From: Clostridia bacterium
Lineage (GTDB): Bacteria; Bacillota; Clostridia; UMGS1883
Reading direction: 5' to 3'
Assembly (NCBI GenBank): GCA_017466275.1
Contig: JAFTUL010000053.1
Span: forward strand, 6,163 to 70,162
Length of the DNA stretch: 64,000 nt
Shown here: in pieces, positions 1-64,000 of the stretch
How the letters are laid out: each line of letters opens with the position of its first letter
Position numbering within the stretch: the first letter of the stretch is position 1
Position numbers and translations under genes: made by a program
The notes under the pieces: model-generated
Database searches by the model: none
What the model saw: the letters and a program-made list of their open reading frames with translations, nothing else
What the model was told of the DNA's origin: nothing

Positions 1-1
1 C

Positions 2-52
2 CCCAATGACAATGTATATGATGCAGATTTCACAGACACAACAAATAACTAA
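2..52 (+). CDS. dnaK: 3' end of chaperone DnaK (partial, runs off the window start)
   Basis: Frame 2 reads PNDNVYDADFTDTTNN*, an acidic tail typical of DnaK. It lies directly upstream of dnaJ-prmA-rsmE. Only 16 codons are visible. Confidence 0.45.
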   Translation, partial: PNDNVYDADFTDTTNN

Positions 53-63
53 AAGAAGTAAAG

Positions 64-94
64 TTAGCAGAGCGGAATTTTTCCGCTCTGCTAA
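64..94 (+). promoter_or_regulatory. 12-bp stem-loop downstream of dnaK with CIRCE-like outer arms
   Basis: TTAGCAGAGCGG-aattttt-CCGCTCTGCTAA. The outer TTAGCA/TGCTAA match CIRCE half-sites, but the inner triplets and spacing differ. No U-tract follows. Confidence 0.35.
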
Positions 95-226
95 ACTTGA
101 CTAAGTGTACCAAGGAATGAGAGAAGTAGTGCAGAAGGCACAAACTGAACCCGTAGGGGTTACCCGAAGCTGTACATAGGTACAGCGAGAGGTGAAGTTT
201 GTGGCTAACAAAACGCTTTAAAATTG

Positions 227-252
227 GAATCCGTTTTGCGGATTCTTTCATT
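227..252 (+). terminator. Intrinsic terminator-like hairpin in the dnaK-dnaJ spacer
   Basis: GAATCCG-ttttg-CGGATTC followed by TTTCATT. Confidence 0.5.
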
Positions 253-359
253 AAACAATAAAAGGTACTATAACAGATACCTTAATAAAAGTGGCGTAAA
301 AAATACTTGTGCGTTTTGTGTTCGGTGCTGCTTATATCATTTCGAAATTGAGGTGTATT

Positions 360-1502
360 ATGGCAGATAAGAGAGATTATTATGAGGTACTTGGCGTTCA
401 AAAAGGTGCCTCGGATGATGAAATAAAAAAAGCATACAGAAAGCTTGCAAAAAAATATCACCCCGACCTTAACAAGGATAATCCCGAAGCAGCTGATAAA
501 TTTAAGGAAGCTGCTGAAGCTTATGACGTTTTAAGTGACAGTGAAAAGCGTAGCCGTTACGACCAGTTCGGTCACGCAGGTGTTGACCCCAATGCAGGCT
601 TCGGCGGTGGCGGCTATGGCGGCGGCTTCGGCGGATTTGATATGGGCGATATTTTTGACAGCTTCTTCGGTGGTGGATTCGGTGGAAGAGGGTCAAGAAG
701 AAACGGCCCCGTACGCGGAAATGATATTCAGCAGGCGATAGAGCTTACCTTTGAGGAAGCTGTTTTCGGGTGTAAAAAGAAAGTAACCATTATCCGTGGA
801 GAAAGCTGTAACGAATGTGGCGGCAGCGGGGCAAAGAAAGGAACATCTCCCGTAAAATGTGCCCGTTGCGGAGGAACAGGACAGATGAGAAGTGTGCAGA
901 ACACTCCTTTTGGCCAGTTTGCTTCTACCACTACCTGTAATCAGTGCGGAGGAAAAGGAACAACCATTTCCGACCCGTGTCCCGTTTGTAACGGCAGCGG
1001 ACAGAACAGAACTAAGAGGGAACTGGAGGTTAACATTCCTGCAGGTATAGACCACGGGCAGACGGTATCTCTTCGCGGTCAGGGTGAAGCAGGCGTACGC
1101 GGTGGCGGTCCCGGGGACCTGCTTATAACCGTTTATGTTAAGCCAAGTCCCGTGTTTACCCGTGAGGGGAACAATGTGTACATTGATGTGCCGATAACCT
1201 TTGTTCAGGCGGCACTTGGCTGTGAAATTGAAATTCCCACAGTTGACGGAAAAATCACGCAGAGAATCCCCGAGGGTACTCAGCACGGAACGAAATTCAG
1301 ACTTAAAGGCAGAGGTATTCCCTCAATTCGTGGCGGTGCAAGAGGCGACCAGTATGTCCGCATAATTGTGGAGATTCCCAAGAATCTTTCCTCTAAACAG
1401 CGTGATATACTTGAGCAATTTGCCAAGGAAAGCAATGATAAAAACTACAATCAGCGAAAGAAATTTTCCGAGAAATTAAAGGATTATTTCAAGAATAACT
1501 GA
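360..1502 (+). CDS. dnaJ: Molecular chaperone DnaJ
   Basis: J-domain with HPD (KKYHPDLN), a G/F-rich linker and four CxxCxGxG zinc repeats. The ATG at 360 follows GAGGTG. The ORF-track start at 309 is probably upstream read-through. Confidence 0.95.
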
Positions 1503-1510
1503 AAGGAAAT

Positions 1511-2485
1511 ATGACTATGGATTGGCTTGAGGTAAGCATATATACAACTCCCGAGGGGATAGACCCTCTTTGCGGCAGACTGTATAATCTCGGTGTAACG
1601 GGACTTGAAATTGTCGATAAGGATGATTTTGAGGATTTCCTTGAAAATAATAAACAGTACTGGGATTATGTTGACGAGGAGCTTCGTGAAAAAATGAACG
1701 GAGAAACCCGTGTGAAGATATATCTCAGCGACAACGAAACAGGTCACAAGATGCTTTCTGCAGTCCGTGACGATTTGATTTCTTTCAAGAGCATTGATGC
1801 AGACGGCGTATTCGGCTCTCTCAGGGTGGAAATTGACTCCTGCAGAGAAGAGGACTGGGAAAATAACTGGAAACAGTATTTTAAACCAATCTATGTCGGG
1901 GAGCGTCTTGTAATAAAGCCCGAATGGGAGACCATTCCCGATGCTGACGGAAAAATCGTATTCAACATTGACCCCGGAATGACTTTCGGCAGCGGTCAGC
2001 ACGAAACAACACGCCTTTGCGTGGAAACTCTTGACACTACTGTGAAAAAGGGCGATAAGGTACTTGACCTCGGTTGTGGTAGCGGTATTCTTTCCATAAT
2101 TTCACTGATGCTTGGTGCAGGTGAGGCGAGAGCCGTTGACATTGACCCCAATTGCAAGAAAATTGCATACTCAAATGCGGCACTTAACGGTATCGGCGAA
2201 GACGTGTATACTGTTCTTGACGGAAATATTCTCATTGATGAAGATTTTAAGAGGGGTACGGAAAAAAGCGGTCCTTATGACATTGTTGTGGCAAATATTG
2301 TGGCAGATGTTATTATCCCCCTTGCAAGTGATGTAAAGCGTTATCTTAAAGACGGCGGTACATTCATTGCCAGCGGTATTATTGAAATGCGTATTGACGA
2401 GGTAAGGGAAGCTATCGAGAAGAACGGATTTTCCATTCAGGAAATCAAGAAAGAAAACGACTGGTACTGCATTATTTCGAGGTAA
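1511..2485 (+). CDS. prmA: Ribosomal protein L11 methyltransferase
   Basis: N-terminus MDWLEVSIYT and SAM-binding motif VLDLGCGSGILS. Conserved dnaJ-prmA-rsmE-mtaB neighbourhood. Confidence 0.9.
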   Translation: MTMDWLEVSIYTTPEGIDPLCGRLYNLGVTGLEIVDKDDFEDFLENNKQYWDYVDEELREKMNGETRVKIYLSDNETGHKMLSAVRDDLISFKSIDADGVFGSLRVEIDSCREEDWENNWKQYFKPIYVGERLVIKPEWETIPDADGKIVFNIDPGMTFGSGQHETTRLCVETLDTTVKKGDKVLDLGCGSGILSIISLMLGAGEARAVDIDPNCKKIAYSNAALNGIGEDVYTVLDGNILIDEDFKRGTEKSGPYDIVVANIVADVIIPLASDVKRYLKDGGTFIASGIIEMRIDEVREAIEKNGFSIQEIKKENDWYCIISR

Positions 2486-2490
2486 CTGTT

Positions 2491-3219
2491 ATGGCTAATT
2501 TCTACATAGATAAGAGTGATATAACTGAAAATACAGCCGTAATTTCGGGTGAAGAAGCACAACATATAAGCCGTGTGCTTCGTATGAAAAAGGGTGACAA
2601 TGTAACCCTCTGTGACGGAGAGGGAATGTTTTACGAGGCAGTTTTGTCGGATTTTTCGGACAAAACCGTTGTTGCAGACATCCTTTCAAAAAGAGAGGCT
2701 GAAACAGAGCCATCTGTAAAGGTGACAGTTTTTCAGGGGGTGCCCAAAAATCCCAAGCTTGAAACGATAATTCAAAAGCTGACGGAAATCGGTGCAGTAA
2801 GGCTTGTGCCTGTGGACACAAAGCGTGCTGTGGCAAAGCTGGACAAGGAAAACAAGGTAGACAGACTCCGTAAAATCGCCCGAGAAGCGACAAAACAGAG
2901 CAAACGCGGAATTGTTCCCGAGGTGCTTTCACCGGTAAGCTTTAAGGATGCGGTAAAAATGGCGGCGGAGGCTGACCTTGCCTTGATTCCCTACGAAGAA
3001 GAAAGGGAAATGTCCCTTAAAAAAGCTCTTTCAGGGAAAACACCAAAAACTGTTTCGGTAATGATTGGACCCGAGGGCGGTTTTGACAGCGAAGAAATAA
3101 AGCTTGCAAAGGAAAACAAAATTACAAGCGTAACATTGGGCAAAAGAATTCTCAGAACGGAAACCGCACCGCTTGCGGTATGTTCGGCAATTCTTTACGA
3201 GCTTGGTGAAATGGAATAA
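2491..3219 (+). CDS. rsmE: 16S rRNA (uracil1498-N3)-methyltransferase
   Basis: 242 aa. RsmE-type N-terminus (FYIDK...EEAQHISRVLRMKKGD) and C-terminal SPOUT motif IGPEGGF. Synteny after prmA. Confidence 0.88.
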   Translation: MANFYIDKSDITENTAVISGEEAQHISRVLRMKKGDNVTLCDGEGMFYEAVLSDFSDKTVVADILSKREAETEPSVKVTVFQGVPKNPKLETIIQKLTEIGAVRLVPVDTKRAVAKLDKENKVDRLRKIAREATKQSKRGIVPEVLSPVSFKDAVKMAAEADLALIPYEEEREMSLKKALSGKTPKTVSVMIGPEGGFDSEEIKLAKENKITSVTLGKRILRTETAPLAVCSAILYELGEME

Positions 3220-3234
3220 TAAGGAGAGATTCAT

Positions 3235-4431
3235 ATGGCAATTTTTAATAAAGCAGATATTATGCTTCCTAAAAATGCAGATTTGACAAAGTGGAGTGTA
3301 GTGGCTTGTGACCAGTATACATCACAACCCGAGTATTGGGAAAAGGCACAGGAGGTTGTGGGTGACAGTCCCTCCACACTTAACCTTGTTTATCCCGAGG
3401 CATTTTTGTCGCAGGGTGACGGCAGAATAGCAAAAATAAACGACACTATGAAAGAGTACTGTGACAAGGGTATTTTTGAAACCCACAAAAATTGTCTTGT
3501 GTATGTTGAAAGAACTCTCTCGGGTGGCAGAATCAGAAAGGGTATTGTCGGTGCGGTAGACCTTGAAGCATACGACTTCCATAAAGGGGTAAAATGCCCC
3601 ATCCGTGCAACCGAGGGTACAGTTCTTGAAAGAATCCCCCCACGTGTGAAAATCCGTGAAAATGCTCCTCTTGAGCTTCCTCACGTAATGCTTCTTGTTG
3701 ATGACAAGGAAAAAACACTTGTGGAAAAAGTGGAAAAGGGAGAAAAGCTCTACGACTTTGAGCTTATGGCAGACGGCGGACACCTTGCAGGCTGGGTTGT
3801 AGCAAATGATGATGAATTTATGGCATCTCTCGATAAATTCTCCGCAAATGCACCCGACGGACTCGTGTTTGCAGTAGGTGACGGAAACCATTCCCTCGCC
3901 ACGGCAAAGACCTGCTGGGATAACCTTAAACCCACTCTTTCTCCCGAAGAGCAGGAAACTCATCCTGCACGCTTCTGCCTTGTTGAGATTGAAAATATTC
4001 ATGATGATGTACTTGAATTTGAGCCTATCCACAGAGTAGTGTTTGGTGTAGAGGACGAAGAACTTTTTGTTGGTGAGCTTATGGAAGAGCTTGACTGCAG
4101 CGGGGAAAAAGCAGGCGGTCAGGAAATAGTAGTTGTTAAAGGTGATGTTTCCAGAAAGCTTTATATACATAACACCTCAAGCCCTCTTGCAGTGGGTACG
4201 CTTCAGAAATATCTTGACACTCTTTCCTATGAGGTGGACTATATCCACGGTGAGGATGTTGTAGAATCCCTTTCTGCAAAAGAGGGTGCAGTAGGATTCC
4301 TTCTTCCTAAGCCTGAAAAGAGCAGTTTGTTTGAAACCGTTATAAAGGACGGGGCATTGCCAAGAAAGACATTTTCAATGGGTGAAGCAAATGAAAAAAG
4401 GTTCTATATGGAAGCGAAACAAATAAAGTAA
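3235..4431 (+). CDS. DUF1015 family protein
   Basis: 398 aa. N-terminal ...LPKNADLTKWSVVACDQYTSQPEYW resembles DUF1015 proteins. Function unknown. Confidence 0.7.
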   Translation: MAIFNKADIMLPKNADLTKWSVVACDQYTSQPEYWEKAQEVVGDSPSTLNLVYPEAFLSQGDGRIAKINDTMKEYCDKGIFETHKNCLVYVERTLSGGRIRKGIVGAVDLEAYDFHKGVKCPIRATEGTVLERIPPRVKIRENAPLELPHVMLLVDDKEKTLVEKVEKGEKLYDFELMADGGHLAGWVVANDDEFMASLDKFSANAPDGLVFAVGDGNHSLATAKTCWDNLKPTLSPEEQETHPARFCLVEIENIHDDVLEFEPIHRVVFGVEDEELFVGELMEELDCSGEKAGGQEIVVVKGDVSRKLYIHNTSSPLAVGTLQKYLDTLSYEVDYIHGEDVVESLSAKEGAVGFLLPKPEKSSLFETVIKDGALPRKTFSMGEANEKRFYMEAKQIK

Positions 4432-4494
4432 ACGGACTCGATAAAGCAGCACATTGTGAATGCGGAGTTCGAAGTTCGGAATTCGAAGTGAAGG

Positions 4495-4526
4495 TAGGAA
4501 TCCACCAAGTGTGGATTCCTATTTTT
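4495..4526 (+). terminator. Intrinsic terminator of the DUF1015 gene
   Basis: TAGGAATCCAC-caagt-GTGGATTCCTA followed by TTTTT. Confidence 0.8.
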
Positions 4527-4540
4527 GTGTTCTACATAAG

Positions 4541-4568
4541 AAAAAAGGAATCCGACAAATCGGATTCC
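4541..4568 (-). terminator. Intrinsic terminator of the aminotransferase operon
   Basis: GGAATCCGA-caaa-TCGGATTCC. The A6 on the plus strand gives a U-tract on the minus strand. Confidence 0.75.
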
Positions 4569-4619
4569 CTCCATCATTTCGAACTTCGAATTTCGCATTT
4601 AGAATTTCTTAAAGCTGCT

Positions 4620-5792
4620 TTATCTCATTCCATCTACAAATTCTGCAATTCGTTCCAAAGCTTTCTCAATATTCTTAATACTATACGCATAACTGCAACG
4701 GATAAAGCCCTCACCGCATTCACCGAATGCCGTGCCGGGAACAACTGCAACTTTCTTTTCGTAAAGAAGCCTCGTTACAAATTCCTCGCTTGTAAGTCCC
4801 GTTGAGCTGATGTTGGGGAACACATAGAATGCACCCAACGGCTCAAAACAGCTAAGTCCCATTTCCCTGAAACCATTCACCATAATTCTGCGGCGGTGGT
4901 CATATTCAGTACACATATACTCAACGTCCTCGTCACAGCTACGGAGTGCCTCGATAGCCGCAAACTGGCTTGTTGTGGGAGCACACATTATTGCGTACTG
5001 ATGAATTTTTGTCATCTGCTTTATAACCGGCTCAGGACCGCAGGCGTAACCAAGTCGCCAGCCCGTCATTGCAAACGCTTTACTGAAACCGTTTACCGTT
5101 ACTGTCCGCTCCTGCATTCCGGGAATGGAGGCAAAGGGAACGTGAGGTTCACCGGTATATGTAAGCTCGCCGTATATTTCGTCAGAAAGAACAAAAAGGT
5201 CGTGCTCTTCCACAATTTTTGAAATTTTCTCCAAATCCTCACGTGTCATTACTGCACCTGTGGGATTATTGGGGAATGGAAGTATCAGAAGCTTGGACTT
5301 AGGTGTAATTTTTTCAAGGAGCTTTTCGGGAGTCAGCTTGAAATTATCCTTTTCCTCAGTCTGAATTGTCACGGGTGTACCGCCTGCCATAAGGGTGCAG
5401 GGCTTGTAGCACACGAAACAAGGCTCGGGAATAAGTACCTCATCCCCCTGAGATACAATTGCACGGATAAGCAGGTCAATTGCCTCGCTTCCGCCTACTG
5501 TTACAAGGGTTTCTGTCTTGGGATTGTAGTGAAGATTATACTTCCTTGCAAGGTATGTGCAAATCTCATTACGAAGCTCCAAAAGTCCGCTGTTTGCACT
5601 GTAATGGGTGCGTCCCTTTTCAAGGGAGTAGATGCCTGCCTCCCTGACAGCCCACGGGGTTACAAAGTCAGGCTCACCAACACCGAGTGATATTGCATCC
5701 TTCATCTCAGCGGCAATATCGAAAAACTTTCTGATACCGCTGGGTGCAAGAGATTGTATCCCCGGAGAAATCAATTTATTGTAGTCTATCAT
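4620..5792 (-). CDS. Class I/II pyridoxal-phosphate aminotransferase (AspC-like)
   Basis: 390 aa. Motifs GEPDF, NPTG and the PLP-lysine context SFSKAFAMTGWRLGY. Confidence 0.85.
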   Translation of the reverse strand: MIDYNKLISPGIQSLAPSGIRKFFDIAAEMKDAISLGVGEPDFVTPWAVREAGIYSLEKGRTHYSANSGLLELRNEICTYLARKYNLHYNPKTETLVTVGGSEAIDLLIRAIVSQGDEVLIPEPCFVCYKPCTLMAGGTPVTIQTEEKDNFKLTPEKLLEKITPKSKLLILPFPNNPTGAVMTREDLEKISKIVEEHDLFVLSDEIYGELTYTGEPHVPFASIPGMQERTVTVNGFSKAFAMTGWRLGYACGPEPVIKQMTKIHQYAIMCAPTTSQFAAIEALRSCDEDVEYMCTEYDHRRRIMVNGFREMGLSCFEPLGAFYVFPNISSTGLTSEEFVTRLLYEKKVAVVPGTAFGECGEGFIRCSYAYSIKNIEKALERIAEFVDGMR

Positions 5793-6280
5793 ATGCTGAT
5801 AACCTCCCGGTTATCTTCTTCTTTTTCGGTAAAGAGGACACCGTCCTTCTTATAAGTCTTCAACTCGAAATGTGTTGCCGTGGAAACAACAGATTCCATA
5901 GGAGCAAGCCGTTCAGAAACGAACATTGCAACCTCCTTAAGACTCTTTCCCTCAACAGTTACAAGCAGGTCGAATGCACCCGATATAAGTGTAACGGACT
6001 TAACCTGAGGGAATTTATAAATCCTCTCCGCAACAGTGTCAAATCCGCCGCCGCGCTGAGGGGTCAGCTTGATTTCAATATGTGCTCTGGTAGTTTCCCT
6101 GCCTGCAAGCTCCCAGTTAATAAGTGTATTGTAACCAAGGATGATGTTTTCATCTTCCAGCTCGCGGATGGCGGCCTTAACCTCACCTTCTTCAATGCCA
6201 AGCATAACCGCAATTTTGGATGAAGTCAGACGACTGTCCGATTCAAGAAGCGATAAGATTTTGTTTTTCATAATAATCAC
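5789..6280 (-). CDS. Lrp/AsnC family transcriptional regulator
   Basis: 163 aa with an N-terminal HTH (ILSLLESDSRLTSSKIAVMLG) and an RAM-like C-terminus. Its stop overlaps the aminotransferase start by 4 nt. Confidence 0.8.
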   Translation of the reverse strand: MIIMKNKILSLLESDSRLTSSKIAVMLGIEEGEVKAAIRELEDENIILGYNTLINWELAGRETTRAHIEIKLTPQRGGGFDTVAERIYKFPQVKSVTLISGAFDLLVTVEGKSLKEVAMFVSERLAPMESVVSTATHFELKTYKKDGVLFTEKEEDNREVISI

Positions 6281-6408
6281 CCTTTCTTTTTTCGTTATTG
6301 TACTATTATACTCTACTTTGACAGAAAAATCTACTGTTTTTTTCTAAAATACAAAAAATAATTGAAATAAAAGGCATTTTATGTTAAAATCTATTGAGGT
6401 GATTTACA

Positions 6409-7545
6409 ATGAAATCTAACTCAATAAATAAACTTGGTTTTTACCTTACAATGCTCAGTTCCCGTTACGGCAACGGGGAATATTTTATTGAAATGAAAAT
6501 AAACTTTAAATCGGGAACAAAATCATTCCCTGCCACCGTCAAAAAGGACGGGGAGGAGCTTGTTCTTACCTTTTCGGGTGCAAAACAGCCGTTTTCATGG
6601 GAGAAGCTTTCCGATATTGCCAAGGATTACGACGCTATGCAGCTTGTCTACAAGGAACGTGGTACTGACGCAATAATAAACGCGGATGACAGAAATGTTA
6701 CTCTCCGATATGACGACATTGCTCCCATTGAAAAAAACACAACTGCCACCGTGGGGGAAAGGCAGTATCTTATTGCCCCTCCCAAGGCAAACGACCTTTT
6801 AAAAGAAATTGGCATTATGGGGCAAAACGGCAAAATCAAAAACGATATGATTCGCAAGTACAATCAGATTGACCATTTTGTGGAGCTGATTGCGGATTAC
6901 CTTAAAAAGCTTGACGGAAAGATTGAGGTTCTTGACTGTGCCTGCGGAAAAAGTTATCTGTCATTTGCACTTAACTATTATCTTAAAGACGTGCTTAAAA
7001 AGGATTGCCACGTTACGGGCGTTGACTATTCAGAAATAGTAATCGAGGCATCAAAAAAGAGTGCAAAAAACCTCGGCTACACCAATATGACCTTTGTCAA
7101 GGCTGACCTTACCACATACAAGGTGGAACGAAAACCAGATGTGGTAATAAGCCTGCACGCCTGCGACACAGCAACGGATATGGCTATCGGTGCGGCTATA
7201 AATGCAGGTGCAAAAGCAATTTTTGCTGTACCCTGCTGTCATAAGGAACTTCTTTCACAGTATTCCTATGAGCCTTTTGCACCGCTTTTAAAATACGGTA
7301 TTTTCAAGGCAAGGCAGGCTGATTTACTGACAGATTCCCTACGCTGTCTGCTCCTTGAAGCATCGGGATATTCCGTAACGGCACAGGAATACATTTCTCC
7401 CGTGGAAACACCGAAGAATCTTCTTATAAAAGCATTCAAGGACGGAAACAACCGAAAAAAAGCAACAAGGGAGTATTTTGAACTTAAGAAAATGCTCGGT
7501 ATAACCCCGAAATTAGAGACACTTATTAAGTTGGAGGCAGAATAA
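6409..7545 (+). CDS. Class I SAM-dependent methyltransferase with an unknown N-terminal domain
   Basis: 378 aa. SAM motif VLDCACGKSYLSF and a C-terminal methyltransferase fold. Substrate unknown. Confidence 0.65.
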   Translation: MKSNSINKLGFYLTMLSSRYGNGEYFIEMKINFKSGTKSFPATVKKDGEELVLTFSGAKQPFSWEKLSDIAKDYDAMQLVYKERGTDAIINADDRNVTLRYDDIAPIEKNTTATVGERQYLIAPPKANDLLKEIGIMGQNGKIKNDMIRKYNQIDHFVELIADYLKKLDGKIEVLDCACGKSYLSFALNYYLKDVLKKDCHVTGVDYSEIVIEASKKSAKNLGYTNMTFVKADLTTYKVERKPDVVISLHACDTATDMAIGAAINAGAKAIFAVPCCHKELLSQYSYEPFAPLLKYGIFKARQADLLTDSLRCLLLEASGYSVTAQEYISPVETPKNLLIKAFKDGNNRKKATREYFELKKMLGITPKLETLIKLEAE

Positions 7546-8090
7546 TGGACTTTTCAGAAAAGACAGTTAAGCAGAAATATATCTTCAAGGGTGAAGTGAT
7601 AAACCTGCGTGTGGATACAGTTACAACCCCCGGCGGAAATACCGCCACCCGTGAACTTGTAGAACACCCGGGCGGAGTGTGTGTAGTTCCCCTTTTTGAT
7701 GATGGAACGGTTATGATGGAGTGGCAGTACCGCCGTCCTTTTGACACAAATACATTTGAAATTCCTGCAGGGAAGCTCCACTATGGGGAAGACCCATTAG
7801 AATGCGGAAAAAGAGAGCTTGAAGAGGAAACAGGCTACTGTGCAAGAAACTATATTTCTCTTGGGAAGATGTACCCGACCCCAGGTTTTTGTTATGAGGT
7901 TGTGCATATGTATCTTGCAACCGACCTTTACGAGGGAAGCATAAACCGTGATGAGGATGAATTTATGGAGCTTGAGAGAGTTCCCCTGGAAACCCTTGTG
8001 GAAAAGGCTTTAAACGGTGAAATCGTGGATGCGAAAACCTGCCTTGCACTTTTAAAGGTAAACGAGATGAAAAACAGAGGAATGATTTAA
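7545..8090 (+). CDS. NUDIX hydrolase (ADP-ribose pyrophosphatase-like)
   Basis: Nudix box GKLHYGEDPLECGKRELEEETGY. 181 aa. Confidence 0.85.
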   Translation: MDFSEKTVKQKYIFKGEVINLRVDTVTTPGGNTATRELVEHPGGVCVVPLFDDGTVMMEWQYRRPFDTNTFEIPAGKLHYGEDPLECGKRELEEETGYCARNYISLGKMYPTPGFCYEVVHMYLATDLYEGSINRDEDEFMELERVPLETLVEKALNGEIVDAKTCLALLKVNEMKNRGMI

Positions 8091-9382
8091 TGAAGGTTGC
8101 ATTTTATGCTTTGGGCTGTAAAGTCAATCAGTATGAAATAGACTGCTATGCAAAAAAGTTCAGCGAAATCGGGTGGGAGATAGGCTCATTTTCCGAAAAG
8201 TGTGATGCCTATGTCATAAACACCTGTGCTGTTACCAATATAGGCGAGAGGAAATCGAGGCAGATTATCCGCCGTGCCAAGAAGCAAAACCCAGATGCCA
8301 TTGTTGCCGTAACGGGGTGCTATGCCCAGACTAAGGCGGAGGAAGTCAGGAGAATGGCGGAGGCAGATGTAGTTCTCGGTACAAGTAACCGCGGACGAAT
8401 AGCAGAAATCGTGACGGCAAAGCTCCGCGGTGAGGATATTGACCTTTTAACCGACATTATGAAAGAGCGAATGTACGAGGAACTTGAATGCGAGGGGAAG
8501 CTGGAGCGTACACGTGCCTACATAAAAATTCAGGACGGATGCAACAATTTCTGTTCCTACTGTATTATTCCCTATGCAAGAGGTCCTGTCCGTTCCAGAA
8601 AAGTTGAAAATGTGGTAAACGAGGCAAAAAGGCTTGTTTCTATGGGCTTTTCCGAGGTGGTGCTGACGGGTATTGCCGTTGCATCCTACGGTAAGGATTT
8701 CAAGGACGGAACTACCCTCAGAACAGTTATTGAAGCAGTCTGCAACGTAGACGGAATTCAGCGAGTACGTCTCAGCAGTATTTCCCCTACGCTGTTTGAT
8801 GATGATTTTATTTCCTTTGTTGCAGGAGAGAGGAAGATGTGCAGACATTTTCATATCTCTTTGCAGTCGGGAAGCACAACCGTGCTTAAAAGGATGAACA
8901 GAAAATATACGGCTGACGAGTATCTTGATACCCTTCAGCGAATCAGGGAAAAGATGCCCGATGCTGGCATTACAACGGATATTATCTGTGGTTTCCCCGA
9001 AGAAACAGAGGAGGAATTTTACGAAACTCTGGAATTTGTGAAAAAGGCACGCTTTTTAAAGGTGCACGTTTTCCCATACTCCGAGCGTAGCGGAACAGTT
9101 GCTGCCGAGATGCCCCAAGTTCCCCATCAGGTAAGGGAGGAGCGAGCGTCAAGGCTTATAAAACTGACTGAAAAGATTGCAGAGGAGGTAGAAAACAGTT
9201 TTATAGGTACAGAAGCGGAGGTCCTTTTCGAGCAGACAGACGGTGAGTATGCCGAGGGACTTTCGGGAAATTATCTCCGCATATACGTTAAGGGCGGAGA
9301 AGAATTAACAGGAAAAATACAGGAAATAAAGATACGTGAAAGGCATAATGGAATTTTGTTTGGCGAAATATGCTCTGTTTAA
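8090..9382 (+). CDS. mtaB: tRNA t6A37 methylthiotransferase MtaB (MiaB-like radical SAM)
   Basis: Radical-SAM CNNFCSYC motif, an N-terminal UPF0004 Cys triad and a C-terminal TRAM-like region. Same position as yqeV in the Bacillus dnaJ cluster. Confidence 0.85.
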   Translation: MKVAFYALGCKVNQYEIDCYAKKFSEIGWEIGSFSEKCDAYVINTCAVTNIGERKSRQIIRRAKKQNPDAIVAVTGCYAQTKAEEVRRMAEADVVLGTSNRGRIAEIVTAKLRGEDIDLLTDIMKERMYEELECEGKLERTRAYIKIQDGCNNFCSYCIIPYARGPVRSRKVENVVNEAKRLVSMGFSEVVLTGIAVASYGKDFKDGTTLRTVIEAVCNVDGIQRVRLSSISPTLFDDDFISFVAGERKMCRHFHISLQSGSTTVLKRMNRKYTADEYLDTLQRIREKMPDAGITTDIICGFPEETEEEFYETLEFVKKARFLKVHVFPYSERSGTVAAEMPQVPHQVREERASRLIKLTEKIAEEVENSFIGTEAEVLFEQTDGEYAEGLSGNYLRIYVKGGEELTGKIQEIKIRERHNGILFGEICSV

Positions 9383-9400
9383 AACAGAGCATATTTTTTG
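9369..9400 (+). terminator. Intrinsic terminator after mtaB
   Basis: ATGCTCTGTT-taaa-ACAGAGCAT followed by ATTTTTTG. Overlaps the stop codon. Confidence 0.75.
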
Positions 9401-9459
9401 TTCTAAACTACTTTACAAATCCCCCAAAAAGCTATACAATAGAGTATTATGGAGGGAGT

Positions 9460-9816
9460 ATGCACAATATGAGAAAAGGTGATATTGCATTAATTACAGT
9501 AGCCGTGATTTCCCTTGTGTTGTGGCTTATTCCCAAACCGCAAGGCGGCAGGGTCTTAATATCTGTAAACGGTGAAGTTTACAGAGAGGTTTCTCTCGAT
9601 GAAAACTCAGTTATACCCATTGAAACGGAGTTTGGGAAAAATACTGTCGTGATAGAAAAAGGCGGGGTTTTTGTAACTCATTCCAATTGCCCTGACGGAC
9701 TCTGTGAAAAGGACAGAATCAGCAAAAGCGGGGAGAGTATAGTGTGTCTACCCAACAGACTCAGCGTGACTGTTGAGGGTAAAAACAAAGAAGAAGTTGA
9801 TGTAATCCTATGGTAA
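9460..9816 (+). CDS. NusG domain II-containing membrane-anchored protein
   Basis: The ATG at 9460 follows GGAGGGAG. One N-terminal TM helix, then a small beta-domain with a CPDGLC motif. This family is typically paired with the Gx transporter. Confidence 0.6.
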   Translation: MHNMRKGDIALITVAVISLVLWLIPKPQGGRVLISVNGEVYREVSLDENSVIPIETEFGKNTVVIEKGGVFVTHSNCPDGLCEKDRISKSGESIVCLPNRLSVTVEGKNKEEVDVILW

Positions 9817-10304
9817 ACACAAGGAAAATAACAAAGCTTGCCGCATTTATTTCCGTGGCGGTAATTCTCGGATATGTGGAAAGTTTGTTTCCGCCTGTTG
9901 CAGCAGGGGTAAAGCTTGGTATTGCAAATACAGTTATTATAGCAGCGTTATATATCCACGGCGGAAAAGATGCATATATAGTTTCCGTACTGAAAGTGGT
10001 TTTATGTATGGCACTTTTCGGCAGTATGACATCCTTTATATACAGCCTGTCGGGTGCTGTTTTAAGCCTTTCTGCAATGATTATTGCAAAAAGGAGCAAA
10101 AACTTTTCCATTATCAGCGTGAGCGGACTTGGAGGACTATGCCATAATATTGCGCAGTTTGTCTGTGCATATATCATAATCGGCAAGGGCGTACTTTTCT
10201 ATTTGCCTGTGCTGTGCCTTTCAGGAATTTTGTGCGGAGTGCTGACAGGAATTGCCGCACAGCTTATTGTTAAAAGAGGGAGGGAGATTTTTGGCAAAGA
10301 GTGA
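9810..10304 (+). CDS. Gx transporter family protein (heptaprenyl diphosphate synthase component I-like)
   Basis: 164-aa polytopic membrane protein. Overlaps the preceding gene, the usual pairing with the NusG-II protein. Confidence 0.6.
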   Translation: MVNTRKITKLAAFISVAVILGYVESLFPPVAAGVKLGIANTVIIAALYIHGGKDAYIVSVLKVVLCMALFGSMTSFIYSLSGAVLSLSAMIIAKRSKNFSIISVSGLGGLCHNIAQFVCAYIIIGKGVLFYLPVLCLSGILCGVLTGIAAQLIVKRGREIFGKE

Positions 10305-11454
10305 TTACCTTAAATTATCAGACGAAAAAGTAAAAGAAATCGGGGACAAGCTGAATCTCCCTGTAAAGCAGGTGAAAAGACGGGTGGAGGAAAGGGACAA
10401 GGCAAATCTCTGGCGGCCTTGTTACATCCGTGATATTGAGAAAATTCTGCATCATCCGTACTATAACAGATATACTGACAAAACGCAGGTGTTCTCTTTC
10501 TACAAGGATGATGATATAACACGCCGTGCACTTCATGTACAGCTTGTGTCAAGAATTGCAAAAAATATCGGCAGACTTTTAGGTCTTGACCTTGACCTTA
10601 TAGAAGCAATTGCACTCGGTCACGATATGGGGCATACCCCATTCGGTCATGCAGGTGAGAGCTTGTTGAACGAAATCTATCACAGCCGTACAGGACGGTT
10701 TTTCAATCACAATGTCCATAGTGTCAGAGTGCTTGACAAAATCTTCAACCTGAACATCAGCCTTGATACCCTTGACGGCATTCTTTGTCACAACGGTGAG
10801 CTGGAGCTTCAGGAATACCGACCGTCTGCACTTTCGGGATTTTCCGAGTTTGACGAAAAGGTGGAGGGCTGCTACCTCTCGCGTGAGAATATAAAGAAAC
10901 TTATCCCCTCAACTCTTGAGGGCTGTGTGGTCAGAGTCAGCGACATCATCGCCTACATCGGCAAGGACAGGCAGGATGCTGAGAGAGCAGGTCTGGCAGG
11001 TGCTTACAAGGGTAGTGACAACTCTTATATGATAAATAACTTTGTCATAAACATTGTAGAAAACAGCTTCGGCAAGGACTATATAAAAATGGATGAGGAT
11101 TATTTCCAAGCCCTAAAAAAAGCCAAGAGTGACAACTACGAAAACATCTATCTGTCACAGAGTGTTAAAGAGCAGTATGACAAATCATTAAAACCAATGT
11201 TTGAGATGCTTTATGAAAAGCTGATTTCTCAGGTCGGTGATAAGCATAGTCTTGTTCACAGACATCATATTGACTATGTTAATACACGCAGGGGATATTA
11301 CCAGACGCAGGTTGACTATATGGAAGAAAATACCCCTGACGATATTGTAACGGACTATATTGCATCCATGACGGATGACTATTTTATAGATATTTGTGCA
11401 CAGCTTTTGCCCGATGCACCTACTGTAAATTATATAGGATACTTCGAAAAATAA
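10291..11454 (+). CDS. HD-domain phosphohydrolase (dGTPase-like)
   Basis: Contains HVQLVSRI...ALGHDMGHTPFGH (HD motif). I prefer a TTG at 10291 behind GGAGGGAG. The ORF-track start at 10252 would overlap the upstream gene by 53 nt. The start is uncertain. Confidence 0.75.
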   Translation: MAKSDYLKLSDEKVKEIGDKLNLPVKQVKRRVEERDKANLWRPCYIRDIEKILHHPYYNRYTDKTQVFSFYKDDDITRRALHVQLVSRIAKNIGRLLGLDLDLIEAIALGHDMGHTPFGHAGESLLNEIYHSRTGRFFNHNVHSVRVLDKIFNLNISLDTLDGILCHNGELELQEYRPSALSGFSEFDEKVEGCYLSRENIKKLIPSTLEGCVVRVSDIIAYIGKDRQDAERAGLAGAYKGSDNSYMINNFVINIVENSFGKDYIKMDEDYFQALKKAKSDNYENIYLSQSVKEQYDKSLKPMFEMLYEKLISQVGDKHSLVHRHHIDYVNTRRGYYQTQVDYMEENTPDDIVTDYIASMTDDYFIDICAQLLPDAPTVNYIGYFEK

Positions 11455-11470
11455 GAAAGGATATATAACT

Positions 11471-13117
11471 ATGGACAACAAAAAAATGGCGGAGCTTCTG
11501 CTTCCCGGAATTGACAAAACCCCCGAATATTACGAAAACCTTTATCCCGAGAGAAATCTTCCCGAGGGGGCAAAGGTTACACGTCTTGGACCCAGCCCTA
11601 CGGGATTTATACACCTTGGAAACCTTTTCGGTGCAATTACTGACGAGCGTCTGGCACATCTTTCTGACGGTGTGTTCTATCTCCGTATAGAGGACACCGA
11701 CAATAAGCGTGAGGTTGAGGGGGCAGTTGATGTTGTTATAAATACTCTCCGTTATTTCGGCGTTGAATTTGACGAGGGTGCAACAAGCGACGGTGAAAAG
11801 GGTAACTACGGCCCCTACCGTCAGCGTCAGCGTGCGGAAATTTATCAGACCTTTGCAAAATGGCTCATTGAAAGAGGTCTGGCATACCCCTGCTTCTGCA
11901 CAGAGGACGAGCTTTCCGCAATGCGTGAAAAACAGACAGAGCTTAAGGAAAACTTCGGTTACTACGGAAAATGGGCTGTTCACAGAAATATTACCGTAGA
12001 GGAAGCAGAGCAGAATATAAAAGAGGGTAAGCCCTACGTTATCCGTTTCCGCGCCCCCGAAAACACAGGTAAGACATTTACAATAACTGACGGTATCCGC
12101 GGTGAACTTACAATGCCTGAAAACGAGCAGGATGTTGTAATCCTCAAGTCCGACGGTATACCCACATACCATTTTGCACACGTTGTTGACGACCACCTGA
12201 TGAAGACCACACACGTTGTGCGCGGTGAAGAATGGCTCGCAACACTTCCCATCCACGTTCAGCTTTTTGAGGCAATGGGTTGGAAAGCTCCTGTTTACTG
12301 CCATACAGCACAGCTTATGAAGATTGATAACGGCGTTAAGCGTAAACTCAGCAAGCGTAAGGACCCCGAGCTTTCTCTTGACTATTACAAGAGCGAGGGT
12401 TATCTCCCCGGTGCAGTCTGGGAATACCTTATGACCGTTCTTAACTCCAACTACGAACAGTGGAGAATGGATAACCCCGACAAGGATGTAAAAGAGTTTG
12501 AATTCACCACCAAGAAAATGGGCGTAAGCGGTTCCCTCTTTGACATTGACAAGCTGAATGATGTCAGCAAGAATTACCTTGCAACCCTTGATTCCGAAAC
12601 TGTTTACAACTACATCACCGACTGGGCAAAGGAGTGTGACGAGGAATACTACAATCTTCTCACCCGTGACGAGAAATTCTCCCTCGGTATGATTGCAATC
12701 GGCCGTGGCGGTGAAAAGCCCAGAAAGGACATCAGCCATTGGAAGCAGTCCAAGGATTTCTACAGCTTCTTCTTTGATGAATTATTTAAGATGGAAGACA
12801 GCTTCCCCGAGAACGTGTCAGAAGAAGACAGACGTGCTATCCTTACAAAATATATGGAAACCTACGACCACTCTGACGACCAGTCTACATGGTTTAGCAA
12901 GGTAAGGGCACTCGGTGAGGAGCTTGGTTATGCACCCCAGCCCAAGCTTTACAAGAAAAACCCCGAAAGCTACAAGGGTCACGTTGGTGATGTCAGCGGT
13001 GTTATCCGTGTGGCAATTACAGGCAGAACAAATTCTCCCGACATCTGGTGTATTCAGCAGGTGCTTGGAGAAGAACGCTCCATGGAGAGGATAAGAAAGG
13101 CTTATGAGCAGAAATAA
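11471..13117 (+). CDS. gltX: Glutamate--tRNA ligase (long clostridial form)
   Basis: Class I signatures PSPTGFIHLGN (HIGH-like) and KLSKRK (KMSKS). 548 aa. Confidence 0.85.
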   Translation: MDNKKMAELLLPGIDKTPEYYENLYPERNLPEGAKVTRLGPSPTGFIHLGNLFGAITDERLAHLSDGVFYLRIEDTDNKREVEGAVDVVINTLRYFGVEFDEGATSDGEKGNYGPYRQRQRAEIYQTFAKWLIERGLAYPCFCTEDELSAMREKQTELKENFGYYGKWAVHRNITVEEAEQNIKEGKPYVIRFRAPENTGKTFTITDGIRGELTMPENEQDVVILKSDGIPTYHFAHVVDDHLMKTTHVVRGEEWLATLPIHVQLFEAMGWKAPVYCHTAQLMKIDNGVKRKLSKRKDPELSLDYYKSEGYLPGAVWEYLMTVLNSNYEQWRMDNPDKDVKEFEFTTKKMGVSGSLFDIDKLNDVSKNYLATLDSETVYNYITDWAKECDEEYYNLLTRDEKFSLGMIAIGRGGEKPRKDISHWKQSKDFYSFFFDELFKMEDSFPENVSEEDRRAILTKYMETYDHSDDQSTWFSKVRALGEELGYAPQPKLYKKNPESYKGHVGDVSGVIRVAITGRTNSPDIWCIQQVLGEERSMERIRKAYEQK

Positions 13118-14237
13118 AAAGCTTACCGTACTTTTGTCTGTGTTGATATGTGCCGTAGCGGCTCTTGTCTATGTACTCGTTTTTACAGGAAAGGACAGCG
13201 AGGTAAAAACCATAGCGGAAAATAAACCACAGAAGGTTTCTGTCACACTAAAGGCAGTAGGGGATAATCTGATTCATTCACCTATTTTCAAGGCGTACAG
13301 GACAGAGGACGGCTTTGATTTTGACGGATTGTATACCCATATAACCCCATATATTGAAAAAGCCGATATAGCCGCAATCAATCAGGAAACAATTTTCGTG
13401 GACGATACTCAGACCTTTACGGGTTATCCTGCTTTCGGAACACCTACTGCGGTAGGGGAAAGTGTTGCCAATGCAGGCTTTAATTTAATCACGCACGCGA
13501 CAAACCACACCTATGACCGTGGATATAATGCTATGCTTCATACTATGAATTTCTGGAAACAGTATGAGCATATTACGGTTTTAGGCATTCACGAATCTCC
13601 CGAAAAACAGCAGGAGATAACTGTCTGGGAAAAAGACGGTCTTAAAATTGCTATGCTTAACTTCACCTATGGACTTAACGGATACAGACTTCCCAAGGAC
13701 AAGCCGTATCTTGTGAATCTGCTTGACCGTGGGGAGGGTAATGCCGACCTTTTAAGACGTGCGGAGGAATGTGCCGATATAACCGTTGTGTTCGTACACT
13801 TCGGTACGGAATACACACACAAGCCTACGGCAGAGCAGAAAAGGGATGTGGAATTTTTCACCGAGAATGGTGCAGATATTATTATCGGTGGACATCCCCA
13901 CGTAATACAGCCCGTGACGGAGCATATTTCTGAAAATGGTAATAAGTCGGTGGTATTCTACTCTCTCGGAAATTTCCTTTCCAATCAGAGCGGAACTGAC
14001 AAAATACTGGGCGGTATGGCATCAGTAACCATATCAAAGGAGAACGGTGAAACCTTTGTGGAAAACTATGAAATGCTTCCCACCGTCACGCACGCAGAAA
14101 GCGGTCTGTACACGGCATATATGCTCAGTGACTACACCGACGAGCTTGCAAAAAAACACAGACGATGTCCTGCTCTCACTGTTGAAAAGATTCAGGCACT
14201 TTATGATAAGGTTATGGCAATAGAAGTTTACCAATAA
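13104..14237 (+). CDS. CapA family protein (PGA_cap metallophosphatase-like), membrane anchored
   Basis: N-terminal TM helix, then LKAVGDNLIH and GGHPHVIQP motifs typical of CapA. Confidence 0.75.
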   Translation: MSRNKKLTVLLSVLICAVAALVYVLVFTGKDSEVKTIAENKPQKVSVTLKAVGDNLIHSPIFKAYRTEDGFDFDGLYTHITPYIEKADIAAINQETIFVDDTQTFTGYPAFGTPTAVGESVANAGFNLITHATNHTYDRGYNAMLHTMNFWKQYEHITVLGIHESPEKQQEITVWEKDGLKIAMLNFTYGLNGYRLPKDKPYLVNLLDRGEGNADLLRRAEECADITVVFVHFGTEYTHKPTAEQKRDVEFFTENGADIIIGGHPHVIQPVTEHISENGNKSVVFYSLGNFLSNQSGTDKILGGMASVTISKENGETFVENYEMLPTVTHAESGLYTAYMLSDYTDELAKKHRRCPALTVEKIQALYDKVMAIEVYQ

Positions 14238-14274
14238 AAAATTCAGTGATGATAATTCATCACTGAATTTTTTA
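14236..14274. terminator. Bidirectional terminator shared by capA and the phage-type repressor
   Basis: 13-bp stem AATTCAGTGATGA-taat-TCATCACTGAATT flanked by an A-run and a T-run. It touches both stop codons. Confidence 0.85.
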
Positions 14275-14862
14275 GTTTAAACTCGTATGGCAAGCAACTG
14301 CTTTACCCAAAATCCGTATATTTTTACATTGCTTTTTCGTATAGACCATCGGTTTGTACTTGGGGTTTTCGGAAATAAGAGTTACGGCATCATCTGAAAT
14401 ATATACCCTTTTAAGGGTTGCCTCATCCTCTACTAAAACAGCGGCAATTTCACCGTCATCAACGGAATCCTGCTTGCGGATGAAAACAATATCTCCGTCT
14501 TTTATCCCTGCACCTATCATAGAATCTCCCTTGACCCTTAAACAAAAGTCTGCACGGGTGTCATTTATGGGGGAGAAATACTCACAATCCTCCGTTGCAA
14601 GTATGGGTTGCCCCGCTGCAATTTTACCAAGTAACGGAAGGCTGTTTTTACCTGCATTTTTTTCCTCACAACCCATAAGGTATGCAGGGGAACAATTAAA
14701 TATTCTTGCCATCTCAAGCACAGTTGCCTGCTTGAGATTTTTTATTTCTCCGCTTTCGTATCGCTGTGCAGTTGCTTCCCGTACACCGAGAGCGTTGGCA
14801 ACCTCTAACAATGTCATACCGCGGTCAAGACGACATTTTTTTATTCTTTCGTGTAATTTCAT
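14272..14862 (-). CDS. CI/LexA-like repressor (HTH_XRE plus S24 peptidase)
   Basis: N-terminal HTH (MTLLEVANALGVREATAQRYESG). Autocleavage determinants are present: AAG, GDSM (Ser) and LKRV (Lys). Confidence 0.9.
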   Translation of the reverse strand: MKLHERIKKCRLDRGMTLLEVANALGVREATAQRYESGEIKNLKQATVLEMARIFNCSPAYLMGCEEKNAGKNSLPLLGKIAAGQPILATEDCEYFSPINDTRADFCLRVKGDSMIGAGIKDGDIVFIRKQDSVDDGEIAAVLVEDEATLKRVYISDDAVTLISENPKYKPMVYTKKQCKNIRILGKAVACHTSLN

Positions 14863-14908
14863 ATATAATTAGTCCTTTCAAAGCTGATTTTAAAGGGCCT
14901 CTGTATAC

Positions 14909-14937
14909 AGTTTAACATCAACTTACGTAAAAAGCAA
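14909..14937 (-). promoter_or_regulatory. Predicted repressor promoter (PRM-like)
   Basis: On the minus strand: TTGCTT (14937-14932), 17 nt, TAAACT (14914-14909). Operator copy 1 lies in the spacer. Confidence 0.45.
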
Positions 14938-15016
14938 GAAAAATTTAAAAAAACTTACGTAAAAAGTATTGACATTCGACGAACCCCCTATTATACTGAC
15001 TTACGTAAAACGTAAG
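14921..15016. promoter_or_regulatory. Three operator-like repeats ACTTACGTAAAA (palindromic core TTACGTAA)
   Basis: Copies at 14921-14934, 14953-14966 and 14999-15010. The third extends to the palindrome CTTACG-taaaa-CGTAAG (15000-15016). A degenerate fourth copy ACTTACACGAAA is at 15049-15060. Confidence 0.75.
14969..14997 (+). promoter_or_regulatory. Predicted early/late rightward promoter (PR-like)
   Basis: TTGACA (14969-14974), 17 nt, TATACT (14992-14997). Bracketed by operator copies 2 and 3. Confidence 0.65.
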
Positions 15017-15063
15017 GCGAACAAAAGTTTGCTATAAAACTTACACGAAAGGAAAGATGCAAA

Positions 15064-15312
15064 ATGAAGTATTACGGAAAATTTTGTATAGTTTGCGGCA
15101 GGAGGATTCCGGAGCTTTCTTTAAGGAGAAGAACCTGCAGTGAGTTCTGCCGTTCCCGTTATAAGTGCGGATATGCTCCGTATAAAAATTGCACATCTTT
15201 GCCGTATGATGATTTGACGGCCATTCAGGAAGAAGCACAGAAAATGGGAATGAGCTACGGAAAATATATGGCAATGAAATATAAAAAGGAGAGTGAAGCC
15301 ATATGCCGATGA
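15064..15312 (+). CDS. Small zinc-ribbon protein, function unknown
   Basis: 82 aa with CIVC...CSEFC Cys pairs and a helical C-terminus (DDLTAIQEEAQKMGMSYGKYMA). First gene downstream of the PR-like promoter. Confidence 0.6.
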   Translation: MKYYGKFCIVCGRRIPELSLRRRTCSEFCRSRYKCGYAPYKNCTSLPYDDLTAIQEEAQKMGMSYGKYMAMKYKKESEAICR

Positions 15313-15503
15313 TGATGCAGTGCCCTTTTTATAAAAGGGACAACTACCTGAAGCTTTATTGCGAGGGAGGAACGCTAAAGTTCCCCGATGCAAGTGCGAG
15401 GAGTGAGTATGTACTCGGTTACTGTGCAAACAGTTATAACTGGAGAAAGTGTCCCATCGCTCATTGTCTTGAAAATTACTATTTCAGAAAGGAAGAGAAG
15501 TAA
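15303..15503 (+). CDS. Small Cys-rich protein, function unknown
   Basis: 66 aa with 5 Cys. Start overlaps the upstream gene and stop abuts the next (translational coupling). Confidence 0.55.
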   Translation: MPMMMQCPFYKRDNYLKLYCEGGTLKFPDASARSEYVLGYCANSYNWRKCPIAHCLENYYFRKEEK

Positions 15504-15757
15504 TGGATTATAAAAACGAGATAGCACGCCGTGATAAAAAGATTGAGGACTTAAAAAAGGAAATAAAAGCAAGGGAAGAAGAAATCTCCGCAATGCACGA
15601 GCTACTTGACTGTGCGGCAGCAAACCTTGTGCTTACGGTAAAAGAAAAAACAGTAAAAATTTCAAAAAAAGAGGTAAGCGAAGCCTTGGGTAAGTTCCAT
15701 TTGCAGGCAAAGGACGACGGAAACGGAAATTATATTCTGGAGATTGTGGAAGAATGA
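15503..15757 (+). CDS. Small coiled-coil protein, function unknown (sits where TerS would be)
   Basis: 84 aa, K/E-rich heptad-like N-terminus. ATGA overlap with TerL. Confidence 0.55.
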   Translation: MDYKNEIARRDKKIEDLKKEIKAREEEISAMHELLDCAAANLVLTVKEKTVKISKKEVSEALGKFHLQAKDDGNGNYILEIVEE

Positions 15758-17175
15758 ATATAATCTGGACACCTCAGCCGAGACAGAGGGAATTTATGAA
15801 ACGCAGAGAACACGAGGCTCTCTACGGTGGTGCTGCAGGGGGAGGGAAAAGCGACTGTGCCATTGCCGAGGCACTCCGTCAGGTACATATTCCTCATTAC
15901 AGAGGTCTTATTCTCCGTAAAACCTACCCCCAGCTTTCCGAAATGGTTGACAGAAGCAGGGAAATCTACCTACCTTCATTTCCCGACGCAAAATACAACG
16001 ACCAGAAGCACTCGTGGACATTTCCAAGCGGTGCGAAAATATATTTCGGTGCAATGCAGCACACCAAGGACAGAACAAACTATCAGGGTAAAAGGTACGA
16101 TTTTATTGACTTTGACGAGCTGACTCATTTCACATGGGACGAGTACAGCTATCTGTTTTCCAGAAACCGCCCCAACGGACCTGGAACGAGGTGCTACATC
16201 CGTGCTCAGGCAAATCCGGGCGGTATCGGTCATGGGTGGGTAAAGGAGAGGTTTATTTCTCCTGCACCGCCCATGACACCCATCCATGAGGATGTAAAAA
16301 TAATATTTCCCGACGGCAAAAGCGAAATAAGACGGCGAAGCAGGGTTTTTGTTCCATCAAGTATTTTTGACAACAAAATCCTTATGGAAAACGACCCCGA
16401 ATATATAACCCGCCTTGCATCACTTCCCGAAAATGAAAAACGTGCATTATTATACGGCGACTGGGACAGCTTCTCAGGGCAGGTATTTATGGAATGGAGA
16501 AACAACCCTGACGGATACTCAACCCGAAAGAACACCCACGTAATACCACCTTTCAAAATACCCCATTCGTGGAAGATATACCGTGGATTTGACTTTGGCT
16601 ATTCACGTCCCTTTTCAGTGGGGTGGTATGGGGTTGACCACGACGGCAGGCTTTACCGCATACGCGAGCTTTACGGATGTACGGGTACTCCGAACGAGGG
16701 GGTGAGGTGGGAGCCTGCGGAAATTGCAAAAAAGATAAAAACTATTGAAAACGAGGACATTAATCTTAAAGGGAAATATATATATGGCATTGCCGACCCG
16801 TCAATTTTTGACGAGAGCAGGGGTGAAAGCGTTGCCGTAATGATGGAAAGACAGGGAGTGTTTTTTGAAAAGGCAGATAACACCCGTGTTGCAGGAAAAA
16901 TGCAGCTTCACAACCGTCTTGCCTTTGACGAAAACGGTATACCCATGCTTTACATATTCAGCACCTGCAAGCATTTCATAAGAACAATTCCCTCCCTTGT
17001 ATACAGCGAGGCGGATGTGGAAGATATTGACACAACGCAGGAGGACCATATATATGACGAGGTCAGGTACATTGCTATGGCAAACCCCATAAATCCCCCG
17101 AAAAGAGAGTCCCCCATAAAAATATACAACCCATTGGAGGTGGATAGTTACGGAGAATACAACTTCTACAGATAA
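15754..17175 (+). CDS. terL: Phage terminase large subunit
   Basis: 473 aa. Walker A GGAAGGGKS, a Walker B-like FIDFDELTHF, and a C-terminal nuclease-like region with acidic residues. Confidence 0.9.
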   Translation: MNIIWTPQPRQREFMKRREHEALYGGAAGGGKSDCAIAEALRQVHIPHYRGLILRKTYPQLSEMVDRSREIYLPSFPDAKYNDQKHSWTFPSGAKIYFGAMQHTKDRTNYQGKRYDFIDFDELTHFTWDEYSYLFSRNRPNGPGTRCYIRAQANPGGIGHGWVKERFISPAPPMTPIHEDVKIIFPDGKSEIRRRSRVFVPSSIFDNKILMENDPEYITRLASLPENEKRALLYGDWDSFSGQVFMEWRNNPDGYSTRKNTHVIPPFKIPHSWKIYRGFDFGYSRPFSVGWYGVDHDGRLYRIRELYGCTGTPNEGVRWEPAEIAKKIKTIENEDINLKGKYIYGIADPSIFDESRGESVAVMMERQGVFFEKADNTRVAGKMQLHNRLAFDENGIPMLYIFSTCKHFIRTIPSLVYSEADVEDIDTTQEDHIYDEVRYIAMANPINPPKRESPIKIYNPLEVDSYGEYNFYR

Positions 17176-17179
17176 AGAA

Positions 17180-17461
17180 ATGAAAATTGCCGACAAGCTT
17201 CTTGGAGTGCTCGACAAGGCAATAAAAGACAAGAAGCAGTTTTACCGCTATATCGTAAAGGAAAAGAACGGCTCCGACAGCGGAGAAGAAGAGCGAGTTT
17301 TCGGGAAAATGGATATGCAGGCATTTAACAACGCCATAAAAGCACTCGACTCTCTCGCAGAAATCAAAAGAGGTATAGGCGGGGAGACAAAGAAACAGGA
17401 AGACAGTAGCGAAAAAGAAACGGGAGTAGTAATACTTCCCGAGGTGGAGGACGACAAATGA
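17180..17461 (+). CDS. Hypothetical acidic phage protein
   Basis: 93 aa between TerL and the portal. 4-nt overlap with the portal start. Confidence 0.5.
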   Translation: MKIADKLLGVLDKAIKDKKQFYRYIVKEKNGSDSGEEERVFGKMDMQAFNNAIKALDSLAEIKRGIGGETKKQEDSSEKETGVVILPEVEDDK

Positions 17462-19098
17462 AATTAACTGAAATGTTTAAGGAAAAAGAAACCGTATCCG
17501 CAAGGCGGAAAATAGGTAAAGAAGAAATATCTGTTGCTGCGGAGGTTTTGCGTGATTACAAAAATTCCAAATCGGCTTTGGAAGCAAGAATTATTGAGGA
17601 TGAACAGTGGTGGAAGCTTCGTCATTGGGAAACATTCGGCAAGGAACAGGAGAAAGGGAAAACAAAAAGCGTAAGTGCGTGGCTTTTTAACACCATTACA
17701 AGTAAGCACGCAGATGCAATGGATTCTTTTCCCGATGCAAGCGTGCTTCCGAGGGCGAGAGATGACGAGGAGGAGGCAAAGCTCCTTTCAGGCATTCTGC
17801 CTGCTCTTATGGAGCATAACAAGTTTGAGGAAATTTACTCAAATAACTGGTGGTACAAGCTGAAGCACGGGTGCTGTGCCTACGGAGTTTTCTGGAACAG
17901 CGAGGCAGAAAACGGTTTGGGTGACATACAGATTAAGAAGATTGACCTTCTTAATATTTTCTGGGAGCCTGGTGTAAACGATATTCAGAAAAGCAGAAAC
18001 CTTTTTATTGTGGATTTAAAGGATGCAGATATTTTAGAAAGTGAATACCCCTCTCTCCGCGGAAAAAACCTCGGCAGTGCAATTGATGTGAAGCAGTACA
18101 TATATGACGATACGGTAGATGTATCAAATAAGGTGCTGGTAGTCGATTGGTACTACAAGCTCCGCAATCCCGACGGAAAAACAGTTCTTCATTACTGTAA
18201 GTTTGTGGGTGACAATGTGCTTTTTGCCTCTGAAAACGAGGAGGAATATAAGGATTGCGGATGGTATGACCACGGTGAATATCCGATAGTCCTTGACAGC
18301 CTTTTCCCCGAGGAGGGAACTCCGGTTGGCTTTGGCTTTGTAGCCGTTACGAAAAATCCGCAGATGTATATAGACAAGCTCGGCGATGCCATTTTGGATA
18401 ATGCTCTTATGGCGGCAAAGCCAAGATATTTTGCTAAAATTTCCGCAGGAGTGAACGAGCAGGAATTTTTAGACTGGTCAAGACCCATTGTGCACGTTGA
18501 GGGAGATATAAATGAGGAAAGACTCCGTCCAATCGGTGTAAGTCAGCTTCCCCCTGCCTGCACAAATATTCTGCAGATGAAGATAAACGAACTAAAGGAA
18601 ACAAGCTCCAACAGTGACTTTAACCGCGGCAGTGCAGTAGGCGGAGTAACCGCGGCATCAGCCATTGCGGCACTTCAGGAGGCAGGTAATAAGATGAGCC
18701 GTGATATGCTCAAGGCAACTTACAGGGCATATACGACAATTAATTATCTGTGCATAGAGCTGATTCGTCAGTTCTATACGGAAACAAGGTGCTTCCGCAT
18801 AACGACGGCAGACGGAGGTTACAGCTTCTCCGATTACAGTAACAAGAATCTGAAAACGGTGAAAAACGGAGACAACCTCTACCGCAAGCCGGTTTTTGAT
18901 ATTGCCGTAAAGACGCAGAAGAAGAGTCCTTATACAAGGCTTGCACAAAATGAGCTTGCCAAGGAGCTTTTCAGGCTGGGATTTTTCAACCCCGAAAATT
19001 CGGCACATGCATTGGCGGCACTTGAAATTATGGATTTCGAGGGCAAGCGTGCCGTGGAAGAAAAAATAAGAGAGCTTTCGCAAAATGAAAGGATGTAA
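17458..19098 (+). CDS. Phage portal protein
   Basis: 546 aa located between TerL and the scaffold/capsid genes. Size and N-terminal helical region are consistent with portals. Confidence 0.7.
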   Translation: MKLTEMFKEKETVSARRKIGKEEISVAAEVLRDYKNSKSALEARIIEDEQWWKLRHWETFGKEQEKGKTKSVSAWLFNTITSKHADAMDSFPDASVLPRARDDEEEAKLLSGILPALMEHNKFEEIYSNNWWYKLKHGCCAYGVFWNSEAENGLGDIQIKKIDLLNIFWEPGVNDIQKSRNLFIVDLKDADILESEYPSLRGKNLGSAIDVKQYIYDDTVDVSNKVLVVDWYYKLRNPDGKTVLHYCKFVGDNVLFASENEEEYKDCGWYDHGEYPIVLDSLFPEEGTPVGFGFVAVTKNPQMYIDKLGDAILDNALMAAKPRYFAKISAGVNEQEFLDWSRPIVHVEGDINEERLRPIGVSQLPPACTNILQMKINELKETSSNSDFNRGSAVGGVTAASAIAALQEAGNKMSRDMLKATYRAYTTINYLCIELIRQFYTETRCFRITTADGGYSFSDYSNKNLKTVKNGDNLYRKPVFDIAVKTQKKSPYTRLAQNELAKELFRLGFFNPENSAHALAALEIMDFEGKRAVEEKIRELSQNERM

Positions 19099-19102
19099 AG
19101 GT

Positions 19103-19816
19103 ATGAATAAAAACGAGAAAAAGGTTATCACCTCTGCCAAAAGCGCGCAGGCAGAAGATAATATAAATGCTGAAAAGAGTGCGGAAGTCAGCACCCCGCA
19201 AACGGGCGATAAGGAAAGCTTTGCCGCCGGAAGCACAAGGGACAAGGACAAAGAATTTGATGCACTTATTGAAAATGAGTACAAGGAACAGTTTTCAAAA
19301 AAGGTGCAGAAAATCATCAGCAAAAGACTCAGGGAGGTGAAAAACTTGAAGGAAGAAAATGTGAAGAACGCAGAAAACAAGGATGAGATTTTAAGACGAC
19401 TTGCTCTGGAAAACAGACTCCTCAAAAAGCGTAACGAGGATGAATTTCAGCTTATGAAGCTTCGCAGTGAAGCGCAGAAGATGAGAGAGCAGGCGGCAGA
19501 AACAAAGGAGGTATACCCCGACTTTGATTTTGAAAAGGAGATAAAGAATCCTGAATTTATGAGACTTCTCAGGCTTGGTGTAGGCGTTAAAAACGCGTAC
19601 GAGGTTGCAAATATTGATGCAATTCTTGAAAAGAATACACAGGCAGCGGAGAAAAAGGTGGTTGATTCAATCCGCCTTAAGGGCAACAGACCCGTTGAAA
19701 ACGGCAGCGAGGGTGCATCGGGCATTTTACTCTCAGGCAATGCGTCCAAGCTTTCCAGAAAGGAAAGAGCGGAGCTTGCAAAGAGAGCTGCCAAGGGCGA
19801 AAGAATCAGCCTGTAA
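19103..19816 (+). CDS. Phage scaffolding protein
   Basis: K/E-rich predicted coiled coil immediately upstream of the major capsid gene. The start may be 19085 or 19103. Confidence 0.6.
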   Translation: MNKNEKKVITSAKSAQAEDNINAEKSAEVSTPQTGDKESFAAGSTRDKDKEFDALIENEYKEQFSKKVQKIISKRLREVKNLKEENVKNAENKDEILRRLALENRLLKKRNEDEFQLMKLRSEAQKMREQAAETKEVYPDFDFEKEIKNPEFMRLLRLGVGVKNAYEVANIDAILEKNTQAAEKKVVDSIRLKGNRPVENGSEGASGILLSGNASKLSRKERAELAKRAAKGERISL

Positions 19817-19848
19817 AAACTATTAAATAAAAATTGGAGGACTAATTA

Positions 19849-20874
19849 ATGTATAAGTTTAATTTGCAGCACTTTGCTGCAGGCGATGTTGTGAACACAA
19901 CAGCAGGCATTACAAATGCCAATACGGGAGAAAACACTCCCTATAGCGGAGAGGGCGGTCTTTCAGGTGAAATGAAGATCTACTACTCCGACTATCTTAT
20001 TGATATGGCGGAGCCCAAGCTGGTACACGACCAGTTCGGTCAGAAGTGCCCCATTCCCCAAAATGGCGGTAAGACTATTGAGTTCCGTAAGTATGACCCG
20101 CTTCCCAAGATGACAACTCCCCTTATGGAAGGTGTCACTCCTGAAGGTCAGAAGCTTGATATGAAGACCGTATCAGCAGAGGTTAAGCAGTTCGGCGGTT
20201 TCATTGAGCTTTCAGATATTCTTATGCTTACAGCCATTGACAATAATCTTGTACAGGCTACAAAGCTTCTCGGCGGTCAGGCAGGCAGAACTCTTGACAC
20301 TATTACAAGAGAGGTTCTTGCAGGCGGTACAAATGTACAGTTTGCAGAAGGTCAGGTAGAAAGCCGTGGCGAGCTTGTAGGCGGTAAGGAGGAGGGCAAC
20401 CACTACCTTACAGTTGATGCAATCAGACGTGCGGTAAGATACTTAAAGAAGATGAATGCCGAAACAATTAACGGCAGTTATGTGGGTATTATTCACCCCG
20501 ATGCTTCCTATGACCTTATGAGCGACCCCAAGTGGATAAATGTAAAGACTTACTCTGACCCCGAGGGTATCTATCAGGGCGAAATCGGTAAGATTGAAAA
20601 TGTCCGCTTCGTGGAAACCTCCGAAGCTAAGATTTTCGAGGGCGAGGGCAAGGACGGTGTTGACGTATATGCAACCCTCATCATCGGTGATAATGCTTAC
20701 GGTACAACAGAAATTTCAGGCGGCGGTCTTCAGCATATTGTAAAGCAGCTTGGCTCTGCAGGTACTGCTGACCCTCTCAATCAGCGTGCAACTGCAGGCT
20801 GGAAGGCTACAAAGGCGGCTGTAAGACTTGTTGAACCCTATATGATTCGTATTGAAACAGCATCAAGCTTCTGA
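19849..20874 (+). CDS. Major capsid protein (N4-gp56 / HK97-fold family)
   Basis: 341 aa. N-terminal FNLQHFA motif and overall resemblance to N4-gp56-type capsid proteins. Strong RBS GGAGG. Confidence 0.8.
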   Translation: MYKFNLQHFAAGDVVNTTAGITNANTGENTPYSGEGGLSGEMKIYYSDYLIDMAEPKLVHDQFGQKCPIPQNGGKTIEFRKYDPLPKMTTPLMEGVTPEGQKLDMKTVSAEVKQFGGFIELSDILMLTAIDNNLVQATKLLGGQAGRTLDTITREVLAGGTNVQFAEGQVESRGELVGGKEEGNHYLTVDAIRRAVRYLKKMNAETINGSYVGIIHPDASYDLMSDPKWINVKTYSDPEGIYQGEIGKIENVRFVETSEAKIFEGEGKDGVDVYATLIIGDNAYGTTEISGGGLQHIVKQLGSAGTADPLNQRATAGWKATKAAVRLVEPYMIRIETASSF

Positions 20875-20886
20875 TGAAGTAATAAT

Positions 20887-20913
20887 CCCTCAGTCGGCAA
20901 AACCGACTGAGGG
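20887..20913 (+). terminator. 11-bp stem-loop after the capsid gene (partial terminator or mRNA stabiliser)
   Basis: CCCTCAGTCGG-caaaa-CCGACTGAGGG. Only a weak T-tract follows. Confidence 0.4.
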
Positions 20914-20936
20914 GAAATTTGAAAGGAGTAAATATT

Positions 20937-21200
20937 ATGGCAACAAACAAAGAAACAAAGATTAATTCAAATACATTGGTGGAGATTGAGCTTTTCCGTG
21001 ATAACAGGGACTACAAGGACGACGTGTTTGTAGCGGTAAACGGCGAAAGCTGTGTTATTGCACGCGGTAAGAAGGTAATGGTAAAGAAGAAGTTTGCTGA
21101 CGTAATTGCACAGTCTATGAGTCAGGATGTAAAGACAGCAAAGCTTATGGATAATAAGTCCGACGAATTTTTCACTGAAGCTGCCGCAAGAAATATATAA
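20937..21200 (+). CDS. Hypothetical phage head-associated protein
   Basis: 87 aa. The ATG at 20937 follows AAAGGAG. Located between the capsid and fibre genes. Confidence 0.5.
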   Translation: MATNKETKINSNTLVEIELFRDNRDYKDDVFVAVNGESCVIARGKKVMVKKKFADVIAQSMSQDVKTAKLMDNKSDEFFTEAAARNI

Positions 21201-21215
21201 AAGGAGGTCTTTTAT

Positions 21216-22337
21216 ATGGCGGGATTCAATTTAGGAAGAATCATAGGTGAAAAGGGTGAAAAAGGCGAAACCGGTCCCAAGGGCGATACAGGTGCAAAGG
21301 GTGACAAGGGCGACAAGGGTGATAGCGGAAAGGACGGACTTACTCCTGTTTTTTCAGTAGGAGAAGTCACTACCCTTACAAACGGAGAATCAGCACTGGT
21401 GGAAATTGACTCTTCAAATCCAGAAAATCCCGTGCTATCATTTAAAATCCCTGCAGGAAAAGATGGCAGGGATGCTATGGGTGATATGCTCAAAACTGTT
21501 TATGACACCAAGGGGATTGGTACGGACATTTTTGAATATGCTAAAAAGCTCTTTGACGGTTGTCTTAAAACGGAGGGCGGAAATCTGTCGGGCGGCCTTA
21601 CCGTGGCAGAGTCCCCTCTTTCCGAAAGGGCTGTCCGTAATATCTCAATAGCCTCATCTTTGCCAGAAGCAGGGGCAGAGGGGGATGTCTTTATCAAATT
21701 AAATGATAAAAATTCAAAAACCCTCGGTGACTGCAATGCGGGGGACACGGTTATTATAAAGGAAAACGGAAAGGGCATTGTGTATTTTGTTGCAGGAAAA
21801 AATTATCACGGAGAAAATACCGTATCACTTTTACGAAAGGATTTGTGTCCCTTTAAGTGTTCCTATGACTACGAAAGACGTGAGCAATACCCTATGAGTG
21901 ATATTGATATATTTTTGGAATCGATGTTTATTTCTATCTATTCCCCTGAAGTGAGAAATTCACTTGTTTCTGTAAACAATATTGACAATGCTTACAGACA
22001 TTGCTTCATATTGAGTAAAAACGATTACACCTATATGAATTATTTTTCGGATGTGAAAAAACGGGCGGCATGTATAGAGGGAACAGGATATTATGAATCA
22101 CACCTGACTGCAAGTACAGGTACAAAAGGAAACATTGTCGGCGTAGGTACTGCAGGTGATTTTGTTTCAATAAGTATTTCCAGTATGGCATATTTCAGAC
22201 CGACAATCGTATTGCCTTCAGATTTTCCTGTAATTAATACTCAAAAGGACTCTCTGCCTGCCGTAATGCCGGTTACACCCAATCCCGGGATATATGTTTA
22301 TGCAGGCGGTGAATGGAGGGAGTGTGCTCTGTTATGA
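21216..22337 (+). CDS. Collagen-like repeat fibre protein
   Basis: 10 G-X-Y triplets (closing Gly at aa 41), GEKGEKGETGPKGDTGAKGDKGDKGDSGKDG (nt 21246-21338), then a 330-aa globular C-terminal region. Confidence 0.75.
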   Translation: MAGFNLGRIIGEKGEKGETGPKGDTGAKGDKGDKGDSGKDGLTPVFSVGEVTTLTNGESALVEIDSSNPENPVLSFKIPAGKDGRDAMGDMLKTVYDTKGIGTDIFEYAKKLFDGCLKTEGGNLSGGLTVAESPLSERAVRNISIASSLPEAGAEGDVFIKLNDKNSKTLGDCNAGDTVIIKENGKGIVYFVAGKNYHGENTVSLLRKDLCPFKCSYDYERREQYPMSDIDIFLESMFISIYSPEVRNSLVSVNNIDNAYRHCFILSKNDYTYMNYFSDVKKRAACIEGTGYYESHLTASTGTKGNIVGVGTAGDFVSISISSMAYFRPTIVLPSDFPVINTQKDSLPAVMPVTPNPGIYVYAGGEWRECALL

Positions 22338-22684
22338 CGGTGAATTCTGTAATTGAACAGACTATGAAGCTTCATCCCGACACCATTACCGATGCTGTGA
22401 AATGCCGCTGGCTCAGTGAACTTGACGGAAAAATAGTGCGTGAAACAATGCAACGTGATGATTTTGTCCCGTATAAATTCCCCGAAGACGGAGAAAAAGA
22501 GCTTGTAGTAAAAGAGCCCTACGACAATCTCTATGGGCTTTACATTATCGCTATGAGCGACTTTTTCAGTGGAGAAATGGCAAATTATGCGGCATCGGCA
22601 GTTTTGTTTGAAGAGGCATATTCAGAGTTTCGTAAAAATTACATTCGTAACAATATTCCTCCAAGCCATAATTATGTCATATAA
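22334..22684 (+). CDS. Head-tail connector/adaptor-like protein (gp6-like)
   Basis: About 116 aa. ATGA overlap with the fibre gene. Size, position and a Y/F-rich helical pattern fit connector proteins. Confidence 0.5.
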   Translation: MTVNSVIEQTMKLHPDTITDAVKCRWLSELDGKIVRETMQRDDFVPYKFPEDGEKELVVKEPYDNLYGLYIIAMSDFFSGEMANYAASAVLFEEAYSEFRKNYIRNNIPPSHNYVI

Positions 22685-22695
22685 GGAGTGATTGG

Positions 22696-24474
22696 ATGCA
22701 TCTTCCCATAATAAAAAAGGAAAACAGATACAGAAGAAGCATTGTAAATTTTGGAGGACTTAATCTCTCGCAAAGCTTCGCAGATGGAGAACTCAGGGAT
22801 TGTGTCGGAATTTCACACAGCGAATTTCCCTTTATAACCCAGAGAAAAAAGAGAGAAACTGAATTCAAATGTGCAGCCCCGACCTGTGCAATTTTTGGAG
22901 AAAACGAATTTGTTGCAGCAGATGACGGTCTGTATTTTAACCGTAAAAAGGTTGGTGACCTTTCCCCTGGGAAAAAGCATATTGCAGCATTGGGAAGCTT
23001 TATAACAGTTTTTCCAGACAAAATGTACTACAATATGGAAAATGGAGAGTTTAAATCTCTCAGTGGTGAGTGTCAAACTCAGGGAGCAACGGTCAAATTT
23101 ACAACGGACACAATCAGCGTGACTGCTGATTATTTTGTAGAGGAAAGAAGCAGAGAAAGCATTAAATTTCCGTCCGACATACTTCTTGTCACCTATGAAA
23201 AAGCCTCGGTTTCAGACGGAAAAGTGGGATTAACCGGCTTTTCCTTAAAAAAACCCAACGAACTTGGTGCAGATGCTATTCTGTTTGAAAAATGCAAGGT
23301 AAATCAGTATCGCATTGTGGAGAGCGTAAATTTTCTGGAAAAAGAAAACTGCTACGAGATTATAAATGAGCTTGTAACTGTAAGAAATGTCACCGAAAAA
23401 TTATTTGCTGATTTCAAGAAAGGTGACACGGTTGAAATAGAGGGATGTACCTCTTTCCCCAATAATAACAAGACGGCAACTGTTATATCAAGAACAGATA
23501 AAAAGCTTGTTTTTGCCGAGGGAACTTTTATTGAGGGGACAGAAAATGAAAGCATTACCATCAGGCGGAAAATTCCCGATTTTACATCTGTATGTGTTTA
23601 CGAGAACAGATTGTGGGGCTTTGTGGGAAATACCATTTACGCTTCCGCATTGGGAGATGTAACGGCATTTTTCACTTATCAGGGTATATCAACAGACAGT
23701 TATAGTGTGCAGTCAAACTCAGCAGGAGATTTTACAGCCTGCGTCACTTACGGAAACAGTTGCTTTTTCTTTAAAGAAACTTCCTGCTACAAGCTTTACG
23801 GAAGCCGTCCTGCCAATTTCAAGCTTACCGAATGTTACGCTATGGGACTTCTCAAGGAGGATTCCAAAAGTATTGCGACAGTTGGCGGCAGGCTTCTTTA
23901 CAAGGGCAATGGCGGTATTTACAGCTTTTACGGAAGTATGCCTGTGCGTATTTCCGATAAGCTCGGAGTGGTAAAAATACAAAATGCCGTAGCAGGAACA
24001 GATGGAAAGCTTTATTATCTGAGCGCAGACACAGAAAACGGACGAGAGGAGTTTATATTTGATACGGAGAAAAACCTCTGGTGTAAGTCGGGCGTAACTG
24101 ATGTGGCAGGTTATGCTTCCTACGGAGATACAGTGTATTGCCTGAAAGCAGACGGAATAGAGAAAATCTCAACTGAAACTGACAGCAATGCACAGTGGAG
24201 CATAATACTTTGCCCCTTTGACGAGAAATACTACAACACAAAAAATTATTCAAGGCTCCGCATAAAAGCACAGCTTTTCGAGGGAGCTTATATGGGTGTG
24301 GAAGTAAGGTATGACGGGAACAACTGGGAGAACATAGGAGTTTTTTACGGTGACAGTACAAGACATCTTAATATCCCCTGCACGGTAAAAAGCTGTCACG
24401 AATTTCATATCAGGATTTACGGCAAGGGGAAAAGCATCCTTGAATCCGTTGTGAGAGAATTCAGTATAAACTGA
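22696..24474 (+). CDS. Large unknown phage structural protein (candidate tail/nozzle)
   Basis: 592 aa, beta-rich with repeated YG/GN motifs. It is the largest ORF of the cluster and follows the connector. Confidence 0.5.
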   Translation: MHLPIIKKENRYRRSIVNFGGLNLSQSFADGELRDCVGISHSEFPFITQRKKRETEFKCAAPTCAIFGENEFVAADDGLYFNRKKVGDLSPGKKHIAALGSFITVFPDKMYYNMENGEFKSLSGECQTQGATVKFTTDTISVTADYFVEERSRESIKFPSDILLVTYEKASVSDGKVGLTGFSLKKPNELGADAILFEKCKVNQYRIVESVNFLEKENCYEIINELVTVRNVTEKLFADFKKGDTVEIEGCTSFPNNNKTATVISRTDKKLVFAEGTFIEGTENESITIRRKIPDFTSVCVYENRLWGFVGNTIYASALGDVTAFFTYQGISTDSYSVQSNSAGDFTACVTYGNSCFFFKETSCYKLYGSRPANFKLTECYAMGLLKEDSKSIATVGGRLLYKGNGGIYSFYGSMPVRISDKLGVVKIQNAVAGTDGKLYYLSADTENGREEFIFDTEKNLWCKSGVTDVAGYASYGDTVYCLKADGIEKISTETDSNAQWSIILCPFDEKYYNTKNYSRLRIKAQLFEGAYMGVEVRYDGNNWENIGVFYGDSTRHLNIPCTVKSCHEFHIRIYGKGKSILESVVREFSIN

Positions 24475-24483
24475 GGTGATACA

Positions 24484-24672
24484 ATGTTTATGAATCTTGG
24501 CGACCTTTCGGGCAAAAGCCCACAGGAAGCAATAAGCATTATAGAAAATTACATAAGAACAAATCAGGAAATGTTTGAATATATACTGACACACCTTGAC
24601 AGCTCCAACATTATTGAAATTGATTTAAGTAAAACAAATGTTTTACAAGGAGGACTAAATGAGCTACAATAA
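24484..24672 (+). CDS. Hypothetical phage protein
   Basis: 62 aa with RBS GAGGTG. Overlaps the next ORF. Confidence 0.45.
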   Translation: MFMNLGDLSGKSPQEAISIIENYIRTNQEMFEYILTHLDSSNIIEIDLSKTNVLQGGLNELQ

Positions 24673-25615
24673 GGAAATTGACTATCAGTCAAAAATTAAC
24701 GATGCAGTAGCAAACGGTGACTACAAAAGTGCCGCAAAATACGAGCAGAGCAGAAACGAGAAAATAGACAGCGAGGGGCTTAATTACGAAAAGACAAACC
24801 GCTACTCAGGTTGGCTTGATGATACAGACTATTCCAATGTGCTTAAGAAGCAAATGTCATCAGGTGCATCTAAAAGCTCCGTTTCGGACACTCTCAAAAA
24901 GCGTATTTCAAAGGCAAGCGGTACAGACGGGCTTACACAGTACGCCTATGACGACGTCTATGATGAGGCAATCCGTTACATAATGGGAAATGGAGTTTTT
25001 ACAGAAAGACCAACCTACAAAAATTCCTACGAAAGAGATATTTCAAGGCTTCTTGAAAAGCTTTTAAACACAAAATCCTTTTCATATAATCCCTATGACG
25101 ACGACCTTTACGAATTTTACAGACAGCAGTATATTCGTGAGGGGGACCGTGCAATGGAGGACCTTTTGGGTGAGCTTTCAGTTTCCACCGGAGGTGTCGC
25201 TTCAAGCTATGCTGTAAGTGCGGCGGCTCAGGCAAGGGAAAACTATAATCGCAAGCTTACCGATAAGATTCCCCAGCTTTATGAGGATGCGTATGAACGT
25301 TATATTGACGGAATTGAAAAGGACGAAAGTACCTTTAAGCTTCTTCAGGATTTGTCTGACGGTGAGTACAAGAGGTATCTTGACAGCATAGAGCTTTACA
25401 ATAAGGAAAGAGAGCTTGACTATAAGAGAGAAGCAGACGCAAGAGAAGAAGAATATAATCAAAGCCGTGACAGCGTGGATAAAGCACTGGCAAAGTGGAA
25501 GGTACTTGGTTATCTTGACGAGGAAAGTGCAAGAATCCTCGGACTTCCGGCAGGGCTTCACACAACAGACTACGACTATAAAAAGGCACAGCAGTACAAA
25601 ATTTACAGTAAATAA
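24659..25615 (+). CDS. Hypothetical phage structural protein
   Basis: 318 aa, Y/D/E-rich and helical. RBS AAGGAGG. Confidence 0.5.
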   Translation: MSYNKEIDYQSKINDAVANGDYKSAAKYEQSRNEKIDSEGLNYEKTNRYSGWLDDTDYSNVLKKQMSSGASKSSVSDTLKKRISKASGTDGLTQYAYDDVYDEAIRYIMGNGVFTERPTYKNSYERDISRLLEKLLNTKSFSYNPYDDDLYEFYRQQYIREGDRAMEDLLGELSVSTGGVASSYAVSAAAQARENYNRKLTDKIPQLYEDAYERYIDGIEKDESTFKLLQDLSDGEYKRYLDSIELYNKERELDYKREADAREEEYNQSRDSVDKALAKWKVLGYLDEESARILGLPAGLHTTDYDYKKAQQYKIYSK

Positions 25616-25658
25616 AACATAAACCCCCCCATGCTGTACCCAAAAGCACAAAAAACAC

Positions 25659-25687
25659 TTGCACAAATGCGGATAATTGGGTATAAT
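25659..25687 (+). promoter_or_regulatory. Sigma-A type promoter of nfnAB
   Basis: TTGCAC, 17 nt, TATAAT. Confidence 0.6.
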
Positions 25688-25725
25688 TAAACTCACACTG
25701 TTTATTTTGTAAGGAATGAATACAT

Positions 25726-26568
25726 ATGTACAGAATTATTGAAAAGACGGTGCTTAATCCCACCGTTACAAAAATGGTTATAGAAGCCCCACTTATTGCA
25801 AAAAAGGCGGAGCCGGGACAGTTTATAATTTTCAGGGTGTCGGAGAACGGCGAGAGAGTTCCTCTTACCATTGCCGACTATGACCGGGAAAAGGGACCAG
25901 TAACTATAATATTTCAGGTAGCAGGTGCGTCCACAATGGAGCTTAACGCCCTTAATGAGGGTGACTGCATATGTGATTTTGCAGGCCCTTTGGGAACTCC
26001 CAGCAAGATTAAAAACCTCAAAAAGGTTTGTGTTGTAGGCGGTGGAGTTGGATGTGCCATAGCATACCCCGTTGCAAAAAAACTTCACGAAAACGGATGT
26101 GAGGTACACGTAGTGGCAGGCTTCAGAAATAAGGATTTGGTGATTCTGGAAAAGGAATTTTCTGCAGTGAGCGACATAATGAAAATTATGACCGACGACG
26201 GAAGCTACGGAGAAAAAGGACTTGTCACAAATGCATTGGAGGAGCTTGTAAATGCAGGTAATGACTATGACGAGGTTATTGCAATAGGTCCTCTCATTAT
26301 GATGAAGTTCGTGTGCCTTACCACAAAGAAGTACGGTATAAAAACCACCGTTTCAATGAATCCGATTATGGTTGACGGAACAGGAATGTGTGGCGGATGC
26401 CGTCTTACCGTAGGCGGAGAAACTAAGTTTGCCTGCGTTGACGGTCCTGATTTTGACGGACATCAGGTAGATTTCGACGAGGCTATGAAACGCAATGGAA
26501 TATACAAGGAATTTGAAGCACATAAGAGAGAAGAAACCTGTAACCTCTTCAAAAAGGAGGTAATGTGA
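25726..26568 (+). CDS. nfnA: NfnA-like FAD/NAD-binding [2Fe-2S] subunit (sulfide/dihydroorotate dehydrogenase-like)
   Basis: 280 aa. Ferredoxin-reductase-type fold motifs (RVPLTIADY, VGGGVGCA) and a C-terminal CGGC...C cluster. Confidence 0.75.
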   Translation: MYRIIEKTVLNPTVTKMVIEAPLIAKKAEPGQFIIFRVSENGERVPLTIADYDREKGPVTIIFQVAGASTMELNALNEGDCICDFAGPLGTPSKIKNLKKVCVVGGGVGCAIAYPVAKKLHENGCEVHVVAGFRNKDLVILEKEFSAVSDIMKIMTDDGSYGEKGLVTNALEELVNAGNDYDEVIAIGPLIMMKFVCLTTKKYGIKTTVSMNPIMVDGTGMCGGCRLTVGGETKFACVDGPDFDGHQVDFDEAMKRNGIYKEFEAHKREETCNLFKKEVM

Positions 26569-26569
26569 T

Positions 26570-27958
26570 ATGACTAATATGAATCCTAAAAAATGCCCCA
26601 TGCCTTCTCTTGACCCCAAAGTAAGAAGCAAGAACTTTGAGGAGGTTGCCACTGGATATACCTATGAGATGGCAATAGAGGAAGCAAAAAGATGCTTTGC
26701 CTGCAAACACAAGCCGTGCAGAAGCAAATGCCCAGTAGGAATTGATATTCCTGCATTCATAGCAAAATTGGCAGCAGAGGATATAAAAGGTGCATATGAG
26801 ATTATCTCCCAAAGCAGTACTCTTCCCGCCGTGTGCGGAAGAGTGTGTCCGCAGGAAAACCAGTGCGAAAGTGCTTGTATACGCGGTATTAAAGGTGAGA
26901 GTGTAGCAATCGGCAGGCTTGAACGCTTTGTTGCCGATTACTGCAGAGAGCATTATAAGGAAGAAGCCAAGAAGCCTCAGCCAAACGGCAAAAAAGTGGC
27001 AATCATTGGTTCCGGCCCATCAGGACTTACTGCGGCAGGCGACCTCAGTAAACTCGGTTACGAGGTAACGGTTTTTGAAGCTCTTCATACCCCGGGCGGT
27101 GTTCTGGTTTACGGAATTCCCGAATTCAGACTTCCCAAAACGATTGTCAGTGAAGAAATTGACAAGCTTCAGGCAATGGGTGTGAAAATTGAAACCAATG
27201 TAATAATTGGTAAAACAATTACCGTTGATGAGCTTTTTGACGATGGTTTCTCGGCAGTTTATATAGCCAGCGGAGCAGGACTCCCAAGCTTTATGAATAT
27301 AAAGGGAGAGAGTCTTAACGGTGTTTACAGTGCAAACGAATACCTTACCAGAATAAATCTTATGAAGGCATATCTTCCCGATTCCAAGACTCCTGTTAAA
27401 AAGAGTAAGCGAGTTGCGGTAGTAGGCGGCGGAAACGTGGCAATGGATGCAGCACGCAGTGCAGTAAGACTCGGTGCCGAGGCGGTGTACATTATTTATA
27501 GGAGAGGTATGGAAGAGCTTCCTGCCAGAAACGAGGAAATCGAGCACGCGCACGAAGAGGGAGTTATTTTCAGAACATTGACTGCTCCCGTGGAAATACT
27601 CGGTGACGATGATGGTAATGTCCGCGGAATAAGATGCGTACGTATGGAGCTTGGTGAACCAGATGAAAGCGGAAGAAGAAGACCTGTTCCGATAGAGGGC
27701 AGCGAATATGACAGAGAAGTGGACACCGTAATTATGGCGATAGGAACAAGCCCCAACCCCCTTATCCGCAGTACAACCCCTGGTTTGGAAGTTAACAGAC
27801 GCGGATGTATAGTAACTGACGGAGAAGACGGAAAAACCTCCCGTGAGGGTGTGTATGCCGGCGGTGACGCAGTAACAGGTGCAGCAACGGTTATTCTTGC
27901 AATGGGTGCGGGAAAGAGTGCTGCAAAGGCAATTGATAATTATTTGAAAAATTTATAA
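26570..27958 (+). CDS. nfnB: NfnB / GltD-like NADPH-dependent oxidoreductase subunit
   Basis: 462 aa. N-terminal 2x[4Fe-4S] Cys motifs and two Rossmann motifs (IIGSGPSG, VVGGGNVAMD). Confidence 0.8.
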   Translation: MTNMNPKKCPMPSLDPKVRSKNFEEVATGYTYEMAIEEAKRCFACKHKPCRSKCPVGIDIPAFIAKLAAEDIKGAYEIISQSSTLPAVCGRVCPQENQCESACIRGIKGESVAIGRLERFVADYCREHYKEEAKKPQPNGKKVAIIGSGPSGLTAAGDLSKLGYEVTVFEALHTPGGVLVYGIPEFRLPKTIVSEEIDKLQAMGVKIETNVIIGKTITVDELFDDGFSAVYIASGAGLPSFMNIKGESLNGVYSANEYLTRINLMKAYLPDSKTPVKKSKRVAVVGGGNVAMDAARSAVRLGAEAVYIIYRRGMEELPARNEEIEHAHEEGVIFRTLTAPVEILGDDDGNVRGIRCVRMELGEPDESGRRRPVPIEGSEYDREVDTVIMAIGTSPNPLIRSTTPGLEVNRRGCIVTDGEDGKTSREGVYAGGDAVTGAATVILAMGAGKSAAKAIDNYLKNL

Positions 27959-27987
27959 AAAACTTAAAAAGTGTAACGACTTTCGAC

Positions 27988-28028
27988 AACCCCCGTGATA
28001 TATATATCGCGGGGGTTTGTGTTTTGGG
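27988..28028 (+). terminator. Intrinsic terminator after nfnB
   Basis: AACCCCCG...CGGGGGTT stem followed by TGTGTTTT. Flanked by a 10-bp inverted repeat AAAAGTGTAA/TTACACTTTT. Confidence 0.65.
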
Positions 28029-28062
28029 GGTCATTACACTTTTTATTTGTAAAGGAGACAAT

Positions 28063-29106
28063 ATGAACGAAATAATAATTAAAGTCAGCGGACAGTTTAT
28101 TTCAAAAAACAGTAAAAATGCAGGTGCAGCAGGAGAAGCAAATTCCTGCAGTATAAAATTCTGTTTTGACGACAGTTGGGCAGGATTTTCCAAAAGGGTT
28201 CTCTGGCGTGACAGCAAGGGAGAAAATCTTACAAGCGTAATCCTTGTTCCCGACATAGAAAATCAAAGTGAGTATAACAGTATCATTCCTGCCTGCATTA
28301 CAAAGGCTTCGGGCTGGTGTACATTCACGGTAGAGGGATATTTTGAATCAAATCCTGACATTGTAAATAAGTCAGTCAGCGACAGCCTTTTTATCGGATA
28401 TTCGGATCTAAGTGATGAGATTGTTCCCATAAGTCCGAGTGAGGCTATGCAGCTTCAGAGTGAATTTGAAACTTTAATGCCACGAGTAAAAAGTCTGATG
28501 GAGGAAACGCAAAGCGGTATAGAGTCCTTTTGTGAGAATCATAACGTTTGGGAGAATTACAACATTGACGCTGTGTATAAAGCAGGAAACAAGGTCTTTT
28601 ATAAAGGTTGTTCGTATGTTTGCATCAAAGAAAATCAGGGAGCATCACCCGAAAACAGTGATTGCTGGCAGATAATTGCAGACCGCGGACAGCGTGGGCA
28701 GAAAGGTAATCAGGGACCACAGGGTATTACTGGAGAAAGAGGAGAAAAAGGGGATAAGGGTGAAAAAGGCGATAAAGGAGATAAAGGCGATAGAGGTGAC
28801 AAGGGAGATAGAGGCATAAACGGAAGTATCGTTCCGTCTAACGGCTTTTACACCTTCAGCGTGGATGAAAACGGGGATTTGTGGCTTCATTATCCCGATT
28901 CTGCAAATAAGCCGGAAGTAACGCTCGATGGAAACGGAGAACTCATTTTGACTGTTGATGGGGAAACCGCTTACTCATTTAATCTTGGCATGGTAAAGGG
29001 TGAGAAAGGTGATTTGCCCAAAAAAGGAGTAGATTACTGGACGGAAAACGATAAAGCTGAAATAAAAGCTTATGTAGAAGATGCTATTTTAGGAGGTGCG
29101 TGGTAA
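28063..29106 (+). CDS. Tail-fibre-like protein with collagen tract and CBM5/12-like carbohydrate-binding motif
   Basis: The ATG at 28063 follows AAAGGAG. G-X-Y tract GQRGQKGNQGPQGITGERGEKGDKGEKGDKGDKGDRGDKGDRGINGS (nt 28687-28824), preceded by a W...Y..G..V.Y.G..Y......G..P.....W pattern. Confidence 0.7.
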   Translation: MNEIIIKVSGQFISKNSKNAGAAGEANSCSIKFCFDDSWAGFSKRVLWRDSKGENLTSVILVPDIENQSEYNSIIPACITKASGWCTFTVEGYFESNPDIVNKSVSDSLFIGYSDLSDEIVPISPSEAMQLQSEFETLMPRVKSLMEETQSGIESFCENHNVWENYNIDAVYKAGNKVFYKGCSYVCIKENQGASPENSDCWQIIADRGQRGQKGNQGPQGITGERGEKGDKGEKGDKGDKGDRGDKGDRGINGSIVPSNGFYTFSVDENGDLWLHYPDSANKPEVTLDGNGELILTVDGETAYSFNLGMVKGEKGDLPKKGVDYWTENDKAEIKAYVEDAILGGAW

Positions 29107-29927
29107 TGAGCGTTAACGAAAAAATGACAGCTATTGCCGATAATATCCGTGATAAGACAGGTGGCACAGAAATTCTTACCCTTGACGAGATGGCAAACGG
29201 TATAAATGAAGTATACGAAGCAGGGAAGCGGAAAGAATGGTCGGATTTTTGGGATGCATATCAGAATTACGGCCAAAGAGACAATTATCGTTATGGTTTT
29301 TATTTTTTTTATAGCAGTACAGACCCCGAACATTTTTGGACTGACGAAAATTTCAAACCTAAGTACGATATAAAACCTAACAACATTGCAGAGCATATGT
29401 TTGACGCTTGTGGTTTTACAGACCTTAAGGGAATTTTAGAAAAACAAGGAGTTGTATTAGATACATCAAGTGCAACAAATCTTCAATATGCATTTGCAAA
29501 CTGTACTTACTTAACAAGAGTTCCTGTTATAGATGTGTCAAAGAGTAAAAATGCGAATGTAATACAATATCTTTTTCAGTTTTGCAATAGTCTGGAATAC
29601 GTTGAAAAACTAATAATCCCAAGCACAGTCGATACCTCATTTTTTTCTGTGTTTAACGGTTGCTACAAGCTTAAAGAAGTTCGTATTGAGGGAGTAATAG
29701 CAACGAGCATTTCTTTTACCGGTACGAAGTATCTGTCTGTTGAAAGTATGAAAAGCGTAATATCTTGTTTAAAGAATTATGCAGGAACGACAAAAGAGCA
29801 TACATATACAGTAACTTTCAAGGCAGTAGTATTTGAAGCATTAGAAGCATTAGGAGAAACACCTCCAAGCGGAAACACATGGGCAGAACATATTGATAAC
29901 CTTAAATGGAATCTTACTTTATCATAA
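29106..29927 (+). CDS. Fibre/receptor-binding-like protein with BspA-type leucine-rich repeats
   Basis: N-terminus MSVNEKMTAIADNIRDKTGG, as seen in clostridial prophage fibre proteins. C-terminal repeats resemble BspA LRRs. Confidence 0.55.
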   Translation: MSVNEKMTAIADNIRDKTGGTEILTLDEMANGINEVYEAGKRKEWSDFWDAYQNYGQRDNYRYGFYFFYSSTDPEHFWTDENFKPKYDIKPNNIAEHMFDACGFTDLKGILEKQGVVLDTSSATNLQYAFANCTYLTRVPVIDVSKSKNANVIQYLFQFCNSLEYVEKLIIPSTVDTSFFSVFNGCYKLKEVRIEGVIATSISFTGTKYLSVESMKSVISCLKNYAGTTKEHTYTVTFKAVVFEALEALGETPPSGNTWAEHIDNLKWNLTLS

Positions 29928-29942
29928 GGGGGGGGTAAATAA

Positions 29943-30191
29943 ATGTACAGAAAAGTTAAGGCAAAGCTTGAAAACACTATATTTGAAGCAAGAGAAGAAA
30001 ACGGAAGAATCTTATCCTATCGCATAAGTCCTGCTGAGGGATACAAGCTTCACGAAATAACACTTGATGAATGCGTTAATGAAATAGGAGAAATAAAACC
30101 TGGATTTACAAAATCCTATATAACTGCAGGAGCAGGATACGATTTTGAAAAAAATGAAAGACAGATTTATGCAGAGGAGGTGAAAGAATGA
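29943..30191 (+). CDS. Hypothetical phage protein
   Basis: 82 aa located between the fibre and holin genes. 4-nt overlap with the holin. Confidence 0.45.
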   Translation: MYRKVKAKLENTIFEAREENGRILSYRISPAEGYKLHEITLDECVNEIGEIKPGFTKSYITAGAGYDFEKNERQIYAEEVKE

Positions 30192-30616
30192 ACACCACAA
30201 TAAAAAATACCATCCTTGCTGTCTGTGCAGGGATGGGAAGTGTGTTGGCAGAAGCTTTTGGAGGTTGGGATTCTTTTTTAAAGGCATTGGTTCTTTTTAT
30301 GGTTGCAGATTACATAACGGGGATGACCGTTGCCCTTGTTTTTCACAAATCGGGAAAAACAAAAAACGGAGGTGCCTCAAGTGCGGTAGGGTTTAAAGGT
30401 ATTGTTAAAAAGCTATGCATCTTTTTCCTTGTGGCTTTGGCTGTAAGGGTTGATTTAATTACGGGCACAAGTTACGTGCGTAATGCTACAATATTCTTTT
30501 TCTTAGGTAATGAGGGACTCAGTGTTATTGAAAATATCGGGCGTATGGGGGTTAAGTATCCGGCATTTTTAAAGAAAGCTCTGGAAACCTTAAAAGAGAA
30601 AAATGAAGAAACATAA
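30188..30616 (+). CDS. Phage holin (holin_4_1 / toxin-secretion type)
   Basis: 142 aa with 3 predicted TM segments and a charged C-terminus. Located directly upstream of the amidase. Confidence 0.7.
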   Translation: MNTTIKNTILAVCAGMGSVLAEAFGGWDSFLKALVLFMVADYITGMTVALVFHKSGKTKNGGASSAVGFKGIVKKLCIFFLVALAVRVDLITGTSYVRNATIFFFLGNEGLSVIENIGRMGVKYPAFLKKALETLKEKNEET

Positions 30617-30659
30617 TTTCTGAAATTAAACATATTATGTACAAGGAAGGATTGATAAA

Positions 30660-31406
30660 ATGAGTGAGTTTAAAAAATACAATATAGAAGAATTTGATAA
30701 ATACATAACCTCGCTTAATGTTTCACGTGGGATAAAGCTTGTTCAGCTTCATCATACATATGTCCCCAGTTATAAGCAGTTTACAGGGAACAATCATATT
30801 CAGTTGCAGACGGGAATGAGAAATTACCACATAAATACCAACGGCTGGTCAGACATAGCACAGCATTTTACGATTTTCCCTGACGGTGCAATAGTGACGG
30901 GAAGAAGTGTGGAAATGATTCCTGCAGGCATAAAGGGGGCAAATGCAGGTGCCATATGTATAGAGTGTGTGGGGAATTTTGATGCGGGCGGAGATGTGAT
31001 GAGAAAAGAACAGAAAGATGCAATCGTAAGCGTTGTAAAAATCCTTATGCATAAATTTTCTCTTCAGCCTGAAAACGCAATTGTGTATCACGGATGGTGG
31101 ACCGCATCGGGCAAGAAACTGGGTGATTATACAAAAGGTAAATCCGCCAAAACCTGCCCCGGTACAAATTTCTTCGGGGGAAATACAAGAAAGGCATTTG
31201 AGGAGAATTTGCTTCCGCTTGTTGCCGGTTATGAAAAGAAAACAAAGAAAATGCTGGAAACTGCAAATGATATTACATGGGAATTAAACCATACTTACTT
31301 TCCCATTGATGATGTTGATAGATTCAAGAAAATTCTTGACGAAGCAAAAAAAGAAAACAATCCTTTGTATTGGGGCTATTATAAGCTTGTGAACAGAATA
31401 AAGTAA
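30660..31406 (+). CDS. N-acetylmuramoyl-L-alanine amidase endolysin (Amidase_2/PGRP-like)
   Basis: 248 aa. Motifs LVQLHHT and ...CPG... are consistent with Amidase_2. Follows the holin. Confidence 0.75.
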   Translation: MSEFKKYNIEEFDKYITSLNVSRGIKLVQLHHTYVPSYKQFTGNNHIQLQTGMRNYHINTNGWSDIAQHFTIFPDGAIVTGRSVEMIPAGIKGANAGAICIECVGNFDAGGDVMRKEQKDAIVSVVKILMHKFSLQPENAIVYHGWWTASGKKLGDYTKGKSAKTCPGTNFFGGNTRKAFEENLLPLVAGYEKKTKKMLETANDITWELNHTYFPIDDVDRFKKILDEAKKENNPLYWGYYKLVNRIK

Positions 31407-31421
31407 ATATTTATAAACAAC

Positions 31422-31459
31422 AAAAAACAGCACCTACTTAAATGTAGATGCTGTTTTTT
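31422..31459 (+). terminator. Intrinsic terminator after the endolysin
   Basis: CAGCACCTAC-ttaaat-GTAGATGCTG followed by TTTTTT. Confidence 0.8.
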
Positions 31460-31511
31460 ATCGCCTTTAGGATGGTGCAATAGATAGAATCCAAGGTAAA
31501 ATTACGAACAC

Positions 31512-31549
31512 AAAAAAATAAGAACCACCAAAAGGTGATTCTTATTTTT
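31512..31549 (-). terminator. Terminator of the tRNA operon
   Basis: AATAAGAACCACC-aaaa-GGTGATTCTTATT. The A7 on the plus strand gives a U-tract on the minus strand. Confidence 0.7.
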
Positions 31550-31550
31550 A

Positions 31551-31626
31551 TGGTGCGCCATCAGGGACTCGAACCCTGGACACCCTGATTAAGAGTCAGA
31601 TGCTCTACCAACTGAGCTAATGGCAC
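31551..31626 (-). tRNA. tRNA-Lys (anticodon CTT)
   Basis: The reverse complement folds as a cloverleaf: GTGCCATTAGCTCAGTTGGTAGAGC...CTCTTAA...GGTTCGAGTCC...CACCA. CCA is encoded. Confidence 0.9.
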
Positions 31627-31631
31627 AAATA

Positions 31632-31707
31632 TGGAGCTGCCCAGCAGATTCGAACTGCCGACCTCTTCCTTACCAAGGAAGTGCTCTGCCAACTGAGCTA
31701 GGGCAGC
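31632..31707 (-). tRNA. tRNA-Thr (anticodon GGT)
   Basis: Reverse complement GCTGCCCTAGCTCAGTTGGCAGAGC, anticodon loop TTGGTAA, T-arm GGTTCGAATC. CCA is encoded. Confidence 0.9.
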
Positions 31708-31712
31708 AAAAT

Positions 31713-31789
31713 TGGCGACCCGGAAGGGGCTCGAACCCTCGACCTCCAGCGTGACAGGCTGGCGTTCTAACCAACTGAACTACCGGGCC
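31713..31789 (-). tRNA. tRNA-Asp (anticodon GTC)
   Basis: Reverse complement GGCCCGGTAGTTCAGTTGGTTAGAAC, anticodon loop CTGTCAC, T-arm GGTTCGAGCCC. CCA is encoded. Confidence 0.9.
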
Positions 31790-31850
31790 GGATATGTCGT
31801 CACGTCAGATGCCGATGCGTCTATGCACTTGTTATCCGCTGACTTGACAT

Positions 31851-31879
31851 ATTATACTTGTTTTATATCGGTTTGTCAA
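31851..31879 (-). promoter_or_regulatory. Consensus promoter of the tRNA operon
   Basis: On the minus strand: TTGACA (31879-31874), 17 nt, TATAAT (31856-31851). Confidence 0.7.
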
Positions 31880-31996
31880 GAGGTTTTTTTAAAAACTTTT
31901 AAAAAAGTTTTAACCTCGAGTGTAAACCGTGTTTCTGCTTGAATTTTATTTACAGACGTTGTATAATAATACATAAGTATTATAAGGGGGCAAATT

Positions 31997-32272
31997 ATGA
32001 AAAACAACTATGCCTACTTTCAAAATAAAGATTGCGAATATTACCCCTGCCACAAGGCGGAGGGGGAGGATTTTAACTGCCTTTTCTGCTTCTGCCCGCT
32101 TTATGCTATGGGCAGAGAGTGCGGAGGTAACTTCACTTATACTGAAGACGGGATAAAGGATTGCAGTGCTTGTACAATTCCACACAGTAAAGACGGATAT
32201 GATTATATCGTAAAGAAATGTCCTGAAATCATTAAAAAAATCAAGGAAGAAGCTGATAACGGTGAATTATAA
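31997..32272 (+). CDS. Cysteine-rich small domain protein (putative metal-binding)
   Basis: 91 aa with 10 Cys, including CEYYPCH and CLFCFCP. Confidence 0.7.
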   Translation: MKNNYAYFQNKDCEYYPCHKAEGEDFNCLFCFCPLYAMGRECGGNFTYTEDGIKDCSACTIPHSKDGYDYIVKKCPEIIKKIKEEADNGEL

Positions 32273-33038
32273 TTACCATACACACACAGCCTTTTGCGGT
32301 CATGCAACAGGGGAAATATCAGAATATATACAAAAAGCCGTAGAAAGCGGAATTATCCATATGGGATTTTCCGACCATGCCCCTTACTTTTTTGCTGATG
32401 ACAAAGCCACAGGAAAAAGAATGACAAGCACCGAGGCGAGGGAGTACGTTGCTTCAATCCGCAGACTACGAGAGCTTTATAAGAATAAGATAGATATAAA
32501 AATTGGCTTTGAAATGGAGTACTATCCTGATAAGTTCCAGGATATGCTGAACTTTGTAAAGAGCCTCGGTGCTGAATATCTCATCCTTGGTCAGCACTAT
32601 ATGAGGGGAATTTTTACAGGCGGTTATCATGTAATAAACGGTAAAGCTACCGACGAAGACCTCATAAACTATGTAAGGGATGTTATCACGGCAATGGAAA
32701 GCGGTGTTTTCACTTATGTAGCACATCCCGATATGATAAACTATCTTGGTGACGAATCACTTTACGAAAAGGAAATGCGTAAGCTTTGCATAGCATCAAA
32801 AAGGACAAATACACCCCTTGAAATTAATTGTCAGGGGATTCGGGAGGAAAGAATTTATCCTGCCGAGAGATTCTGGAAAATTGCAGGGGAGGTGGGCTGT
32901 CCCGTTACAATAGGACTCGATGCCCATAGTGCCGATACGGCAGGTGACAAAGAATCGGAGGAAAAAGCACAGAAGCTTATCAATAAATACAATCTTAATT
33001 ACATTGGAAAACCCAACCTGATACCAATTCAGGAATAA
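32262..33038 (+). CDS. hisK: PHP-family histidinol-phosphatase (HisJ/HisK type)
   Basis: N-terminus NYHTHTAFCGHA and later SDHAP. GTG start overlaps the upstream gene by 11 nt. Confidence 0.75.
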   Translation: MNYNYHTHTAFCGHATGEISEYIQKAVESGIIHMGFSDHAPYFFADDKATGKRMTSTEAREYVASIRRLRELYKNKIDIKIGFEMEYYPDKFQDMLNFVKSLGAEYLILGQHYMRGIFTGGYHVINGKATDEDLINYVRDVITAMESGVFTYVAHPDMINYLGDESLYEKEMRKLCIASKRTNTPLEINCQGIREERIYPAERFWKIAGEVGCPVTIGLDAHSADTAGDKESEEKAQKLINKYNLNYIGKPNLIPIQE

Positions 33039-33122
33039 AATGTAAAATTATGTTTTAATGTTGAAATATTTGTAAATTTCTGTTATAATAAGCAAAGCAT
33101 TTCAATTTTCGGAGGGATAAAA

Positions 33123-33989
33123 ATGAGAAAATGGGGAGACAGATATGATGCCTACCGTATACGCAATATAGACGGTGTTCATCATTATATGGCATACCTT
33201 ATGCCGAAGAGAACCGATGCGGAGGTTTATATTAACGAGAAAATAGATGTTACAGAGCTTCTTTCTTATATAAAAGAGAAAAATTTGTCAGGGGAAAGAA
33301 AGGTAACAATTTTCCACTGTGTAATTGCTGCCGTAGCACGAACAGTCAAGATGCGTCCCCTTTTAAACCGTTACATTTCGGGAAAGCGTTATTATATGCG
33401 TCACGACATTTCCCTTGGCTTTACAATAAAGAAAAAGTTTGAGGACCACGCAGAGGAATCTCTTATGATATATAAGCCCAAGGATGATGAAAACCTCTGT
33501 GCGATAACCGACAGACTCACACCCCACGTGAAAGAGGCAAAGAAAGAAAACAGCGGAAGAAGTGTTGACAATATCTTAAATATTGTCAAGAAATTCCCCA
33601 AGTGGTTTATGAATCTTTTTATGTGGTTTATGAATTTTGCTGATTCTCACGGCTTTATGCCCAAGGCGTTCAGCAGTGTGGATATAAATTACTGCACGGT
33701 GCTTCTTTCAAATCTCGGTAGCATCAAGTGTGATGCAGTATATCACCATCTTAATAATTTCGGAACAAACGGTGTTGTTATAACTATCGGTGAGGTACAT
33801 AAGGAGAACGTCATTGACGAAAACGGAGTTTCTCAGGTGCGTGACGTTATGAGCATAGGTGTTACTTTAGATGAGCGAATTGCGGACGGATTTTATTTTG
33901 CACGCAGTCTTAAACTCATAAAGCATCTGTTTAAAAATCCGCACCTGCTTGACAAAACATTAGGGGAGGAAATTGACTTTGAATTCTGA
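33123..33989 (+). CDS. 2-oxoacid dehydrogenase E2-type acyltransferase, catalytic domain only (CAT-like fold)
   Basis: 288 aa. A C-terminal DERIADG-type motif (H replaced by E) resembling the E2 active-site DHRxxDG. No lipoyl domain. Confidence 0.6.
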   Translation: MRKWGDRYDAYRIRNIDGVHHYMAYLMPKRTDAEVYINEKIDVTELLSYIKEKNLSGERKVTIFHCVIAAVARTVKMRPLLNRYISGKRYYMRHDISLGFTIKKKFEDHAEESLMIYKPKDDENLCAITDRLTPHVKEAKKENSGRSVDNILNIVKKFPKWFMNLFMWFMNFADSHGFMPKAFSSVDINYCTVLLSNLGSIKCDAVYHHLNNFGTNGVVITIGEVHKENVIDENGVSQVRDVMSIGVTLDERIADGFYFARSLKLIKHLFKNPHLLDKTLGEEIDFEF

Positions 33990-35679
33990 AGCGAAATGGT
34001 TTAAATTCTACGGGGCTACACCCCATACCTTGGACTACCCCGATATATCTCTTTATAAAATGGTTGAAAATGCAGGAGAGAAATATCCTGAATATACAGC
34101 CTACGACTTTATGGGCAAAAGCTCGACCTACCGCGAATTCCTTAAAGATGTAGATACCTGTGCAAAGGCACTGAGGCAGGAGGGAATAAAAAAGGGTGAT
34201 GCAGTAACTGTATGTCTGCCCAATGTTCCTCAGGCAGTAATTATGTTCTATGCAATTAATAAAATCGGTGCTGTTGCAAGTATGGTGCATCCGCTTTCTG
34301 CAGAAAACGAGATTATGTTTTATATAAACGAGAGTAAAAGCCGTATAGCAATAACTCTCAGCCGTTTTTACAATAAGTTTGAAGCTTTAAAGGGAAGAAC
34401 TCAGCTTGAAAAAGTAATAGTTGCAAAAATTGGTGAAGCACTTCCCACAGTAAAGAGCTTTTTGTATAAATTTGTAGGTCATGAGCCGAATGTAGAGGAA
34501 TCCCCTTGGACAATTTCGTGGCAGAAATTTATGGAAAATGCCAGAAACTGTACGCAGGATATTATCGATGAGGGTAAGGGAGGAGATTCAGCGGCAATTC
34601 TTTTCAGTGGAGGAACAACGGGAACTTCAAAGGGAATACTTCTTACAAACCTTAATTTCAATGCTCTTGCAATGCAGACTGTGGCTATGGCACAGTGCCT
34701 TGAGCCGGGAGATGTGATGCTTTCAATAATGCCTGTTTTCCATGGTTTTGGTCTTGGTGTAGGTATACATACAATGCTTTCAGCAGGTGCAAAATGTGTG
34801 CTTATTCCCCAAATTAATCCCAAGGAATTTCCATCCCTATTCAAAAAACAGAAGCCTAACTATATGGCAGGCGTTCCCACCTTGTTTGAGGCAATCCTCA
34901 GAAACAAGGAAATGGACGGGGTTGACCTCTCCTGTATGAAAGGACTTTTCAGCGGTGGAGATTCACTTTCCATTGAGCTTAAGAAAAAAATGGATAATTT
35001 CCTCAAAGAACACGGCGCAACAATTCAGGTGCAGGAGGGCTACGGAACAACCGAATGTGTAACAGCAAGCTGTCTTACTCCTAACGGACATTACAGAGAG
35101 GGAAGTATCGGTATTCCGTTCCCCGACACATTTTACAAGATTGTGACTCCTGAAACCAATGAGGAAGTAGCACCCAATCAAATGGGTGAAATCTGTATAA
35201 CAGGCCCCACATTGATGAAAGAATACATAAATAATCCCAAGGAAACCTACCAGACTCTCCGTGTGCACGAGGATGGAAAGACATATCTTCATACAGGTGA
35301 CCTTGGTTATATGGACGAGGACGGATTTGTTTACTTCGTTCAGCGACTTAAGAGGATGATTGTAACAAGCGGTTACAATGTATATCCCTCTCAGGTTGAG
35401 AATGTTATTGATGCCCACGAGGCAGTGCTTTTCAGCACGGTTATCGGTGTCAAGGACGACTATAAAATGCAGAGGGTAAAGGCATTTATCGTATTAAAGC
35501 CGGGATTTTCTCCCTCTGATGAAATAAGGGAGTCAATCAAGGCACATTGCAGGAAGAGTATTGCAAAATATGCACTTCCCTCAGAATATGAATTCCGTGA
35601 TAATCTTCCAAAAACATTGGTAGGTAAGGTTGCCTATCGTGAGCTTGAAAAGGAAGAGGAAGAAAAAACAACTGTATAA
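33973..35679 (+). CDS. AMP-dependent synthetase/ligase (acyl-CoA ligase family)
   Basis: AMP-binding motif FSGGTTGTSKG, plus GYGTTE and TGDLG. TTG start (33973 or 33979) overlaps the upstream gene. Confidence 0.85.
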   Translation: MTLNSEAKWFKFYGATPHTLDYPDISLYKMVENAGEKYPEYTAYDFMGKSSTYREFLKDVDTCAKALRQEGIKKGDAVTVCLPNVPQAVIMFYAINKIGAVASMVHPLSAENEIMFYINESKSRIAITLSRFYNKFEALKGRTQLEKVIVAKIGEALPTVKSFLYKFVGHEPNVEESPWTISWQKFMENARNCTQDIIDEGKGGDSAAILFSGGTTGTSKGILLTNLNFNALAMQTVAMAQCLEPGDVMLSIMPVFHGFGLGVGIHTMLSAGAKCVLIPQINPKEFPSLFKKQKPNYMAGVPTLFEAILRNKEMDGVDLSCMKGLFSGGDSLSIELKKKMDNFLKEHGATIQVQEGYGTTECVTASCLTPNGHYREGSIGIPFPDTFYKIVTPETNEEVAPNQMGEICITGPTLMKEYINNPKETYQTLRVHEDGKTYLHTGDLGYMDEDGFVYFVQRLKRMIVTSGYNVYPSQVENVIDAHEAVLFSTVIGVKDDYKMQRVKAFIVLKPGFSPSDEIRESIKAHCRKSIAKYALPSEYEFRDNLPKTLVGKVAYRELEKEEEEKTTV

Positions 35680-35684
35680 CATTA

Positions 35685-35712
35685 AAAGGAGTCTGTCAAG
35701 GCTCCTTTTTTG
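35685..35712 (+). terminator. Intrinsic terminator after the AMP-ligase
   Basis: AAAGGAG-tctgtcaag-CTCCTTT followed by a T-tract. Confidence 0.75.
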
Positions 35713-35713
35713 G

Positions 35714-35742
35714 TTGACAAATGCCAACAAATGGGGTAAAAT
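35714..35742 (+). promoter_or_regulatory. glyQS promoter
   Basis: TTGACA, 17 nt, TAAAAT. The short leader leaves no room for a T-box. Confidence 0.6.
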
Positions 35743-35785
35743 ATAGGATAATGGAAAAATATTATTTTTTAGGGAGGCACCATTG

Positions 35786-37177
35786 ATGAGAAATCAGGAT
35801 AAAACAATGGATAAGATTGTTGCACTTTGCAAAGGACGCGGATACGTCTATGCAGGAAGTGAAATTTACGGCGGTCTTTCCAATACATGGGACTACGGTC
35901 CTCTTGGTGTAGAATATAAGAACAACGTTAAAAAAGCTTGGTGGAAAAAATTCGTTACAGAAAGCCCCTACAATGTAGGTCTTGACTGTGCGATTCTTAT
36001 GAATCCTCAGGTTTGGGTTGCCAGCGGCCATGTTGGCGGATTCTCCGACCCTCTTATGGATTGTAAGGAGTGTAAGGCAAGACACCGTGCAGATAAGCTT
36101 ATTGAGGATTTCTGCCATGAAAAAGGCGAGGATATCGTAGTTGACGGATGGAGCAATGAAGAAATGCTCAAATACATTGACGAAAACGGTATCAACTGTC
36201 CCGATTGCGGTAAGCATAACTTTACTGATATCCGTAAGTTCAACCTTATGTTTAAAACATTCCAGGGCGTTACAGAGGATGCAAAGGCTGAAATATACCT
36301 CCGCCCCGAAACAGCTCAGGGTATTTTCGTAAACTTCAAGAATGTTGCACGTACCAGCCGTAAGAAAGTTCCTTTCGGTATTGCACAGGTTGGTAAGTCC
36401 TTCAGAAATGAAATTACACCCGGTAACTTCATCTTCAGAACAAGAGAGTTCGAGCAGATGGAGCTTGAATTCTTCTGCAAGCCCGGTACAGACCTTGAAT
36501 GGTTCAAATACTGGAAAGATTACTGCAGAGATTTCCTCCTTACCCTTGGTATGAAAGAGGAAAACATCCGTCTTCGTGACCATAGCCCCGAAGAACTCAG
36601 CCACTATTCCAATGCTACAACAGATATCGAGTTTATGTTCCCCTTCGGTTGGGGTGAGCTTTGGGGTATCGCTGACAGAACAGATTTCGATCTTACTCAG
36701 CACCAGAATCACAGTGGGGAGAGTATGGAATATATCGACCAGATCACAAACGAGCGTTATGTTCCCTACGTTGTAGAACCCTCTCTTGGTGCAGACCGTG
36801 TAGCTCTCGCATTCCTTTGCGAAGCTTACGACGAGGAAGAAGTAGGCGAGGGAGATGTTCGTACAGTTCTCCGTCTTCATCCTGCCCTTGCACCTGTTAA
36901 GGCTGCAATTCTTCCCCTTTCCAAGAAGCTTGGCGAAAAGGCTGACGAAGTATATCAGAAGCTTATTAAGAAGTACAACTGCGAATATGATGATGCAGGC
37001 TCAATCGGTAAGCGTTATCGCCGTCAGGACGAAATCGGTACTCCGGTATGTATCACAATTGACTTTGATACACTTGAGGATGAGTCCGTTACAGTTCGTG
37101 ACCGTGACACTATGGAGCAGAAGAGAATCAAGATTGAAGAGCTTGATGCTTATATGGCAAATCTTCTTGAGTGGTAA
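35786..37177 (+). CDS. glyQS: Glycine--tRNA ligase (homodimeric type)
   Basis: Motifs [28 protein letters not shown]. About 463 aa. The ATG at 35786 follows GGGAGG. Confidence 0.93.
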
Positions 37178-37183
37178 CAGAAT

Positions 37184-38374
37184 ATGAATAATCCGCGTGA
37201 AATTGTATACGACAGATTTATAAAACCCTTTGCAGGGAAATCCCTCGGCAATGTGGGTGTAGAACTGGAATTTCCGCTGATAAATGGTGATGGAGGCGAC
37301 GTAGACACTAAGTTTGTCGCCTCCATTATGGATTTTATCGAGAAAAAAGGATTTTCCTGCGTTCTTTATGGGGTAAACGGTGAAAAGCTCTTTATGGAAA
37401 ACGAAAAGGGTGACTCTCTCAGCTTTGATAACTCCTACAACAATTTTGAGTTTTCAATGATGTATGGTGATAATCTTTTAGATATAAAATCCCGTTTTGA
37501 CTCCTATTATGAAATGGTGCAAAACTACCTTGCACAGAAAAACCATTCCCTTGCAGACCGTGGTACTAACCCGAACTTTTCGAATTTAAGTGTGAATCAT
37601 ACGCCTTTTGCAACCTACAATATGGTGCAGGAGTATCTCCACAAATTCCCCGGTACACACGGATACAACGATTTTCCTGCCTTTATGTCATCGGTACAGA
37701 CACACCTTGATATTGGGTTGGAGGAAGTTCCCCGTGCATATACTCTTTTTTGCAAACTGGATTTTGTGCGTGGACTTCTTTTCGGAAATTCTCCTGATTT
37801 CGAGGGGAAAGGTTGGAGGATTTTCCGTGACTATCTGTGGGAGAAAAGCGGTTTCGGAAATTCCCCTGAAATTACAGGAAGCATTGACAGAAGCTTTGAA
37901 ACTGCCGATGATATTATAGATTTCTATCTTGAAAAAGGTATGTTCAACCGCATCAGAGATGGGAAATACGAGGTCTTTAAACCTATCCCCATTAAGGAAT
38001 ACTTCCTGCAGGAAGATGCAAAAAAAGAGGATATCGAGTGCTACCTTTCATTCCGTAATGTGGAGCTTACCTGCCGTGGAACTCTTGAGGTAAGAAGCGA
38101 CTGCACACAGAAAAGAGGCAGATTCTTTATGCCACCTGCCTTTAATTTAGGTATACTTAACAATATAGAAAAGGCAGAGAGTACACTTGAAGATTTCTTC
38201 AAAAACTGCAATATTAAAAAGCCAAACTCCGAGCTTAGAAAACTTGTTAACGAATGCAGAGAAGAGGAAATTGCACCAAAGTTTATTCTTGATGAACTTT
38301 GCGGACAAATGCTTGAAATAGCCCGTGAGGGACTCCTCTCCCGTGGTAAAGGTGAAGAAGAGCTGTTAAAATAA
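37184..38374 (+). CDS. Glutamate--cysteine ligase family 2 / carboxylate-amine ligase-like protein
   Basis: 396 aa. The VGVELEFPL motif is typical of GCS2-type ligases. Starts 7 nt after glyQS. Confidence 0.5.
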   Translation: MNNPREIVYDRFIKPFAGKSLGNVGVELEFPLINGDGGDVDTKFVASIMDFIEKKGFSCVLYGVNGEKLFMENEKGDSLSFDNSYNNFEFSMMYGDNLLDIKSRFDSYYEMVQNYLAQKNHSLADRGTNPNFSNLSVNHTPFATYNMVQEYLHKFPGTHGYNDFPAFMSSVQTHLDIGLEEVPRAYTLFCKLDFVRGLLFGNSPDFEGKGWRIFRDYLWEKSGFGNSPEITGSIDRSFETADDIIDFYLEKGMFNRIRDGKYEVFKPIPIKEYFLQEDAKKEDIECYLSFRNVELTCRGTLEVRSDCTQKRGRFFMPPAFNLGILNNIEKAESTLEDFFKNCNIKKPNSELRKLVNECREEEIAPKFILDELCGQMLEIAREGLLSRGKGEEELLK

Positions 38375-38408
38375 AAAATACGGTGTGAATTTTCACACCG
38401 TATTTTTT
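38373..38408. terminator. Bidirectional terminator
   Basis: AATACGGTGTGAA-...-TTCACACCGTATT flanked by an A-run and a T-run. Confidence 0.8.
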
Positions 38409-38410
38409 AC

Positions 38411-39118
38411 TTATATATCCTTTGAAAGATAGCTGATAGCTGTTTTTACTGATTCCTTTTCCTCTGTGCTAAGCTCTTTTCCTGCATTGCGGTAGTCAAA
38501 TGACAGGGTAAAATTATGTAAATTTTCGTACAATGCACCAAGCTGTTTTTTCTGGTTTTCTGCAAGCATCAGAAGAAATTCCTCTTTTTTCTTTCCATGA
38601 ATTTCTCCACTAGATTTTTGTGCAGCAAGGGCTGTATGCTCCAGACAAAGCCCCTTTGAATTTTCAAACATTTTGCGAAAATCAGCTTCATTTGCCCATA
38701 GGTGGGCGAAATTTTCTGCCGCATCGGACATTTGTGAATCAAGCTTTTCACAAAGGGTACAACTAGTGGCTTTCCTATATAAATTACTGCTGAAAATATC
38801 CGCTGGTGATTCCTTGGAAAACATCCCCGATTTTTTAGGTATCTCCATACTTTTCTCAAGCTCTTTAATATGGGTTTCAAGCATCAGGGCAAGACTCAGC
38901 CTGTTATTTCTGTCAAAAAGCATCTTTATATGATTTTTGCAAAACCCTTTTTCATTCGTCATTTCACGGCTGTCAGGCTCCATCATAGACGGCCCTAAAA
39001 AATATTCCACTGCCTGCTCCTGAAGTTTCTTTTCAAGAGTGCAAAGCGGGCATCCTGAGTTTTCCTCCAACGCTTCAGTAAGAGGAATGCTGTAAATTCG
39101 TTCTTTCATATAGTTCAC
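38411..39118 (-). CDS. Hypothetical CxxC-motif protein (DUF6062-like)
   Basis: 235 aa with CPLC and CTLC motifs. Function unknown. Confidence 0.55.
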   Translation of the reverse strand: MNYMKERIYSIPLTEALEENSGCPLCTLEKKLQEQAVEYFLGPSMMEPDSREMTNEKGFCKNHIKMLFDRNNRLSLALMLETHIKELEKSMEIPKKSGMFSKESPADIFSSNLYRKATSCTLCEKLDSQMSDAAENFAHLWANEADFRKMFENSKGLCLEHTALAAQKSSGEIHGKKKEEFLLMLAENQKKQLGALYENLHNFTLSFDYRNAGKELSTEEKESVKTAISYLSKDI

Positions 39119-39149
39119 CTCAATAACCCTATTTTACCACAAAATTTAT

Positions 39150-39174
39150 CATATTACAAGTATGGGACATACAC
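39150..39174 (+). promoter_or_regulatory. Candidate sporulation (sigma-E/K type) promoter of sigK
   Basis: CATATT, 12 nt, CATACAC. This resembles the mother-cell ATATT / CATACA-T elements, but the spacing is shorter than I recall for the consensus. Confidence 0.35.
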
Positions 39175-39221
39175 GAATTTAAACATCTTCGAATATAGTG
39201 TTAATCGGAGGTGTTTTTTCG

Positions 39222-39890
39222 ATGTTTAATTTTTTTAAAATAAAAAAATACTTCGAAAGCGGAAATGTGTATCTTCTTCAGGGTAGCAGCTTTCCCGAGC
39301 CGCTGACTGATTCGGAGGAGAGGTATTATCTCAGGAAAATGCACGAGGGAGATGAGGATGCAAAAAACATACTTATTGAGCACAATCTCAGACTTGTTGC
39401 ACATATTGTCAAAAAATATCCGTCTGCAGGAGAGAATGATGACCTCATTTCCATTGGCACCATAGGGCTTATAAAAGGGATTTCTTCATATGACACCAAC
39501 AAAAAAACCAAGCTTGCCACCTATGTTGCAAGGTGTATAGAAAATGAAATACTTATGGCTATCAGGAAAGACAAGAAATATGCCAATCAGGTGTCGCTCA
39601 ACGAACCGATAGGTTTTGACAGCGACGGAAACGAGGTGTCGCTGATGGATGTACTCCAGAGCGATACTGAGGACATCTGTGAAAAAATCGACAAGGAAAA
39701 TATGATAGCATTATTATACAGAAAAATAAAAACGACCCTTGCGGAAAGGGAACAGCAGATTTTGTGCCTGCGTTACGGGCTTTTCGGGATGAAAGCCCTC
39801 CCGCAGAGAGAGGTTGCCGATATACTCGGAATCAGCCGCAGCTATGTTTCAAGGATTGAAACTAAGGCAATCGACAAACTATGCGAATAA
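39222..39890 (+). CDS. sigK: Sporulation sigma factor SigK (pro-sigma-K), uninterrupted
   Basis: Region 2 IEHNLRLVAHIVKKY and ISIGTIGLIKGI, region 4 GISRSYVSRIE. An N-terminal pro-sequence is present. The ATG at 39222 follows GGAGGTG. Confidence 0.85.
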   Translation: MFNFFKIKKYFESGNVYLLQGSSFPEPLTDSEERYYLRKMHEGDEDAKNILIEHNLRLVAHIVKKYPSAGENDDLISIGTIGLIKGISSYDTNKKTKLATYVARCIENEILMAIRKDKKYANQVSLNEPIGFDSDGNEVSLMDVLQSDTEDICEKIDKENMIALLYRKIKTTLAEREQQILCLRYGLFGMKALPQREVADILGISRSYVSRIETKAIDKLCE

Positions 39891-40021
39891 AAGGGAATGT
39901 TAAAAATGCCCAGAGCACAAAAAGGCGAAGAAAAGACAGAGTACCCTCGTACGCCTTCGGGTAACCCACGGCAAGCCGTGGCTCAGTTTGTCCGTTCTAA
40001 ACATTTTTTCCTATTCCCTGA

Positions 40022-40061
40022 AAAAAGTGGCTATAAAAATTCGTTTTTATAGCCACTTTTT
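40022..40061. terminator. Bidirectional terminator between sigK and eno
   Basis: AAAAGTGGCTATAAAAA-...-TTTTTATAGCCACTTTT. Confidence 0.8.
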
Positions 40062-40062
40062 C

Positions 40063-42592
<2,530 letters not shown>

Positions 42593-42616
42593 ATATATGC
42601 CTCCTTTGAAAATTTT

Positions 42617-43714
42617 TTATACGTTAAATCTGAAGAGAACAATATCTCCGTCCTGCATAACATATTCCTTGCCCTCACTGCGGACAAGACCTTTTTCCTT
42701 TGCAGCGGCGTGGCTTCCGCATTCTATGAGGTCGTTATATGCAACAACCTCCGCACGGATAAAGCCCTTTTCAAAATCTGTATGGATTTTACCTGCCGCC
42801 TGAGGTGCTTTTGTACCTCTTGTGATAGTCCACGCTCTTACCTCGGGCTGACCTGCAGTAAGGTAGCTGATAAGACCAAGGAGTGCATAGCTCTTTTTAA
42901 CAAGGCGGTCAAGACCAGACTCGTTAAGTCCCATTTCCTCCAAGAACATCTGCTTTTCTTCACCGTCAAGAGAGCTGATTTCCTCTTCAATCTGTGCGGA
43001 GATGGGAAGTACCTGCGCATTTTCCTGTGCGGCAATTTCTTCCACTTTTTTAACAAATTCGTTGTTTTCGATGCCTGCCGCAAAATCACCCTCGGCAACA
43101 TTTGCCGCATAGAGTACGGGCTTCATTGTAAGGAGTGAAAGCTCCTTTACGATTTCAGCTTCATCATCGGTGATTTCTACGCTTCTTGCACTTTTTCCGC
43201 TTTCGAGAGCTTCCTTGTATCTCTTCCACAGCTCAAGCTCTGCGGCGTATTTCTTGTCACCCGATTTCATCATTTTCATAGTTCTGTCAATACGCTTGTC
43301 CACACTTTCAAGGTCGGCAAATACAAGCTCCAGATTGATTGTTTCAATATCTCGCTGCGGGTCAACACTTCCGTCAACGTGAACGATATTTGCATCCTCG
43401 AAGCACCTTACAACGTGAACGATTGCATCAACCTCACGAATATGGGAAAGGAACTTGTTACCCAAGCCCTCGCCACGGCTTGCACCGCGTACAAGACCTG
43501 CAATATCAACAAACTCCACAATCGCGGGAGTTACCTTTTCGGGATTGTGCATTTTTGCAAGGACATCCAACCTTTCGTCGGGAACTGCAACAACGCCAAC
43601 ATTAGGCTCAATAGTACAGAAAGGGTAGTTTGCACTTTCTGCTCCTGCCTTTGTGATTGCGTTAAAAAGGGTACTTTTTCCAACGTTGGGTAGTCCTACT
43701 ATACCTAATTTCAT
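42617..43714 (-). CDS. ychF: Redox-regulated ATPase YchF
   Basis: G1 motif GLPNVGKST and a C-terminal TGS-like domain. 365 aa. Confidence 0.93.
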
Positions 43715-43882
43715 AAAATTTTACATCTCCTTGGCTTTTTCGCGAAAAAACGATAAAAATATATACATTATTATAATACCATAGCCAAGAAGATTTATCA
43801 ATAAAAATGTTATAAATTGTTGTATCTCGGGGTAAAATATGTATTTTTAAAATAAAAAAACGCATAATGCGTTTTAAAAAAA

Positions 43883-44119
43883 TTATTTTTTCTTTTTTTT
43901 AAGCCATAAAGAGATAAGCAAAAGGATAATCCCCAAAACAATCATCAATCCTGCGTGTCCAAGTTCCTGTTTGTAAAAATCGTGGCGTGTCTGTGCATAG
44001 TACATTCCGTATTCAAGGAAATTTTCACCTGCTTCTTTTTTCCACAGAACCGTATCAAGAATATAAATAAGTCCCTCAATCACACTATAAATACCAAAAA
44101 ATAACAATACTGAAAGCAT
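43883..44119 (-). CDS. Small membrane protein, unknown function
   Basis: 78 aa with two hydrophobic helices and a KKKKK tail. RBS GGGGGA lies 7 nt upstream. Confidence 0.55.
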   Translation of the reverse strand: MLSVLLFFGIYSVIEGLIYILDTVLWKKEAGENFLEYGMYYAQTRHDFYKQELGHAGLMIVLGIILLLISLWLKKKKK

Positions 44120-44322
44120 TATATTTCCCCCAAATTAAAAAAGTGCGTCAACCGAAGCCGACGCACTAAAAAACGCAAACTCCGATTTGTTGCTACACAA
44201 ACTTAATAGGAGCATATGCTTACCCTAAGTTGGAATTTGCGTTTTTTGCAAAATTCAGACTTAGAATAAGCTAAAAAAATGCATAGTATACCCCTTAAAT
44301 GACACTATTAAGTTTGTGTAGC
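44120..44322 (-). promoter_or_regulatory. Attenuator-like approx. 200-nt leader with a 7-codon uORF and two terminator hairpins
   Basis: Minus-strand promoter TTGTAT (44357-44352), 17 nt, TATAAT (44334-44329). uORF ATGCATTTTTTTAGCTTATTCTAA (44284-44261) follows AAGGGG. Terminator T2 AGTGCGTC...GACGCACT plus U6 spans 44137-44167. Confidence 0.4.
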
Positions 44323-44323
44323 A
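44191..44323. repeat. Perfect 19-bp inverted repeat TGCTACACAAACTTAATAG, 95 bp apart
   Basis: Arms at 44191-44209 and 44305-44323. It crosses a second 12-bp inverted repeat AAAAAACGCAAA (44168-44179) / TTTGCGTTTTTT (44236-44247). Confidence 0.85.
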
Positions 44324-44450
44324 CATTTATTATACCATTATACGGGTAAAAATACAATATTAATTTTTCTATTTACATAATGTTTACAAAAAAACTATTT
44401 AACATTTACTTTTTTATGTTATAATAGTAGCTGATGAAAGGAGGGTGTCT

Positions 44451-45143
44451 ATGAAAAAAGTACCGACCATACTTATTGCTGATGATGATGCAAATATCTG
44501 CGAGCTGGTAAGACTCTATCTTGAAAAAGAGGGATTCCAGACCGTTGTGTGTCTTGACGGTAAGAGAGCCATTGAAATCTTCCGCGAGGGCGGAATAGAC
44601 CTTGCGATACTTGACATAATGATGCCCAAGGCTGACGGAGTTACCGTATGCCGTGAAATCCGCAAGGAGAGTAAAATGCCCGTTATTATGCTGACGGCAA
44701 AGGGCGAAACCTTTGACAAGGTGTTGTGCCTTGACCTCGGGGCAGATGATTATATTGTGAAACCGTTCGAGGGAAAAGAGCTTGTTGCCCGCGTGAAAGC
44801 GGTACTCCGAAGAACTCTCCCCGAAGATACCGAAAACACGGAAAAGATTGTTTCCTATGAAAACATAACGGTAAACCTCACCAATTATGAGCTTATCATA
44901 AACGGAAGCAGTATGGATATTCCGCCCAAGGAGCTGGAACTTCTTTACTATCTTGCGTCACACCCCAACAGGGTTTTCACTCGTGAACAGCTTTTGGAGG
45001 ACGTGTGGGGCTTTGACTATTACGGAGATTCAAGAACGGTGGATGTTCATATTAAGCGTATCCGCGAAAAAATTGAGGGGCTTAGCGAAAAGTGGACTCT
45101 CAAAACCGTGTGGAGCGTAGGATACAAATTTGAGGTGAAGTAA
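44451..45143 (+). CDS. OmpR-family response regulator
   Basis: Receiver domain (ILIADDD...LDIMMP...K) plus a winged-helix C-terminus (VWGFDYYGDSRTVDVHIKRIREK). The ATG at 44451 follows AGGAGGG. Confidence 0.9.
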   Translation: MKKVPTILIADDDANICELVRLYLEKEGFQTVVCLDGKRAIEIFREGGIDLAILDIMMPKADGVTVCREIRKESKMPVIMLTAKGETFDKVLCLDLGADDYIVKPFEGKELVARVKAVLRRTLPEDTENTEKIVSYENITVNLTNYELIINGSSMDIPPKELELLYYLASHPNRVFTREQLLEDVWGFDYYGDSRTVDVHIKRIREKIEGLSEKWTLKTVWSVGYKFEVK

Positions 45144-46574
45144 GTGGGGAAATCACTTTTTACAAAAATATTCCTTACACAGATAGCAGGCGCACTTTTG
45201 GTGCTTGCACTCATAATTCCTGCCGTGTTTATGATGATAGGCGAATTTTTCGTTTCCAATAATAAGGAAGCCATTTTGCAGGATGCAAGCCGTGTGGCAA
45301 CATTGACATCGCAGTTTGCAGACATTTCGGGTGACGAACATACATGGAACTTTTTCAGGCAGGGTATCGAGTTTGTAGGCGGACAGAGTACTGTGCTTGT
45401 CACAAATTTTGACGGGGCAGTTATTGCGGCACCCGAAAATACACAGGGTATTAATATAGACAAAATCGACAAAAATTTTATTGAGGTTGTGGAGAATGGT
45501 AAAAGCGTTGTCAGACTGTATTCAAAAGGGGAAATTTTCAATCAGCAGACATTGGTTGCAATTGTCCCTATTGAAAAATATGACGTAATTTCCAAGCAGT
45601 CAAAGTTCCTCGGTGCGGCAATTGCGATAAAGAGTATGCCCCAGATTCGCGGTATACAGAACAGATTACTAAGAATTATTTTACTTGCACAGATTGTTGC
45701 GTGGATAGTGGCGTTTTTAGTGTCGTCAGTTCTGACAAGCCAGATTATAAAGCCTATAAAGAGGATGCGTACTGCCGCAAAGAGCATTGCTTCGGGTAAT
45801 TTCAAGGAAAGAATCCCCATAACCTCCTCAGACGAGGTGGGACAGCTTGCGGAAAGCTTCAACTCTATGACACATTCGCTTGAAGAACTGGAGAATATGC
45901 GTTCCTCCTTTATTTCCGACGTATCCCACGAATTAAGAACACCTATGACTACAATCAGCGGATTTGTAGAGGGTATTCTTGACGGAACAATCCCTGAGGA
46001 AAAGCGGGAAAAGTACCTTTCCACGGTGCTTGAGGAAACAAAACGCCTAAGCAGGCTTGTGAACGACCTGTTGGAAGCATCACGGCTTGAACAGGGTAAA
46101 ATCAGTATAAATAAGGAAGATACAGACATAAACAGAATTGTTGCGGAAGCGGTATTCTCCTACGAAAAACAGCTTCTCGATAAAAAGATTGACGTAAACC
46201 TTGACCTTGCAGGGAACGAATGCCGTGCAATGGCTGACGGAGATTCCATAAAAAGGGTTATGATAAATCTTATCGATAACGCAATAAAATTTACTCCCGA
46301 GTGCGGAAAAATCTCTGTGGAAACTAAAAGCGAGGGCAAAAAAGTCTATGTCAGCGTGCAAAACAGCGGTGACGGAATAGAAAAAGACGACCTCCGCCAT
46401 ATATGGGAACGTTTCTACAAAACGGACAAAAGCCGAAGTCAGGACAAAAAGGGTGTGGGTCTTGGACTTCATATAGTAAAAACAATCATCACTCAGCACG
46501 GCGGAGAAATTTTCGCCGAAAGCGAAGTGGGTGAATATACAAAATTTACATTTGTGCTTGAAAAGAGTGTATAA
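45144..46574 (+). CDS. Sensor histidine kinase (TM-sensor-TM-HAMP-HisKA-HATPase)
   Basis: H-box SDVSHELRTP, plus N, G1 and G2 boxes (NLIDNAIKF, GVGLGL). GTG start abuts the regulator stop. Confidence 0.9.
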   Translation: MGKSLFTKIFLTQIAGALLVLALIIPAVFMMIGEFFVSNNKEAILQDASRVATLTSQFADISGDEHTWNFFRQGIEFVGGQSTVLVTNFDGAVIAAPENTQGINIDKIDKNFIEVVENGKSVVRLYSKGEIFNQQTLVAIVPIEKYDVISKQSKFLGAAIAIKSMPQIRGIQNRLLRIILLAQIVAWIVAFLVSSVLTSQIIKPIKRMRTAAKSIASGNFKERIPITSSDEVGQLAESFNSMTHSLEELENMRSSFISDVSHELRTPMTTISGFVEGILDGTIPEEKREKYLSTVLEETKRLSRLVNDLLEASRLEQGKISINKEDTDINRIVAEAVFSYEKQLLDKKIDVNLDLAGNECRAMADGDSIKRVMINLIDNAIKFTPECGKISVETKSEGKKVYVSVQNSGDGIEKDDLRHIWERFYKTDKSRSQDKKGVGLGLHIVKTIITQHGGEIFAESEVGEYTKFTFVLEKSV

Positions 46575-46589
46575 GAAAGGGTGAAAAAT

Positions 46590-47717
46590 ATGAAAAAAAC
46601 CTTTTTCAGCGTGCTTGCAGGTGCATTGGCAGGCGGTATAATTGCAAGTATGCTTACCTTGGGAATTACGGGTAACATCAGCCTCCCTGCAACGGAAAAA
46701 CTGCAGAATGTTCAGAGTGTCAGCTTTGAAAATCAGGGTATTACAGCTCTCACGACAGAAAACGGAAAGAGGGAAGCTCTTGCCGTTGAGGAAATTGCAA
46801 AGAGAGTCGGCCCCTCAGTTGTAGGTATTTCCTGCAAGGTTGTGACAAGAACATATTTCGGTCAGCAGACGGCAGAGTCAATCGGCAGCGGAATTATCAT
46901 AAAGAATGAAGGATATATTGTTACAAATTACCATGTAATAGAGGGTGCTTCGACAATCACCGTCAAGCTTACAAGCGGAAACCAGTACACCGCAACCGTT
47001 ATCGGTGGTGATGAAAAAACCGATATTGCAGTTATAAAAATAAACGCAAACGAGGAGCTTAAAACCGCAATTATAGGTGATTCCGACTCAATTGAGGTGG
47101 GAGAGCTTGCAGTAGCAATCGGCAACCCCCTTGCAAATGAACTGTTCGGTACAGTTACCGCCGGTGTAATAAGCGGTGTCAACCGTACAATGACCGTGGG
47201 ACAGAGGGAAATGAACCTTATCCAGACCGATGCGGCAATCAGCCCCGGAAACAGCGGTGGCGCACTCATCAATAAATATGGTGAGGTAATCGGTATAAAC
47301 AGCGTCAAGTTAGTGGATGATGCGGCAGAGGGACTGGGCTTTGCAATCCCGATGAACGAGGCAGTTCCCATTGTGCAGGATCTTACAACATACGGTTATG
47401 TAAAGGGCAGACCCATGATTGGCGTAAGCGTAGTGGAAATAACAAAGGAAATTGCATACTATAATAATCTTCCTGCAGAGAGCGGACTTTATATTATGAG
47501 TGTTACCGACGGCAGCGGAGCATATAAGGCAGGTCTTACAAGAGGGGATATTATAATAAAATTTGACGGTACACCTGTAACAACCTCTACCGAAATGAAT
47601 AAAATCAGGGATAAGCATAAAGCAGGTGACCGAGTAACCGTTACATTTCTGAGAAACGGTCAGCAGAAGAATGTAAGCATAACGCTGACGGAAGATATGT
47701 CGGGTAGGAAGAATTAG
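46590..47717 (+). CDS. htrA: HtrA/DegP-family serine protease with PDZ domain
   Basis: N-terminal TM helix. Catalytic triad context TNYHV, DIAVIK, GNSGGAL. C-terminal PDZ domain. Confidence 0.88.
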   Translation: MKKTFFSVLAGALAGGIIASMLTLGITGNISLPATEKLQNVQSVSFENQGITALTTENGKREALAVEEIAKRVGPSVVGISCKVVTRTYFGQQTAESIGSGIIIKNEGYIVTNYHVIEGASTITVKLTSGNQYTATVIGGDEKTDIAVIKINANEELKTAIIGDSDSIEVGELAVAIGNPLANELFGTVTAGVISGVNRTMTVGQREMNLIQTDAAISPGNSGGALINKYGEVIGINSVKLVDDAAEGLGFAIPMNEAVPIVQDLTTYGYVKGRPMIGVSVVEITKEIAYYNNLPAESGLYIMSVTDGSGAYKAGLTRGDIIIKFDGTPVTTSTEMNKIRDKHKAGDRVTVTFLRNGQQKNVSITLTEDMSGRKN

Positions 47718-47746
47718 TTGACAAATAACAAAAAAACGGATACAAT
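47718..47746 (+). promoter_or_regulatory. queT promoter
   Basis: TTGACA, 17 nt, TACAAT, immediately after the htrA stop. Confidence 0.65.
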
Positions 47747-47749
47747 TAT

Positions 47750-47817
47750 CCAAGACGAGTTCGGAACCATCCTCGTCGTAAGGTGAAACCTTACAAATCA
47801 AAACTAAGGAGAAATGA
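47750..47817 (+). promoter_or_regulatory. preQ1-riboswitch-like leader (class uncertain)
   Basis: GACGAG-UUCGGAACCAUC-CUCGUC hairpin (12-nt loop starting UUC), then GUAAGG-UGAAA-CCUUAC, then the A-rich tail AAAUCAAAACUAAGGAG that includes the SD. Upstream of queT. Confidence 0.5.
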
Positions 47818-47820
47818 ATA

Positions 47821-48297
47821 ATGCAGAAAAAAACACAATTTTTGACACAAAGTGCCCTCATTGCGGCACTTTACGTTGCACTTACCTATGTTAGTGCAAT
47901 GCTTGGTATTGCAAGCGGAGTTGTACAAGTCAGGCTTTCGGAAGCACTGACCGTTCTTCCTGCAATGACTGGTGCGGCAGTACCGGGACTTTTTGCAGGA
48001 TGCCTTGTTGCAAACCTTTTGACGGGTGCATCCTTGTGGGACATAGTATTCGGCTCACTTGCAACGCTGTTGGGTGCGTTGGGAACACGTTATTTAGGAA
48101 GAAAGTGCTATTGGGCACCGATATTCCCGATTCTTTCAAACACCCTCATAATCCCCTTTGTACTGAAAATTGCCTACGGAGTGGGCGAGGGGTATTCGTT
48201 TTTATTCCTGACAATCTTCCTCGGGGAATTTATCTCCTGCGGAATATTGGGAGTAATGCTTTTTAAAGCTCTTGAAAAAACTAAAATATTCAGATAA
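47821..48297 (+). CDS. queT: Queuosine-precursor transporter QueT
   Basis: 158-aa polytopic membrane protein. N-terminus TQSALIAALYVALTYV is typical of QueT (COG4708). Confidence 0.8.
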   Translation: MQKKTQFLTQSALIAALYVALTYVSAMLGIASGVVQVRLSEALTVLPAMTGAAVPGLFAGCLVANLLTGASLWDIVFGSLATLLGALGTRYLGRKCYWAPIFPILSNTLIIPFVLKIAYGVGEGYSFLFLTIFLGEFISCGILGVMLFKALEKTKIFR

Positions 48298-48298
48298 T

Positions 48299-48328
48299 AA
48301 GAAAACCGAGGATTCCCTCGGTTTTTCT
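48299..48328. terminator. Bidirectional terminator between queT and prfB
   Basis: AAAACCGAGG-attc-CCTCGGTTTT. Confidence 0.8.
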
Positions 48329-48329
48329 G

Positions 48330-49454
48330 TTATTTGAGTGTTAACTGACCCAAACTTGCTTTTCTTAAGTAATCATTGATAAATCCGTCAAGGTTTCCGT
48401 CCATTACGGAGCCGATATTACCAACTTCGTAATTGGTGCGGTGGTCCTTAACCATATTATAAGGATGGAATACATAGGATCGAATCTGGCTTCCCCATGC
48501 AATTTCTTTCTGCACACCCTTAATATCCTCAATCTTTTCTTTCTGTTCTGCTTCCGCAAGCTCCATCAGTTTTGCTTTCAGCATCTTCATTGCAGTATCC
48601 TTGTTCTGGAACTGGCTTCTTTCATTCTGGCAGGCAACAACTACGCCTGTGGGAATGTGGGTGATACGGATAGCGGAGCTTGTCTTGTTAACGTGCTGAC
48701 TGCCTGCACCGCTTGCGCGGTAGGTATCAATTCTGAGGTCATCGGGATTGATGTTGATTTCGATATCGTCTTCAATATCGGGCATTACTTCAACCGATGC
48801 AAAGGATGTATGACGACGACCTGCCGAGTCAAAGGGAGAAATTCTTACAAGACGGTGGATACCCTTTTCGCATTTTGCAAAGCCGTATGCATTAAGCCCC
48901 TCGATAAGGATACTTGCACCTTTAAGTCCTGCTTCATCACCGTCAAGAATGTCAAGTGTAGAAACCTTGTAACCTCTCGCTTCTGCCCACATCTGGTACA
49001 TTCTGTAAAGCATCTGGCACCAATCCTGTGCCTCTGTTCCGCCTGCACCTGCGTGGAGTGTGATGATGGCATTGCTCTTGTCATAAGGACCTGAAAGAAG
49101 TGTTTCAAGCTTCATATTTTCAATGTTTTCGGAAAGAGAATTGAAGCCTGTCTGAATTTCTTCAAGAAGTGTTTCATCATCCTCCGCAATAGCAAGCTCG
49201 ACAAGGGTAGTCATATCCTCCCAGTCTGTCTGGAGGGATTTGAAACGGTCAATCTTGCTTGTAAATTCCTTGATTTTCTGGAGTACCTTCTGGCTGTTTT
49301 TGATGTCGTTATAGAAATCAGGCTCCAGAGTTTCCTTTTCAAGCTTTGCAATGTTTTCCTTTGCACCGTCAATGTCAAGGGCAATTCCAAGCTCCTCAAT
49401 AGGCTTTTCCATTGCAACAAGGTCAAGTCGTATCTGTTCGTATTCAACTATCAT
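48330..49454 (-). CDS. prfB: Peptide chain release factor 2 (single ORF, no programmed frameshift)
   Basis: SPF-context and GGQ (ASGAGSQHVNKT variant, GAGSQ). 374 aa. ATGA overlap with the secA stop. Confidence 0.9.
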   Translation of the reverse strand: MIVEYEQIRLDLVAMEKPIEELGIALDIDGAKENIAKLEKETLEPDFYNDIKNSQKVLQKIKEFTSKIDRFKSLQTDWEDMTTLVELAIAEDDETLLEEIQTGFNSLSENIENMKLETLLSGPYDKSNAIITLHAGAGGTEAQDWCQMLYRMYQMWAEARGYKVSTLDILDGDEAGLKGASILIEGLNAYGFAKCEKGIHRLVRISPFDSAGRRHTSFASVEVMPDIEDDIEININPDDLRIDTYRASGAGSQHVNKTSSAIRITHIPTGVVVACQNERSQFQNKDTAMKMLKAKLMELAEAEQKEKIEDIKGVQKEIAWGSQIRSYVFHPYNMVKDHRTNYEVGNIGSVMDGNLDGFINDYLRKASLGQLTLK

Positions 49455-52192
49455 TATTTATCTTCCTTTCCTAAACAACAGTTCTTATACTTTTTACCGC
49501 TTCCGCAAGGGCACGGGTCGTTTCTGCCGACCTTTTCCTCTGCTTTTTTGGTAACGGGCTTTTTGGTATCAGTTCCGTCACCATGGGAAGCCGTAACAGG
49601 TGTTGCCACCATTTCCCTCTGTATCTGCACCTGCGGTCTTACGTGGAAGAGGTTTCTCACAGTATCCTCGCAGATAAGTGTATTCATTTCCTCAAACATA
49701 TCCATTCCCTGGAATTTATATTCCTGAACGGGGTCGTGTTGTCCGTATGCACGGAGGGTAATACCGTTTTTGAGCTGGTCCATATCGTCAATATGGTCCA
49801 TCCATCTGCGGTCAACACTCCTGAGGAGAATAACTCTCTCAACCTCACGCATATTGTCGCCGAACAGCTCGCACTGTTTTTCGTATGCGTCCCTTGCCAT
49901 TTTATAAACTTCTTCCCTGACGGTTTTGCGGTCAAGGGTGTTATAGTCACGCTTGTCAAAATCAAGGGTGTCGGGGGTGAAGAACATAGATTCAAAGTAA
50001 TCTATAAGTCCCCTCATATTCCAGTCGTCGGGGTATTCCGCGGAGGCATATGTGGACATAGCACCGTCAATGACATTTTCAATCATCTTTATAACAGAAC
50101 CGCTTATATCCTCTCCGTCAAGCACCTGACGACGCTGTTTATAGATTAGGTTACGCTGTTCGTTCATTACGTCGTCGTACTGAAGAACATATTTTCTGGA
50201 AGAAAAGTTTCTGCCCTCAACCTTTTTCTGGGAGCTTTCGATTACGCTTGTAAGCATTCCCTGTTCAATAGGCTCATCTTCGGGCAGGCGGAGGGTGGAA
50301 ATCATTCTTTCGATTCTCTCACCACCGAAAAGACGCATCAGGTCATCATCAAGTCCGAGGAAGAATCTTGATTTTCCGGGGTCGCCCTGTCTTCCGCTTC
50401 GTCCGCGGAGCTGATTGTCAATACGGCGTGATTCGTGACGCTCAGTACCGATAATGTAAAGACCGCCAAGCTCCCTTACTTCCTGTGCCTCTTTCTCTAT
50501 TTCGTCCTTGTGCTTCTTGTAAAGCTCGTTATATTTTGCTCTTGCTTCAAGGATTTGTTCGTCATCCGTATCGGCAAAACCTGTTGCCTCGGAAATCAGA
50601 AAATCGTCGTAGCCAAGCTTTGCCATTTCCGTTTTTGCAAGGTATTCCGCGTTACCGCCAAGCATAATGTCCGTACCACGGCCTGCCATATTGGTAGCAA
50701 TTGTTACAGCACCCTTTTTACCTGCCTGTGCAACGATAAGTGCTTCCTTATCGTGATGCTTTGCATTCAGTACCTGATGCTTTATACCGCGTGTTTTCAG
50801 CACGGCACTAAGCTCCTCCGACTTATCAATCGTGATAGTACCCACCAGAATGGGCTGACCTGTCTGATGCACTCTCGCAATTTCGTCTGCAATTGCCTTT
50901 ATCTTACCTCTGTGATTGAGGAAAATCTGGTCGTTTTCATCTTTCCTTGCAAGGGGCTTGTTTGTGGGGATTTCAATAACGTCAAGGGCGTAGATTCCGC
51001 GGAATTCCTCTTCCTCCGTCTTTGCAGTACCTGTCATACCGCTGAGCTTTTTGTAAAGACGGAAATAATTCTGGAATGTAATTGTGGCAAGGGTTTTGTT
51101 TTCCCTTTCAACCTTTACATTTTCCTTTGCCTCAATAGCCTGATGAAGTCCGTCGCTGTAACGTCTGCCTATCATAATACGGCCCGTAAATTCGTCAACT
51201 ATCAGCACTTCACCGTCTTTCACCACATAGTTCACGTCCCTGTGCATAATTCCGTGGGCACGCATAGCCTGATTTATGTGGTGGGAAAGAGTCATATTCT
51301 CGGGGTCGGACAGATTTTCGATGTTGAAATGCTGTTCCGCCTTTTCAATACCACGTTTTGTAAGGTTTACTGTTTTTGCCTTTTCATCAATTACGTAATC
51401 TGCATCAAGGTTGTCATTCTCTTCCTTGGAATCAAGTTCCTTGAATTTCATTGCGGAAAGTGTGCGGACAAATCTGTCCACAACGGTATAAAGCTGTGTG
51501 GATTCTTCACCTGCACCGCTTATGATAAGGGGTGTACGTGCCTCATCAATCAATATGGAGTCAACCTCGTCCACGATTGCAAAGGCGTGTCCGCGTTGTA
51601 CCATATTTTCCTTGTAAATAACCATATTGTCACGAAGATAGTCAAAGCCCATCTCGTTATTTGTGCCGTAGGTGATGTCTGCATTGTATGCTTTTTTCTT
51701 TTCCTCAGGCTCCATCTGGCTTACCGCAAGTCCTACACTGAGTCCTAAAAACCTGTAAAGCTTGCCCATCCATTCGCTGTCACGACGGGCAAGGTAGTCG
51801 TTAACGGTTACAATGTGGACACCCTCACCCGTAAGTGCATTAAGGTATGCAGGAAGTGTTGCCACAAGAGTTTTACCCTCACCTGTTTTCATTTCGGCAA
51901 TTCGTCCCTGATGAAGCACAATACCGCCGATAAGCTGAACGGGGAAGTGACGCATTTCAAGTACACGCCAAGCCGCCTCACGCACTGTTGCAAATGCCTC
52001 GGGAAGAATGTCGTTAAGGGTTTCTCCGTTTGCAAGCCTTTCTTTAAAAATTTCCGTCTTTCCCTTAAGCTCGCTGTCGGAAAGTGCTTTATATTCTTCC
52101 TCATAAGAGAGGATTTTGTCTACTGTGGGTTGTATTTTCTTCAGCTCTCTCTGTGAATATGTGCCGAAGATTTTTTCAAGTAAACCTGACAT
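49454..52192 (-). CDS. secA: Preprotein translocase ATPase SecA
   Basis: 912 aa. Walker [13 protein letters not shown]-like DEVD, and a C-terminal zinc motif [13 protein letters not shown]. Confidence 0.97.
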
Positions 52193-52330
52193 TTTTGTTT
52201 CCTCCTTGAATGATTTATATCAAAGGTGCATAAGCACATACTTTCCTATTTTAAATAGTTCATAATATTATAACATATTCTGCTTCCGAAATCAAGCACT
52301 ATTTGTCCCAGCTTGTTTTAAATACAAAGT

Positions 52331-52356
52331 AAAAAACAGCCCGATCGGGCTGTTTC
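52331..52356 (-). terminator. Terminator of rpmE
   Basis: CAGCCC-gatc-GGGCTG. The A6 on the plus strand gives a U-tract on the minus strand. Confidence 0.75.
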
Positions 52357-52361
52357 TGTAA

Positions 52362-52565
52362 TTATTTGTCCATATTGAACTTCTTTCTGAATTTTTCAAC
52401 ACGACCGCCTGTATCAACAAGCTTCTGCTTTCCTGTAAAGAAAGGATGGCACTTAGAACAAATTTCAACAAAAATGTTTTCCTTTGTAGAACCTGTTTCA
52501 ATTACATTGCCGCATGCACACTTGATAACAGTCTGCTTATAATCGGGATGGATTCCTTCTCTCAC
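52362..52565 (-). CDS. rpmE: 50S ribosomal protein L31 (zinc-binding type)
   Basis: [13 protein letters not shown]...[13 protein letters not shown] start at 52565 lies 6 nt after GAGGTG. Confidence 0.92.
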
Positions 52566-52727
52566 GACATTCACCTCTTTCCAAAAAAATGAGATATGTT
52601 AAAAAAATTAAACACCAATTCAGCGAATGCTATTATAACACAAGTTTTTCGGGAATGCAACTGTTTTTTTCTAAAACTTTCAAAATATTTTCAAGGACTA
52701 AAAAAATGTTAATCGGGAAGAAAATTC

Positions 52728-52756
52728 TTGACAGCAAATATAATTAAATATATAAT
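52728..52756 (+). promoter_or_regulatory. rny promoter
   Basis: TTGACA, 17 nt, TATAAT. Confidence 0.6.
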
Positions 52757-52843
52757 ATATATGTGGTTTTGTAGGCGTAGCATACTCAATATAATGTAGT
52801 TACCCCAGAAATTACCACTTAATATATATAAGGAGGTGTTACA

Positions 52844-54403
52844 ATGGGAATGGAAATTGCCATTGCTGCTGTAGTTGCAGTAGTTCTTGCAATCATCTCC
52901 GGTGCGATTTGTTTTCGTCTTGGTATCTCTCACAGAAAGAGAGTTGCCGAAGCTCAGATAGGCAGTGCAGAAGCAGAAGCGAAAAGAATTGTTGACGAAG
53001 CTGTTAAAACAGCTGAAAACAAGAAACGTGAATCACTTCTCAGCGCAAAAGAAGAGATAAATAGAAATCGTAACGAGGCAGAAAGAGAGCTTAAAGAACG
53101 CCGCAGCGAAATATCCAGACAGGAACGCAGGCTACAGCAAAAAGAGGATGCCCTTGATAAAAAAGCGGAAAATATGGAGAAAAAAGAAGAAACACTAAGC
53201 CGCAAAATCAAGGAAGCAGACGAAGAAAAAGAAAAAATTGCAGGCATTCATAAGGCACAGATTGAACTTTTAGAGCGTCTTTCAGGACTTACCGCTGAAG
53301 AAGCTAAGGAATATTTGCTTAAGAATATTGAAGATGAAGTTCGCCACGAAGCTGCAATTATGATTAAGGAAATTGAAACACAGGCTAAAGAAGAAGCCGA
53401 CAAACGTGCAAAGAACATCATCAGTGCAGGTATTCAGCGTTGTGCTGCTGACCACGTTGCAGAAACAACAGTATCAGTTGTTTCACTTCCCAATGATGAA
53501 ATGAAGGGAAGAATTATCGGTCGTGAGGGCCGAAACATCAGAACACTTGAAACACTTACGGGTATTGACCTTATTATTGACGATACTCCCGAGGCGGTTA
53601 TCCTTTCAGGATTTGACCCCATCCGTCGTGAGGTTGCCCGTGTAGCACTTGAAAAACTCATTGTTGACGGCCGTATCCACCCCTCAAGAATTGAGGAAAC
53701 CGTGGAAAAGGCAAGAAAAGAAGTTGATGCTACAATCAAGCAGGAGGGTGAACAGGCTACATTCGACACGGGTGTACACGGACTTCATCCCGAAATTGTT
53801 AAGCTTCTTGGTAAGCTTAAATTCAGAACAAGCTACGGACAGAATGTACTTAAACATTCAATCGAGGTTTCCCATGTTGCAGGTATTATGGCAGGGGAGC
53901 TTGGTGTAGATGTTGCAACCGCAAAGCGTGCAGGGCTTCTTCATGACCTTGGTAAAGCGGTTGACCACGAAATCGAGGGAAGCCATATTTCCATCGGTGT
54001 TGACATTGCTAAAAAGTATAACGAAAACAAGGAAGTTATCCATGCGATAGAAGCACATCACGGTGATGTGGAAGCAAAGACGATTATTGCTTGTCTTGTT
54101 CAGGCGGCAGATGCAGTAAGTGCAGCCCGCCCCGGTGCAAGAAGAGAAAATATTGAAGCGTACATCAAGAGACTTCAGCAGCTTGAAGAAATTGCAACAT
54201 CCTTTGCAGGTGTTGAAAAATCCTATGCAATTCAGGCAGGCCGTGAAATCCGTATTATGGTTAAGCCCGAGGAAATCGGTGACGGTGATATGGAATTTGT
54301 GGCAAGAGAAATTGTCAAGAAAATTGAAAGCGAGCTTGAGTATCCCGGACAGATTAAAATTAATCTTATCCGTGAAACTCGCACAACAGACTACGCGAAG
54401 TAA
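52844..54403 (+). CDS. rny: Ribonuclease Y
   Basis: N-terminal TM helix, a long coiled coil, a KH domain ([12 protein letters not shown]) and an HD domain (LLHDLGK). 519 aa. Confidence 0.95.
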
Positions 54404-54411
54404 AACAAACA

Positions 54412-54445
54412 AAAAGGGCATTTGCAAAATGCCCTTTTGTTTTCC
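54412..54445 (+). terminator. Terminator/attenuator after rny
   Basis: AAAAGGGCATTT-gca-AAATGCCCTTTT followed by GTTTT. Confidence 0.75.
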
Positions 54446-54463
54446 TTTAGAAAGGTAATTTCA

Positions 54464-55255
54464 ATGAACATTTTATTTATCGGTGACATTATGGGAAGAT
54501 GCGGCAGGGATGCGGTGTTTGAGCTTCTTCCCGAGATTAAGGACGAATATAATATTGACTATACAATAGCTAACGGGGAAAATGCCTCAGGCGGACTCGG
54601 TATGAACCGCAGAGGGTATGAGGAGCTTACACGGGCAGGTATAGATTTCTTTACAATGGGAAATCACACTTTTTCCAAAAAAGAGATAATTTCTCTTTTA
54701 AATGAGGGGGAAAACATTGTCCGCCCTGCAAATCTTCCCGGTGAAAACCCCGGCGAGGGTATGGCAATAATCAATATAAACGGCACAAAGCTTGCTATAA
54801 TGAATTTAATAGGAAGAATCTACATTGACGAGAATAATCTTTCTCCGTTTTTTACCGCGGAGGAGCTTATAGAAAAAGCAAAAGAGAAAACAAACAACAT
54901 TATAATAGATTTCCACGCGGAAGCAACCAGCGAAAAGGAAGCTCTTGGCTATTATCTTGACGGTAAGGCTACTGCCGTACTGGGTACACATACCCATATT
55001 CAGACGGCGGATGAGCGTATTTTGCCACAAGGTACCGCATATATTACTGATGTGGGAAGGACAGGTGCAATCGATGCAGTTTTAGGGCTTGATAAAAATG
55101 CATCAATTGCACGTTTCACCCTGCCTGCAGATACAAAGAAGCCTCCTTTCAAGGTCGCAGAGGGGAAAGGTCAGCTTTGTGCAGTAGTGATTAAAATTGA
55201 CGAGGAAACAGGCAAGGCGGAGGAGATTATAAGAATATGCAAATCAGGAAGATAG
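54464..55255 (+). CDS. ymdB: YmdB-family (TIGR00282) metallophosphoesterase
   Basis: MNILFIGDIMGR...ANGENASGG. Conserved rny-ymdB pairing. The ORF-track start at 54422 lies inside the terminator. Confidence 0.88.
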   Translation: MNILFIGDIMGRCGRDAVFELLPEIKDEYNIDYTIANGENASGGLGMNRRGYEELTRAGIDFFTMGNHTFSKKEIISLLNEGENIVRPANLPGENPGEGMAIININGTKLAIMNLIGRIYIDENNLSPFFTAEELIEKAKEKTNNIIIDFHAEATSEKEALGYYLDGKATAVLGTHTHIQTADERILPQGTAYITDVGRTGAIDAVLGLDKNASIARFTLPADTKKPPFKVAEGKGQLCAVVIKIDEETGKAEEIIRICKSGR

Positions 55256-56022
55256 GAAAGGTTTCTCTTTACCAAAGCAGTGTTTTTGAAAAGTTTCCCA
55301 ATGTTGTACACGGCTTTACCACCCGAGAGGGAGGAGTGAGCAAGGGGCAGTACGAAAGCCTTTCGCTAAGTCCCTATCGTGGTGATGATATAGAGTGTGT
55401 TCATAAGAATGAGGAGATTCTGTGTGAAAGCCTTGGCTTTTCTTACGGCAGGCTTTCCTCCACAAAGCAGGAGCATACTGACAATATAGAAATTATAGAT
55501 AAGAGCAATATCGGTATCGGAATACATTCTCCTTGGGGAAAGGGTGTAGATGCTGTGATAACGCGGGAGAAAAATGTCCCCATTCTCTGTTACAGTGCCG
55601 ACTGTGTTCCTATTATTATGTATGCATCTGATATTGGGGCAATTGCAGCCATCCATTCGGGATGGAAAGGAACAGCAATGAAAATTGCGGAAAAAACCGT
55701 GAAAAAGCTTACAGAAATGGGTGCAACCCCCGAAAACATCTATGCAGTAATCGGGCCTTGTATAGGGAAATGCTGTTATGAGGTCAGCGAGGATGTTGCA
55801 CTTAAGTTCGACGAAAAATACTATACAGCCAAGGAAAACGGAAAATATATGCTTGACCTGGAGCAGGTCAATTTTGACCTTATAAACCGTGCAGGGGTGC
55901 TAAAAGAAAACATTTCTGCCTCGGGGATATGTACAAGATGCCACAATGACCTCTTTTTCTCCCACCGTGGGCAGGGGGGGACAAGCGGTACTCTCGGGGG
56001 AATAATTTGTATAAAGGAATAA
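55237..56022 (+). CDS. pgeF: Peptidoglycan editing factor PgeF (YfiH / laccase-domain protein)
   Basis: 261 aa. Motifs HGFTTREGGVS, DCVPI and HSGWKGT. Confidence 0.85.
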   Translation: MQIRKIGKVSLYQSSVFEKFPNVVHGFTTREGGVSKGQYESLSLSPYRGDDIECVHKNEEILCESLGFSYGRLSSTKQEHTDNIEIIDKSNIGIGIHSPWGKGVDAVITREKNVPILCYSADCVPIIMYASDIGAIAAIHSGWKGTAMKIAEKTVKKLTEMGATPENIYAVIGPCIGKCCYEVSEDVALKFDEKYYTAKENGKYMLDLEQVNFDLINRAGVLKENISASGICTRCHNDLFFSHRGQGGTSGTLGGIICIKE

Positions 56023-56027
56023 ATCGT

Positions 56028-57563
56028 ATGAGAAAACCAAAATTAATTTTAATACTATTGGCAGTTGTATTGATATTTACCTCCTGCAGAGGAAATGGCG
56101 GAACGGCCTCAACTGATAATGATAAAGGCGGGGTTATAACCTTGCAGATGAGAGAGTGCGACTCTTTTAATCCGCTTGCCGTAACGCACCATAGCACCCG
56201 TGATGTTCTTTCACTTTGCTATGAGCCTCTTTTCAGCGTAAATGACACAATAGAGACGGAGGGAGTCCTCGCTCAGAGCATTGACATTTCAGATGACTGT
56301 ATGACGGCAATCATAAACCTTAAGGATTCTGTGCTTTGGCACGATGGAATAAAGTTTACCAGCAATGACGTTATCCATACAATGAGTCTGTTAAAGGACA
56401 ACCCCAACTGGGAGTACAGCGATTGTGTGAAATATATTGATTCGGCCGTTGCAATCGATGCTCTTTCTCTGAAAATTAATTTGACAAGACCTTACGGACA
56501 GATAGCACATTCTCTCACATTTCCCATAGTGCCGTACACAAACGGGGAGCTTGATTCAAAAATTGTTGGAACAGGCCCGTATATGTTTTCAGCATATACT
56601 CCGTCAACTGTATTGGAGCTTGTTAAAAATACAAGCTGGCACGGAGGAGAGGCAATCTGTAAAAAAATCAATATTAGCATAATTCGTGACAATAATGCGG
56701 CAACAACTGCTTTCAATACGGGCTTGCTCAGTGCAGTTACAGACAATTCCTTTGACCTTGAAAATAATACCCCGCGAATAAATACCAAAACCCATTCGTA
56801 CCCCACGTCGGAATTTGAGTATATGGCACTCAACCACAACCGCGGAGTTTTTGTGTCGCAGGCTGTCCGCTCTGCAGTATCCTATGCGATAGACCGCAGC
56901 GACATCGTGAAAAACTGCTATCAGAATGAAGCCGTGGCGGTAAATGCCCCGATTCATCCCTCGGCACAGAATGTAACGGAATCTTCAATTTTGTCCCAAT
57001 ACAGCCTCGCAAATGCAAGTGAAATGCTGTTTCTTGAGGGATATACCCTTGATGAAAACACACGCCTTTTAAAAGACGGAAACGGAAATGTCCTGTCGTT
57101 TTCTATTCTTGTAAACGAAGACAATCTGCCGAGAACTAAAACGGCAGAGGTGCTTGCAAAACATCTTTTTGCCGCAGGTATTGATGTAAGGGTAGTATCT
57201 CTTCCGTTTGACGAGTATCTTGAAAGAATCAAAAGCGGTGAGTTTGACGCATATCTGGGCGGAGCAAGACTTCGTAATTTCTACGACTTTGAAGCCTTGC
57301 TCAGAGAGGGCGGAAGCCTCAATAATTACGGATATAAGAGCGAATTTATGGACCTTGCTTTAAATGCCATAAATTCATCACGCGGTAACGACAGCCTGAG
57401 CGATGCACTGTTCAATTTTGAAGAGGTATTTCTGCGTGAACAGCCCGTACTGGGACTGGTTTTCAGAAACAGAGTTCTCCTGACCTCGGAAAACATAAAA
57501 GGCGAAATAACAACCGGTGTAAACACGCCTTATAAAAACATTCATAGCTGGTCTGTGAATTAA
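56028..57563 (+). CDS. ABC transporter substrate-binding lipoprotein (family 5, peptide/nickel type)
   Basis: Signal peptide with lipobox IFTSC. About 510 aa with overall SBP_bac_5-like features. Confidence 0.65.
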   Translation: MRKPKLILILLAVVLIFTSCRGNGGTASTDNDKGGVITLQMRECDSFNPLAVTHHSTRDVLSLCYEPLFSVNDTIETEGVLAQSIDISDDCMTAIINLKDSVLWHDGIKFTSNDVIHTMSLLKDNPNWEYSDCVKYIDSAVAIDALSLKINLTRPYGQIAHSLTFPIVPYTNGELDSKIVGTGPYMFSAYTPSTVLELVKNTSWHGGEAICKKINISIIRDNNAATTAFNTGLLSAVTDNSFDLENNTPRINTKTHSYPTSEFEYMALNHNRGVFVSQAVRSAVSYAIDRSDIVKNCYQNEAVAVNAPIHPSAQNVTESSILSQYSLANASEMLFLEGYTLDENTRLLKDGNGNVLSFSILVNEDNLPRTKTAEVLAKHLFAAGIDVRVVSLPFDEYLERIKSGEFDAYLGGARLRNFYDFEALLREGGSLNNYGYKSEFMDLALNAINSSRGNDSLSDALFNFEEVFLREQPVLGLVFRNRVLLTSENIKGEITTGVNTPYKNIHSWSVN

Positions 57564-57565
57564 CA

Positions 57566-57605
57566 AAAAACACCTCTCTGTAATAATATATAGAGAGGTG
57601 TTTTC
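57566..57605 (+). terminator. Terminator hairpin whose 3' arm contains the dpaA Shine-Dalgarno
   Basis: CACCTCTCT-(12 nt)-AGAGAGGTG followed by TTTT. The dpaA ATG is at 57609. Confidence 0.65.
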
Positions 57606-57608
57606 ATT

Positions 57609-58445
57609 ATGAATATAGAAAGAATACTGATTATCGGCGGAGATTCCCGTATAAATTATTTGTCACAGGGACTTATGGAGGATGGCTTCAAGGTAAAAAC
57701 ATTTGACGGCAGTGAACCGCTTAAAACGGCGGTGGAGGAGTGCGATGCAGTAGTGCTGGGACTTCCCTGCAGCCGTGACGACAAGACTGTCGATGCACCG
57801 GACCTTTCAGAAAGCATTCTTCTTAAGGATTTGTTTCATATAATGGGGAAAAACAAGCTTCTTCTTGCAGGAAAAATGTCACAGGGAACAAAAGCTGTTG
57901 CAGATGTGTTCGGCGTAAAATGGGTGGACTATTTTATGCGTGAGGAACTGGAAATTTTAAATGCCGTTCCCACCTGCGAGGGTGCATTGCAAATAGCTAT
58001 GGAGGAGCTTCCGATAACATTATTCGGCTGTGATGTAGTGGTAACGGGCTTTGGTAAGGTGGCACAGCCCATCGTCTGTGCACTTCGTGCTTTGGGAGCG
58101 AATGTAACAGTATGTGCACGAAAACCCTCCGCCCGTGCAAAGGCAAGGAGTTCCGGTGCAGATGCGGTGGATTTTTCGTCTCTCAAGGACAGTATGAGTA
58201 AGGCTCACCTTGTTATAAACACCGTTCCGCAATTAGTGATTGGAAGACGTGAGCTTATTGCGGCAAAAAATGCTCTTATTATAGACCTTGCATCAAAACC
58301 CGGCGGGGTGGATATGGAAGCGGCAAAGGACCTTGGCGTAAAAGTCATTTGGGCATTGGGACTTCCAGGGAAGGTAGCGCCTGTCACAGCAGGAAATATC
58401 ATAAAAGAAACCATCTGCAACATCTTAGGTGAGTTAGGTGAATAA
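57609..58445 (+). CDS. dpaA: Dipicolinate synthase subunit A
   Basis: 278 aa. ILIIGGDSR and Rossmann motif VVVTGFGKV. Paired with dpaB. Confidence 0.85.
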   Translation: MNIERILIIGGDSRINYLSQGLMEDGFKVKTFDGSEPLKTAVEECDAVVLGLPCSRDDKTVDAPDLSESILLKDLFHIMGKNKLLLAGKMSQGTKAVADVFGVKWVDYFMREELEILNAVPTCEGALQIAMEELPITLFGCDVVVTGFGKVAQPIVCALRALGANVTVCARKPSARAKARSSGADAVDFSSLKDSMSKAHLVINTVPQLVIGRRELIAAKNALIIDLASKPGGVDMEAAKDLGVKVIWALGLPGKVAPVTAGNIIKETICNILGELGE

Positions 58446-58448
58446 TAT

Positions 58449-59027
58449 ATGGATGCATCAAAAATTCGGTTAGGATTTGCATTTACCGGCTCGTTTTGCA
58501 CAATGAGAAAAGTCACCGATATTATGAAAACTGTGAAAGAGGCGGGCTACGATATTTTTCCCATAATGAGTGAAACAGTTTACTCTACCGACACACGCTT
58601 CGGTAAATGTAATGACTATATAACTGAAATTGAAGGTATATGCGGCAGAAAAATCATTGCAAGTGTAACGGCGGCAGAGCCTATCGGTCCCAAAAAGCTG
58701 ATAGACGCTCTTGTAATAGCCCCCTGCACGGGGAATACTCTGGGGAAGCTTGCAAACGGAATCTATGACGGGTGTGTTCCTCTCGCGGCAAAGGCAAACC
58801 TCAGAAATAACCGCCCCGTCATAATCGCACCGTCTACCAATGACGGACTCAGTGCTTCTGCAAAAAACATAGGAACACTTTTAAACACAAAGAATATTTT
58901 CTTCGTACCTTTCGGGCAGGATGACCCCTTTGACAAGAATAATTCCCTTGTAGCAAAGTGGGAATATCTTCTCCCTGCCGTGGAAAGTGCATTGTCAGGA
59001 AAACAGCTTCAACCGATTATTATGTGA
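58449..59027 (+). CDS. dpaB: Dipicolinate synthase subunit B (flavoprotein)
   Basis: 192 aa. Flavoprotein motifs GFAFTGSFCT and APCTGNTLGKLANG. Confidence 0.88.
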   Translation: MDASKIRLGFAFTGSFCTMRKVTDIMKTVKEAGYDIFPIMSETVYSTDTRFGKCNDYITEIEGICGRKIIASVTAAEPIGPKKLIDALVIAPCTGNTLGKLANGIYDGCVPLAAKANLRNNRPVIIAPSTNDGLSASAKNIGTLLNTKNIFFVPFGQDDPFDKNNSLVAKWEYLLPAVESALSGKQLQPIIM

Positions 59028-59035
59028 AATGCAGA

Positions 59036-59072
59036 ATGACACACTTTGGGGACTATACCCAAAGTGTGTCAT
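59036..59072. terminator. 15-bp perfect stem-loop between dpaB and the XRE gene
   Basis: ATGACACACTTTGGG-gactata-CCCAAAGTGTGTCAT. Weak T-tract. Confidence 0.5.
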
Positions 59073-59087
59073 TTGTTGTATATAATA

Positions 59088-59330
59088 CTATTTAATTTCC
59101 TGCTCCAGTTTTCTGAATTCTGCAGTATCAAAAAATTCTGTTATCGAAATGCCTAACCCGTCACAAAGCATTTTTATTGTTACAACACCGGGATTCTGGC
59201 TTTTTCCGTAAAGTATATTTTTTAAGGTAGAGGCAGGAATCCCCGATTTTGTAGCCAACTTATTGATTGTAATATTATACTCTTTACATAAAGATAATAT
59301 TCGATTTTTCACAACTGCATAAGTGTCCAT
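59088..59330 (-). CDS. XRE-family helix-turn-helix regulator
   Basis: 80 aa. HTH motif ITINKLATKSGIPASTLKNILYGKSQNP. Confidence 0.8.
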   Translation of the reverse strand: MDTYAVVKNRILSLCKEYNITINKLATKSGIPASTLKNILYGKSQNPGVVTIKMLCDGLGISITEFFDTAEFRKLEQEIK

Positions 59331-59376
59331 AAAGTCACCTCAAAAATAATTATAGGCTAATTATAGCTTATTTTTC

Positions 59377-59405
59377 TTGACAAAGTAGGCTATATATGAT
59401 ACTAT
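59377..59405 (+). promoter_or_regulatory. Predicted promoter P1, divergent from the XRE gene
   Basis: TTGACA, 17 nt, TACTAT. Confidence 0.5.
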
Positions 59406-59411
59406 ATTTGT

Positions 59412-59478
59412 GAGGATGTTGCCACACAAACTTATAAAAAAGGATGAGGAATCAATTTGAGATTTCGCATCCTTTTTT
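59412..59478 (+). ncRNA. Candidate short transcript (about 65 nt) from P1 to a terminator
   Basis: Starts near the 18-nt motif TGTTGCCACACAAACTTA (59417-59434). Ends at the hairpin AAAAAGGATG...CATCCTTTTTT (59436-59478). Confidence 0.3.
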
Positions 59479-59550
59479 ACTTTTGACATAAAAACCTTGA
59501 TTATATATACCTTTTATGCTAAAATTATACGGTATTTTTAAAATAAAAGC

Positions 59551-59579
59551 TTGACTTTATCGCTTTACCGTGGTAAAAT
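59551..59579 (+). promoter_or_regulatory. Predicted his-operon promoter P2
   Basis: TTGACT, 17 nt, TAAAAT. Confidence 0.55.
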
Positions 59580-59586
59580 GCTAAAG

Positions 59587-59887
59587 TAAAAATAAAAGCA
59601 CACGGAAGTCTAACCCCATATGGTTTTAAGATGCCAATTTGGGTTAATACGGCAGAAAATCCCTTGAAAATACCATCGTATTTCCTGCGAGATTTTACTT
59701 GTCTTAACCCAAAATTGTCTGTCTTAAAACTCTTCGACCTTAAATGTATAAAATTTAGTGCAATTTTTATGCGGAGGACGAAGATAGGCGGTTGCCTTTC
59801 AAGGACGACAAATGAAAAGTGTGCAAATTTTAAAATTTAAGGCATATGGGGATAGGCTTCCGTGTGCTTGATAAGGAATGAACCGAA
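59587..59887 (+). promoter_or_regulatory. Approx. 300-nt highly structured 5' leader of hisZGDC (unclassified RNA element)
   Basis: A 27-nt long-range helix, 59596-59622 with 59843-59869 (25 Watson-Crick pairs, 1 G-U, 1 mismatch), encloses nested helices at 59623-59631/59722-59730, 59634-59647/59704-59717, 59738-59745/59835-59842 and 59749-59756/59825-59832. Confidence 0.55.
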
Positions 59888-61006
59888 ATGACACTGAATG
59901 ACAACATATTAAAAACCGAAGAAAGGATTACCTTTGCTCTTCGTAGCCTTTATCACGAAAGCGGATACACCCCCTTTAAAATGAGCAGATTCGAGGAGTA
60001 CGATATGTATGTCCGCAACAAGAATTTTGTAGGCAGCGGAAATATCGTTACATTTACAGACCTTGGCGGCAGGCTTCTTGCCCTAAAGCCTGACGTAACC
60101 CTTTCCATTATAAAAAATTACAAGCCAGCACAGGGTAGTGTCAGCAAGGTTTACTATAACGAGAATGTCTACCGTCCCGACAAGGCAACCCACGAAATCA
60201 AGGAAATTATGCAGTCAGGTATCGAGTGTATGGGTGATATTACCGAGCTTGACCAGTGCGAGGTTATTGCACTCGCTATAAAGAGTCTTGAAACGGTAAG
60301 CCCCAACTATATTCTGGATATTTCTTCCGTAGGTATTGTCAAGGGGCTTCTCAGTGCCGCAGGAGTAGAGGGTAGCGTGGAAAAAAGCATAATATCTCTC
60401 CTTTGCGACAAAAACAGCTTTGCCCTCCGTACTCTTTGCGAGGAAAACGGAATAGGAAGTGCCATAACAGATATTGCTGTAAGCCTTTGTGAAATTTCGG
60501 GCAAGGCAACCGAGGTCATTGATTCCATTGAAAAGCTTTGCATAAACCGTGAAATGATGGATTCCGCCGCAGAGCTTAAGTCAATTGTAAAAGCTCTTGC
60601 AGATTGCAACTTGGCGGACAATCTCTATATAGATTTTTCAATTATTGGTGATACAAAATACTACAATGGTGTTGTTTTCCGCGGTTATGTGGATAAGCTT
60701 CCCAAGAGTATTCTTGCAGGTGGCAGATACGACAATCTTCTCCGCGGAATGGGAAAGACGGGCGGTGCAATCGGCTTTGCAGTATATTCGGATATGCTTG
60801 AAAGAATTGACAGCACGAATAAAGAGTACGATTGCGATGTACTTCTTGTATATGAAGAAACTACTGATTTTTCAGATGTAAAAAAAGTAGCAGACGAGCT
60901 TAAGAAAAGCGGAAAAACAGTAAATGTACAGAAAAAGGATGCAGGAGTTATCCGTTACAAGGAGCTTCTCAAGGTTATGAAAGGTGGCGAAACCGTAAAT
61001 GGATAA
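59888..61006 (+). CDS. hisZ: ATP phosphoribosyltransferase regulatory subunit HisZ
   Basis: 372-aa HisRS paralogue (class II core motifs, no anticodon-binding function expected). Immediately precedes a short-form hisG. Confidence 0.85.
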   Translation: MTLNDNILKTEERITFALRSLYHESGYTPFKMSRFEEYDMYVRNKNFVGSGNIVTFTDLGGRLLALKPDVTLSIIKNYKPAQGSVSKVYYNENVYRPDKATHEIKEIMQSGIECMGDITELDQCEVIALAIKSLETVSPNYILDISSVGIVKGLLSAAGVEGSVEKSIISLLCDKNSFALRTLCEENGIGSAITDIAVSLCEISGKATEVIDSIEKLCINREMMDSAAELKSIVKALADCNLADNLYIDFSIIGDTKYYNGVVFRGYVDKLPKSILAGGRYDNLLRGMGKTGGAIGFAVYSDMLERIDSTNKEYDCDVLLVYEETTDFSDVKKVADELKKSGKTVNVQKKDAGVIRYKELLKVMKGGETVNG

Positions 61007-61646
61007 GCTTTTGAATATTGCACTTCCCAAGGGAAGACTCGGCGAAAAGGTTTATGACATATTTGAAAAGGCAGGCTACGGTTGTCCCTCCATTCACGAA
61101 AATAACCGCAAGCTCATTTTTGAAAATGAAGAAACAGGCATAAGATATTTCTGGGTAAAGCCCTCTGATGTTGCCATCTATGTAGAGCGTGGTGCGGCGG
61201 ATATTGGCGTTGCAGGAAAGGATATTCTTCTAGAGTACAGCCCCGATGTGTACGAGCTTTGCGATTTGCAGATGGGTAAATGCCGTATGGCAGTTGCCGC
61301 AAAGGATGACTTTTTCGACAATCCCGAGAGAACACTTCGTGTTGCAACAAAATTCCCTAATATAACCAAGAAATATTACAGTACATTAAGCCGTGAAATT
61401 GACATCATCAAGCTTAACGGCTCAATCGAGATTGCCCCTATCCTTGGGCTTTCCGATGTTATTGTGGATATTGTGGAAACGGGAACAACCTTAAAGGAGA
61501 ACAACCTCCGCCCATATGAAACAATTGTTCCCATCAGTGCGCGACTTATTTCCAACAAGGTCAGCTATAAGTTTAAAAACGATGTAATAGGCAAAATTGC
61601 AAATGCCATTGAGGGATACGTTTCCGAAAAGGAGAACAACAAATGA
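60999..61646 (+). CDS. hisG: ATP phosphoribosyltransferase, short form
   Basis: 215 aa. LNIALPKGRL and DIVETGTTLKEN motifs. Lacks the C-terminal regulatory domain, consistent with HisZ dependence. Confidence 0.92.
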   Translation: MDKLLNIALPKGRLGEKVYDIFEKAGYGCPSIHENNRKLIFENEETGIRYFWVKPSDVAIYVERGAADIGVAGKDILLEYSPDVYELCDLQMGKCRMAVAAKDDFFDNPERTLRVATKFPNITKKYYSTLSREIDIIKLNGSIEIAPILGLSDVIVDIVETGTTLKENNLRPYETIVPISARLISNKVSYKFKNDVIGKIANAIEGYVSEKENNK

Positions 61647-62935
61647 TTAAAATATATAATTATGAAGAAATCAGCATAGATGAAATATTTGCCCGTGATA
61701 TTGAAGATACCTCTTCAATCGAGAAAACCGTTTCGGAAATTATTGATAATGTAAAGAAAAACGGCGACAAAGCCCTTTTTGAATATGCCGACAAGTTTGA
61801 TGGCGGTGCTCCCGACAGCCTTCTTGTATCCGAGGAAGAATATGAAGAGGCTATGAAAGAGGTTTCTCCTGAACTTATAGAAATCCTCAAAAAAGCGGCA
61901 GTAAATATTGAGAATTATCACAAGCGTCAGGTACGACAGAGCTTTATCATAAGCGAAAACGAGGGCGTAGTGGTGGGTCAGAAGATTATCCCTATTGAAA
62001 AGGCAGGTCTTTATGTTCCCGGAGGCACTGCGGCATATCCGTCAAGCGTACTTATGAACTGTATCCCTGCAAAAATAGCAGGCTGCAGCGAAATCGTAAT
62101 TACAACACCTGCCAAGGGCGGTAAGGTTAACCCAGTAATTCTTGTAGCGGCAAAAATCGGTGGGGTAAGTAAAGTCTTTAAAACAGGCGGTGCACAGGCT
62201 ATTGCGGCACTTGCCTATGGAACGGAAACAATACCCAAGGTTGACAAAATTGTAGGACCAGGCAACGCCTTTGTTGCCGAGGCGAAGAAGCAGGTTTTCG
62301 GCAAGGTTTCAATAGATATGATAGCAGGTCCCAGCGAAATTTTAGTTATCGCTGACGGAAAGAGCAACCCCGTATTTGTTGCGGCAGACCTGCTTTCTCA
62401 GGCGGAACACGACAAGATGGCAAGTGCAGTTTTAGTTACTGAAAGCCGCGAGCTTGCAGAAAAAGTTTCGGCAGAGCTTGAAAGACAGATTCCTCTTTTA
62501 AGCCGTGCGGAAATTGCCCGCGCATCAATAGACGACAACGGAAAAATCATTATAGTTAAGGATATTGAAACAGCGGTAAATGCGTCCAACGAGATTGCCC
62601 CCGAGCATCTTGAACTTTGTATGGATAATCCCTTTGACTACCTTGACCGCGTAAAGCACGCAGGAAGCATCTTTATGGGAAGATACTGTCCCGAGGCTCT
62701 CGGTGACTATTTTGCAGGTCCTAACCACACCCTTCCCACAAGCGGTACGGCAAGATTTTCAAGTCCCCTTTCCGTAGACGATTTCATCAAGAAAACACAG
62801 TATACATACTATACGGAAAACGCACTTAAAAAGGTAAGTGACGATATTTATAAATTTGCAATGGCAGAGGGTTTGGAAGCCCACGCAAAAAGTGCTGTAA
62901 GCAGATTTAAAGAAAAGGAAAATACCAATGAGTAA
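61643..62935 (+). CDS. hisD: Histidinol dehydrogenase
   Basis: 430 aa. Motifs GGAQAIAALAYGT, AGPSE and QAEHD. Confidence 0.95.
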   Translation: MIKIYNYEEISIDEIFARDIEDTSSIEKTVSEIIDNVKKNGDKALFEYADKFDGGAPDSLLVSEEEYEEAMKEVSPELIEILKKAAVNIENYHKRQVRQSFIISENEGVVVGQKIIPIEKAGLYVPGGTAAYPSSVLMNCIPAKIAGCSEIVITTPAKGGKVNPVILVAAKIGGVSKVFKTGGAQAIAALAYGTETIPKVDKIVGPGNAFVAEAKKQVFGKVSIDMIAGPSEILVIADGKSNPVFVAADLLSQAEHDKMASAVLVTESRELAEKVSAELERQIPLLSRAEIARASIDDNGKIIIVKDIETAVNASNEIAPEHLELCMDNPFDYLDRVKHAGSIFMGRYCPEALGDYFAGPNHTLPTSGTARFSSPLSVDDFIKKTQYTYYTENALKKVSDDIYKFAMAEGLEAHAKSAVSRFKEKENTNE

Positions 62936-63983
62936 ATTTTTCAGTCCAAAACACAGTAAACTTATTCCATATACCCCCGGCGAACAACCAAGGGATATGA
63001 AATACATAAAACTTAATACTAATGAATCACCCTATCCGCCCTCACAAAAGGCGATAGAGGATGCATCAAGGGAGGCGGAGCTTTTAAGGCTCTACCCCGA
63101 CCCAGAATGTACATCTCTCAGGGAAGATATTGCTTCATTCTACGGAGTTAAAAAGGAGAATGTAATTCCCTCCAACGGCTCTGACGAAATACTGAACTTT
63201 GCCTTTATGGCATACGGTGATGACTCTCATCCCTTTGTATTTCCCGACATAACCTACGGCTTTTACAATGTCTTTGCAGAGGTTAATAACATCCCCTACG
63301 AGGAAATTCCTCTTGAAGAGGATTTCACCATTGATTTTGACAAATACTGCGGTATCAATAAAAATATTGTAATCGCAAACCCCAATGCCCCCACGGGTAT
63401 TTTTGCCCCCCTTTCGGAGATTGAAAGGGTAGTTAAATCTAACCCTGACAACATTGTGATAGTTGACGAGGCGTATGTGGATTTCGGTGGAGAAACGGCA
63501 ATTCCCCTTACCAAAAAGTATTCTAACCTTATCGTTGTGCAGACCTTTTCCAAGTCCCGCAGTATGGCAGGGGCAAGGCTTGGCTTCTGCGTTGCGTGTG
63601 AGGAGCTTTGTCAGGACCTTAACACAATCCGTTACAGCGTAAACCCCTACAATATTAACCGTATGACAATGGCGGCAGGAAGTGCGGCGATAAACGACAA
63701 AGAATATTTTGATAAAAATAGATTTGAGATAATAGAAACCCGTGAAAAGGTGGAAAAAGAGCTTACAGCTCTCGGCTTTACGGTGCTTCCGTCAAAGGCG
63801 AACTTCCTCTTTGCAAAAAGTGATAAAATAGGGGGAGAAGAGCTTTATAAAAAGCTCCGTGAAAACGGAATTTTAGTACGCCATTTCACCGCAAAAAGAA
63901 TCTCGGACTTTAACCGAATCACAATCGGCACTCCCGAGGATATGGAAACATTCATAAACACAGTAAAAGGATTGATATTATGA
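62928..63983 (+). CDS. hisC: Histidinol-phosphate aminotransferase
   Basis: 351 aa. KLNTNESPYPPS, DEAYVDF and the PLP-lysine context TFSKSRSMAGARLG. Confidence 0.92.
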   Translation: MSKFFSPKHSKLIPYTPGEQPRDMKYIKLNTNESPYPPSQKAIEDASREAELLRLYPDPECTSLREDIASFYGVKKENVIPSNGSDEILNFAFMAYGDDSHPFVFPDITYGFYNVFAEVNNIPYEEIPLEEDFTIDFDKYCGINKNIVIANPNAPTGIFAPLSEIERVVKSNPDNIVIVDEAYVDFGGETAIPLTKKYSNLIVVQTFSKSRSMAGARLGFCVACEELCQDLNTIRYSVNPYNINRMTMAAGSAAINDKEYFDKNRFEIIETREKVEKELTALGFTVLPSKANFLFAKSDKIGGEELYKKLRENGILVRHFTAKRISDFNRITIGTPEDMETFINTVKGLIL

Positions 63984-64000
63984 GAAATTCTACAATTAAC
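63980..64000 (+). CDS. hisB: Start of the next his gene, probably imidazoleglycerol-phosphate dehydratase (partial)
   Basis: ATGA overlap with hisC. Only MRNSTIN is visible. The call rests on operon context. Confidence 0.35.

Follow-up and report, generated by a model that had tools for sequence, protein, structure and literature searches.

The block at positions 14272-31406 of the window (the whole 64,000-nucleotide stretch of DNA analysed here) is a real phage-derived gene set that is unable to move or copy itself. With capA on one side and a tRNA operon on the other, it holds a fixed place in the chromosome and is passed on vertically within an uncultured clade of gut Clostridia, for which Oscillospiraceae is the sole family-level label in the records. 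We consider, with a probability of about 0.7, that the locus descends from a temperate podophage, has become domesticated and immobile, and acts as an SOS-switched, GTA-like maker of podovirus-type particles. Its product is most likely a short-tailed particle with host DNA, similar to FpGTA of Faecalibacterium prausnitzii (Nat Commun 2026;17:2046, PMC12946183).

Boundaries and Gene Content of the Block

The preliminary description of this DNA had claimed a phage-derived cluster of head, tail, fibre and lysis genes with a repressor. PHROGs and Pfam matches bear this out, and its calls of TerL, portal, N4-gp56 capsid, two collagen-like fibres, holin and amidase were all upheld by profile matches. 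It had also reported that recombinase, transposase and replication genes are absent. No block ORF matched integrase, transposase or replication families in PHROGs or Pfam, and the profile search that it had proposed for the unknown ORFs turned up no recombinase or replication gene.

The left edge against host capA (PGA_cap in Pfam) is a bidirectional terminator hairpin, read from the sequence at about 14240..14272, which the stop codons of the repressor and capA share, as had been described. At the right edge, a plus-strand terminator hairpin (31425..31460, also read from the sequence) stands before the tRNA operon that had been placed there, with tRNA-Lys/Thr/Asp at 31551-31789 on the minus strand. 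We searched for direct repeats of at least 12 nt joining the two block edges and found none, in agreement with the earlier statement that a duplicated tRNA segment or att site is absent.

The block had been treated as continuous phage DNA, which is not correct. Two plus-strand genes left out of the earlier list, nfnA (25726-26568; DHODB_Fe-S_bind/NAD_binding_1 in Pfam) and nfnB (26570-27958; Fer4_20/Pyr_redox_2), make up a host oxidoreductase pair of the NfnAB type (25726..27958) that is not phage-derived. Their promoter at 25660-25687 is conserved across species. The pair is missing from four syntenic loci, where the gene of the helical protein p318 adjoins that of fibre 2. A GC-rich terminator hairpin (27988..28017, plus strand) lies immediately 5' of the fibre/lysis module, and its homologue is found in all syntenic loci, whether nfnAB is present or not. 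With regard to expression of that module, this hairpin and the constitutive-looking nfnAB promoter upstream are a point against our best reading.

Repressor, Operators and Small Early Genes

The first gene of the block (14272-14862, minus strand) encodes a CI/LexA-like autocleavable repressor of 196 aa with HTH_3 and Peptidase_S24 domains (PF00717, 2e-30). The autocleavage determinants that had been noted, AAG, GDSM and LKR, can be read in its translation, and the HTH, AAG, GDSM and LK(R/K) motifs are kept in 26/26 species. In the operator-promoter region (14921..15016, plus strand), three exact copies of ACTTACGTAAAA (at 14921, 14953 and 14999) surround a TTGACA-17-TATACT promoter (14969-14997), and a palindromic operator, CTTACGTAAAACGTAAG, occupies 15000-15016. 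When one mismatch was allowed, ACTTACGTAAAA had four matches in the window, namely the three copies and one within the nozzle gene; none of 100 shuffled windows had as many. The claim of repeated operators at a divergent promoter was thus confirmed. The operator-promoter motif ACTTACGTAAAAAGTATTGAC was found in 29/30 syntenic loci as against 0/54 other loci.

Three small plus-strand genes precede TerL. The 82-aa Cys4 zinc-ribbon protein (15064..15312) is a candidate regulator with a weak DUF2116 treble-clef match and is conserved in all syntenic loci. The 66-aa Cys-rich protein (15303..15503), which is present in phage relatives too, has a dN/dS of 0.00-0.02 against close relatives. The 84-aa coiled-coil protein (15503..15757) overlaps the TerL start by 4 nt; a search for its homologue in phage-type loci found none.

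Terminase

The large terminase TerL (15754..17175, plus strand; phrog_979 5e-63, PF03237) is followed by a TerS remnant (17180..17461, plus strand). The preliminary description had reported no TerS, which is wrong: orthologues of this ORF are 160-200 aa long, contain an HTH and match phrog_1206 and phrog_51, both annotated as terminase small subunit. The window protein is the C-terminal half of such a subunit, that is, only the oligomerisation/TerL-contact part, with the N-terminal HTH deleted. Four separate lineages or more, the window's own among them, have each lost the HTH by a clean deletion, and most syntenic species retain a full-length TerS with HTH. Packaging in these species may therefore begin at a specific site, in which case random packaging would not be a property of the whole clade.

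Head and Nozzle Proteins

The following genes are all on the plus strand. The portal (17458..19098) is of the P22/SU10 type (phrog_156 4e-79, PF16510). The next protein (19085..19816; phrog_13908) was assigned as scaffolding protein by position, as its gene lies between the portal and capsid genes in all relatives. The major capsid protein (19849..20874) belongs to the N4-gp56 family with the HK97 fold (TIGR04387 1e-96; phrog_1357 8e-90). A conserved 93-aa head or neck protein (20919..21200; phrog_15239 2e-23) comes directly after the capsid gene in all relatives, and collagen-like fibre 1 (21216..22337) matches the Collagen repeat and tail-fibre PHROGs.

The 123-aa protein 5' of the nozzle (22313..22684) had been called a gp6-like connector, a name without family support, since its sole match is phrog_12105, of unknown function. 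It has the same place in phage relatives and is a candidate portal-nozzle adaptor. The 592-aa protein (22696..24474), previously an unknown, is a podovirus tail nozzle with the P22 gp10/T7 gp12 fold. Its AF2 model (pLDDT 90.4) matched 9k09_U (1e-16), 8eap_D (1e-13) and 7ey7_s (1e-11) in Foldseek, which supports the earlier podovirus-like inference. After a conserved 62-aa protein (24484..24672) comes p318 (24659..25615), whose 318 residues are modelled as all-helical, one helix being about 100 residues long (AF2 pLDDT 80.7). It is a candidate internal or ejection protein, and its model had no significant match in the PDB. Among the block ORFs, no confident head-tail adaptor, tail plug or ejection protein was found.

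Fibre and Lysis Module

The second module is also on the plus strand and begins with collagen-like fibre 2 (28063..29106; 347 aa from an ATG with a good RBS). The next gene (29100..29927) encodes a fast-evolving LRR-like protein, a candidate receptor-binding protein. The previous LRR call is weak, as the PF13306 match (E 1e-4) falls under the curated cut-off. This protein is 52% identical where the holin of the same genome pair is 96% identical, and its dN/dS is about 0.3. An 82-aa protein (29943..30191) overlaps the start of the holin (30188..30616; PF05105 1e-38) by 4 nt, and the last gene (30660..31406) encodes the endolysin, an N-acetylmuramoyl-L-alanine amidase (Amidase_2, PF01510 1e-14).

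Vertical Inheritance and Selection

The order HD-gltX-capA, followed by the block from repressor to amidase, recurs at the same chromosomal site in about 30 distinct GTDB species representatives. Every element ORF is full length across these syntenic species-level genomes (about 30), which agrees with the earlier argument that intact ORFs speak against simple decay. Among the element genes, dN/dS came to 0.03 (TerL), 0.04 (holin), 0.05 (portal), 0.08 (p318), 0.10 (nozzle) and 0.04-0.11 (capsid protein); for the host genes gltX and nfnB it was 0.045 and 0.048. Purifying selection on the element is as strong as in the flanking housekeeping genes. The comparison across related genomes that had been proposed thus gave a fixed site and low dN/dS, with no relaxed selection. 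Such purifying selection would equally be expected of a killer-particle system.

The element co-diverges with its host. Against capA, Mantel r reached 0.96 with fibre 2, 0.94 with TerL, 0.93 with the nozzle and 0.91 with the portal; between one host gene and another it was 0.86-0.92. In the comparison of the window with locus L066, synonymous divergence ranged from 0.23 to 0.52 in element genes and from 0.42 to 0.56 in host genes. The syntenic loci form a single clade in the TerL+portal tree, which indicates one origin for all of them. The preliminary description had concluded that the locus is grounded, selectively maintained and podovirus-like; synteny, dN/dS, co-divergence, the kept regulation and the nozzle fold all support this.

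Mobile Relatives

We searched IMG/VR with TerL and found only four short fragments at 83% identity or more; the next match was at 79%. Many IMG/VR contigs of 30-45 kb were found at 63-68% identity. The preliminary description had asked whether close relatives carry the element within a larger complete prophage, and no relative with TerL identity of at least 80% lies within one. Temperate podophages of Oscillospirales, that is, these contigs and prophage L028 of the Oscillospiraceae isolate CM710M_45, have the structural core in common with the window locus, its order unchanged, and so do Page-like phages of Bacillus megaterium (capsid identity 35%). Unlike the window locus, these phages have no fixed chromosomal site (TerL identity 79% or less), and the two inspected have early genes, some of them of replication type, and a full HTH TerS. 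The early genes of L028 encode a Lin1244-type replication organiser, a G39P-type helicase loader and DUF1064, and those of the viral contig L108 (36.6 kb) encode an HTH repressor, ParB_N and REP_ORF2-G2P. In both, they sit directly 5' of TerS/TerL. Judged by gene content against these two relatives, the early genes have been lost at the window locus.

Proposed Mechanism

The repressor keeps its autocleavage residues and is divergent from a strong promoter of the sigma-70 type, around which lie three conserved operators. DNA damage would, through RecA*, lead to self-cleavage of the repressor, and the promoter would be derepressed in a fraction of the cells. The operon encodes the three small conserved proteins, TerL, the HTH-less TerS, portal, scaffold, N4-gp56-type capsid protein, fibre, candidate adaptor, P22/T7-type nozzle and helical protein. 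A conserved terminator hairpin parts it from the second module (fibre, variable LRR protein, holin and amidase), so that read-through or anti-termination would be needed there; one of the small proteins may provide it.

The terminase would probably fill the heads with host DNA without preferring the locus, because TerS has no DNA-binding domain and replication and excision genes are absent. Holin and amidase would lyse the producer, and the fibres and the variable receptor-binding protein may target related cells. As the phage relatives are found on viral contigs of 30-45 kb, the heads might exceed the 17-kb locus. If they hold more than that, one classical GTA criterion falls.

Alternative Explanations

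The strongest competitor, to which we give clearly less weight, is a domesticated PBSX-like killer particle, selected for killing competing strains, whose packaged DNA is an undelivered by-product. PBSX combines an SOS-type repressor with a lysis cassette and lacks replication and integration genes, and the same features in the window fit this logic no less than they fit a GTA. Identity falls to 34-52% for the fibre and LRR proteins where their neighbours are at about 90%, a pattern of fast evolution that fits strain-level targeting. However, constraint is among the strongest on TerL, TerS and the portal (dN/dS 0.03-0.05), which is unexpected if packaged DNA is irrelevant, although PBSX keeps terminase and portal genes too. 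That TerS has lost its DNA-binding domain repeatedly points to selection on the packaged content. A short non-contractile podovirus tail has no known DNA-free killing mechanism, and we know of no tailocin of this type. The authors of the FpGTA study raised the same alternative for FpGTA (PMC12946183).

It is improbable that the locus is instead an anchored, non-excising prophage of the lateral transduction type, in which species with HTH-TerS package from an internal pac site into the adjacent chromosome in successive heads. Most syntenic species do have the full-length HTH TerS, excision and replication genes are absent, and the 30-45 kb contigs of the relatives imply large heads. For one Oscillospiraceae species, packaged host DNA of a uniform 34.9 kb has also been reported, with no prophage induced (PMC12946183). 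But the deleted TerS HTH makes site-specific initiation unlikely in the window, and no pac site was identified at the locus. We would rather regard this process as one stage of the domesticated system described above than as an explanation in its own right.

A capsid-forming phage satellite, or a mobilisable island of another kind that needs a helper phage, is very unlikely. The small size and the terminase, portal and capsid genes without replication genes give a surface likeness, and the same doubt was raised in a preprint on a 12.7-kb Butyricicoccaceae cluster. Yet the locus lacks an integrase, an att repeat and a replication/primase gene, itself encodes a nozzle, fibres and lysis proteins, and holds one chromosomal position with host co-divergence across about 30 species; the embedded host nfnAB is incompatible with a recently mobile island. 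A decaying prophage remnant without current function, suggested by the many absent phage modules and the host genes within the block, is contradicted by ORFs that stay intact across about 30 species even where dS reaches saturation, the core-gene dN/dS of 0.03-0.1 and the conserved promoter, operators and catalytic residues.

Comparison with Known Particle Systems

PBSX of Bacillus subtilis, also from Firmicutes, resembles the window locus in being SOS-inducible through a phage-type repressor and defective in replication and integration, and it lyses its producer and packages host DNA (predicted for the window locus). It differs in that it is a killer particle with a contractile myovirus-type tail and non-homologous structural genes. 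To our knowledge, Xre, the PBSX repressor, does not belong to the S24 autocleaving proteins.

GTAs of the RcGTA type in Alphaproteobacteria are likewise clusters of structural genes from phage that are inherited vertically and kept by purifying selection; they have no replication or integration genes, and lysis and fibre functions lie apart from the head cluster. The TerS of RcGTA has no DNA-binding domain either (PMC6854486). In contrast to the window locus, RcGTA has a siphovirus-like long tail, unrelated proteins and a small head (about 4 kb), and it is controlled by host regulators (CtrA, GafA) rather than by a phage-type autocleavable repressor.

The preliminary description held that known systems are long-tailed and that no example of this kind had been described. 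This is out of date since the podovirus-like FpGTA was published, with particles of about 40 nm that hold 8.4-8.9 kb of host DNA (PMC12946183). The same study saw GTA-like packaging in Oscillospiraceae and identified no locus for it. Of the two systems, FpGTA is the one with particle data. The FpGTA host belongs to Ruminococcaceae, as against the Oscillospiraceae label of the window clade. The FpGTA modules are 125 kb apart, TerS stands before TerL and no regulator is reported, whereas in the window the modules are 2.4 kb apart (adjacent in four species), TerS follows TerL and a CI/LexA-type repressor with operators is adjacent. The window locus also has an additional collagen-like fibre in module I and the embedded host nfnAB.

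Both systems are podovirus-derived, lack integrase and replication genes and occur in gut Oscillospirales. FpGTA encodes a TerS without DNA-binding domain, TerL, portal, a capsid protein of the N4-gp56 family and a nozzle for which PDB 8eap is the match, with fibre, RBP, holin and endolysin in a separate operon (PMC12946183). The window locus shares each of these components, including the nozzle fold matching P22 gp10 (PDB 8eap) and the separation of the head/nozzle module from the fibre/RBP/holin/endolysin module. Identity between the window proteins and related ones from Faecalibacterium is 55% for the capsid protein, 66% for TerL and 48% for the portal; these related proteins are not the FpGTA proteins RCH50844-RCH50853 themselves. 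The window order TerL-portal-scaffold-capsid-small-small-nozzle-small-helical protein fits both the spacing of the FpGTA I accessions and the Faecalibacterium loci L088-L090.

Gene Content and Boundaries of the Element

We read the content of the window from an ORF map and family scans (PHROGs, Pfam, NCBIfam). The phage-derived element at 14272–31406 is a packaging, head, tail and lysis set in the host chromosome, comprising the large terminase (TerL), a small terminase (TerS) remnant, portal, capsid protein, nozzle, fibres, holin and amidase. Its left end is a 196-aa repressor on the minus strand (14272–14862) with HTH_3 and Peptidase_S24 domains; the autocleavage determinants reported in the preliminary description (AAG cleavage site, GDSM and LKR) are all present in the translation. 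The facing stop codons of capA (PGA_cap) and the repressor share one hairpin at about 14240–14272, and the single terminator proposed for the two genes is thus confirmed.

Divergent from the repressor, a near-consensus promoter (TTGACA-17-TATACT, 14969–14997) is followed by three small ORFs (s82, s66 and s84; 15064–15757), TerL, a 93-aa ORF (17180–17461), a P22-type portal (PF16510), a scaffold-position protein and the capsid protein (19849–20874; N4-gp56 family, TIGR04387, 1e-96). Then come a second 93-aa protein (p93b), the collagen-like fibre 1 (21216–22337), a 123-aa protein (p123, 22313–22684), and proteins of 592 aa (22696–24474), 62 aa (p62, 24484–24672) and 318 aa (p318, 24659–25615). 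The final group consists of the collagen-like fibre 2 (28063–29106), a weakly LRR-like protein (29100–29927), an 82-aa protein (p82, 29943–30191), a holin (PF05105) and an Amidase_2 protein. Between these two groups lies an NfnA/NfnB-type host oxidoreductase pair (25726–27958), so that the block is not uninterrupted, as had been assumed. Both genes are on the plus strand: nfnA-type at 25726–26568 (DHODB_Fe-S_bind/NAD_binding_1) and nfnB-type at 26570–27958 (Fer4_20/Pyr_redox_2).

No ORF in 14272–31406 matched a replication, integration or excision family in PHROGs, Pfam or NCBIfam, and the reported lack of integrase and replication genes is upheld. No sheath, tube or tape-measure match was found in the element (PHROGs, Pfam), and s82, s66, s84, p93b, p123, p62 and p82 obtained nothing from NCBIfam, Pfam or PHROGs. 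No repeat of ≥12 nt joins the two element edges, and no att-like repeats occur at the outer edges or around nfnAB. Searched as a whole by megablast, the block had no match among the phages of INPHARED.

Directly 3′ of the capsid stop there is a strong 12-bp GC-rich hairpin (20887–20913), which may act as a partial terminator or stabilise the transcript. To the right of the element, on the strand opposite to the operon (−), are three tRNA genes (31551–31789), the only hits of the Rfam scan. The promoter of this tRNA-Asp/Thr/Lys operon matches the consensus at 12 of 12 positions, and the operon has a terminator of its own that lies back to back with the terminator of the element (31514–31549, 31851–31879). 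The other syntenic loci that reach this far (L030 and L035) have no tRNA beside the amidase.

Synteny, Selection and Co-Inheritance

With at least 8000 clusters at E < 1e-20, the capsid family is very large; the identical capsid protein was found on several metagenome contigs with the same neighbours. We scanned one genome per GTDB species with the capsid alignment, and 80 loci were returned of 133 confirmed hits. When the window proteins were mapped onto these 80 loci, two groups were obtained. About 30 species carry the whole set in identical order and at an identical site (HD-gltX-capA, then repressor to amidase), and each gene is present there as a full-length ORF of similar size. The remaining loci have a related structural core in other contexts. 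Genes in high-GC loci were read in a strand-aware manner together with the collection's own gene calls.

The dN/dS values (median pairwise, NG86) were low for element genes: 0.03 for TerL, 0.05 for the portal, 0.10 for the nozzle, 0.08 for p318 and 0.04 for the holin. For the capsid protein the median was 0.11, with 0.04–0.06 against close relatives. The host genes gave 0.045 (gltX), 0.048 (nfnB) and 0.064 (capA). The check by synteny and dN/dS that had been advised for related genomes thus came out in favour of maintenance (about 30 syntenic species, core dN/dS 0.03–0.1). Between the window and its nearest species (L066), synonymous divergence was 0.23–0.52 for element genes and 0.42–0.56 for host genes; because these ranges are similar, the element is as old as the species split.

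Protein distances were highly correlated with those of CapA (Mantel r = 0.94 for TerL, 0.91 for the portal, 0.93 for the nozzle and 0.96 for fibre 2), and host genes compared with one another gave 0.86–0.92. Host divergence reaches 17.6% in GltX and 45% in CapA, which indicates that the clade is deeper than one genus. In a neighbour-joining tree of TerL and portal, the syntenic loci group as one clade that branches from within the remaining loci; this topology points to one immobilisation event. Vertical inheritance under purifying selection is therefore indicated by synteny, by the dN/dS of the core genes, by Mantel r of 0.91–0.96 and by monophyly. Independent site-specific integration in each species was rejected: the element co-diverges with the host, no integrase was found and nfnAB is embedded in it.

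Some variation was seen at the left edge. In some syntenic species, either 2–3 kb of extra sequence lies between capA and the repressor or the left flank differs (L057:1667–3821, L071:1042–4191, and the left flanks of L062, L065 and L068), and capA is absent in L045. The capsid protein of the syntenic clade has two forms, one of about 341 aa (327–342; window 19849–20874) and one of about 440 aa (439–468, with an insertion of about 100 aa; L030, L031, L040, L048 and others). It co-varies less with host genes (Mantel r 0.43–0.66) than other element genes do. The phage-type loci L013–L016 have capsid proteins 80–83% identical to that of the window and portals only 53–54% identical in L014 and L016; no portal match was found in L013 or L015. 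These patterns suggest capsid-gene exchange or unusually strong constraint.

The Repressor Switch

Three exact copies of ACTTACGTAAAA bracket the promoter, in line with the repeated operators that had been reported. A search allowing one mismatch found four matches in the window, three at the promoter and one inside the nozzle gene, and none of 100 shuffles reached four. The operator together with the −35 box (ACTTACGTAAAAAGTATTGAC, a few degenerate positions allowed) was found in 29 of 30 syntenic loci versus 0 of 54 others. Most of these loci also carry the palindrome CTTACGTAAnACGTAAG 45–47 nt downstream of it. The HTH, AAG, GDSM and LK(R/K) motifs of the repressor were kept in all 26 of 26 species. 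Since the switch is conserved across synonymous saturation, it is probably in use. The repressors of two syntenic loci, L052 (~2530–3190) and L071 (~4191–4860), have the same HTH and a different S24 domain, with 49–50% overall identity and unchanged operators.

Loss of the DNA-Binding Domain of the Small Terminase

The preliminary description found no TerS. Between TerL and portal, most syntenic species have a gene for a protein of 160–200 aa with the N-terminus KYDWNAIKTEFVTGDISAAALAKKHGINKATLYRHY, and the N-terminal HTH region of these full-length orthologues matches phrog_1206 and phrog_51, both annotated "terminase small subunit". Weak homologues lie upstream of TerL, in the TerS position, in two phage-type loci, and one of them is a clear Terminase_2 protein. 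Aligned to the full-length orthologues (e.g., L017:6791–7324 and L050:6765–7307), the 93-aa ORF at 17180–17461 (+) is an HTH-less TerS remnant.

The alignment showed clean N-terminal deletions removing the HTH in at least four separate lineages on the TerL and portal tree: the clade of the window itself (86–107 aa), L058 with L051 and L052, L030, and L035. Most syntenic species retain the DNA-binding domain. The C-terminal part is conserved, including the ...GVVILPEVE tail, and is under purifying selection (dN/dS 0.04–0.17). Non-specific packaging by RcGTA has been explained by loss of the TerS DNA-binding domain (PMC6854486), and for the window the deletion would indirectly support packaging of essentially random host DNA. 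The TerS of FpGTA, the gene transfer agent (GTA) of Faecalibacterium prausnitzii, has likewise been reported without this domain (PMC12946183).

Two Modules Separated by a Conserved Terminator

The nfnA-nfnB operon has its own conserved promoter (TGCACA-16-TATAAT in the window; region 25660–28017) and is followed by a strong terminator at 27988–28017. This GC-rich hairpin carries a T-run (CCCCGTGAT...ATCACGGGG), sits just before the fibre 2 gene and is conserved. It lies 3′ of nfnB where nfnAB is present, and 3′ of p318 in the four syntenic loci without nfnAB (L030, L031, L035 and L045), in which p318 abuts fibre 2. The hairpin therefore belongs to the element and splits a head/nozzle module from a fibre/receptor-binding protein (RBP)/lysis module. 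The two modules thus share one locus and are set apart by the conserved terminator and, in most species, by nfnAB as well. Judged from the TerL and portal tree, the presence of nfnAB within the element is ancestral to the clade, and the pair appears to have been lost once, from one subclade.

Expression of the second module past the hairpin might be achieved by anti-termination. We propose this by analogy with the Caulobacter GTA, for which anti-termination is known (PMC11150451).

Tail Nozzle, Fibres and Receptor-Side Proteins

The 592-aa protein, formerly listed as having no assignable role, is a podovirus tail nozzle according to its predicted structure. Its AlphaFold2 model, built from 38 homologues (pLDDT 90.4), matched PDB podovirus nozzles in Foldseek: cyanophage A4 (1e-16), P22 gp10 (9jg6 and 8eap, ~1e-13), Sf6 gp8, SU10 and T7 gp12 (1e-11). 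Among PDB sequences, phmmer yielded no useful match for the nozzle, p318 or p123, and the nozzle was identified only via structure prediction. In tblastn searches of phages, the matches of the nozzle and p318 were limited to unannotated human-gut contigs.

The p318 model (pLDDT 80.7) consists entirely of helices, one of them about 100 residues long. Foldseek gave no significant match for it, the best being a MakA-type helical toxin (E 0.07). We infer that p318 is a candidate internal or ejection-type protein, and p123, directly upstream of the nozzle, is by position a candidate adaptor.

The LRR-like protein is 52% identical between genomes whose holins are 96% identical, and fibre 1 falls to 53% where the capsid protein is 97% identical. 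This fast receptor-side divergence looks like turnover of receptor-binding proteins and would be expected if adsorption specificity matters.

Phage Relatives and Alternative Classifications

Outside the clade, early genes lie directly upstream of the terminase genes in the two loci inspected. The prophage L028, from an Oscillospiraceae isolate, encodes a replication organiser of the Lin1244 type and a helicase loader of the G39P type, together with DUF1064, a MazF toxin and an HTH TerS of 214 aa. The genes of the 36.6-kb IMG/VR contig L108 include an HTH repressor, ParB_N, PAPS_reduct and REP_ORF2-G2P, and its TerS likewise carries an HTH. In the syntenic clade, the repressor and three small ORFs stand in place of all early genes; s66 has phage homologues, and s82 and s84 have none. 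Among IMG/VR contigs, TerL identities of 83–97% were confined to four short fragments and the next match was 79%. Many contigs of 30–45 kb have a TerL of 63–68% identity and the same core gene order.

Other classes of element agree less well with these data. A PBSX-like element or tailocin uses a contractile or long rigid tail as a killing device, and the tail here is of the nozzle type. An intact temperate prophage would have an integrase with att sites and a replication module, all of which are missing. A satellite of the cf-PICI type shares the presence of packaging genes; it is, however, characterized by an integrase, replication or primase genes, a lack of tail genes and a variable location, whereas this element has its own nozzle, fibres and lysis genes at a fixed location.

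Evolutionary Interpretation

Taken together, the genomic evidence supports a domesticated, vertically inherited, SOS-switched gene set for a predicted podovirus-type particle. The maintained podovirus-like particle locus of the preliminary description is thus borne out by synteny, purifying selection, co-divergence and the conserved switch. Most of its gene list stands, as do its switch and boundaries; its statements on continuity, on the absence of TerS and on the lack of precedent do not.

We tentatively propose, with a probability of roughly one in three (0.35), that this locus represents GTA evolution in progress, domesticated separately from FpGTA. The immobilisation of a podophage would have happened a single time, at the root of a multi-genus Oscillospiraceae-type lineage, with its SOS switch kept. 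The TerS DNA-binding domain would then have been lost at least four times, marking a change from site-initiated (lateral-transduction-like) to random packaging. Species with and without this domain offer a natural comparison, which could show how packaging specificity is lost in the transition from phage to GTA.

If this is true, one phage lineage has been domesticated repeatedly in Oscillospirales (FpGTA in Faecalibacterium, a fixed cluster of about 12 kb in Butyricicoccus and the locus of the window), and the locus of the window would be the so far unidentified source of the GTA-like or phage-less generalised packaging reported for gut Oscillospiraceae. In the human gut, the movement of host DNA by capsids is widespread and is attributed largely to Ruminococcaceae and Oscillospiraceae. 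So far a single locus, FpGTA, has been tied to host-DNA packaging in the gut, and none in Oscillospiraceae. For a large uncultured clade, the present locus provides a specific candidate that can be tested, and its predicted induction switch is simple: self-cleavage of the repressor. Such loci will be labelled "incomplete prophages" by prophage finders, although their behaviour is that of conserved host genes.

Comparison with FpGTA and Other Known Systems

The preliminary description knew of no described example; FpGTA was published in Nature Communications in January 2026 (PMC12946183). Its operon I (10.5 kb) encodes a TerS without DNA-binding domain, TerL, portal, a Prp-like or scaffold protein, an N4-gp56 capsid and a nozzle matched to 8eap. 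Operon II (5.5 kb), 125 kb away, encodes fibres, RBP, holin and endolysin. FpGTA particles measure about 40 nm, show no visible tail and contain 8.4–8.9 kb of host DNA. The same study reported GTA-like packaging in Oscillospiraceae (Onthomonas), for which no locus was found, and uniform 34.9-kb packaging without an induced prophage in the Oscillospiraceae genome F23-B02.

Four Faecalibacterium loci (L080 and L088–L090) are collinear with the window (capsid 55%, TerL 66% and portal 48% identical). They come from a strain listed in PMC12946183 as carrying an FpGTA I homologue, and their order from TerL to a 200-aa protein agrees with the accession spacing of FpGTA I. With their HTH TerS, Rep-like gene and 3600-aa protein, these loci could represent a phage relative and not FpGTA itself. 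For L080 (F. prausnitzii APC923/61-1), an exact look-up gave RAW61287.1 and RAW61289.1 and not the RCH accessions of ATCC 27766; because of the phage-like extras around L080, its link to FpGTA I stays indirect. In L088–L090 the structural core is followed (~16450–21029 onward) by a giant protein of 3557–3620 aa that has MuF_C and PBECR5 domains, and the Faecousia locus L087 has a similar ORF of >2711 aa. The identical capsid protein (RAW61287.1/WP_112147646.1) occurs on 427 contigs.

A 12.7-kb candidate cluster has been described in the murine Butyricicoccaceae QXXE01 in a July 2026 preprint (bioRxiv 10.64898/2026.07.08.737213), and the assembly accession of our locus L070 has the prefix QXXE01, identical to that genus name. 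Four Butyricicoccus species (L047, L049, L036 and L074; ~4900–16700) share a compact core of about 12 kb from TerL to p318 with common host flanks. This core is possibly another fixed element and may be the 12.7-kb QXXE01 candidate. Judging by these shared flanks and the QXXE01 cluster, this phage lineage seems to have left fixed elements repeatedly within Oscillospirales.

By analogy, the locus would be GTA-like in its working and is most similar to FpGTA. Both have an N4-gp56-family capsid (TIGR04387, 1e-96), a P22-type portal (PF16510) and a P22 gp10-type nozzle (8eap_D, 1e-13), and RCH50849 and RCH50846 of FpGTA are annotated likewise in PMC12946183. The parts list and the two-module logic are also shared. 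Unlike in FpGTA, where the modules are 125 kb apart, both are at one locus. The locus does not form a new category; within the kind described in 2026, it is an as yet unreported lineage. Four of its features have not been reported before, namely the autocleavable repressor switch, the single-locus layout with embedded host genes, the deep synteny across about 30 species and the recurrent loss of the TerS DNA-binding domain.

Follow-up and report, generated by a model that had tools for sequence, protein, structure and literature searches.

Probable single capture of an nfnAB redox operon by a phage-derived gene cluster of gut Clostridia that resembles a gene transfer agent

Gene transfer agents (GTAs) became known from gut Firmicutes as late as 2026 (PMC12946183). 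In Faecalibacterium prausnitzii, the podovirus-like FpGTA (Borodovich et al., Nat Commun 2026, PMC12946183) is encoded by two operons, of which operon I measures 10.5 kb and operon II, located apart from it, holds the fibre and lysis genes; its capsid protein is of the N4-gp56 type (PMC12946183). FpGTA proteins bear the accessions RCH50844-50853 and RCH48794-48800. The two operons lie ~125 kb apart in F. prausnitzii (PMC12946183). FpGTA particles are podovirus-like and package 8.4-8.9 kb of host DNA, and the locus that encodes them is itself not packageable (PMC12946183). No association of FpGTA with nfnAB is reported (PMC12946183).

A second point of comparison is PBSX of Bacillus subtilis, a defective prophage and GTA-like particle that likewise represents a chromosomally fixed late-gene cluster of a Firmicute (PMC12946183). 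Like the element described here, it combines repressor, terminase, head, tail and holin-lysin genes and lacks self-propagation. PBSX is myovirus-like, spans ~28 kb and is controlled by Xre and the sigma factor Xpf, whereas the present element is podovirus-derived and ~17 kb long; we know of no central-metabolism operon embedded in PBSX. Phage morons, a concept of Hendrix and Juhala, are promoter-gene-terminator insertions between adjacent genes of lambdoid phages.

The window analyzed here is a 64-kb stretch of DNA from a Clostridia bacterium. An earlier note had drawn attention to a two-gene nfnAB cassette that separates a 318-aa structural ORF of the phage cluster from the tail-fibre gene, a reading with which both the coordinates and the profile matches agree. 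The note offered two explanations, a metabolic moron or phage genes that had been fixed around a host locus. Judging from the sequences compared herein, the likely explanation for the whole arrangement is a single ancient capture of nfnAB by a fixed, phage-derived, FpGTA-like cluster.

The phage-derived element begins on its left with a repressor gene on the reverse strand (14272..14862), whose product carries HTH_3 and Peptidase_S24 domains (Pfam), as expected for a self-cleaving protein of the CI/LexA type, and scores 108.5 against the NCBIfam lexA model, slightly below the cut-off of 110.95. This gene adjoins the element in every relative, though the host flanks differ. All the remaining element genes lie on the forward strand. 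Three small conserved ORFs (15064..15757; 82, 66 and 84 aa; 56-94% identity in relatives) have a weak DUF2116 zinc-finger match as their sole family match, and the third, which overlaps the start of terL, is a candidate small terminase or regulator. The large terminase gene (15754..17175; Terminase_6N, Pfam) has 7401 homologues at E<1e-50, many of them on chromosomal contigs of 100-400 kb. It is followed by a P22/SU10-like portal gene (17458..19098; Pfam), to which no isolated phage shows identity above 27%, by a gene for a 243-aa protein in the scaffold position between the portal and capsid genes (19085..19816; phrog_13908, PHROGs), and by the gene for a major capsid protein of the N4-gp56 family (19849..20874; TIGR04387, 323.7 bits against a cut-off of 60; Pfam Phage_capsid_3/4). 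The head/packaging operon continues with a fibre-like protein containing Collagen repeats and DUF6273 (21216..22337; Pfam/PHROGs search) and a 592-aa internal-virion-protein-like product (22696..24474; phrog_511, E=4.5e-41, PHROGs), and ends with o318 (24659..25615), a 318-aa ORF with 222 homologues that matches no family; from o82 to o318 it spans 10.55 kb. A collagen-like tail fibre gene (28063..29106; Pfam Collagen and PHROG tail-fibre families) opens the fibre/lysis operon, which further encodes a 275-aa candidate receptor-binding protein with weak BspA-type LRR similarity (29100..29927), a holin (30188..30616; profile match to Phage_holin_4_1) and, at the right boundary of the element, an endolysin of the N-acetylmuramoyl-L-alanine amidase type (30660..31406). 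Three host tRNA genes (31551-31789) lie 3' of the amidase gene. The earlier note was therefore correct in calling the flanks of nfnAB phage genes, with TerL, portal, capsid and internal-virion-protein-like genes on the left and fibre, holin and amidase genes on the right.

In gene order and in the NCBIfam family name of its capsid protein, the window element, which is known from its genes alone, closely resembles FpGTA. Both come from gut Oscillospirales/Ruminococcaceae. Both have an operon of ~10.5 kb with TerS-like, TerL, portal, scaffold, N4-gp56 capsid and hypothetical structural genes, which ends in a K/E-rich abundant virion protein, and a second unit with genes for a fibre, a receptor-binding protein, a holin and an endolysin; replication and integration genes are found in neither. 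Moreover, two relatives of the window element (L111 and L112) carry a Prp protease gene beside the portal gene, as does FpGTA. The systems differ in the distance between the two operons, which in the window are 2.4 kb apart with nfnAB alone between them and in other relatives are contiguous. The position of nfnAB is the one at which the two operons of FpGTA are split.

Both genes of the cassette have clear counterparts among characterized enzymes. nfnA (25726..26568, forward strand) encodes a 280-aa, PyrK-like small subunit with an FAD/NAD domain and a C-terminal [2Fe-2S] motif of the form D-x4-C-x2-C...C, and matches DHODB_Fe-S_bind and NAD_binding_1 in Pfam and NF004862 in NCBIfam (415 bits, cut-off 220). 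It aligns with NfnI of P. furiosus (PDB 5jca_S) at E=1.4e-88, with the cluster motif DGTGMCGGCR...FACVDGP kept. nfnB (26570..27958, forward strand) encodes a 462-aa, GltD-like large subunit with 2x[4Fe-4S], FAD and an NADPH site; it matches Fer4_20 and Pyr_redox_2 in Pfam and TIGR01316 (599 bits, cut-off 472), and aligns with T. maritima NfnB (PDB 4ylf_B) at E=6.9e-170; the two Cys motifs and the two GxGxxG/A motifs are in register. The nfnA stop (26568) is followed at once by the nfnB start (26570), a strong ribosome-binding site precedes nfnB, and the adjacency of the two genes recurs in 80+ loci having both on one contig, an arrangement from which co-transcription would be expected. The two-subunit build, the full-length alignment and the [2Fe-2S], 2x[4Fe-4S], FAD and NAD(P)H motifs are thus common to the window genes, NfnAB of T. 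maritima (PDB 4YLF/4YRY) and NfnI of P. furiosus (5JCA); unlike those systems, the window genes are known from sequence and sit inside a phage-derived cluster. nfnAB looks like a working operon for a cell-type NADH-dependent reduced-ferredoxin:NADP+ oxidoreductase, and its products would be expected to have that activity.

The same junction is filled in some relatives and empty in others. nfnAB lies between o318 and the fibre gene in five relatives from other assemblies (L100, L101, L103, L105 and L109), in which o318 is 55-75% and TerL 84-93% identical to the window proteins. In L098, L107 and L108 the fibre gene begins 31-71 nt after o318; L198 likewise passes directly from o318 to the fibre gene, and a distant outgroup (L096) has o318 and then the fibre gene with no nfnAB. 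A metagenome scan with degenerate patterns from the o318 alignment yielded four loci, the filled L100 and the empty L098 among them. Because the two halves are contiguous where nfnAB is absent, nfnAB entered the element, and the element was not assembled around nfnAB. The second explanation of the earlier note therefore does not hold in the form given. A further reading takes nfnAB to be ancestral at this site, trapped between two independently decayed prophage fragments. It is true that nfnAB usually resides in the chromosome, phage genes being absent from the flanks of 79 among the 80 best GTDB loci, and that nfnAB adjoins gltX in a distant genome (L039). However, the halves are directly contiguous in L098, L107, L108 and L198, they co-occur and co-diverge in every relative, they form one functional set of head, fibre and lysis genes, and a terminator arm stands in duplicate on the two sides of the cassette (see below), which is a signature of insertion. 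Two unrelated phage remnants do not flank nfnAB; both halves belong to one element, and this reading, already contradicted by these observations, is highly improbable. A chimeric or mis-joined assembly is hardly credible, since the identical arrangement recurs in independent assemblies (ENA, NCBI, Logan and a WGS metagenome).

Trees point to one insertion event. Among 85 NfnAB sequences, the element-borne ones form a single clade with 100% bootstrap support, which answers the call of the earlier note for a phylogeny of this copy, and the grouping inside the clade agrees with the element tree. In the latter, the nfnAB carriers together with L198 form a clade at 96%, with L107/L108 and L111/L112 outside; these are neighbour-joining trees from a modest sample. 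One clade at 100% and an internal grouping that matches the element tree indicate that nfnAB was inserted once, into an ancestor of the element. L198 is nested within the carrier clade, a split that would place it outside receiving 0% support, and it retains three features described below, namely the copied arm at the left junction, the motif that follows nfnB in carriers and the terminator, with nfnAB gone. As read from this sequence scar, nfnAB was later lost in at least one lineage.

The loss in L198 also fits a reading of the cassette as a redundant, horizontally acquired copy. A native nfnAB would then lie at another site of the genome, and the cassette, kept as neutral or of slight use, would have a position that carries no information on function. 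Consistent with this, genome CAYLPQ01 has an element without nfnAB (L107) and, on another contig (L051), an nfnAB of a clade distinct from the element-borne copies. On the other side, dN/dS in the six carriers is 0.04-0.07 for nfnA and 0.04-0.09 for nfnB at a dS of at least ~1, that is, at saturated synonymous divergence, and nfnAB is under strong purifying selection. There is no second nfnAB copy in the 64-kb window, and a narrow GTDB genome scan with exact-peptide patterns gave one nfnB match from a MAG of the same species among the matches listed. We consider redundancy a real possibility, albeit a somewhat doubtful one; it concerns copy number only and is compatible with a single capture. 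Codon usage, a further check proposed in the note, was compared and does not discriminate: the GC, GC3 and RSCU values of nfnAB fall inside the range of the host genes and of the left-half element genes, and since nfnAB is separated from neither, codon usage is silent on its origin.

The signals around the cassette suggest what was brought in and what was already there. A sigma-70-type promoter precedes nfnA on the forward strand (25659..25687), with the boxes TTGCAC (25659-25664) and TATAAT (25682-25687) 17 nt apart, just as the earlier note had read it; a promoter scan places it one base off from this direct reading. That scan found 42 sigma-70 matches against 39 expected, so a lone match is not above chance. 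TTGC-N19-TATAAT is invariant in 6/6 nfnAB-carrying elements, with diverging spacers, and the promoter is credible because it is kept in six divergent elements. It matches the promoter of a chromosomal Gemmiger nfnAB (L015) at 23 of 30 positions, counted by hand. It is similar to promoters of chromosomal nfnAB, and we propose that it was captured with the cassette as its native promoter.

Downstream of nfnB, an intrinsic terminator on the forward strand (27988..28028) comprises a hairpin of 13 pairs (27988-28017) followed by the T-rich tail TGTGTTTT. It is the second strongest terminator-like site within 17000-36500, and the hairpin is found in 6/6 carriers, with compensatory changes at 2 of the 13 predicted pairs. 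Since a similar hairpin, CCCCCGTGA...TCACGGGGG, already lies between o318 and the fibre gene in the nfnAB-free L107 and L108, the terminator was probably not imported with the cassette and is probably the ancestral inter-operon terminator of the element. The hairpin itself was thus correctly noticed, and to call it the cassette's own was an over-interpretation. At the left junction, AAAACATAAACCCCCCCATG (25614..25635, forward strand) is a remnant that repeats the A-tract and 5' arm of this terminator and lacks a 3' arm; it is complementary to 28011-28025 (15 nt, 93%) and recurs in L101, L103 and L105, the match in L105 being perfect over 16 nt. The duplicated 5' arm that flanks the cassette is a signature of insertion.

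Between nfnB and the hairpin lies a conserved 23-nt motif, AAAAGTGTAACGACTTTCGACAA (27967..27989, forward strand), which is unique in the window and has no Rfam match. Contigs of the same species as well as L101, L103 and L105 carry the 15-nt core of the motif, GTGTAACGACTTTCG, without a change, and the bases flanking the core are, judged by eye, nearly identical among relatives. An Rfam scan of 14000-32500 returned the three tRNAs only, with no riboswitch or known motif near nfnAB. The 10-bp inverted repeat that had been reported to bracket the terminator (AAAAGTGTAA at 27967-27976 and TTACACTTTT at 28034-28043) is present and is truly 16 nt long, with arms at 27965-27980 and 28030..28045 (forward strand) and 94% complementarity. 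Its right arm is missing from L101, L103 and L105 and present in the window's species only; we accordingly rejected the repeat as a cassette boundary and do not count it among the conserved features of the cassette. The bracketing repeat, too, had been over-interpreted.

Whether the cassette deserves to be called a viral gene depends on what carries it. If the carrier were a temperate podovirus, still active and able to package its genome, nfnAB would be a true phage moron or auxiliary metabolic gene that boosts NADPH for the phage, either by lysogenic conversion or during infection. The architecture is indeed real, with a cassette between genes that are adjacent in relatives and a promoter of its own; a full packaging, head, fibre and lysis set is under purifying selection (structural genes, dN/dS 0.03-0.3 at a dS of at least ~1); the repressor is of the self-cleaving SOS type; and IMG/VR classes the left half as viral, five of its contigs stopping exactly at the o318 stop codon. 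The host flanks also differ in five relatives (L105, L108, L109, L111 and L112), so either the element moved or the genomes were rearranged, and some form of mobility is possible. However, the window and ~15 relatives yielded no gene for an integrase, an excisionase, replication or DNA metabolism. Host core genes are the immediate left neighbours of the repressor gene in the window, L110, L111 and L112, and in four different genomic contexts this gene abuts core host operons. The window shares its chromosomal locus with L110 (left flank) and L103 (right flank) across species-level divergence, and the element has diverged there much as the host genes have. Among 50,697 phage records, the only close relatives are unverified virome scaffolds. 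An IMG/VR scan with NfnB gave one unrelated match and no viral contig with nfnAB of the element clade, and no IMG/VR contig or phage record combines nfnAB of the window type with the element. Finally, the nearest system described so far, FpGTA, is a gene transfer agent and is unable to package the locus that encodes it (PMC12946183). An active phage is therefore an unlikely carrier.

Several other lines were followed on the same question. The phage records that best match NfnB are UNVERIFIED virome scaffolds without element genes, and were not taken as evidence for phage-borne nfnAB. An IMG/VR scan with the collagen fibre protein was uninformative, matches to collagen repeats being dominant, and a literature search found nothing relevant on prophage-borne nfnAB or on nfnAB in the role of an auxiliary metabolic gene. 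The tRNA genes were considered as an ancient attachment site and rejected: the same three follow the amidase gene only in the window and in L103 (inverted), and are absent next to it in L105, L108 and L109.

In our judgment, the carrier is probably a domesticated, chromosomally fixed, podovirus-derived element of gut Clostridia, which may produce particles of the GTA type. Domestication, to which the earlier note had been led by the idea that phage genes formed around nfnAB, is supported by other evidence, namely the lack of integrase and replication genes, a repressor that abuts core host operons, a common locus across species, purifying selection on all structural genes and the close resemblance to FpGTA. 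Of the moron idea, insertion between adjacent genes, a conserved promoter and a single insertion have held. With its sigma-70 promoter and a terminator downstream, the cassette is like a moron in that, on its sequence, it could be active under repression of the late genes on either side. It differs in being a 2.4-kb, two-gene operon of core metabolism rather than a small accessory gene, in a composition not distinct from that of the host, in a terminator that seems to be the element's own, and in a carrier that is not demonstrably a mobile phage. Since the carrier shows no sign of an autonomous phage, nfnAB is not demonstrably a viral auxiliary metabolic gene, and we read it as a moron-like host operon in a domesticated element.

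According to the single-capture explanation, nfnAB with its native promoter would have landed once, in an ancestor of the podovirus-derived ~17-kb element, in the intergenic terminator that divides the head/packaging operon (small ORFs to o318) from the fibre/holin/endolysin operon. Strong purifying selection would then have preserved it across several species as the element was passed on, with a later loss in one lineage or more. Without induction, the S24 repressor would keep the element silent. Transcription of nfnAB would start at the promoter of the cassette and be halted by the hairpin that follows nfnB, ahead of the fibre, holin and lysin genes. Upon induction, the late transcript from upstream would run through nfnAB, because no terminator is left after o318. 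The enzyme, which would convert NADH, reduced ferredoxin and 2 NADP+ to 2 NADPH, presumably serves the redox balance of the cell and not a viral infection programme.

A bolder version of this history, which we regard as rather improbable, holds that the cell has no Nfn enzyme other than this one and that the cassette marks a GTA cluster at the beginning of its fission. The series would lead from contiguous operons in basal-type relatives, through a host operon at the inter-operon terminator, to operons 125 kb apart in Faecalibacterium; in L112, a pepD-like gene may be another occupant of the nfnAB slot. If this were true, a cluster with the cassette in it would not easily be deleted. Moreover, as the terminator after o318 was destroyed, a central NADPH-generating enzyme would come under the late transcript upon induction, and particle production would be coupled to redox supply.

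The single-capture explanation, which we favor, has consequences for annotation. Automated virus callers cut elements of this type at nfnAB, and nfnAB-like genes between viral genes can pass wrongly for viral auxiliary metabolic genes. The locus also addresses how GTA clusters become fixed and fragmented in host genomes, as it offers a dated, sequence-level series at one junction: contiguous, interrupted with a duplicated terminator arm, scarred by loss, and, as published for FpGTA, far apart. Should the genome have no other nfnAB, abundant gut anaerobes would have a central redox enzyme transcriptionally entangled with an SOS-controlled lysis cluster.

The left 14 kb of the window is host DNA (dnaJ, prmA, rsmE, a MiaB-like gene, gltX, and a PGA_cap gene), and a single compact phage-type cluster spans 14272-31406. 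It opens with a divergent HTH + Peptidase_S24 repressor and three small ORFs, followed by genes for TerL, a P22-like portal, a protein in the scaffold position, and an N4-gp56-family capsid protein (324 bits against TIGR04387). A collagen/DUF6273 protein, an internal-virion-protein-like gene, and o318 (the 318-amino-acid ORF at 24659-25615) complete this head/packaging operon (operon I). Next comes nfnAB, exactly at the boundary with the fibre/lysis operon (operon II), which encodes a collagen-like fibre (28063-29106), an LRR-like protein, a holin, and an amidase. Beyond the amidase are three tRNA genes as well as host genes. Integrase, excisionase, replication, and DNA-metabolism genes are all absent from the cluster. 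The tRNAs (Lys/Thr/Asp, 31551-31789, minus strand), located 3' of the amidase and driven by a perfect TTGACA-17-TATAAT at 31879-31851, form with PHP and an E2-like gene a right flank common to the window and the relative L103. The trio is flipped in L103 (16997-17235, plus strand), so the element's right edge has undergone a local inversion.

Both nfnA (25726-26568, 280 amino acids, PyrK-type Fe-S and NAD-binding domains) and nfnB (26570-27958, 462 amino acids, Fer4_20 and Pyr_redox_2) are intact, translationally coupled, and located where an earlier note had placed such a cassette. NfnA scored 415 bits against NCBIfam NF004862 (cut-off 220) and matches the small subunit of P. furiosus NfnI (5jca_S, E=1.4e-88), while NfnB scored 599 bits against TIGR01316 (cut-off 472) and matches T. 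maritima NfnB (4ylf_B) over its full length (E=6.9e-170). Upon alignment to solved structures, the two [4Fe-4S] motifs, the D/C/C/C [2Fe-2S] motif, and those for dinucleotides are all present. Judged by sequence, the pair has every hallmark of the NfnAB family. In comparisons between the window and five other carriers, where synonymous substitutions have reached saturation (dS about 1-3), dN/dS was 0.04-0.07 for nfnA and 0.04-0.09 for nfnB, a low level shared with TerL, the portal protein, and the host PHP gene; across the structural genes of the element the range was 0.03-0.3. Codon usage, a comparison that the earlier note had proposed, did not separate nfnAB from host genes.

Distant relatives of the element were located via o318 and TerL homologues. 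Same-species contigs and MAG HGM11516 have the identical arrangement, and nfnAB occupies exactly the same slot in five relatives, whose o318 is 75% (L101), 71% (L103), 61% (L105), 55% (L109), and 56% (L100) identical to that of the window, and whose NfnA and NfnB are 83-91% and 79-91% identical, respectively. As the arrangement is common to many independent assemblies, it is hardly conceivable as an assembly artefact. In three empty sites (L098, L107, and L108), the fibre gene lies 31-71 nucleotides past o318; the distant outgroup L096 also has no nfnAB. Not only are the two phage halves contiguous at the empty sites, they also co-diverge, and both observations contradict the suggestion that phage genes had been fixed around a host locus. 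The same observations make it most improbable that a host nfnAB locus sits between two unrelated phage remnants.

In neighbour-joining trees built from a small sample of relatives, the element-borne NfnAB form one clade (100% bootstrap, 85 NfnAB pairs), and six concatenated element proteins unite the carriers at 96%, with L107/L108 and L111/L112 outside. Among the 80 GTDB loci listed, chromosomal copies are at most 78% (NfnA) and 76% (NfnB) identical to the window, the same-species MAG excepted. L198 contains no nfnAB, yet is nested within the carrier clade, and its scar retains the left terminator-arm copy, the 3' motif ATGTAACGACTTTCGTCAA, and the terminator. A single gain of nfnAB with at least one loss is the simplest history. 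The o318 of L198 (10001-10912) has a short unrelated tail in place of the conserved C-terminal ~45 residues (LGYLDEESA...DYDYKKAQ). In genome CAYLPQ01, the element is empty (L107), and nfnAB of a different clade is found elsewhere (L051) without phage neighbours. That the element-borne nfnAB is a redundant extra copy obtained by horizontal transfer is a tentative possibility, and one compatible with entry of a host operon into the phage cluster.

Inspection of the sequence upstream of nfnA bore out the promoter reported earlier, TTGCAC-17-TATAAT at 25659-25687. TTGC-N19-TATAAT is kept in all six carriers, while the spacer and leader sequences diverge. Since a promoter of this type also precedes chromosomal nfnAB in the neighbouring clade, the cassette appears to have brought its native promoter; the promoter of chromosomal nfnAB in Gemmiger (L015) matches that of the window at 23 of 30 positions, counted by eye. 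Ranked second in strength among terminator-like sites in 17000-36500, the terminator hairpin after nfnB (27988-28017) is conserved and shows compensatory changes. It lies where the earlier note had put a terminator belonging to the cassette, but it is probably the element's own, as o318 and the fibre gene are already separated by a closely similar hairpin (CCCCCGTGA...TCACGGGGG) at the empty sites L107 and L108. Moreover, the A-tract and 5' arm of the hairpin are duplicated, without the 3' partner, just past the o318 stop codon in the window, L101, L103, and L105, the copy in L105 being perfect over 16 nucleotides. We read these junctions as suggesting that nfnAB inserted into or beside the element's own inter-operon terminator and that one arm was duplicated in the event; this would have deprived the head operon of its terminator, which now lies 3' of nfnB. 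The inverted repeat around the hairpin, given as 10 bp in the earlier note, is in fact 16 nucleotides long (27965-27980 and 28030-28045, 94% complementarity), but it is species-specific, and only its left arm falls within a conserved 23-nucleotide motif, AAAAGTGTAACGACTTTCGACAA (27967-27989), just past the nfnB stop codon. This motif has no match in Rfam. It is almost unchanged among four carrier elements that have reached synonymous saturation, and it is kept in the scar of L198.

Under the arrangement proposed, the cluster would be silenced by the S24 repressor, while nfnAB would be transcribed from its own housekeeping promoter and NfnAB would perform ordinary Nfn chemistry for the cell. 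The hairpin after nfnB would stop this transcript and shield the cell from leaky expression of fibre, holin, and lysin. Once the repressor undergoes SOS-type cleavage, the late transcript, meeting no terminator past o318, would continue through nfnAB. No sigma-70 promoter was evident in the stretch from the hairpin to the fibre gene of the window. The fibre/lysis genes probably rely on read-through or antitermination.

A podovirus-like gene transfer agent (GTA) of Faecalibacterium prausnitzii, FpGTA, has a 10.5-kb operon I with TerS-like, TerL, portal, Prp, N4-gp56 capsid, and hypothetical genes, the last gene encoding an abundant virion protein annotated 'TolA' (Borodovich et al. 2026, PMC12946183). 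Its separate operon II, 125 kb away, carries fibre, receptor-binding protein, holin, and endolysin genes; FpGTA has no replication genes and forms podovirus-like 40-nm particles that package 8.4-8.9 kb of host DNA (PMC12946183). The anatomy of the window element matches this description, with 10.55 kb from the first small ORF (o82) to o318. A Peptidase_Prp gene, as in FpGTA (RCH50850.1), lies between the portal and scaffold genes of the basal relatives L111 (13616-13930) and L112 (13674-13994), whereas the window lineage is without it. By gene order and description, the element plausibly belongs to the FpGTA family. The cassette looks to work like a moron in a GTA-like carrier; nfnAB does not qualify as a viral auxiliary metabolic gene. 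The left flank of L110 is the same as that of the window, while the repressor adjoins the rimP-nusA-infB-rbfA-truB-ribF operon in L111 and PGM and VanZ genes in L112. Flanks that differ in L105, L108, L109, L111, and L112 would suit an active temperate phage with nfnAB as a true moron or auxiliary gene; mobility and replication genes are, however, absent from every relative examined, so that this unlikely alternative would need mobility functions in trans. TerL homologues number more than 7000 at E<1e-50, many on 100-400-kb contigs, and among isolated phages no relative of the portal protein is closer than 27%.

The capsid protein has 341 residues in the window (19849-20874), L101, and L103, and 437-453 in L100, L105, L107-L109, L111, L112, and L198, where ~90-100 extra residues after residue ~266 may represent a decoration or insertion domain, gained or lost. 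Capsid-protein clusters of a high-GC relative (P0241, P0265, P0267, and P0272) comprise as many as 9868 sequences, so an extremely abundant gut bacterium carries some form of the element family. In L112 (TerL 82%; region 21229-21431), a pepD-like Peptidase_M20 gene with its own TTGTAA-17-TATAAT promoter lies 63 nucleotides past the o318 homologue, in the slot held by nfnAB in the window, and the locus ends there. It is either a second kind of cargo, hinting that the operon boundary accepts other host genes, or a sign that the head and fibre/lysis operons are split. What looks like toxin-immunity cargo at the right end of the element lies directly past the amidase of the nfnAB-free L108 (14572-15420): a Phage_Mu_F/ribonuclease fusion gene plus a gene for barstar immunity.

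Five independent IMG/VR viral contigs (L091-L095) stop precisely where the o318 homologue does, at its stop codon, which fits trimming of provirus boundaries at the first host-like genes, probably those of nfnAB; if so, catalogues systematically truncate this element family. Five UNVERIFIED 'Bacteriophage sp.' scaffolds from a human faecal virome (L007-L010 and L113; MT836119, MT835804, MT835785, MT836284, and MT835662) are plain pieces of bacterial chromosome, some with nfnAB, and L113 has a distant relative of the element beside host genes. These scaffolds fit either the packaging of host DNA in GTA-like particles or contamination. In the literature searched, nfnAB was not reported from any prophage or GTA. 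The locus documents, with scars, the entry, persistence, and exit of a host operon where the two operons of a domesticated phage cluster meet.

Follow-up and report, generated by a model that had tools for sequence, protein, structure and literature searches.

A lineage-restricted palindromic element between the promoter and hisZ of a clostridial histidine operon

Bacterial MITEs and small palindromic repeats include the Correia elements of Neisseria, RUP and BOX of Streptococcus pneumoniae, and ERIC. Stem-loops of another kind stand at the 5′ terminus of Firmicutes mRNAs and stabilise them, as in the ermC and aprE leaders; and the known RNA controls of his genes are T-box leaders and His leader-peptide attenuators. 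In Eubacteriales, the usual his regulator is HisR, a histidine repressor of the TrpR family, and T-boxes upstream of his genes are rare there because HisR dominates (PMC9413887). A 20-bp palindromic operator consensus for HisR, cacTTTAnnnnnnTAAAgtg, has been defined for Firmicutes, and it was validated in vitro for Ruminococcus gnavus HisR, with histidine as the co-repressor (PMC9413887).

Here we describe the long leader of a his operon in a 64-kb window (the whole stretch of DNA that was analysed, 64,000 nt). The reading that we favour, at a probability of roughly 0.6, is that the leader owes its length to a passenger, a MITE-like palindromic insertion in the 5′UTR of a HisR-controlled operon.

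The his promoter and its putative operator

The genes hisZ, hisG, hisD, and hisC are the first of a 10-gene his operon that runs past the end of the window. These genes, and the sequences that precede them, are located as follows:

59551-59579, plus strand: his operon promoter TTGACT-17-TAAAAT, TG-extended (promoter scan, 10/12 match)
59554-59588, no strand assigned: probable HisR operator, with the core 20-bp palindrome cgcTTTAccgtggTAAAatg at 59561-59580
59596-59869, plus strand: whole inserted element, about 267-275 bp (leader alignments and spacing tables against relatives)
59873-59890, plus strand: hisZ Shine-Dalgarno sequence (SD) AAGGAAT and start codon (59888), predicted to be single-stranded in the folded leader
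59888-63983, plus strand: hisZ, hisG, hisD, and hisC (ORFs; Pfam families of the called genes in contig L047)

The promoter had already been picked out in an earlier, sequence-only reading of this DNA; our promoter scan found it again, with a predicted transcription start at about 59586-59588, and it is conserved in relatives, being nearly invariant in all 28 close loci and in the additional contigs. The core palindrome cgcTTTAccgtggTAAAatg overlaps the −10 region of this promoter and agrees with the Firmicutes HisR consensus cacTTTAnnnnnnTAAAgtg, and it is flanked by outer inverted half-sites (ACTTTA at 59554-59559 and TAAAGT at 59583-59588). The pattern TTTA-N6-TAAA occurs at a single site in 59300-59900 of the window; upstream of hisZ (or of hisR-hisZ) it was found in 33 out of 33 loci, and it is near-identical in the 28 close ones. 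The distance from the operator to the ATG is 56-61 nt in 20 of the 28 close loci, versus 327 nt in the window.

No hisR gene was found in the 64-kb window; in the distant relatives L030-L032, L034, and L035, a TrpR-family gene is located immediately upstream of hisZ (Pfam Trp_repressor, E = 3.5e-23). We infer that HisR binds at the operator in the window and that hisR lies elsewhere in the genome; and, since the operator matches the HisR consensus, the his operon is probably controlled at transcription initiation. The sequence-only reading named T-boxes as what Firmicutes his genes use where they are regulated in cis, which is incomplete: HisR is the usual regulator in Eubacteriales (PMC9413887), and its operator consensus is present in this very promoter. 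With this predicted site, a textbook HisR operator in an uncultured Oscillospiraceae clade, the published HisR regulon would be extended.

Several other features of the window were recorded in passing. The dipicolinate synthase genes dpaA and dpaB (57609-59027) directly precede the his locus and mark the organism as a probable spore former. A strong promoter (TTGACA-17-TGaTACTAT) in 59377-59483 heads a unit of about 70 nt, which ends in an intrinsic terminator (59435-59479), contains a possible 14-codon micro-ORF (MLPHKLIKKDEESI), and is divergent from an 80-aa XRE-type HTH gene (59088-59330, minus strand); this unit may specify a small RNA or a peptide, or form a toxin-antitoxin-like cassette. 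Positions 59395-59487 are an indel among the related loci described below, missing in L049, L003, and L004, and present in L005. Elsewhere in the window there are two genes with collagen-like GXY triplet repeats (9-nt periodic GGNGANAAN arrays at 21245-21338 and 28722-28833) and a cluster of three tRNA genes (31554-31789, minus strand).

Fold of the element and access to the ribosome-binding site

The element consists of two terminal arms, which pair with each other, and two long hairpins between them:

59596-59622, plus strand: 5′ arm of the closing helix (left terminal inverted repeat), AAGCACACGGAAGTCTAACCCCATATG (fold and complementarity)
59623-59730, plus strand: domain 1, an imperfect long hairpin of 108 nt (MFE and centroid structures)
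59738-59842, plus strand: domain 2, an imperfect long hairpin of 105 nt with an AGGC-GGUU-GCCU apex (MFE and centroid structures)
59843-59869, plus strand: 3′ arm of the closing helix (right terminal inverted repeat), without a U-tract after it on the plus strand

Complementarity and folding both confirm the 27-bp closing helix of the sequence-only reading: across its 27 positions the arms form 25 Watson-Crick pairs, with one U-G pair (59609/59856) and one A-A mismatch (59613/59852), and the pair probability of the helix is about 0.95 in the context of the whole 5′UTR. The two arms are the sole matches to the arm 27-mer in the 64-kb window when up to three mismatches are allowed (0 expected, from 100 shuffles). 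The MFE of the 301-nt stretch is −109.4 kcal/mol, as compared with −62.4 ± 4.3 kcal/mol in dinucleotide shuffles (z = −10.9). The inner helices proposed earlier were largely reproduced, as the MFE structure contains GUUUUAAGA/UCUUAAAAC, CCAAUUUGGGUUAA/UUAACCCAAAAUUG, CCUUAAAU/AUUUAAGG, UAAAAUUU/AAAUUUUA, and the AGGC-GGUU-GCCU hairpin; the exception is GCAGAAAAU/AUUUCCUGC at the apex of domain 1, which has alternative pairings and where this helix is not used by the MFE.

The plus (transcribed) strand folds better than the other strand (−107.9 versus −97.7 kcal/mol), and its MFE structure has six G-U pairs and no A-C mismatch among its four 1x1 internal loops. This bias hints at selection at the RNA level or the single-strand level at some time. 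Coding capacity is small: the longest ORF within the element, and the sole one above 31 aa, has 69 aa with no His among them, and no homologue of it was found among 5.8 billion protein clusters searched.

The sequence CATATG stands on either side of the 220-nt interior (59617-59622 and 59843-59848), and with the interior (59623-59842) removed in silico the arms make a 48-nt near-perfect palindrome; on this ground the element may be a nested structure, two hairpins inside a 48-nt palindrome, perhaps the result of an insertion into an older hairpin. The 5′ arm also includes an SD-like GGAAG with an ATG 11 nt downstream and a 15-codon ORF. Read on the minus strand, CTTTTATTTTT comes after the closing helix (59599-59622), so the element would terminate antisense transcription only.

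The AAGGAA of the hisZ SD (59873-59878) begins just after the 3′ arm, as noted earlier, with a gap of 3 nt (rather than 4). In the presence of the element, the mean unpaired probability is 0.59 for the SD and 0.79 for the AUG, and that of the SD is 0.55-0.70 in element-free relatives. An alternate state of the leader, with the ribosome-binding site (RBS) sequestered by the 3′ arm as in a switch, was considered and rejected, as this arm would pair with the RBS at −7.6 kcal/mol, versus −45.3 kcal/mol with the 5′ arm.

We also checked the region for known kinds of leader. A terminator scan of the region found no terminator or U-tract after the closing helix on the plus strand, and among the ORFs of the element that reach 20 aa none has a His-codon run; a His leader-peptide attenuator was rejected on these two grounds. 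Rfam searches of the region, at the gathering score and at E ≤ 10, returned chance-level matches only; the sole match on the element was MIR444 (18.9 bits, versus a gathering score of 110), and nine related loci gave no match. A T-box leader was rejected because its covariance model (RF00230) was not matched at either threshold. The absences listed in the sequence-only reading (T-box sequence, specifier-loop architecture, His-codon run, and terminator with a U-tract) were all upheld.

A large, very stable multi-helix fold between promoter and hisZ that is not explained by any known Rfam family is what one would expect of a novel ligand-, tRNA-, or protein-sensing cis-regulatory RNA for histidine biosynthesis, i.e., a riboswitch or an analogue of the T-box. 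We regard such a sensor as highly improbable, given that the leader offers no terminator, no sequestration of the SD, and no plausible alternative pairing; that ligand pockets typically have conserved internal loops and junction nucleotides, of which its near-perfect helices show none; that the operon already has a conserved HisR operator; and that the element is unconserved even within the species or in the leaders of relatives, as described next.

Distribution of the element, its insertion site, and its possible origins

We compared 35 loci from species-representative genomes and 33 further places that were obtained by exact-protein look-up; their HisZ proteins form a graded series of relatives, from 98% to below 50% identity. 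The element is present only in contigs with identical HisZ (L036-L039, L047, L048, and L050), where it is base-for-base identical; beyond the window, these contigs represent five other samples. It is not present in contig L049, although the latter has an identical HisC and shares 96-99.7% nucleotide identity with the window over 11 kb; nor in L001-L005 and L043 (97-99% HisZ identity, with flanks of about 90-93% nucleotide identity); nor in the group with 80-88% HisZ identity or any more distant relative examined. Taken together, the leaders of about 44 other relatives (65-99% HisZ identity), and every other locus searched, lack it. We conclude from this comparison that the element is an accessory, recently gained feature of one lineage, and not a conserved component of his regulation, because it accompanies only identical HisZ and is absent from L049 and the other relatives. 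Loss in the relatives, instead of gain in the lineage of the window, was rejected by parsimony (the other lineages are element-free and share a 16-17-nt spacer), and an assembly artefact was rejected on finding the identical sequence in five independent assemblies.

Since all copies of the element are identical, there is no covariation to read. The main inference of the sequence-only reading, a novel cis-regulatory RNA for histidine biosynthesis, finds no support in these comparisons: the element is missing from every relative examined and has no expression platform, and that inference fails in the terms set by the reading itself, because there is no conservation upstream of the relatives' his operons. 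The case carries a caution, as a fold of several helices that is highly stable (z about −11) and stands between promoter and biosynthetic genes can mimic a new riboswitch, and it was the close relatives that revealed an accessory insertion.

The leader of the element-free contig L049 is the allele found in L003, not the exact empty-site allele of the window lineage. Compared with 52818-64000 of the window, L049 is a mosaic, in which some 100-nt bins are 100% identical and others 86-94%. This mosaic identity and the L003-type leader, as seen in the alignments, indicate that these species often recombine homologously over the his promoter region.

Alignment with relatives places the exact ends of the element within 59596-59600 and 59866-59870. 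The spacing from GCTAAAGT to the SD (AAGGAATGA or GAGGAATGA) is 16-17 nt in the relatives; in the window, the same interval consists of AAAAATAAAAG, then the element, then CTTGAT. If the ends are taken as 59600 and 59866, the flanks sum to exactly the ancestral 17 nt and there is no duplication; if they are taken as 59596 and 59870, the flanks form a direct repeat of 4 bp (ATAA), but the ancestral spacer would then have been shorter by 11 nt than that of any relative.

The element has several traits of a MITE. It is small and non-coding (about 270 bp, its 69-aa ORF being without a homologue among the called proteins), it has terminal inverted repeats (the 27-bp arms, unique in the window), and its insertion is polymorphic (found in five other samples; absent from L049 and every sister species). 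A second copy was looked for without success in the window, in about 350 kb of related loci, and in a further 10 kb that adjoins the window. JGI metagenomes, IMG/VR, PLSDB plasmids, and GenBank phages gave no second copy either, which is a weak test, since none of these collections demonstrably includes the remainder of this genome; blastn of the region against plasmids and phages had no match. An exact 20-mer of the arm, GCACACGGAAGNCTANCCCC, had three single-arm chance matches with no wider similarity in the JGI metagenomes, a collection without the window's own locus, and in IMG/VR there were 0 matches for the arm 20-mer, for an interior 20-mer, and for the arm of the GGGGAC-type hairpins described below. 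A degenerate arm search (≤8/27 mismatches) and nhmmer with the element returned only the known locus from the window and the related loci; in this same DNA we found no source for the 220-nt interior, and no partner IS or arm-like sequence elsewhere. A literature search with the arm sequence yielded nothing that bears on this element. Membership of the element in the MITEs is thus unproven, because neither a second copy nor a clear target-site duplication was found. The sequence-only reading had offered a mobile element between the promoter and hisZ as its alternative; the insertion itself is supported by the pattern of presence and absence, whereas multiple copies and clear target-site duplications were not found in the DNA searched.

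On the passenger reading that we favour, about 270 bp of recent, lineage-restricted, non-coding palindromic DNA, most likely non-autonomous and of the MITE or mobile-hairpin kind, would have inserted into the gap of about 17 nt between the transcription start and the hisZ SD. Control of the his genes would remain upstream of the element, at the promoter with its HisR-type (TrpR-family, histidine-dependent) operator, and the element would merely be co-transcribed as a part of the 5′UTR. The 27-bp closing helix would join the two ends of the element and put the 5′ tail and the RBS back near their original arrangement; because it brings the ends together, the inserted RNA would form a self-contained three-way junction. 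With no terminator and with the RBS unmasked, the element would be tolerated, and the closing helix, which insulates the insertion and reunites the native 5′ tail and RBS, would explain the tolerance of such an insertion ahead of ten biosynthetic genes. At most, the element would modulate mRNA stability; it would not sense histidine. We infer both the mobility and the neutrality of the element.

Some observations do not sit easily with a passenger. A foreign transposon end need not resemble the native leader and RBS; yet the 5′ arm (59599-59622), placed in its natural register after AAAAG, is identical at 14 of 24 positions to the native leader/RBS of L005 (L005:2975-3003), with an empirical P of about 9e-4 for the L005 allele and 0.01-0.03 for other alleles. 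The transcribed strand folds better than the other, no second copy or partner IS was found in the DNA searched, and the ends showed no clear target-site duplication. The strand-biased fold and the likeness of arm and leader fall outside a simple transposon account, and would leave room for a local inverted duplication or an imported leader variant.

In sister species, the same gap between operator and SD contains hairpin cassettes of the form GGGGAC...GTCCCC, which are unrelated to the window element. For example, the same 54-nt hairpin is found in L012 (2928-2981) and in L017 (2930-2982), in opposite orientations; in L008 (2816-2892), a GGGGAC-type copy is nested in the loop of another copy; L013 (2919-2980) and L066-L068 (in L066, about 60 nt upstream of hisZ) have a common variant with a different interior; and L009 (2868-2985) and L014 (2870-2985) have 115-nt multi-hairpin versions. 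The L013-type cassette is found in both the 79% and the 86% HisZ lineages, a patchy distribution with respect to the HisZ tree. No further copy of the GGGGAC-type cassettes was found in their own 7-kb loci or in the window, and they had no Rfam match. Miniature GC hairpins, such as CGGGAACTGTCCCG and GGGGGGTGCCCC, lie between GCTAAAG and the SD in L006, L057-L058, L059-L061, and L062-L063, and look like GGGGAC-family ends that have lost their interior, or like footprints. The inverted and nested copies are signs that small hairpins move into this gap, and they count in favour of a mobile origin of the window element. Judging from these loci, hairpin cassettes have an apparent hot spot in the gap that separates the HisR operator from the hisZ RBS; should a genome-wide survey confirm it, it could provide a small natural system for studying how 5′UTRs tolerate or exploit palindromic insertions.

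These cassettes bear on the local origin raised above, in which a template switch would have made an inverted duplication of the native leader/RBS that was later elaborated, or a long-evolved leader variant would have come as a cassette by homologous recombination from an unsampled relative, with the ultra-conserved promoter and the 5′ end of hisZ as anchors. The 14/24 likeness of the 5′ arm in its natural register would follow from such an origin, which needs no target-site duplication and suits flanks that sum to the ancestral 17 nt; L049 shows that the same interval is exchanged between species (an L003 leader in a background 96-99.7% identical to the window), and the hairpin cassettes are similarly patchy on the HisZ tree (the L013 type in the 79% and 86% lineages). 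But no source of the 220-nt interior could be detected in the window or among the loci, the similarity of arm and RBS is modest and depends on the allele (P 0.001-0.03), and no donor lineage was found among the loci compared, and we consider this origin quite unlikely.

A different possibility is that the element, whatever brought it in, has been exapted as a lineage-specific 5′UTR domain that tunes the mRNA level without sensing histidine, either as an RNase III site or as 5′ protection from decay by RNase J/RNase Y. Its helix is of sufficient length for RNase III, with just 8-10 nt between it and the predicted 5′ terminus; the plus strand is the one that folds better, with six G-U pairs and with 1x1 internal loops free of A-C mismatches; the element is fixed in the lineage, with the same sequence in five further samples; and unrelated hairpins recur at exactly the same position in sister species, always with the SD free. 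The decay machinery is of the Firmicutes type, to judge from an RNase Y gene 7 kb upstream. Any inserted palindrome would, however, display such features by default; most relatives, and L049, which is about the same species, manage without any hairpin; and the copies are all identical, so selection leaves no variation in which to show itself. Exaptation seems to us unlikely on balance, if worth keeping in mind.

Bolder still would be to take the 17-nt gap as a dedicated landing or exchange site for cassettes of about 20-274 nt, which enter in both orientations and can be nested. The window element would then be the largest of an undescribed group of hairpin-seeking mobile palindromes, or such cassettes would be closed multi-helix leaders selected for the stability of the his mRNA through RNase III processing or protection of the 5′ end. 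This we put forward as a speculation with rather long odds.

Comparison with known systems

The passenger insertion that we favour resembles T-box leaders and His attenuators in position, since it follows the promoter and precedes the first his gene, and in its length of 200-300 nt. Unlike them, it contains no T-box sequence, specifier loop, terminator/antiterminator, or run of His codons, it has no Rfam match at E ≤ 10, and it is unconserved. The ermC and aprE leaders are likewise stable helices near the 5′ end of a transcript and upstream of an accessible RBS, but the hairpins of those leaders are short and stand only a few nt from the 5′ end, whereas the element, compared at the level of sequence, measures 274 nt and follows a single-stranded tail of 8-10 nt.

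The HisR-regulated his operons of Eubacteriales (PMC9413887) agree with this locus in the 20-bp palindrome cgcTTTAccgtggTAAAatg over the −10 region, which fits cacTTTAnnnnnnTAAAgtg, and in the TrpR-family gene that the distant relatives carry directly upstream of hisZ; the locus differs from them in that the 64-kb window has no hisR and in that the inserted leader falls outside the published architecture.

Compared with bacterial MITEs, the element is unusual in that its interior forms two separate long hairpins rather than one and in that one strand folds better than the other (6 G-U pairs), and a second copy, a clear target-site duplication, and a partner IS were not found for it in the searched DNA. 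In its other properties it resembles them: it is AT-rich non-coding DNA of small size (about 270 bp) that ends in long inverted repeats; and it folds into stable stem-loops, lies in a 5′UTR where it is co-transcribed with the operon, and varies in presence between close strains.
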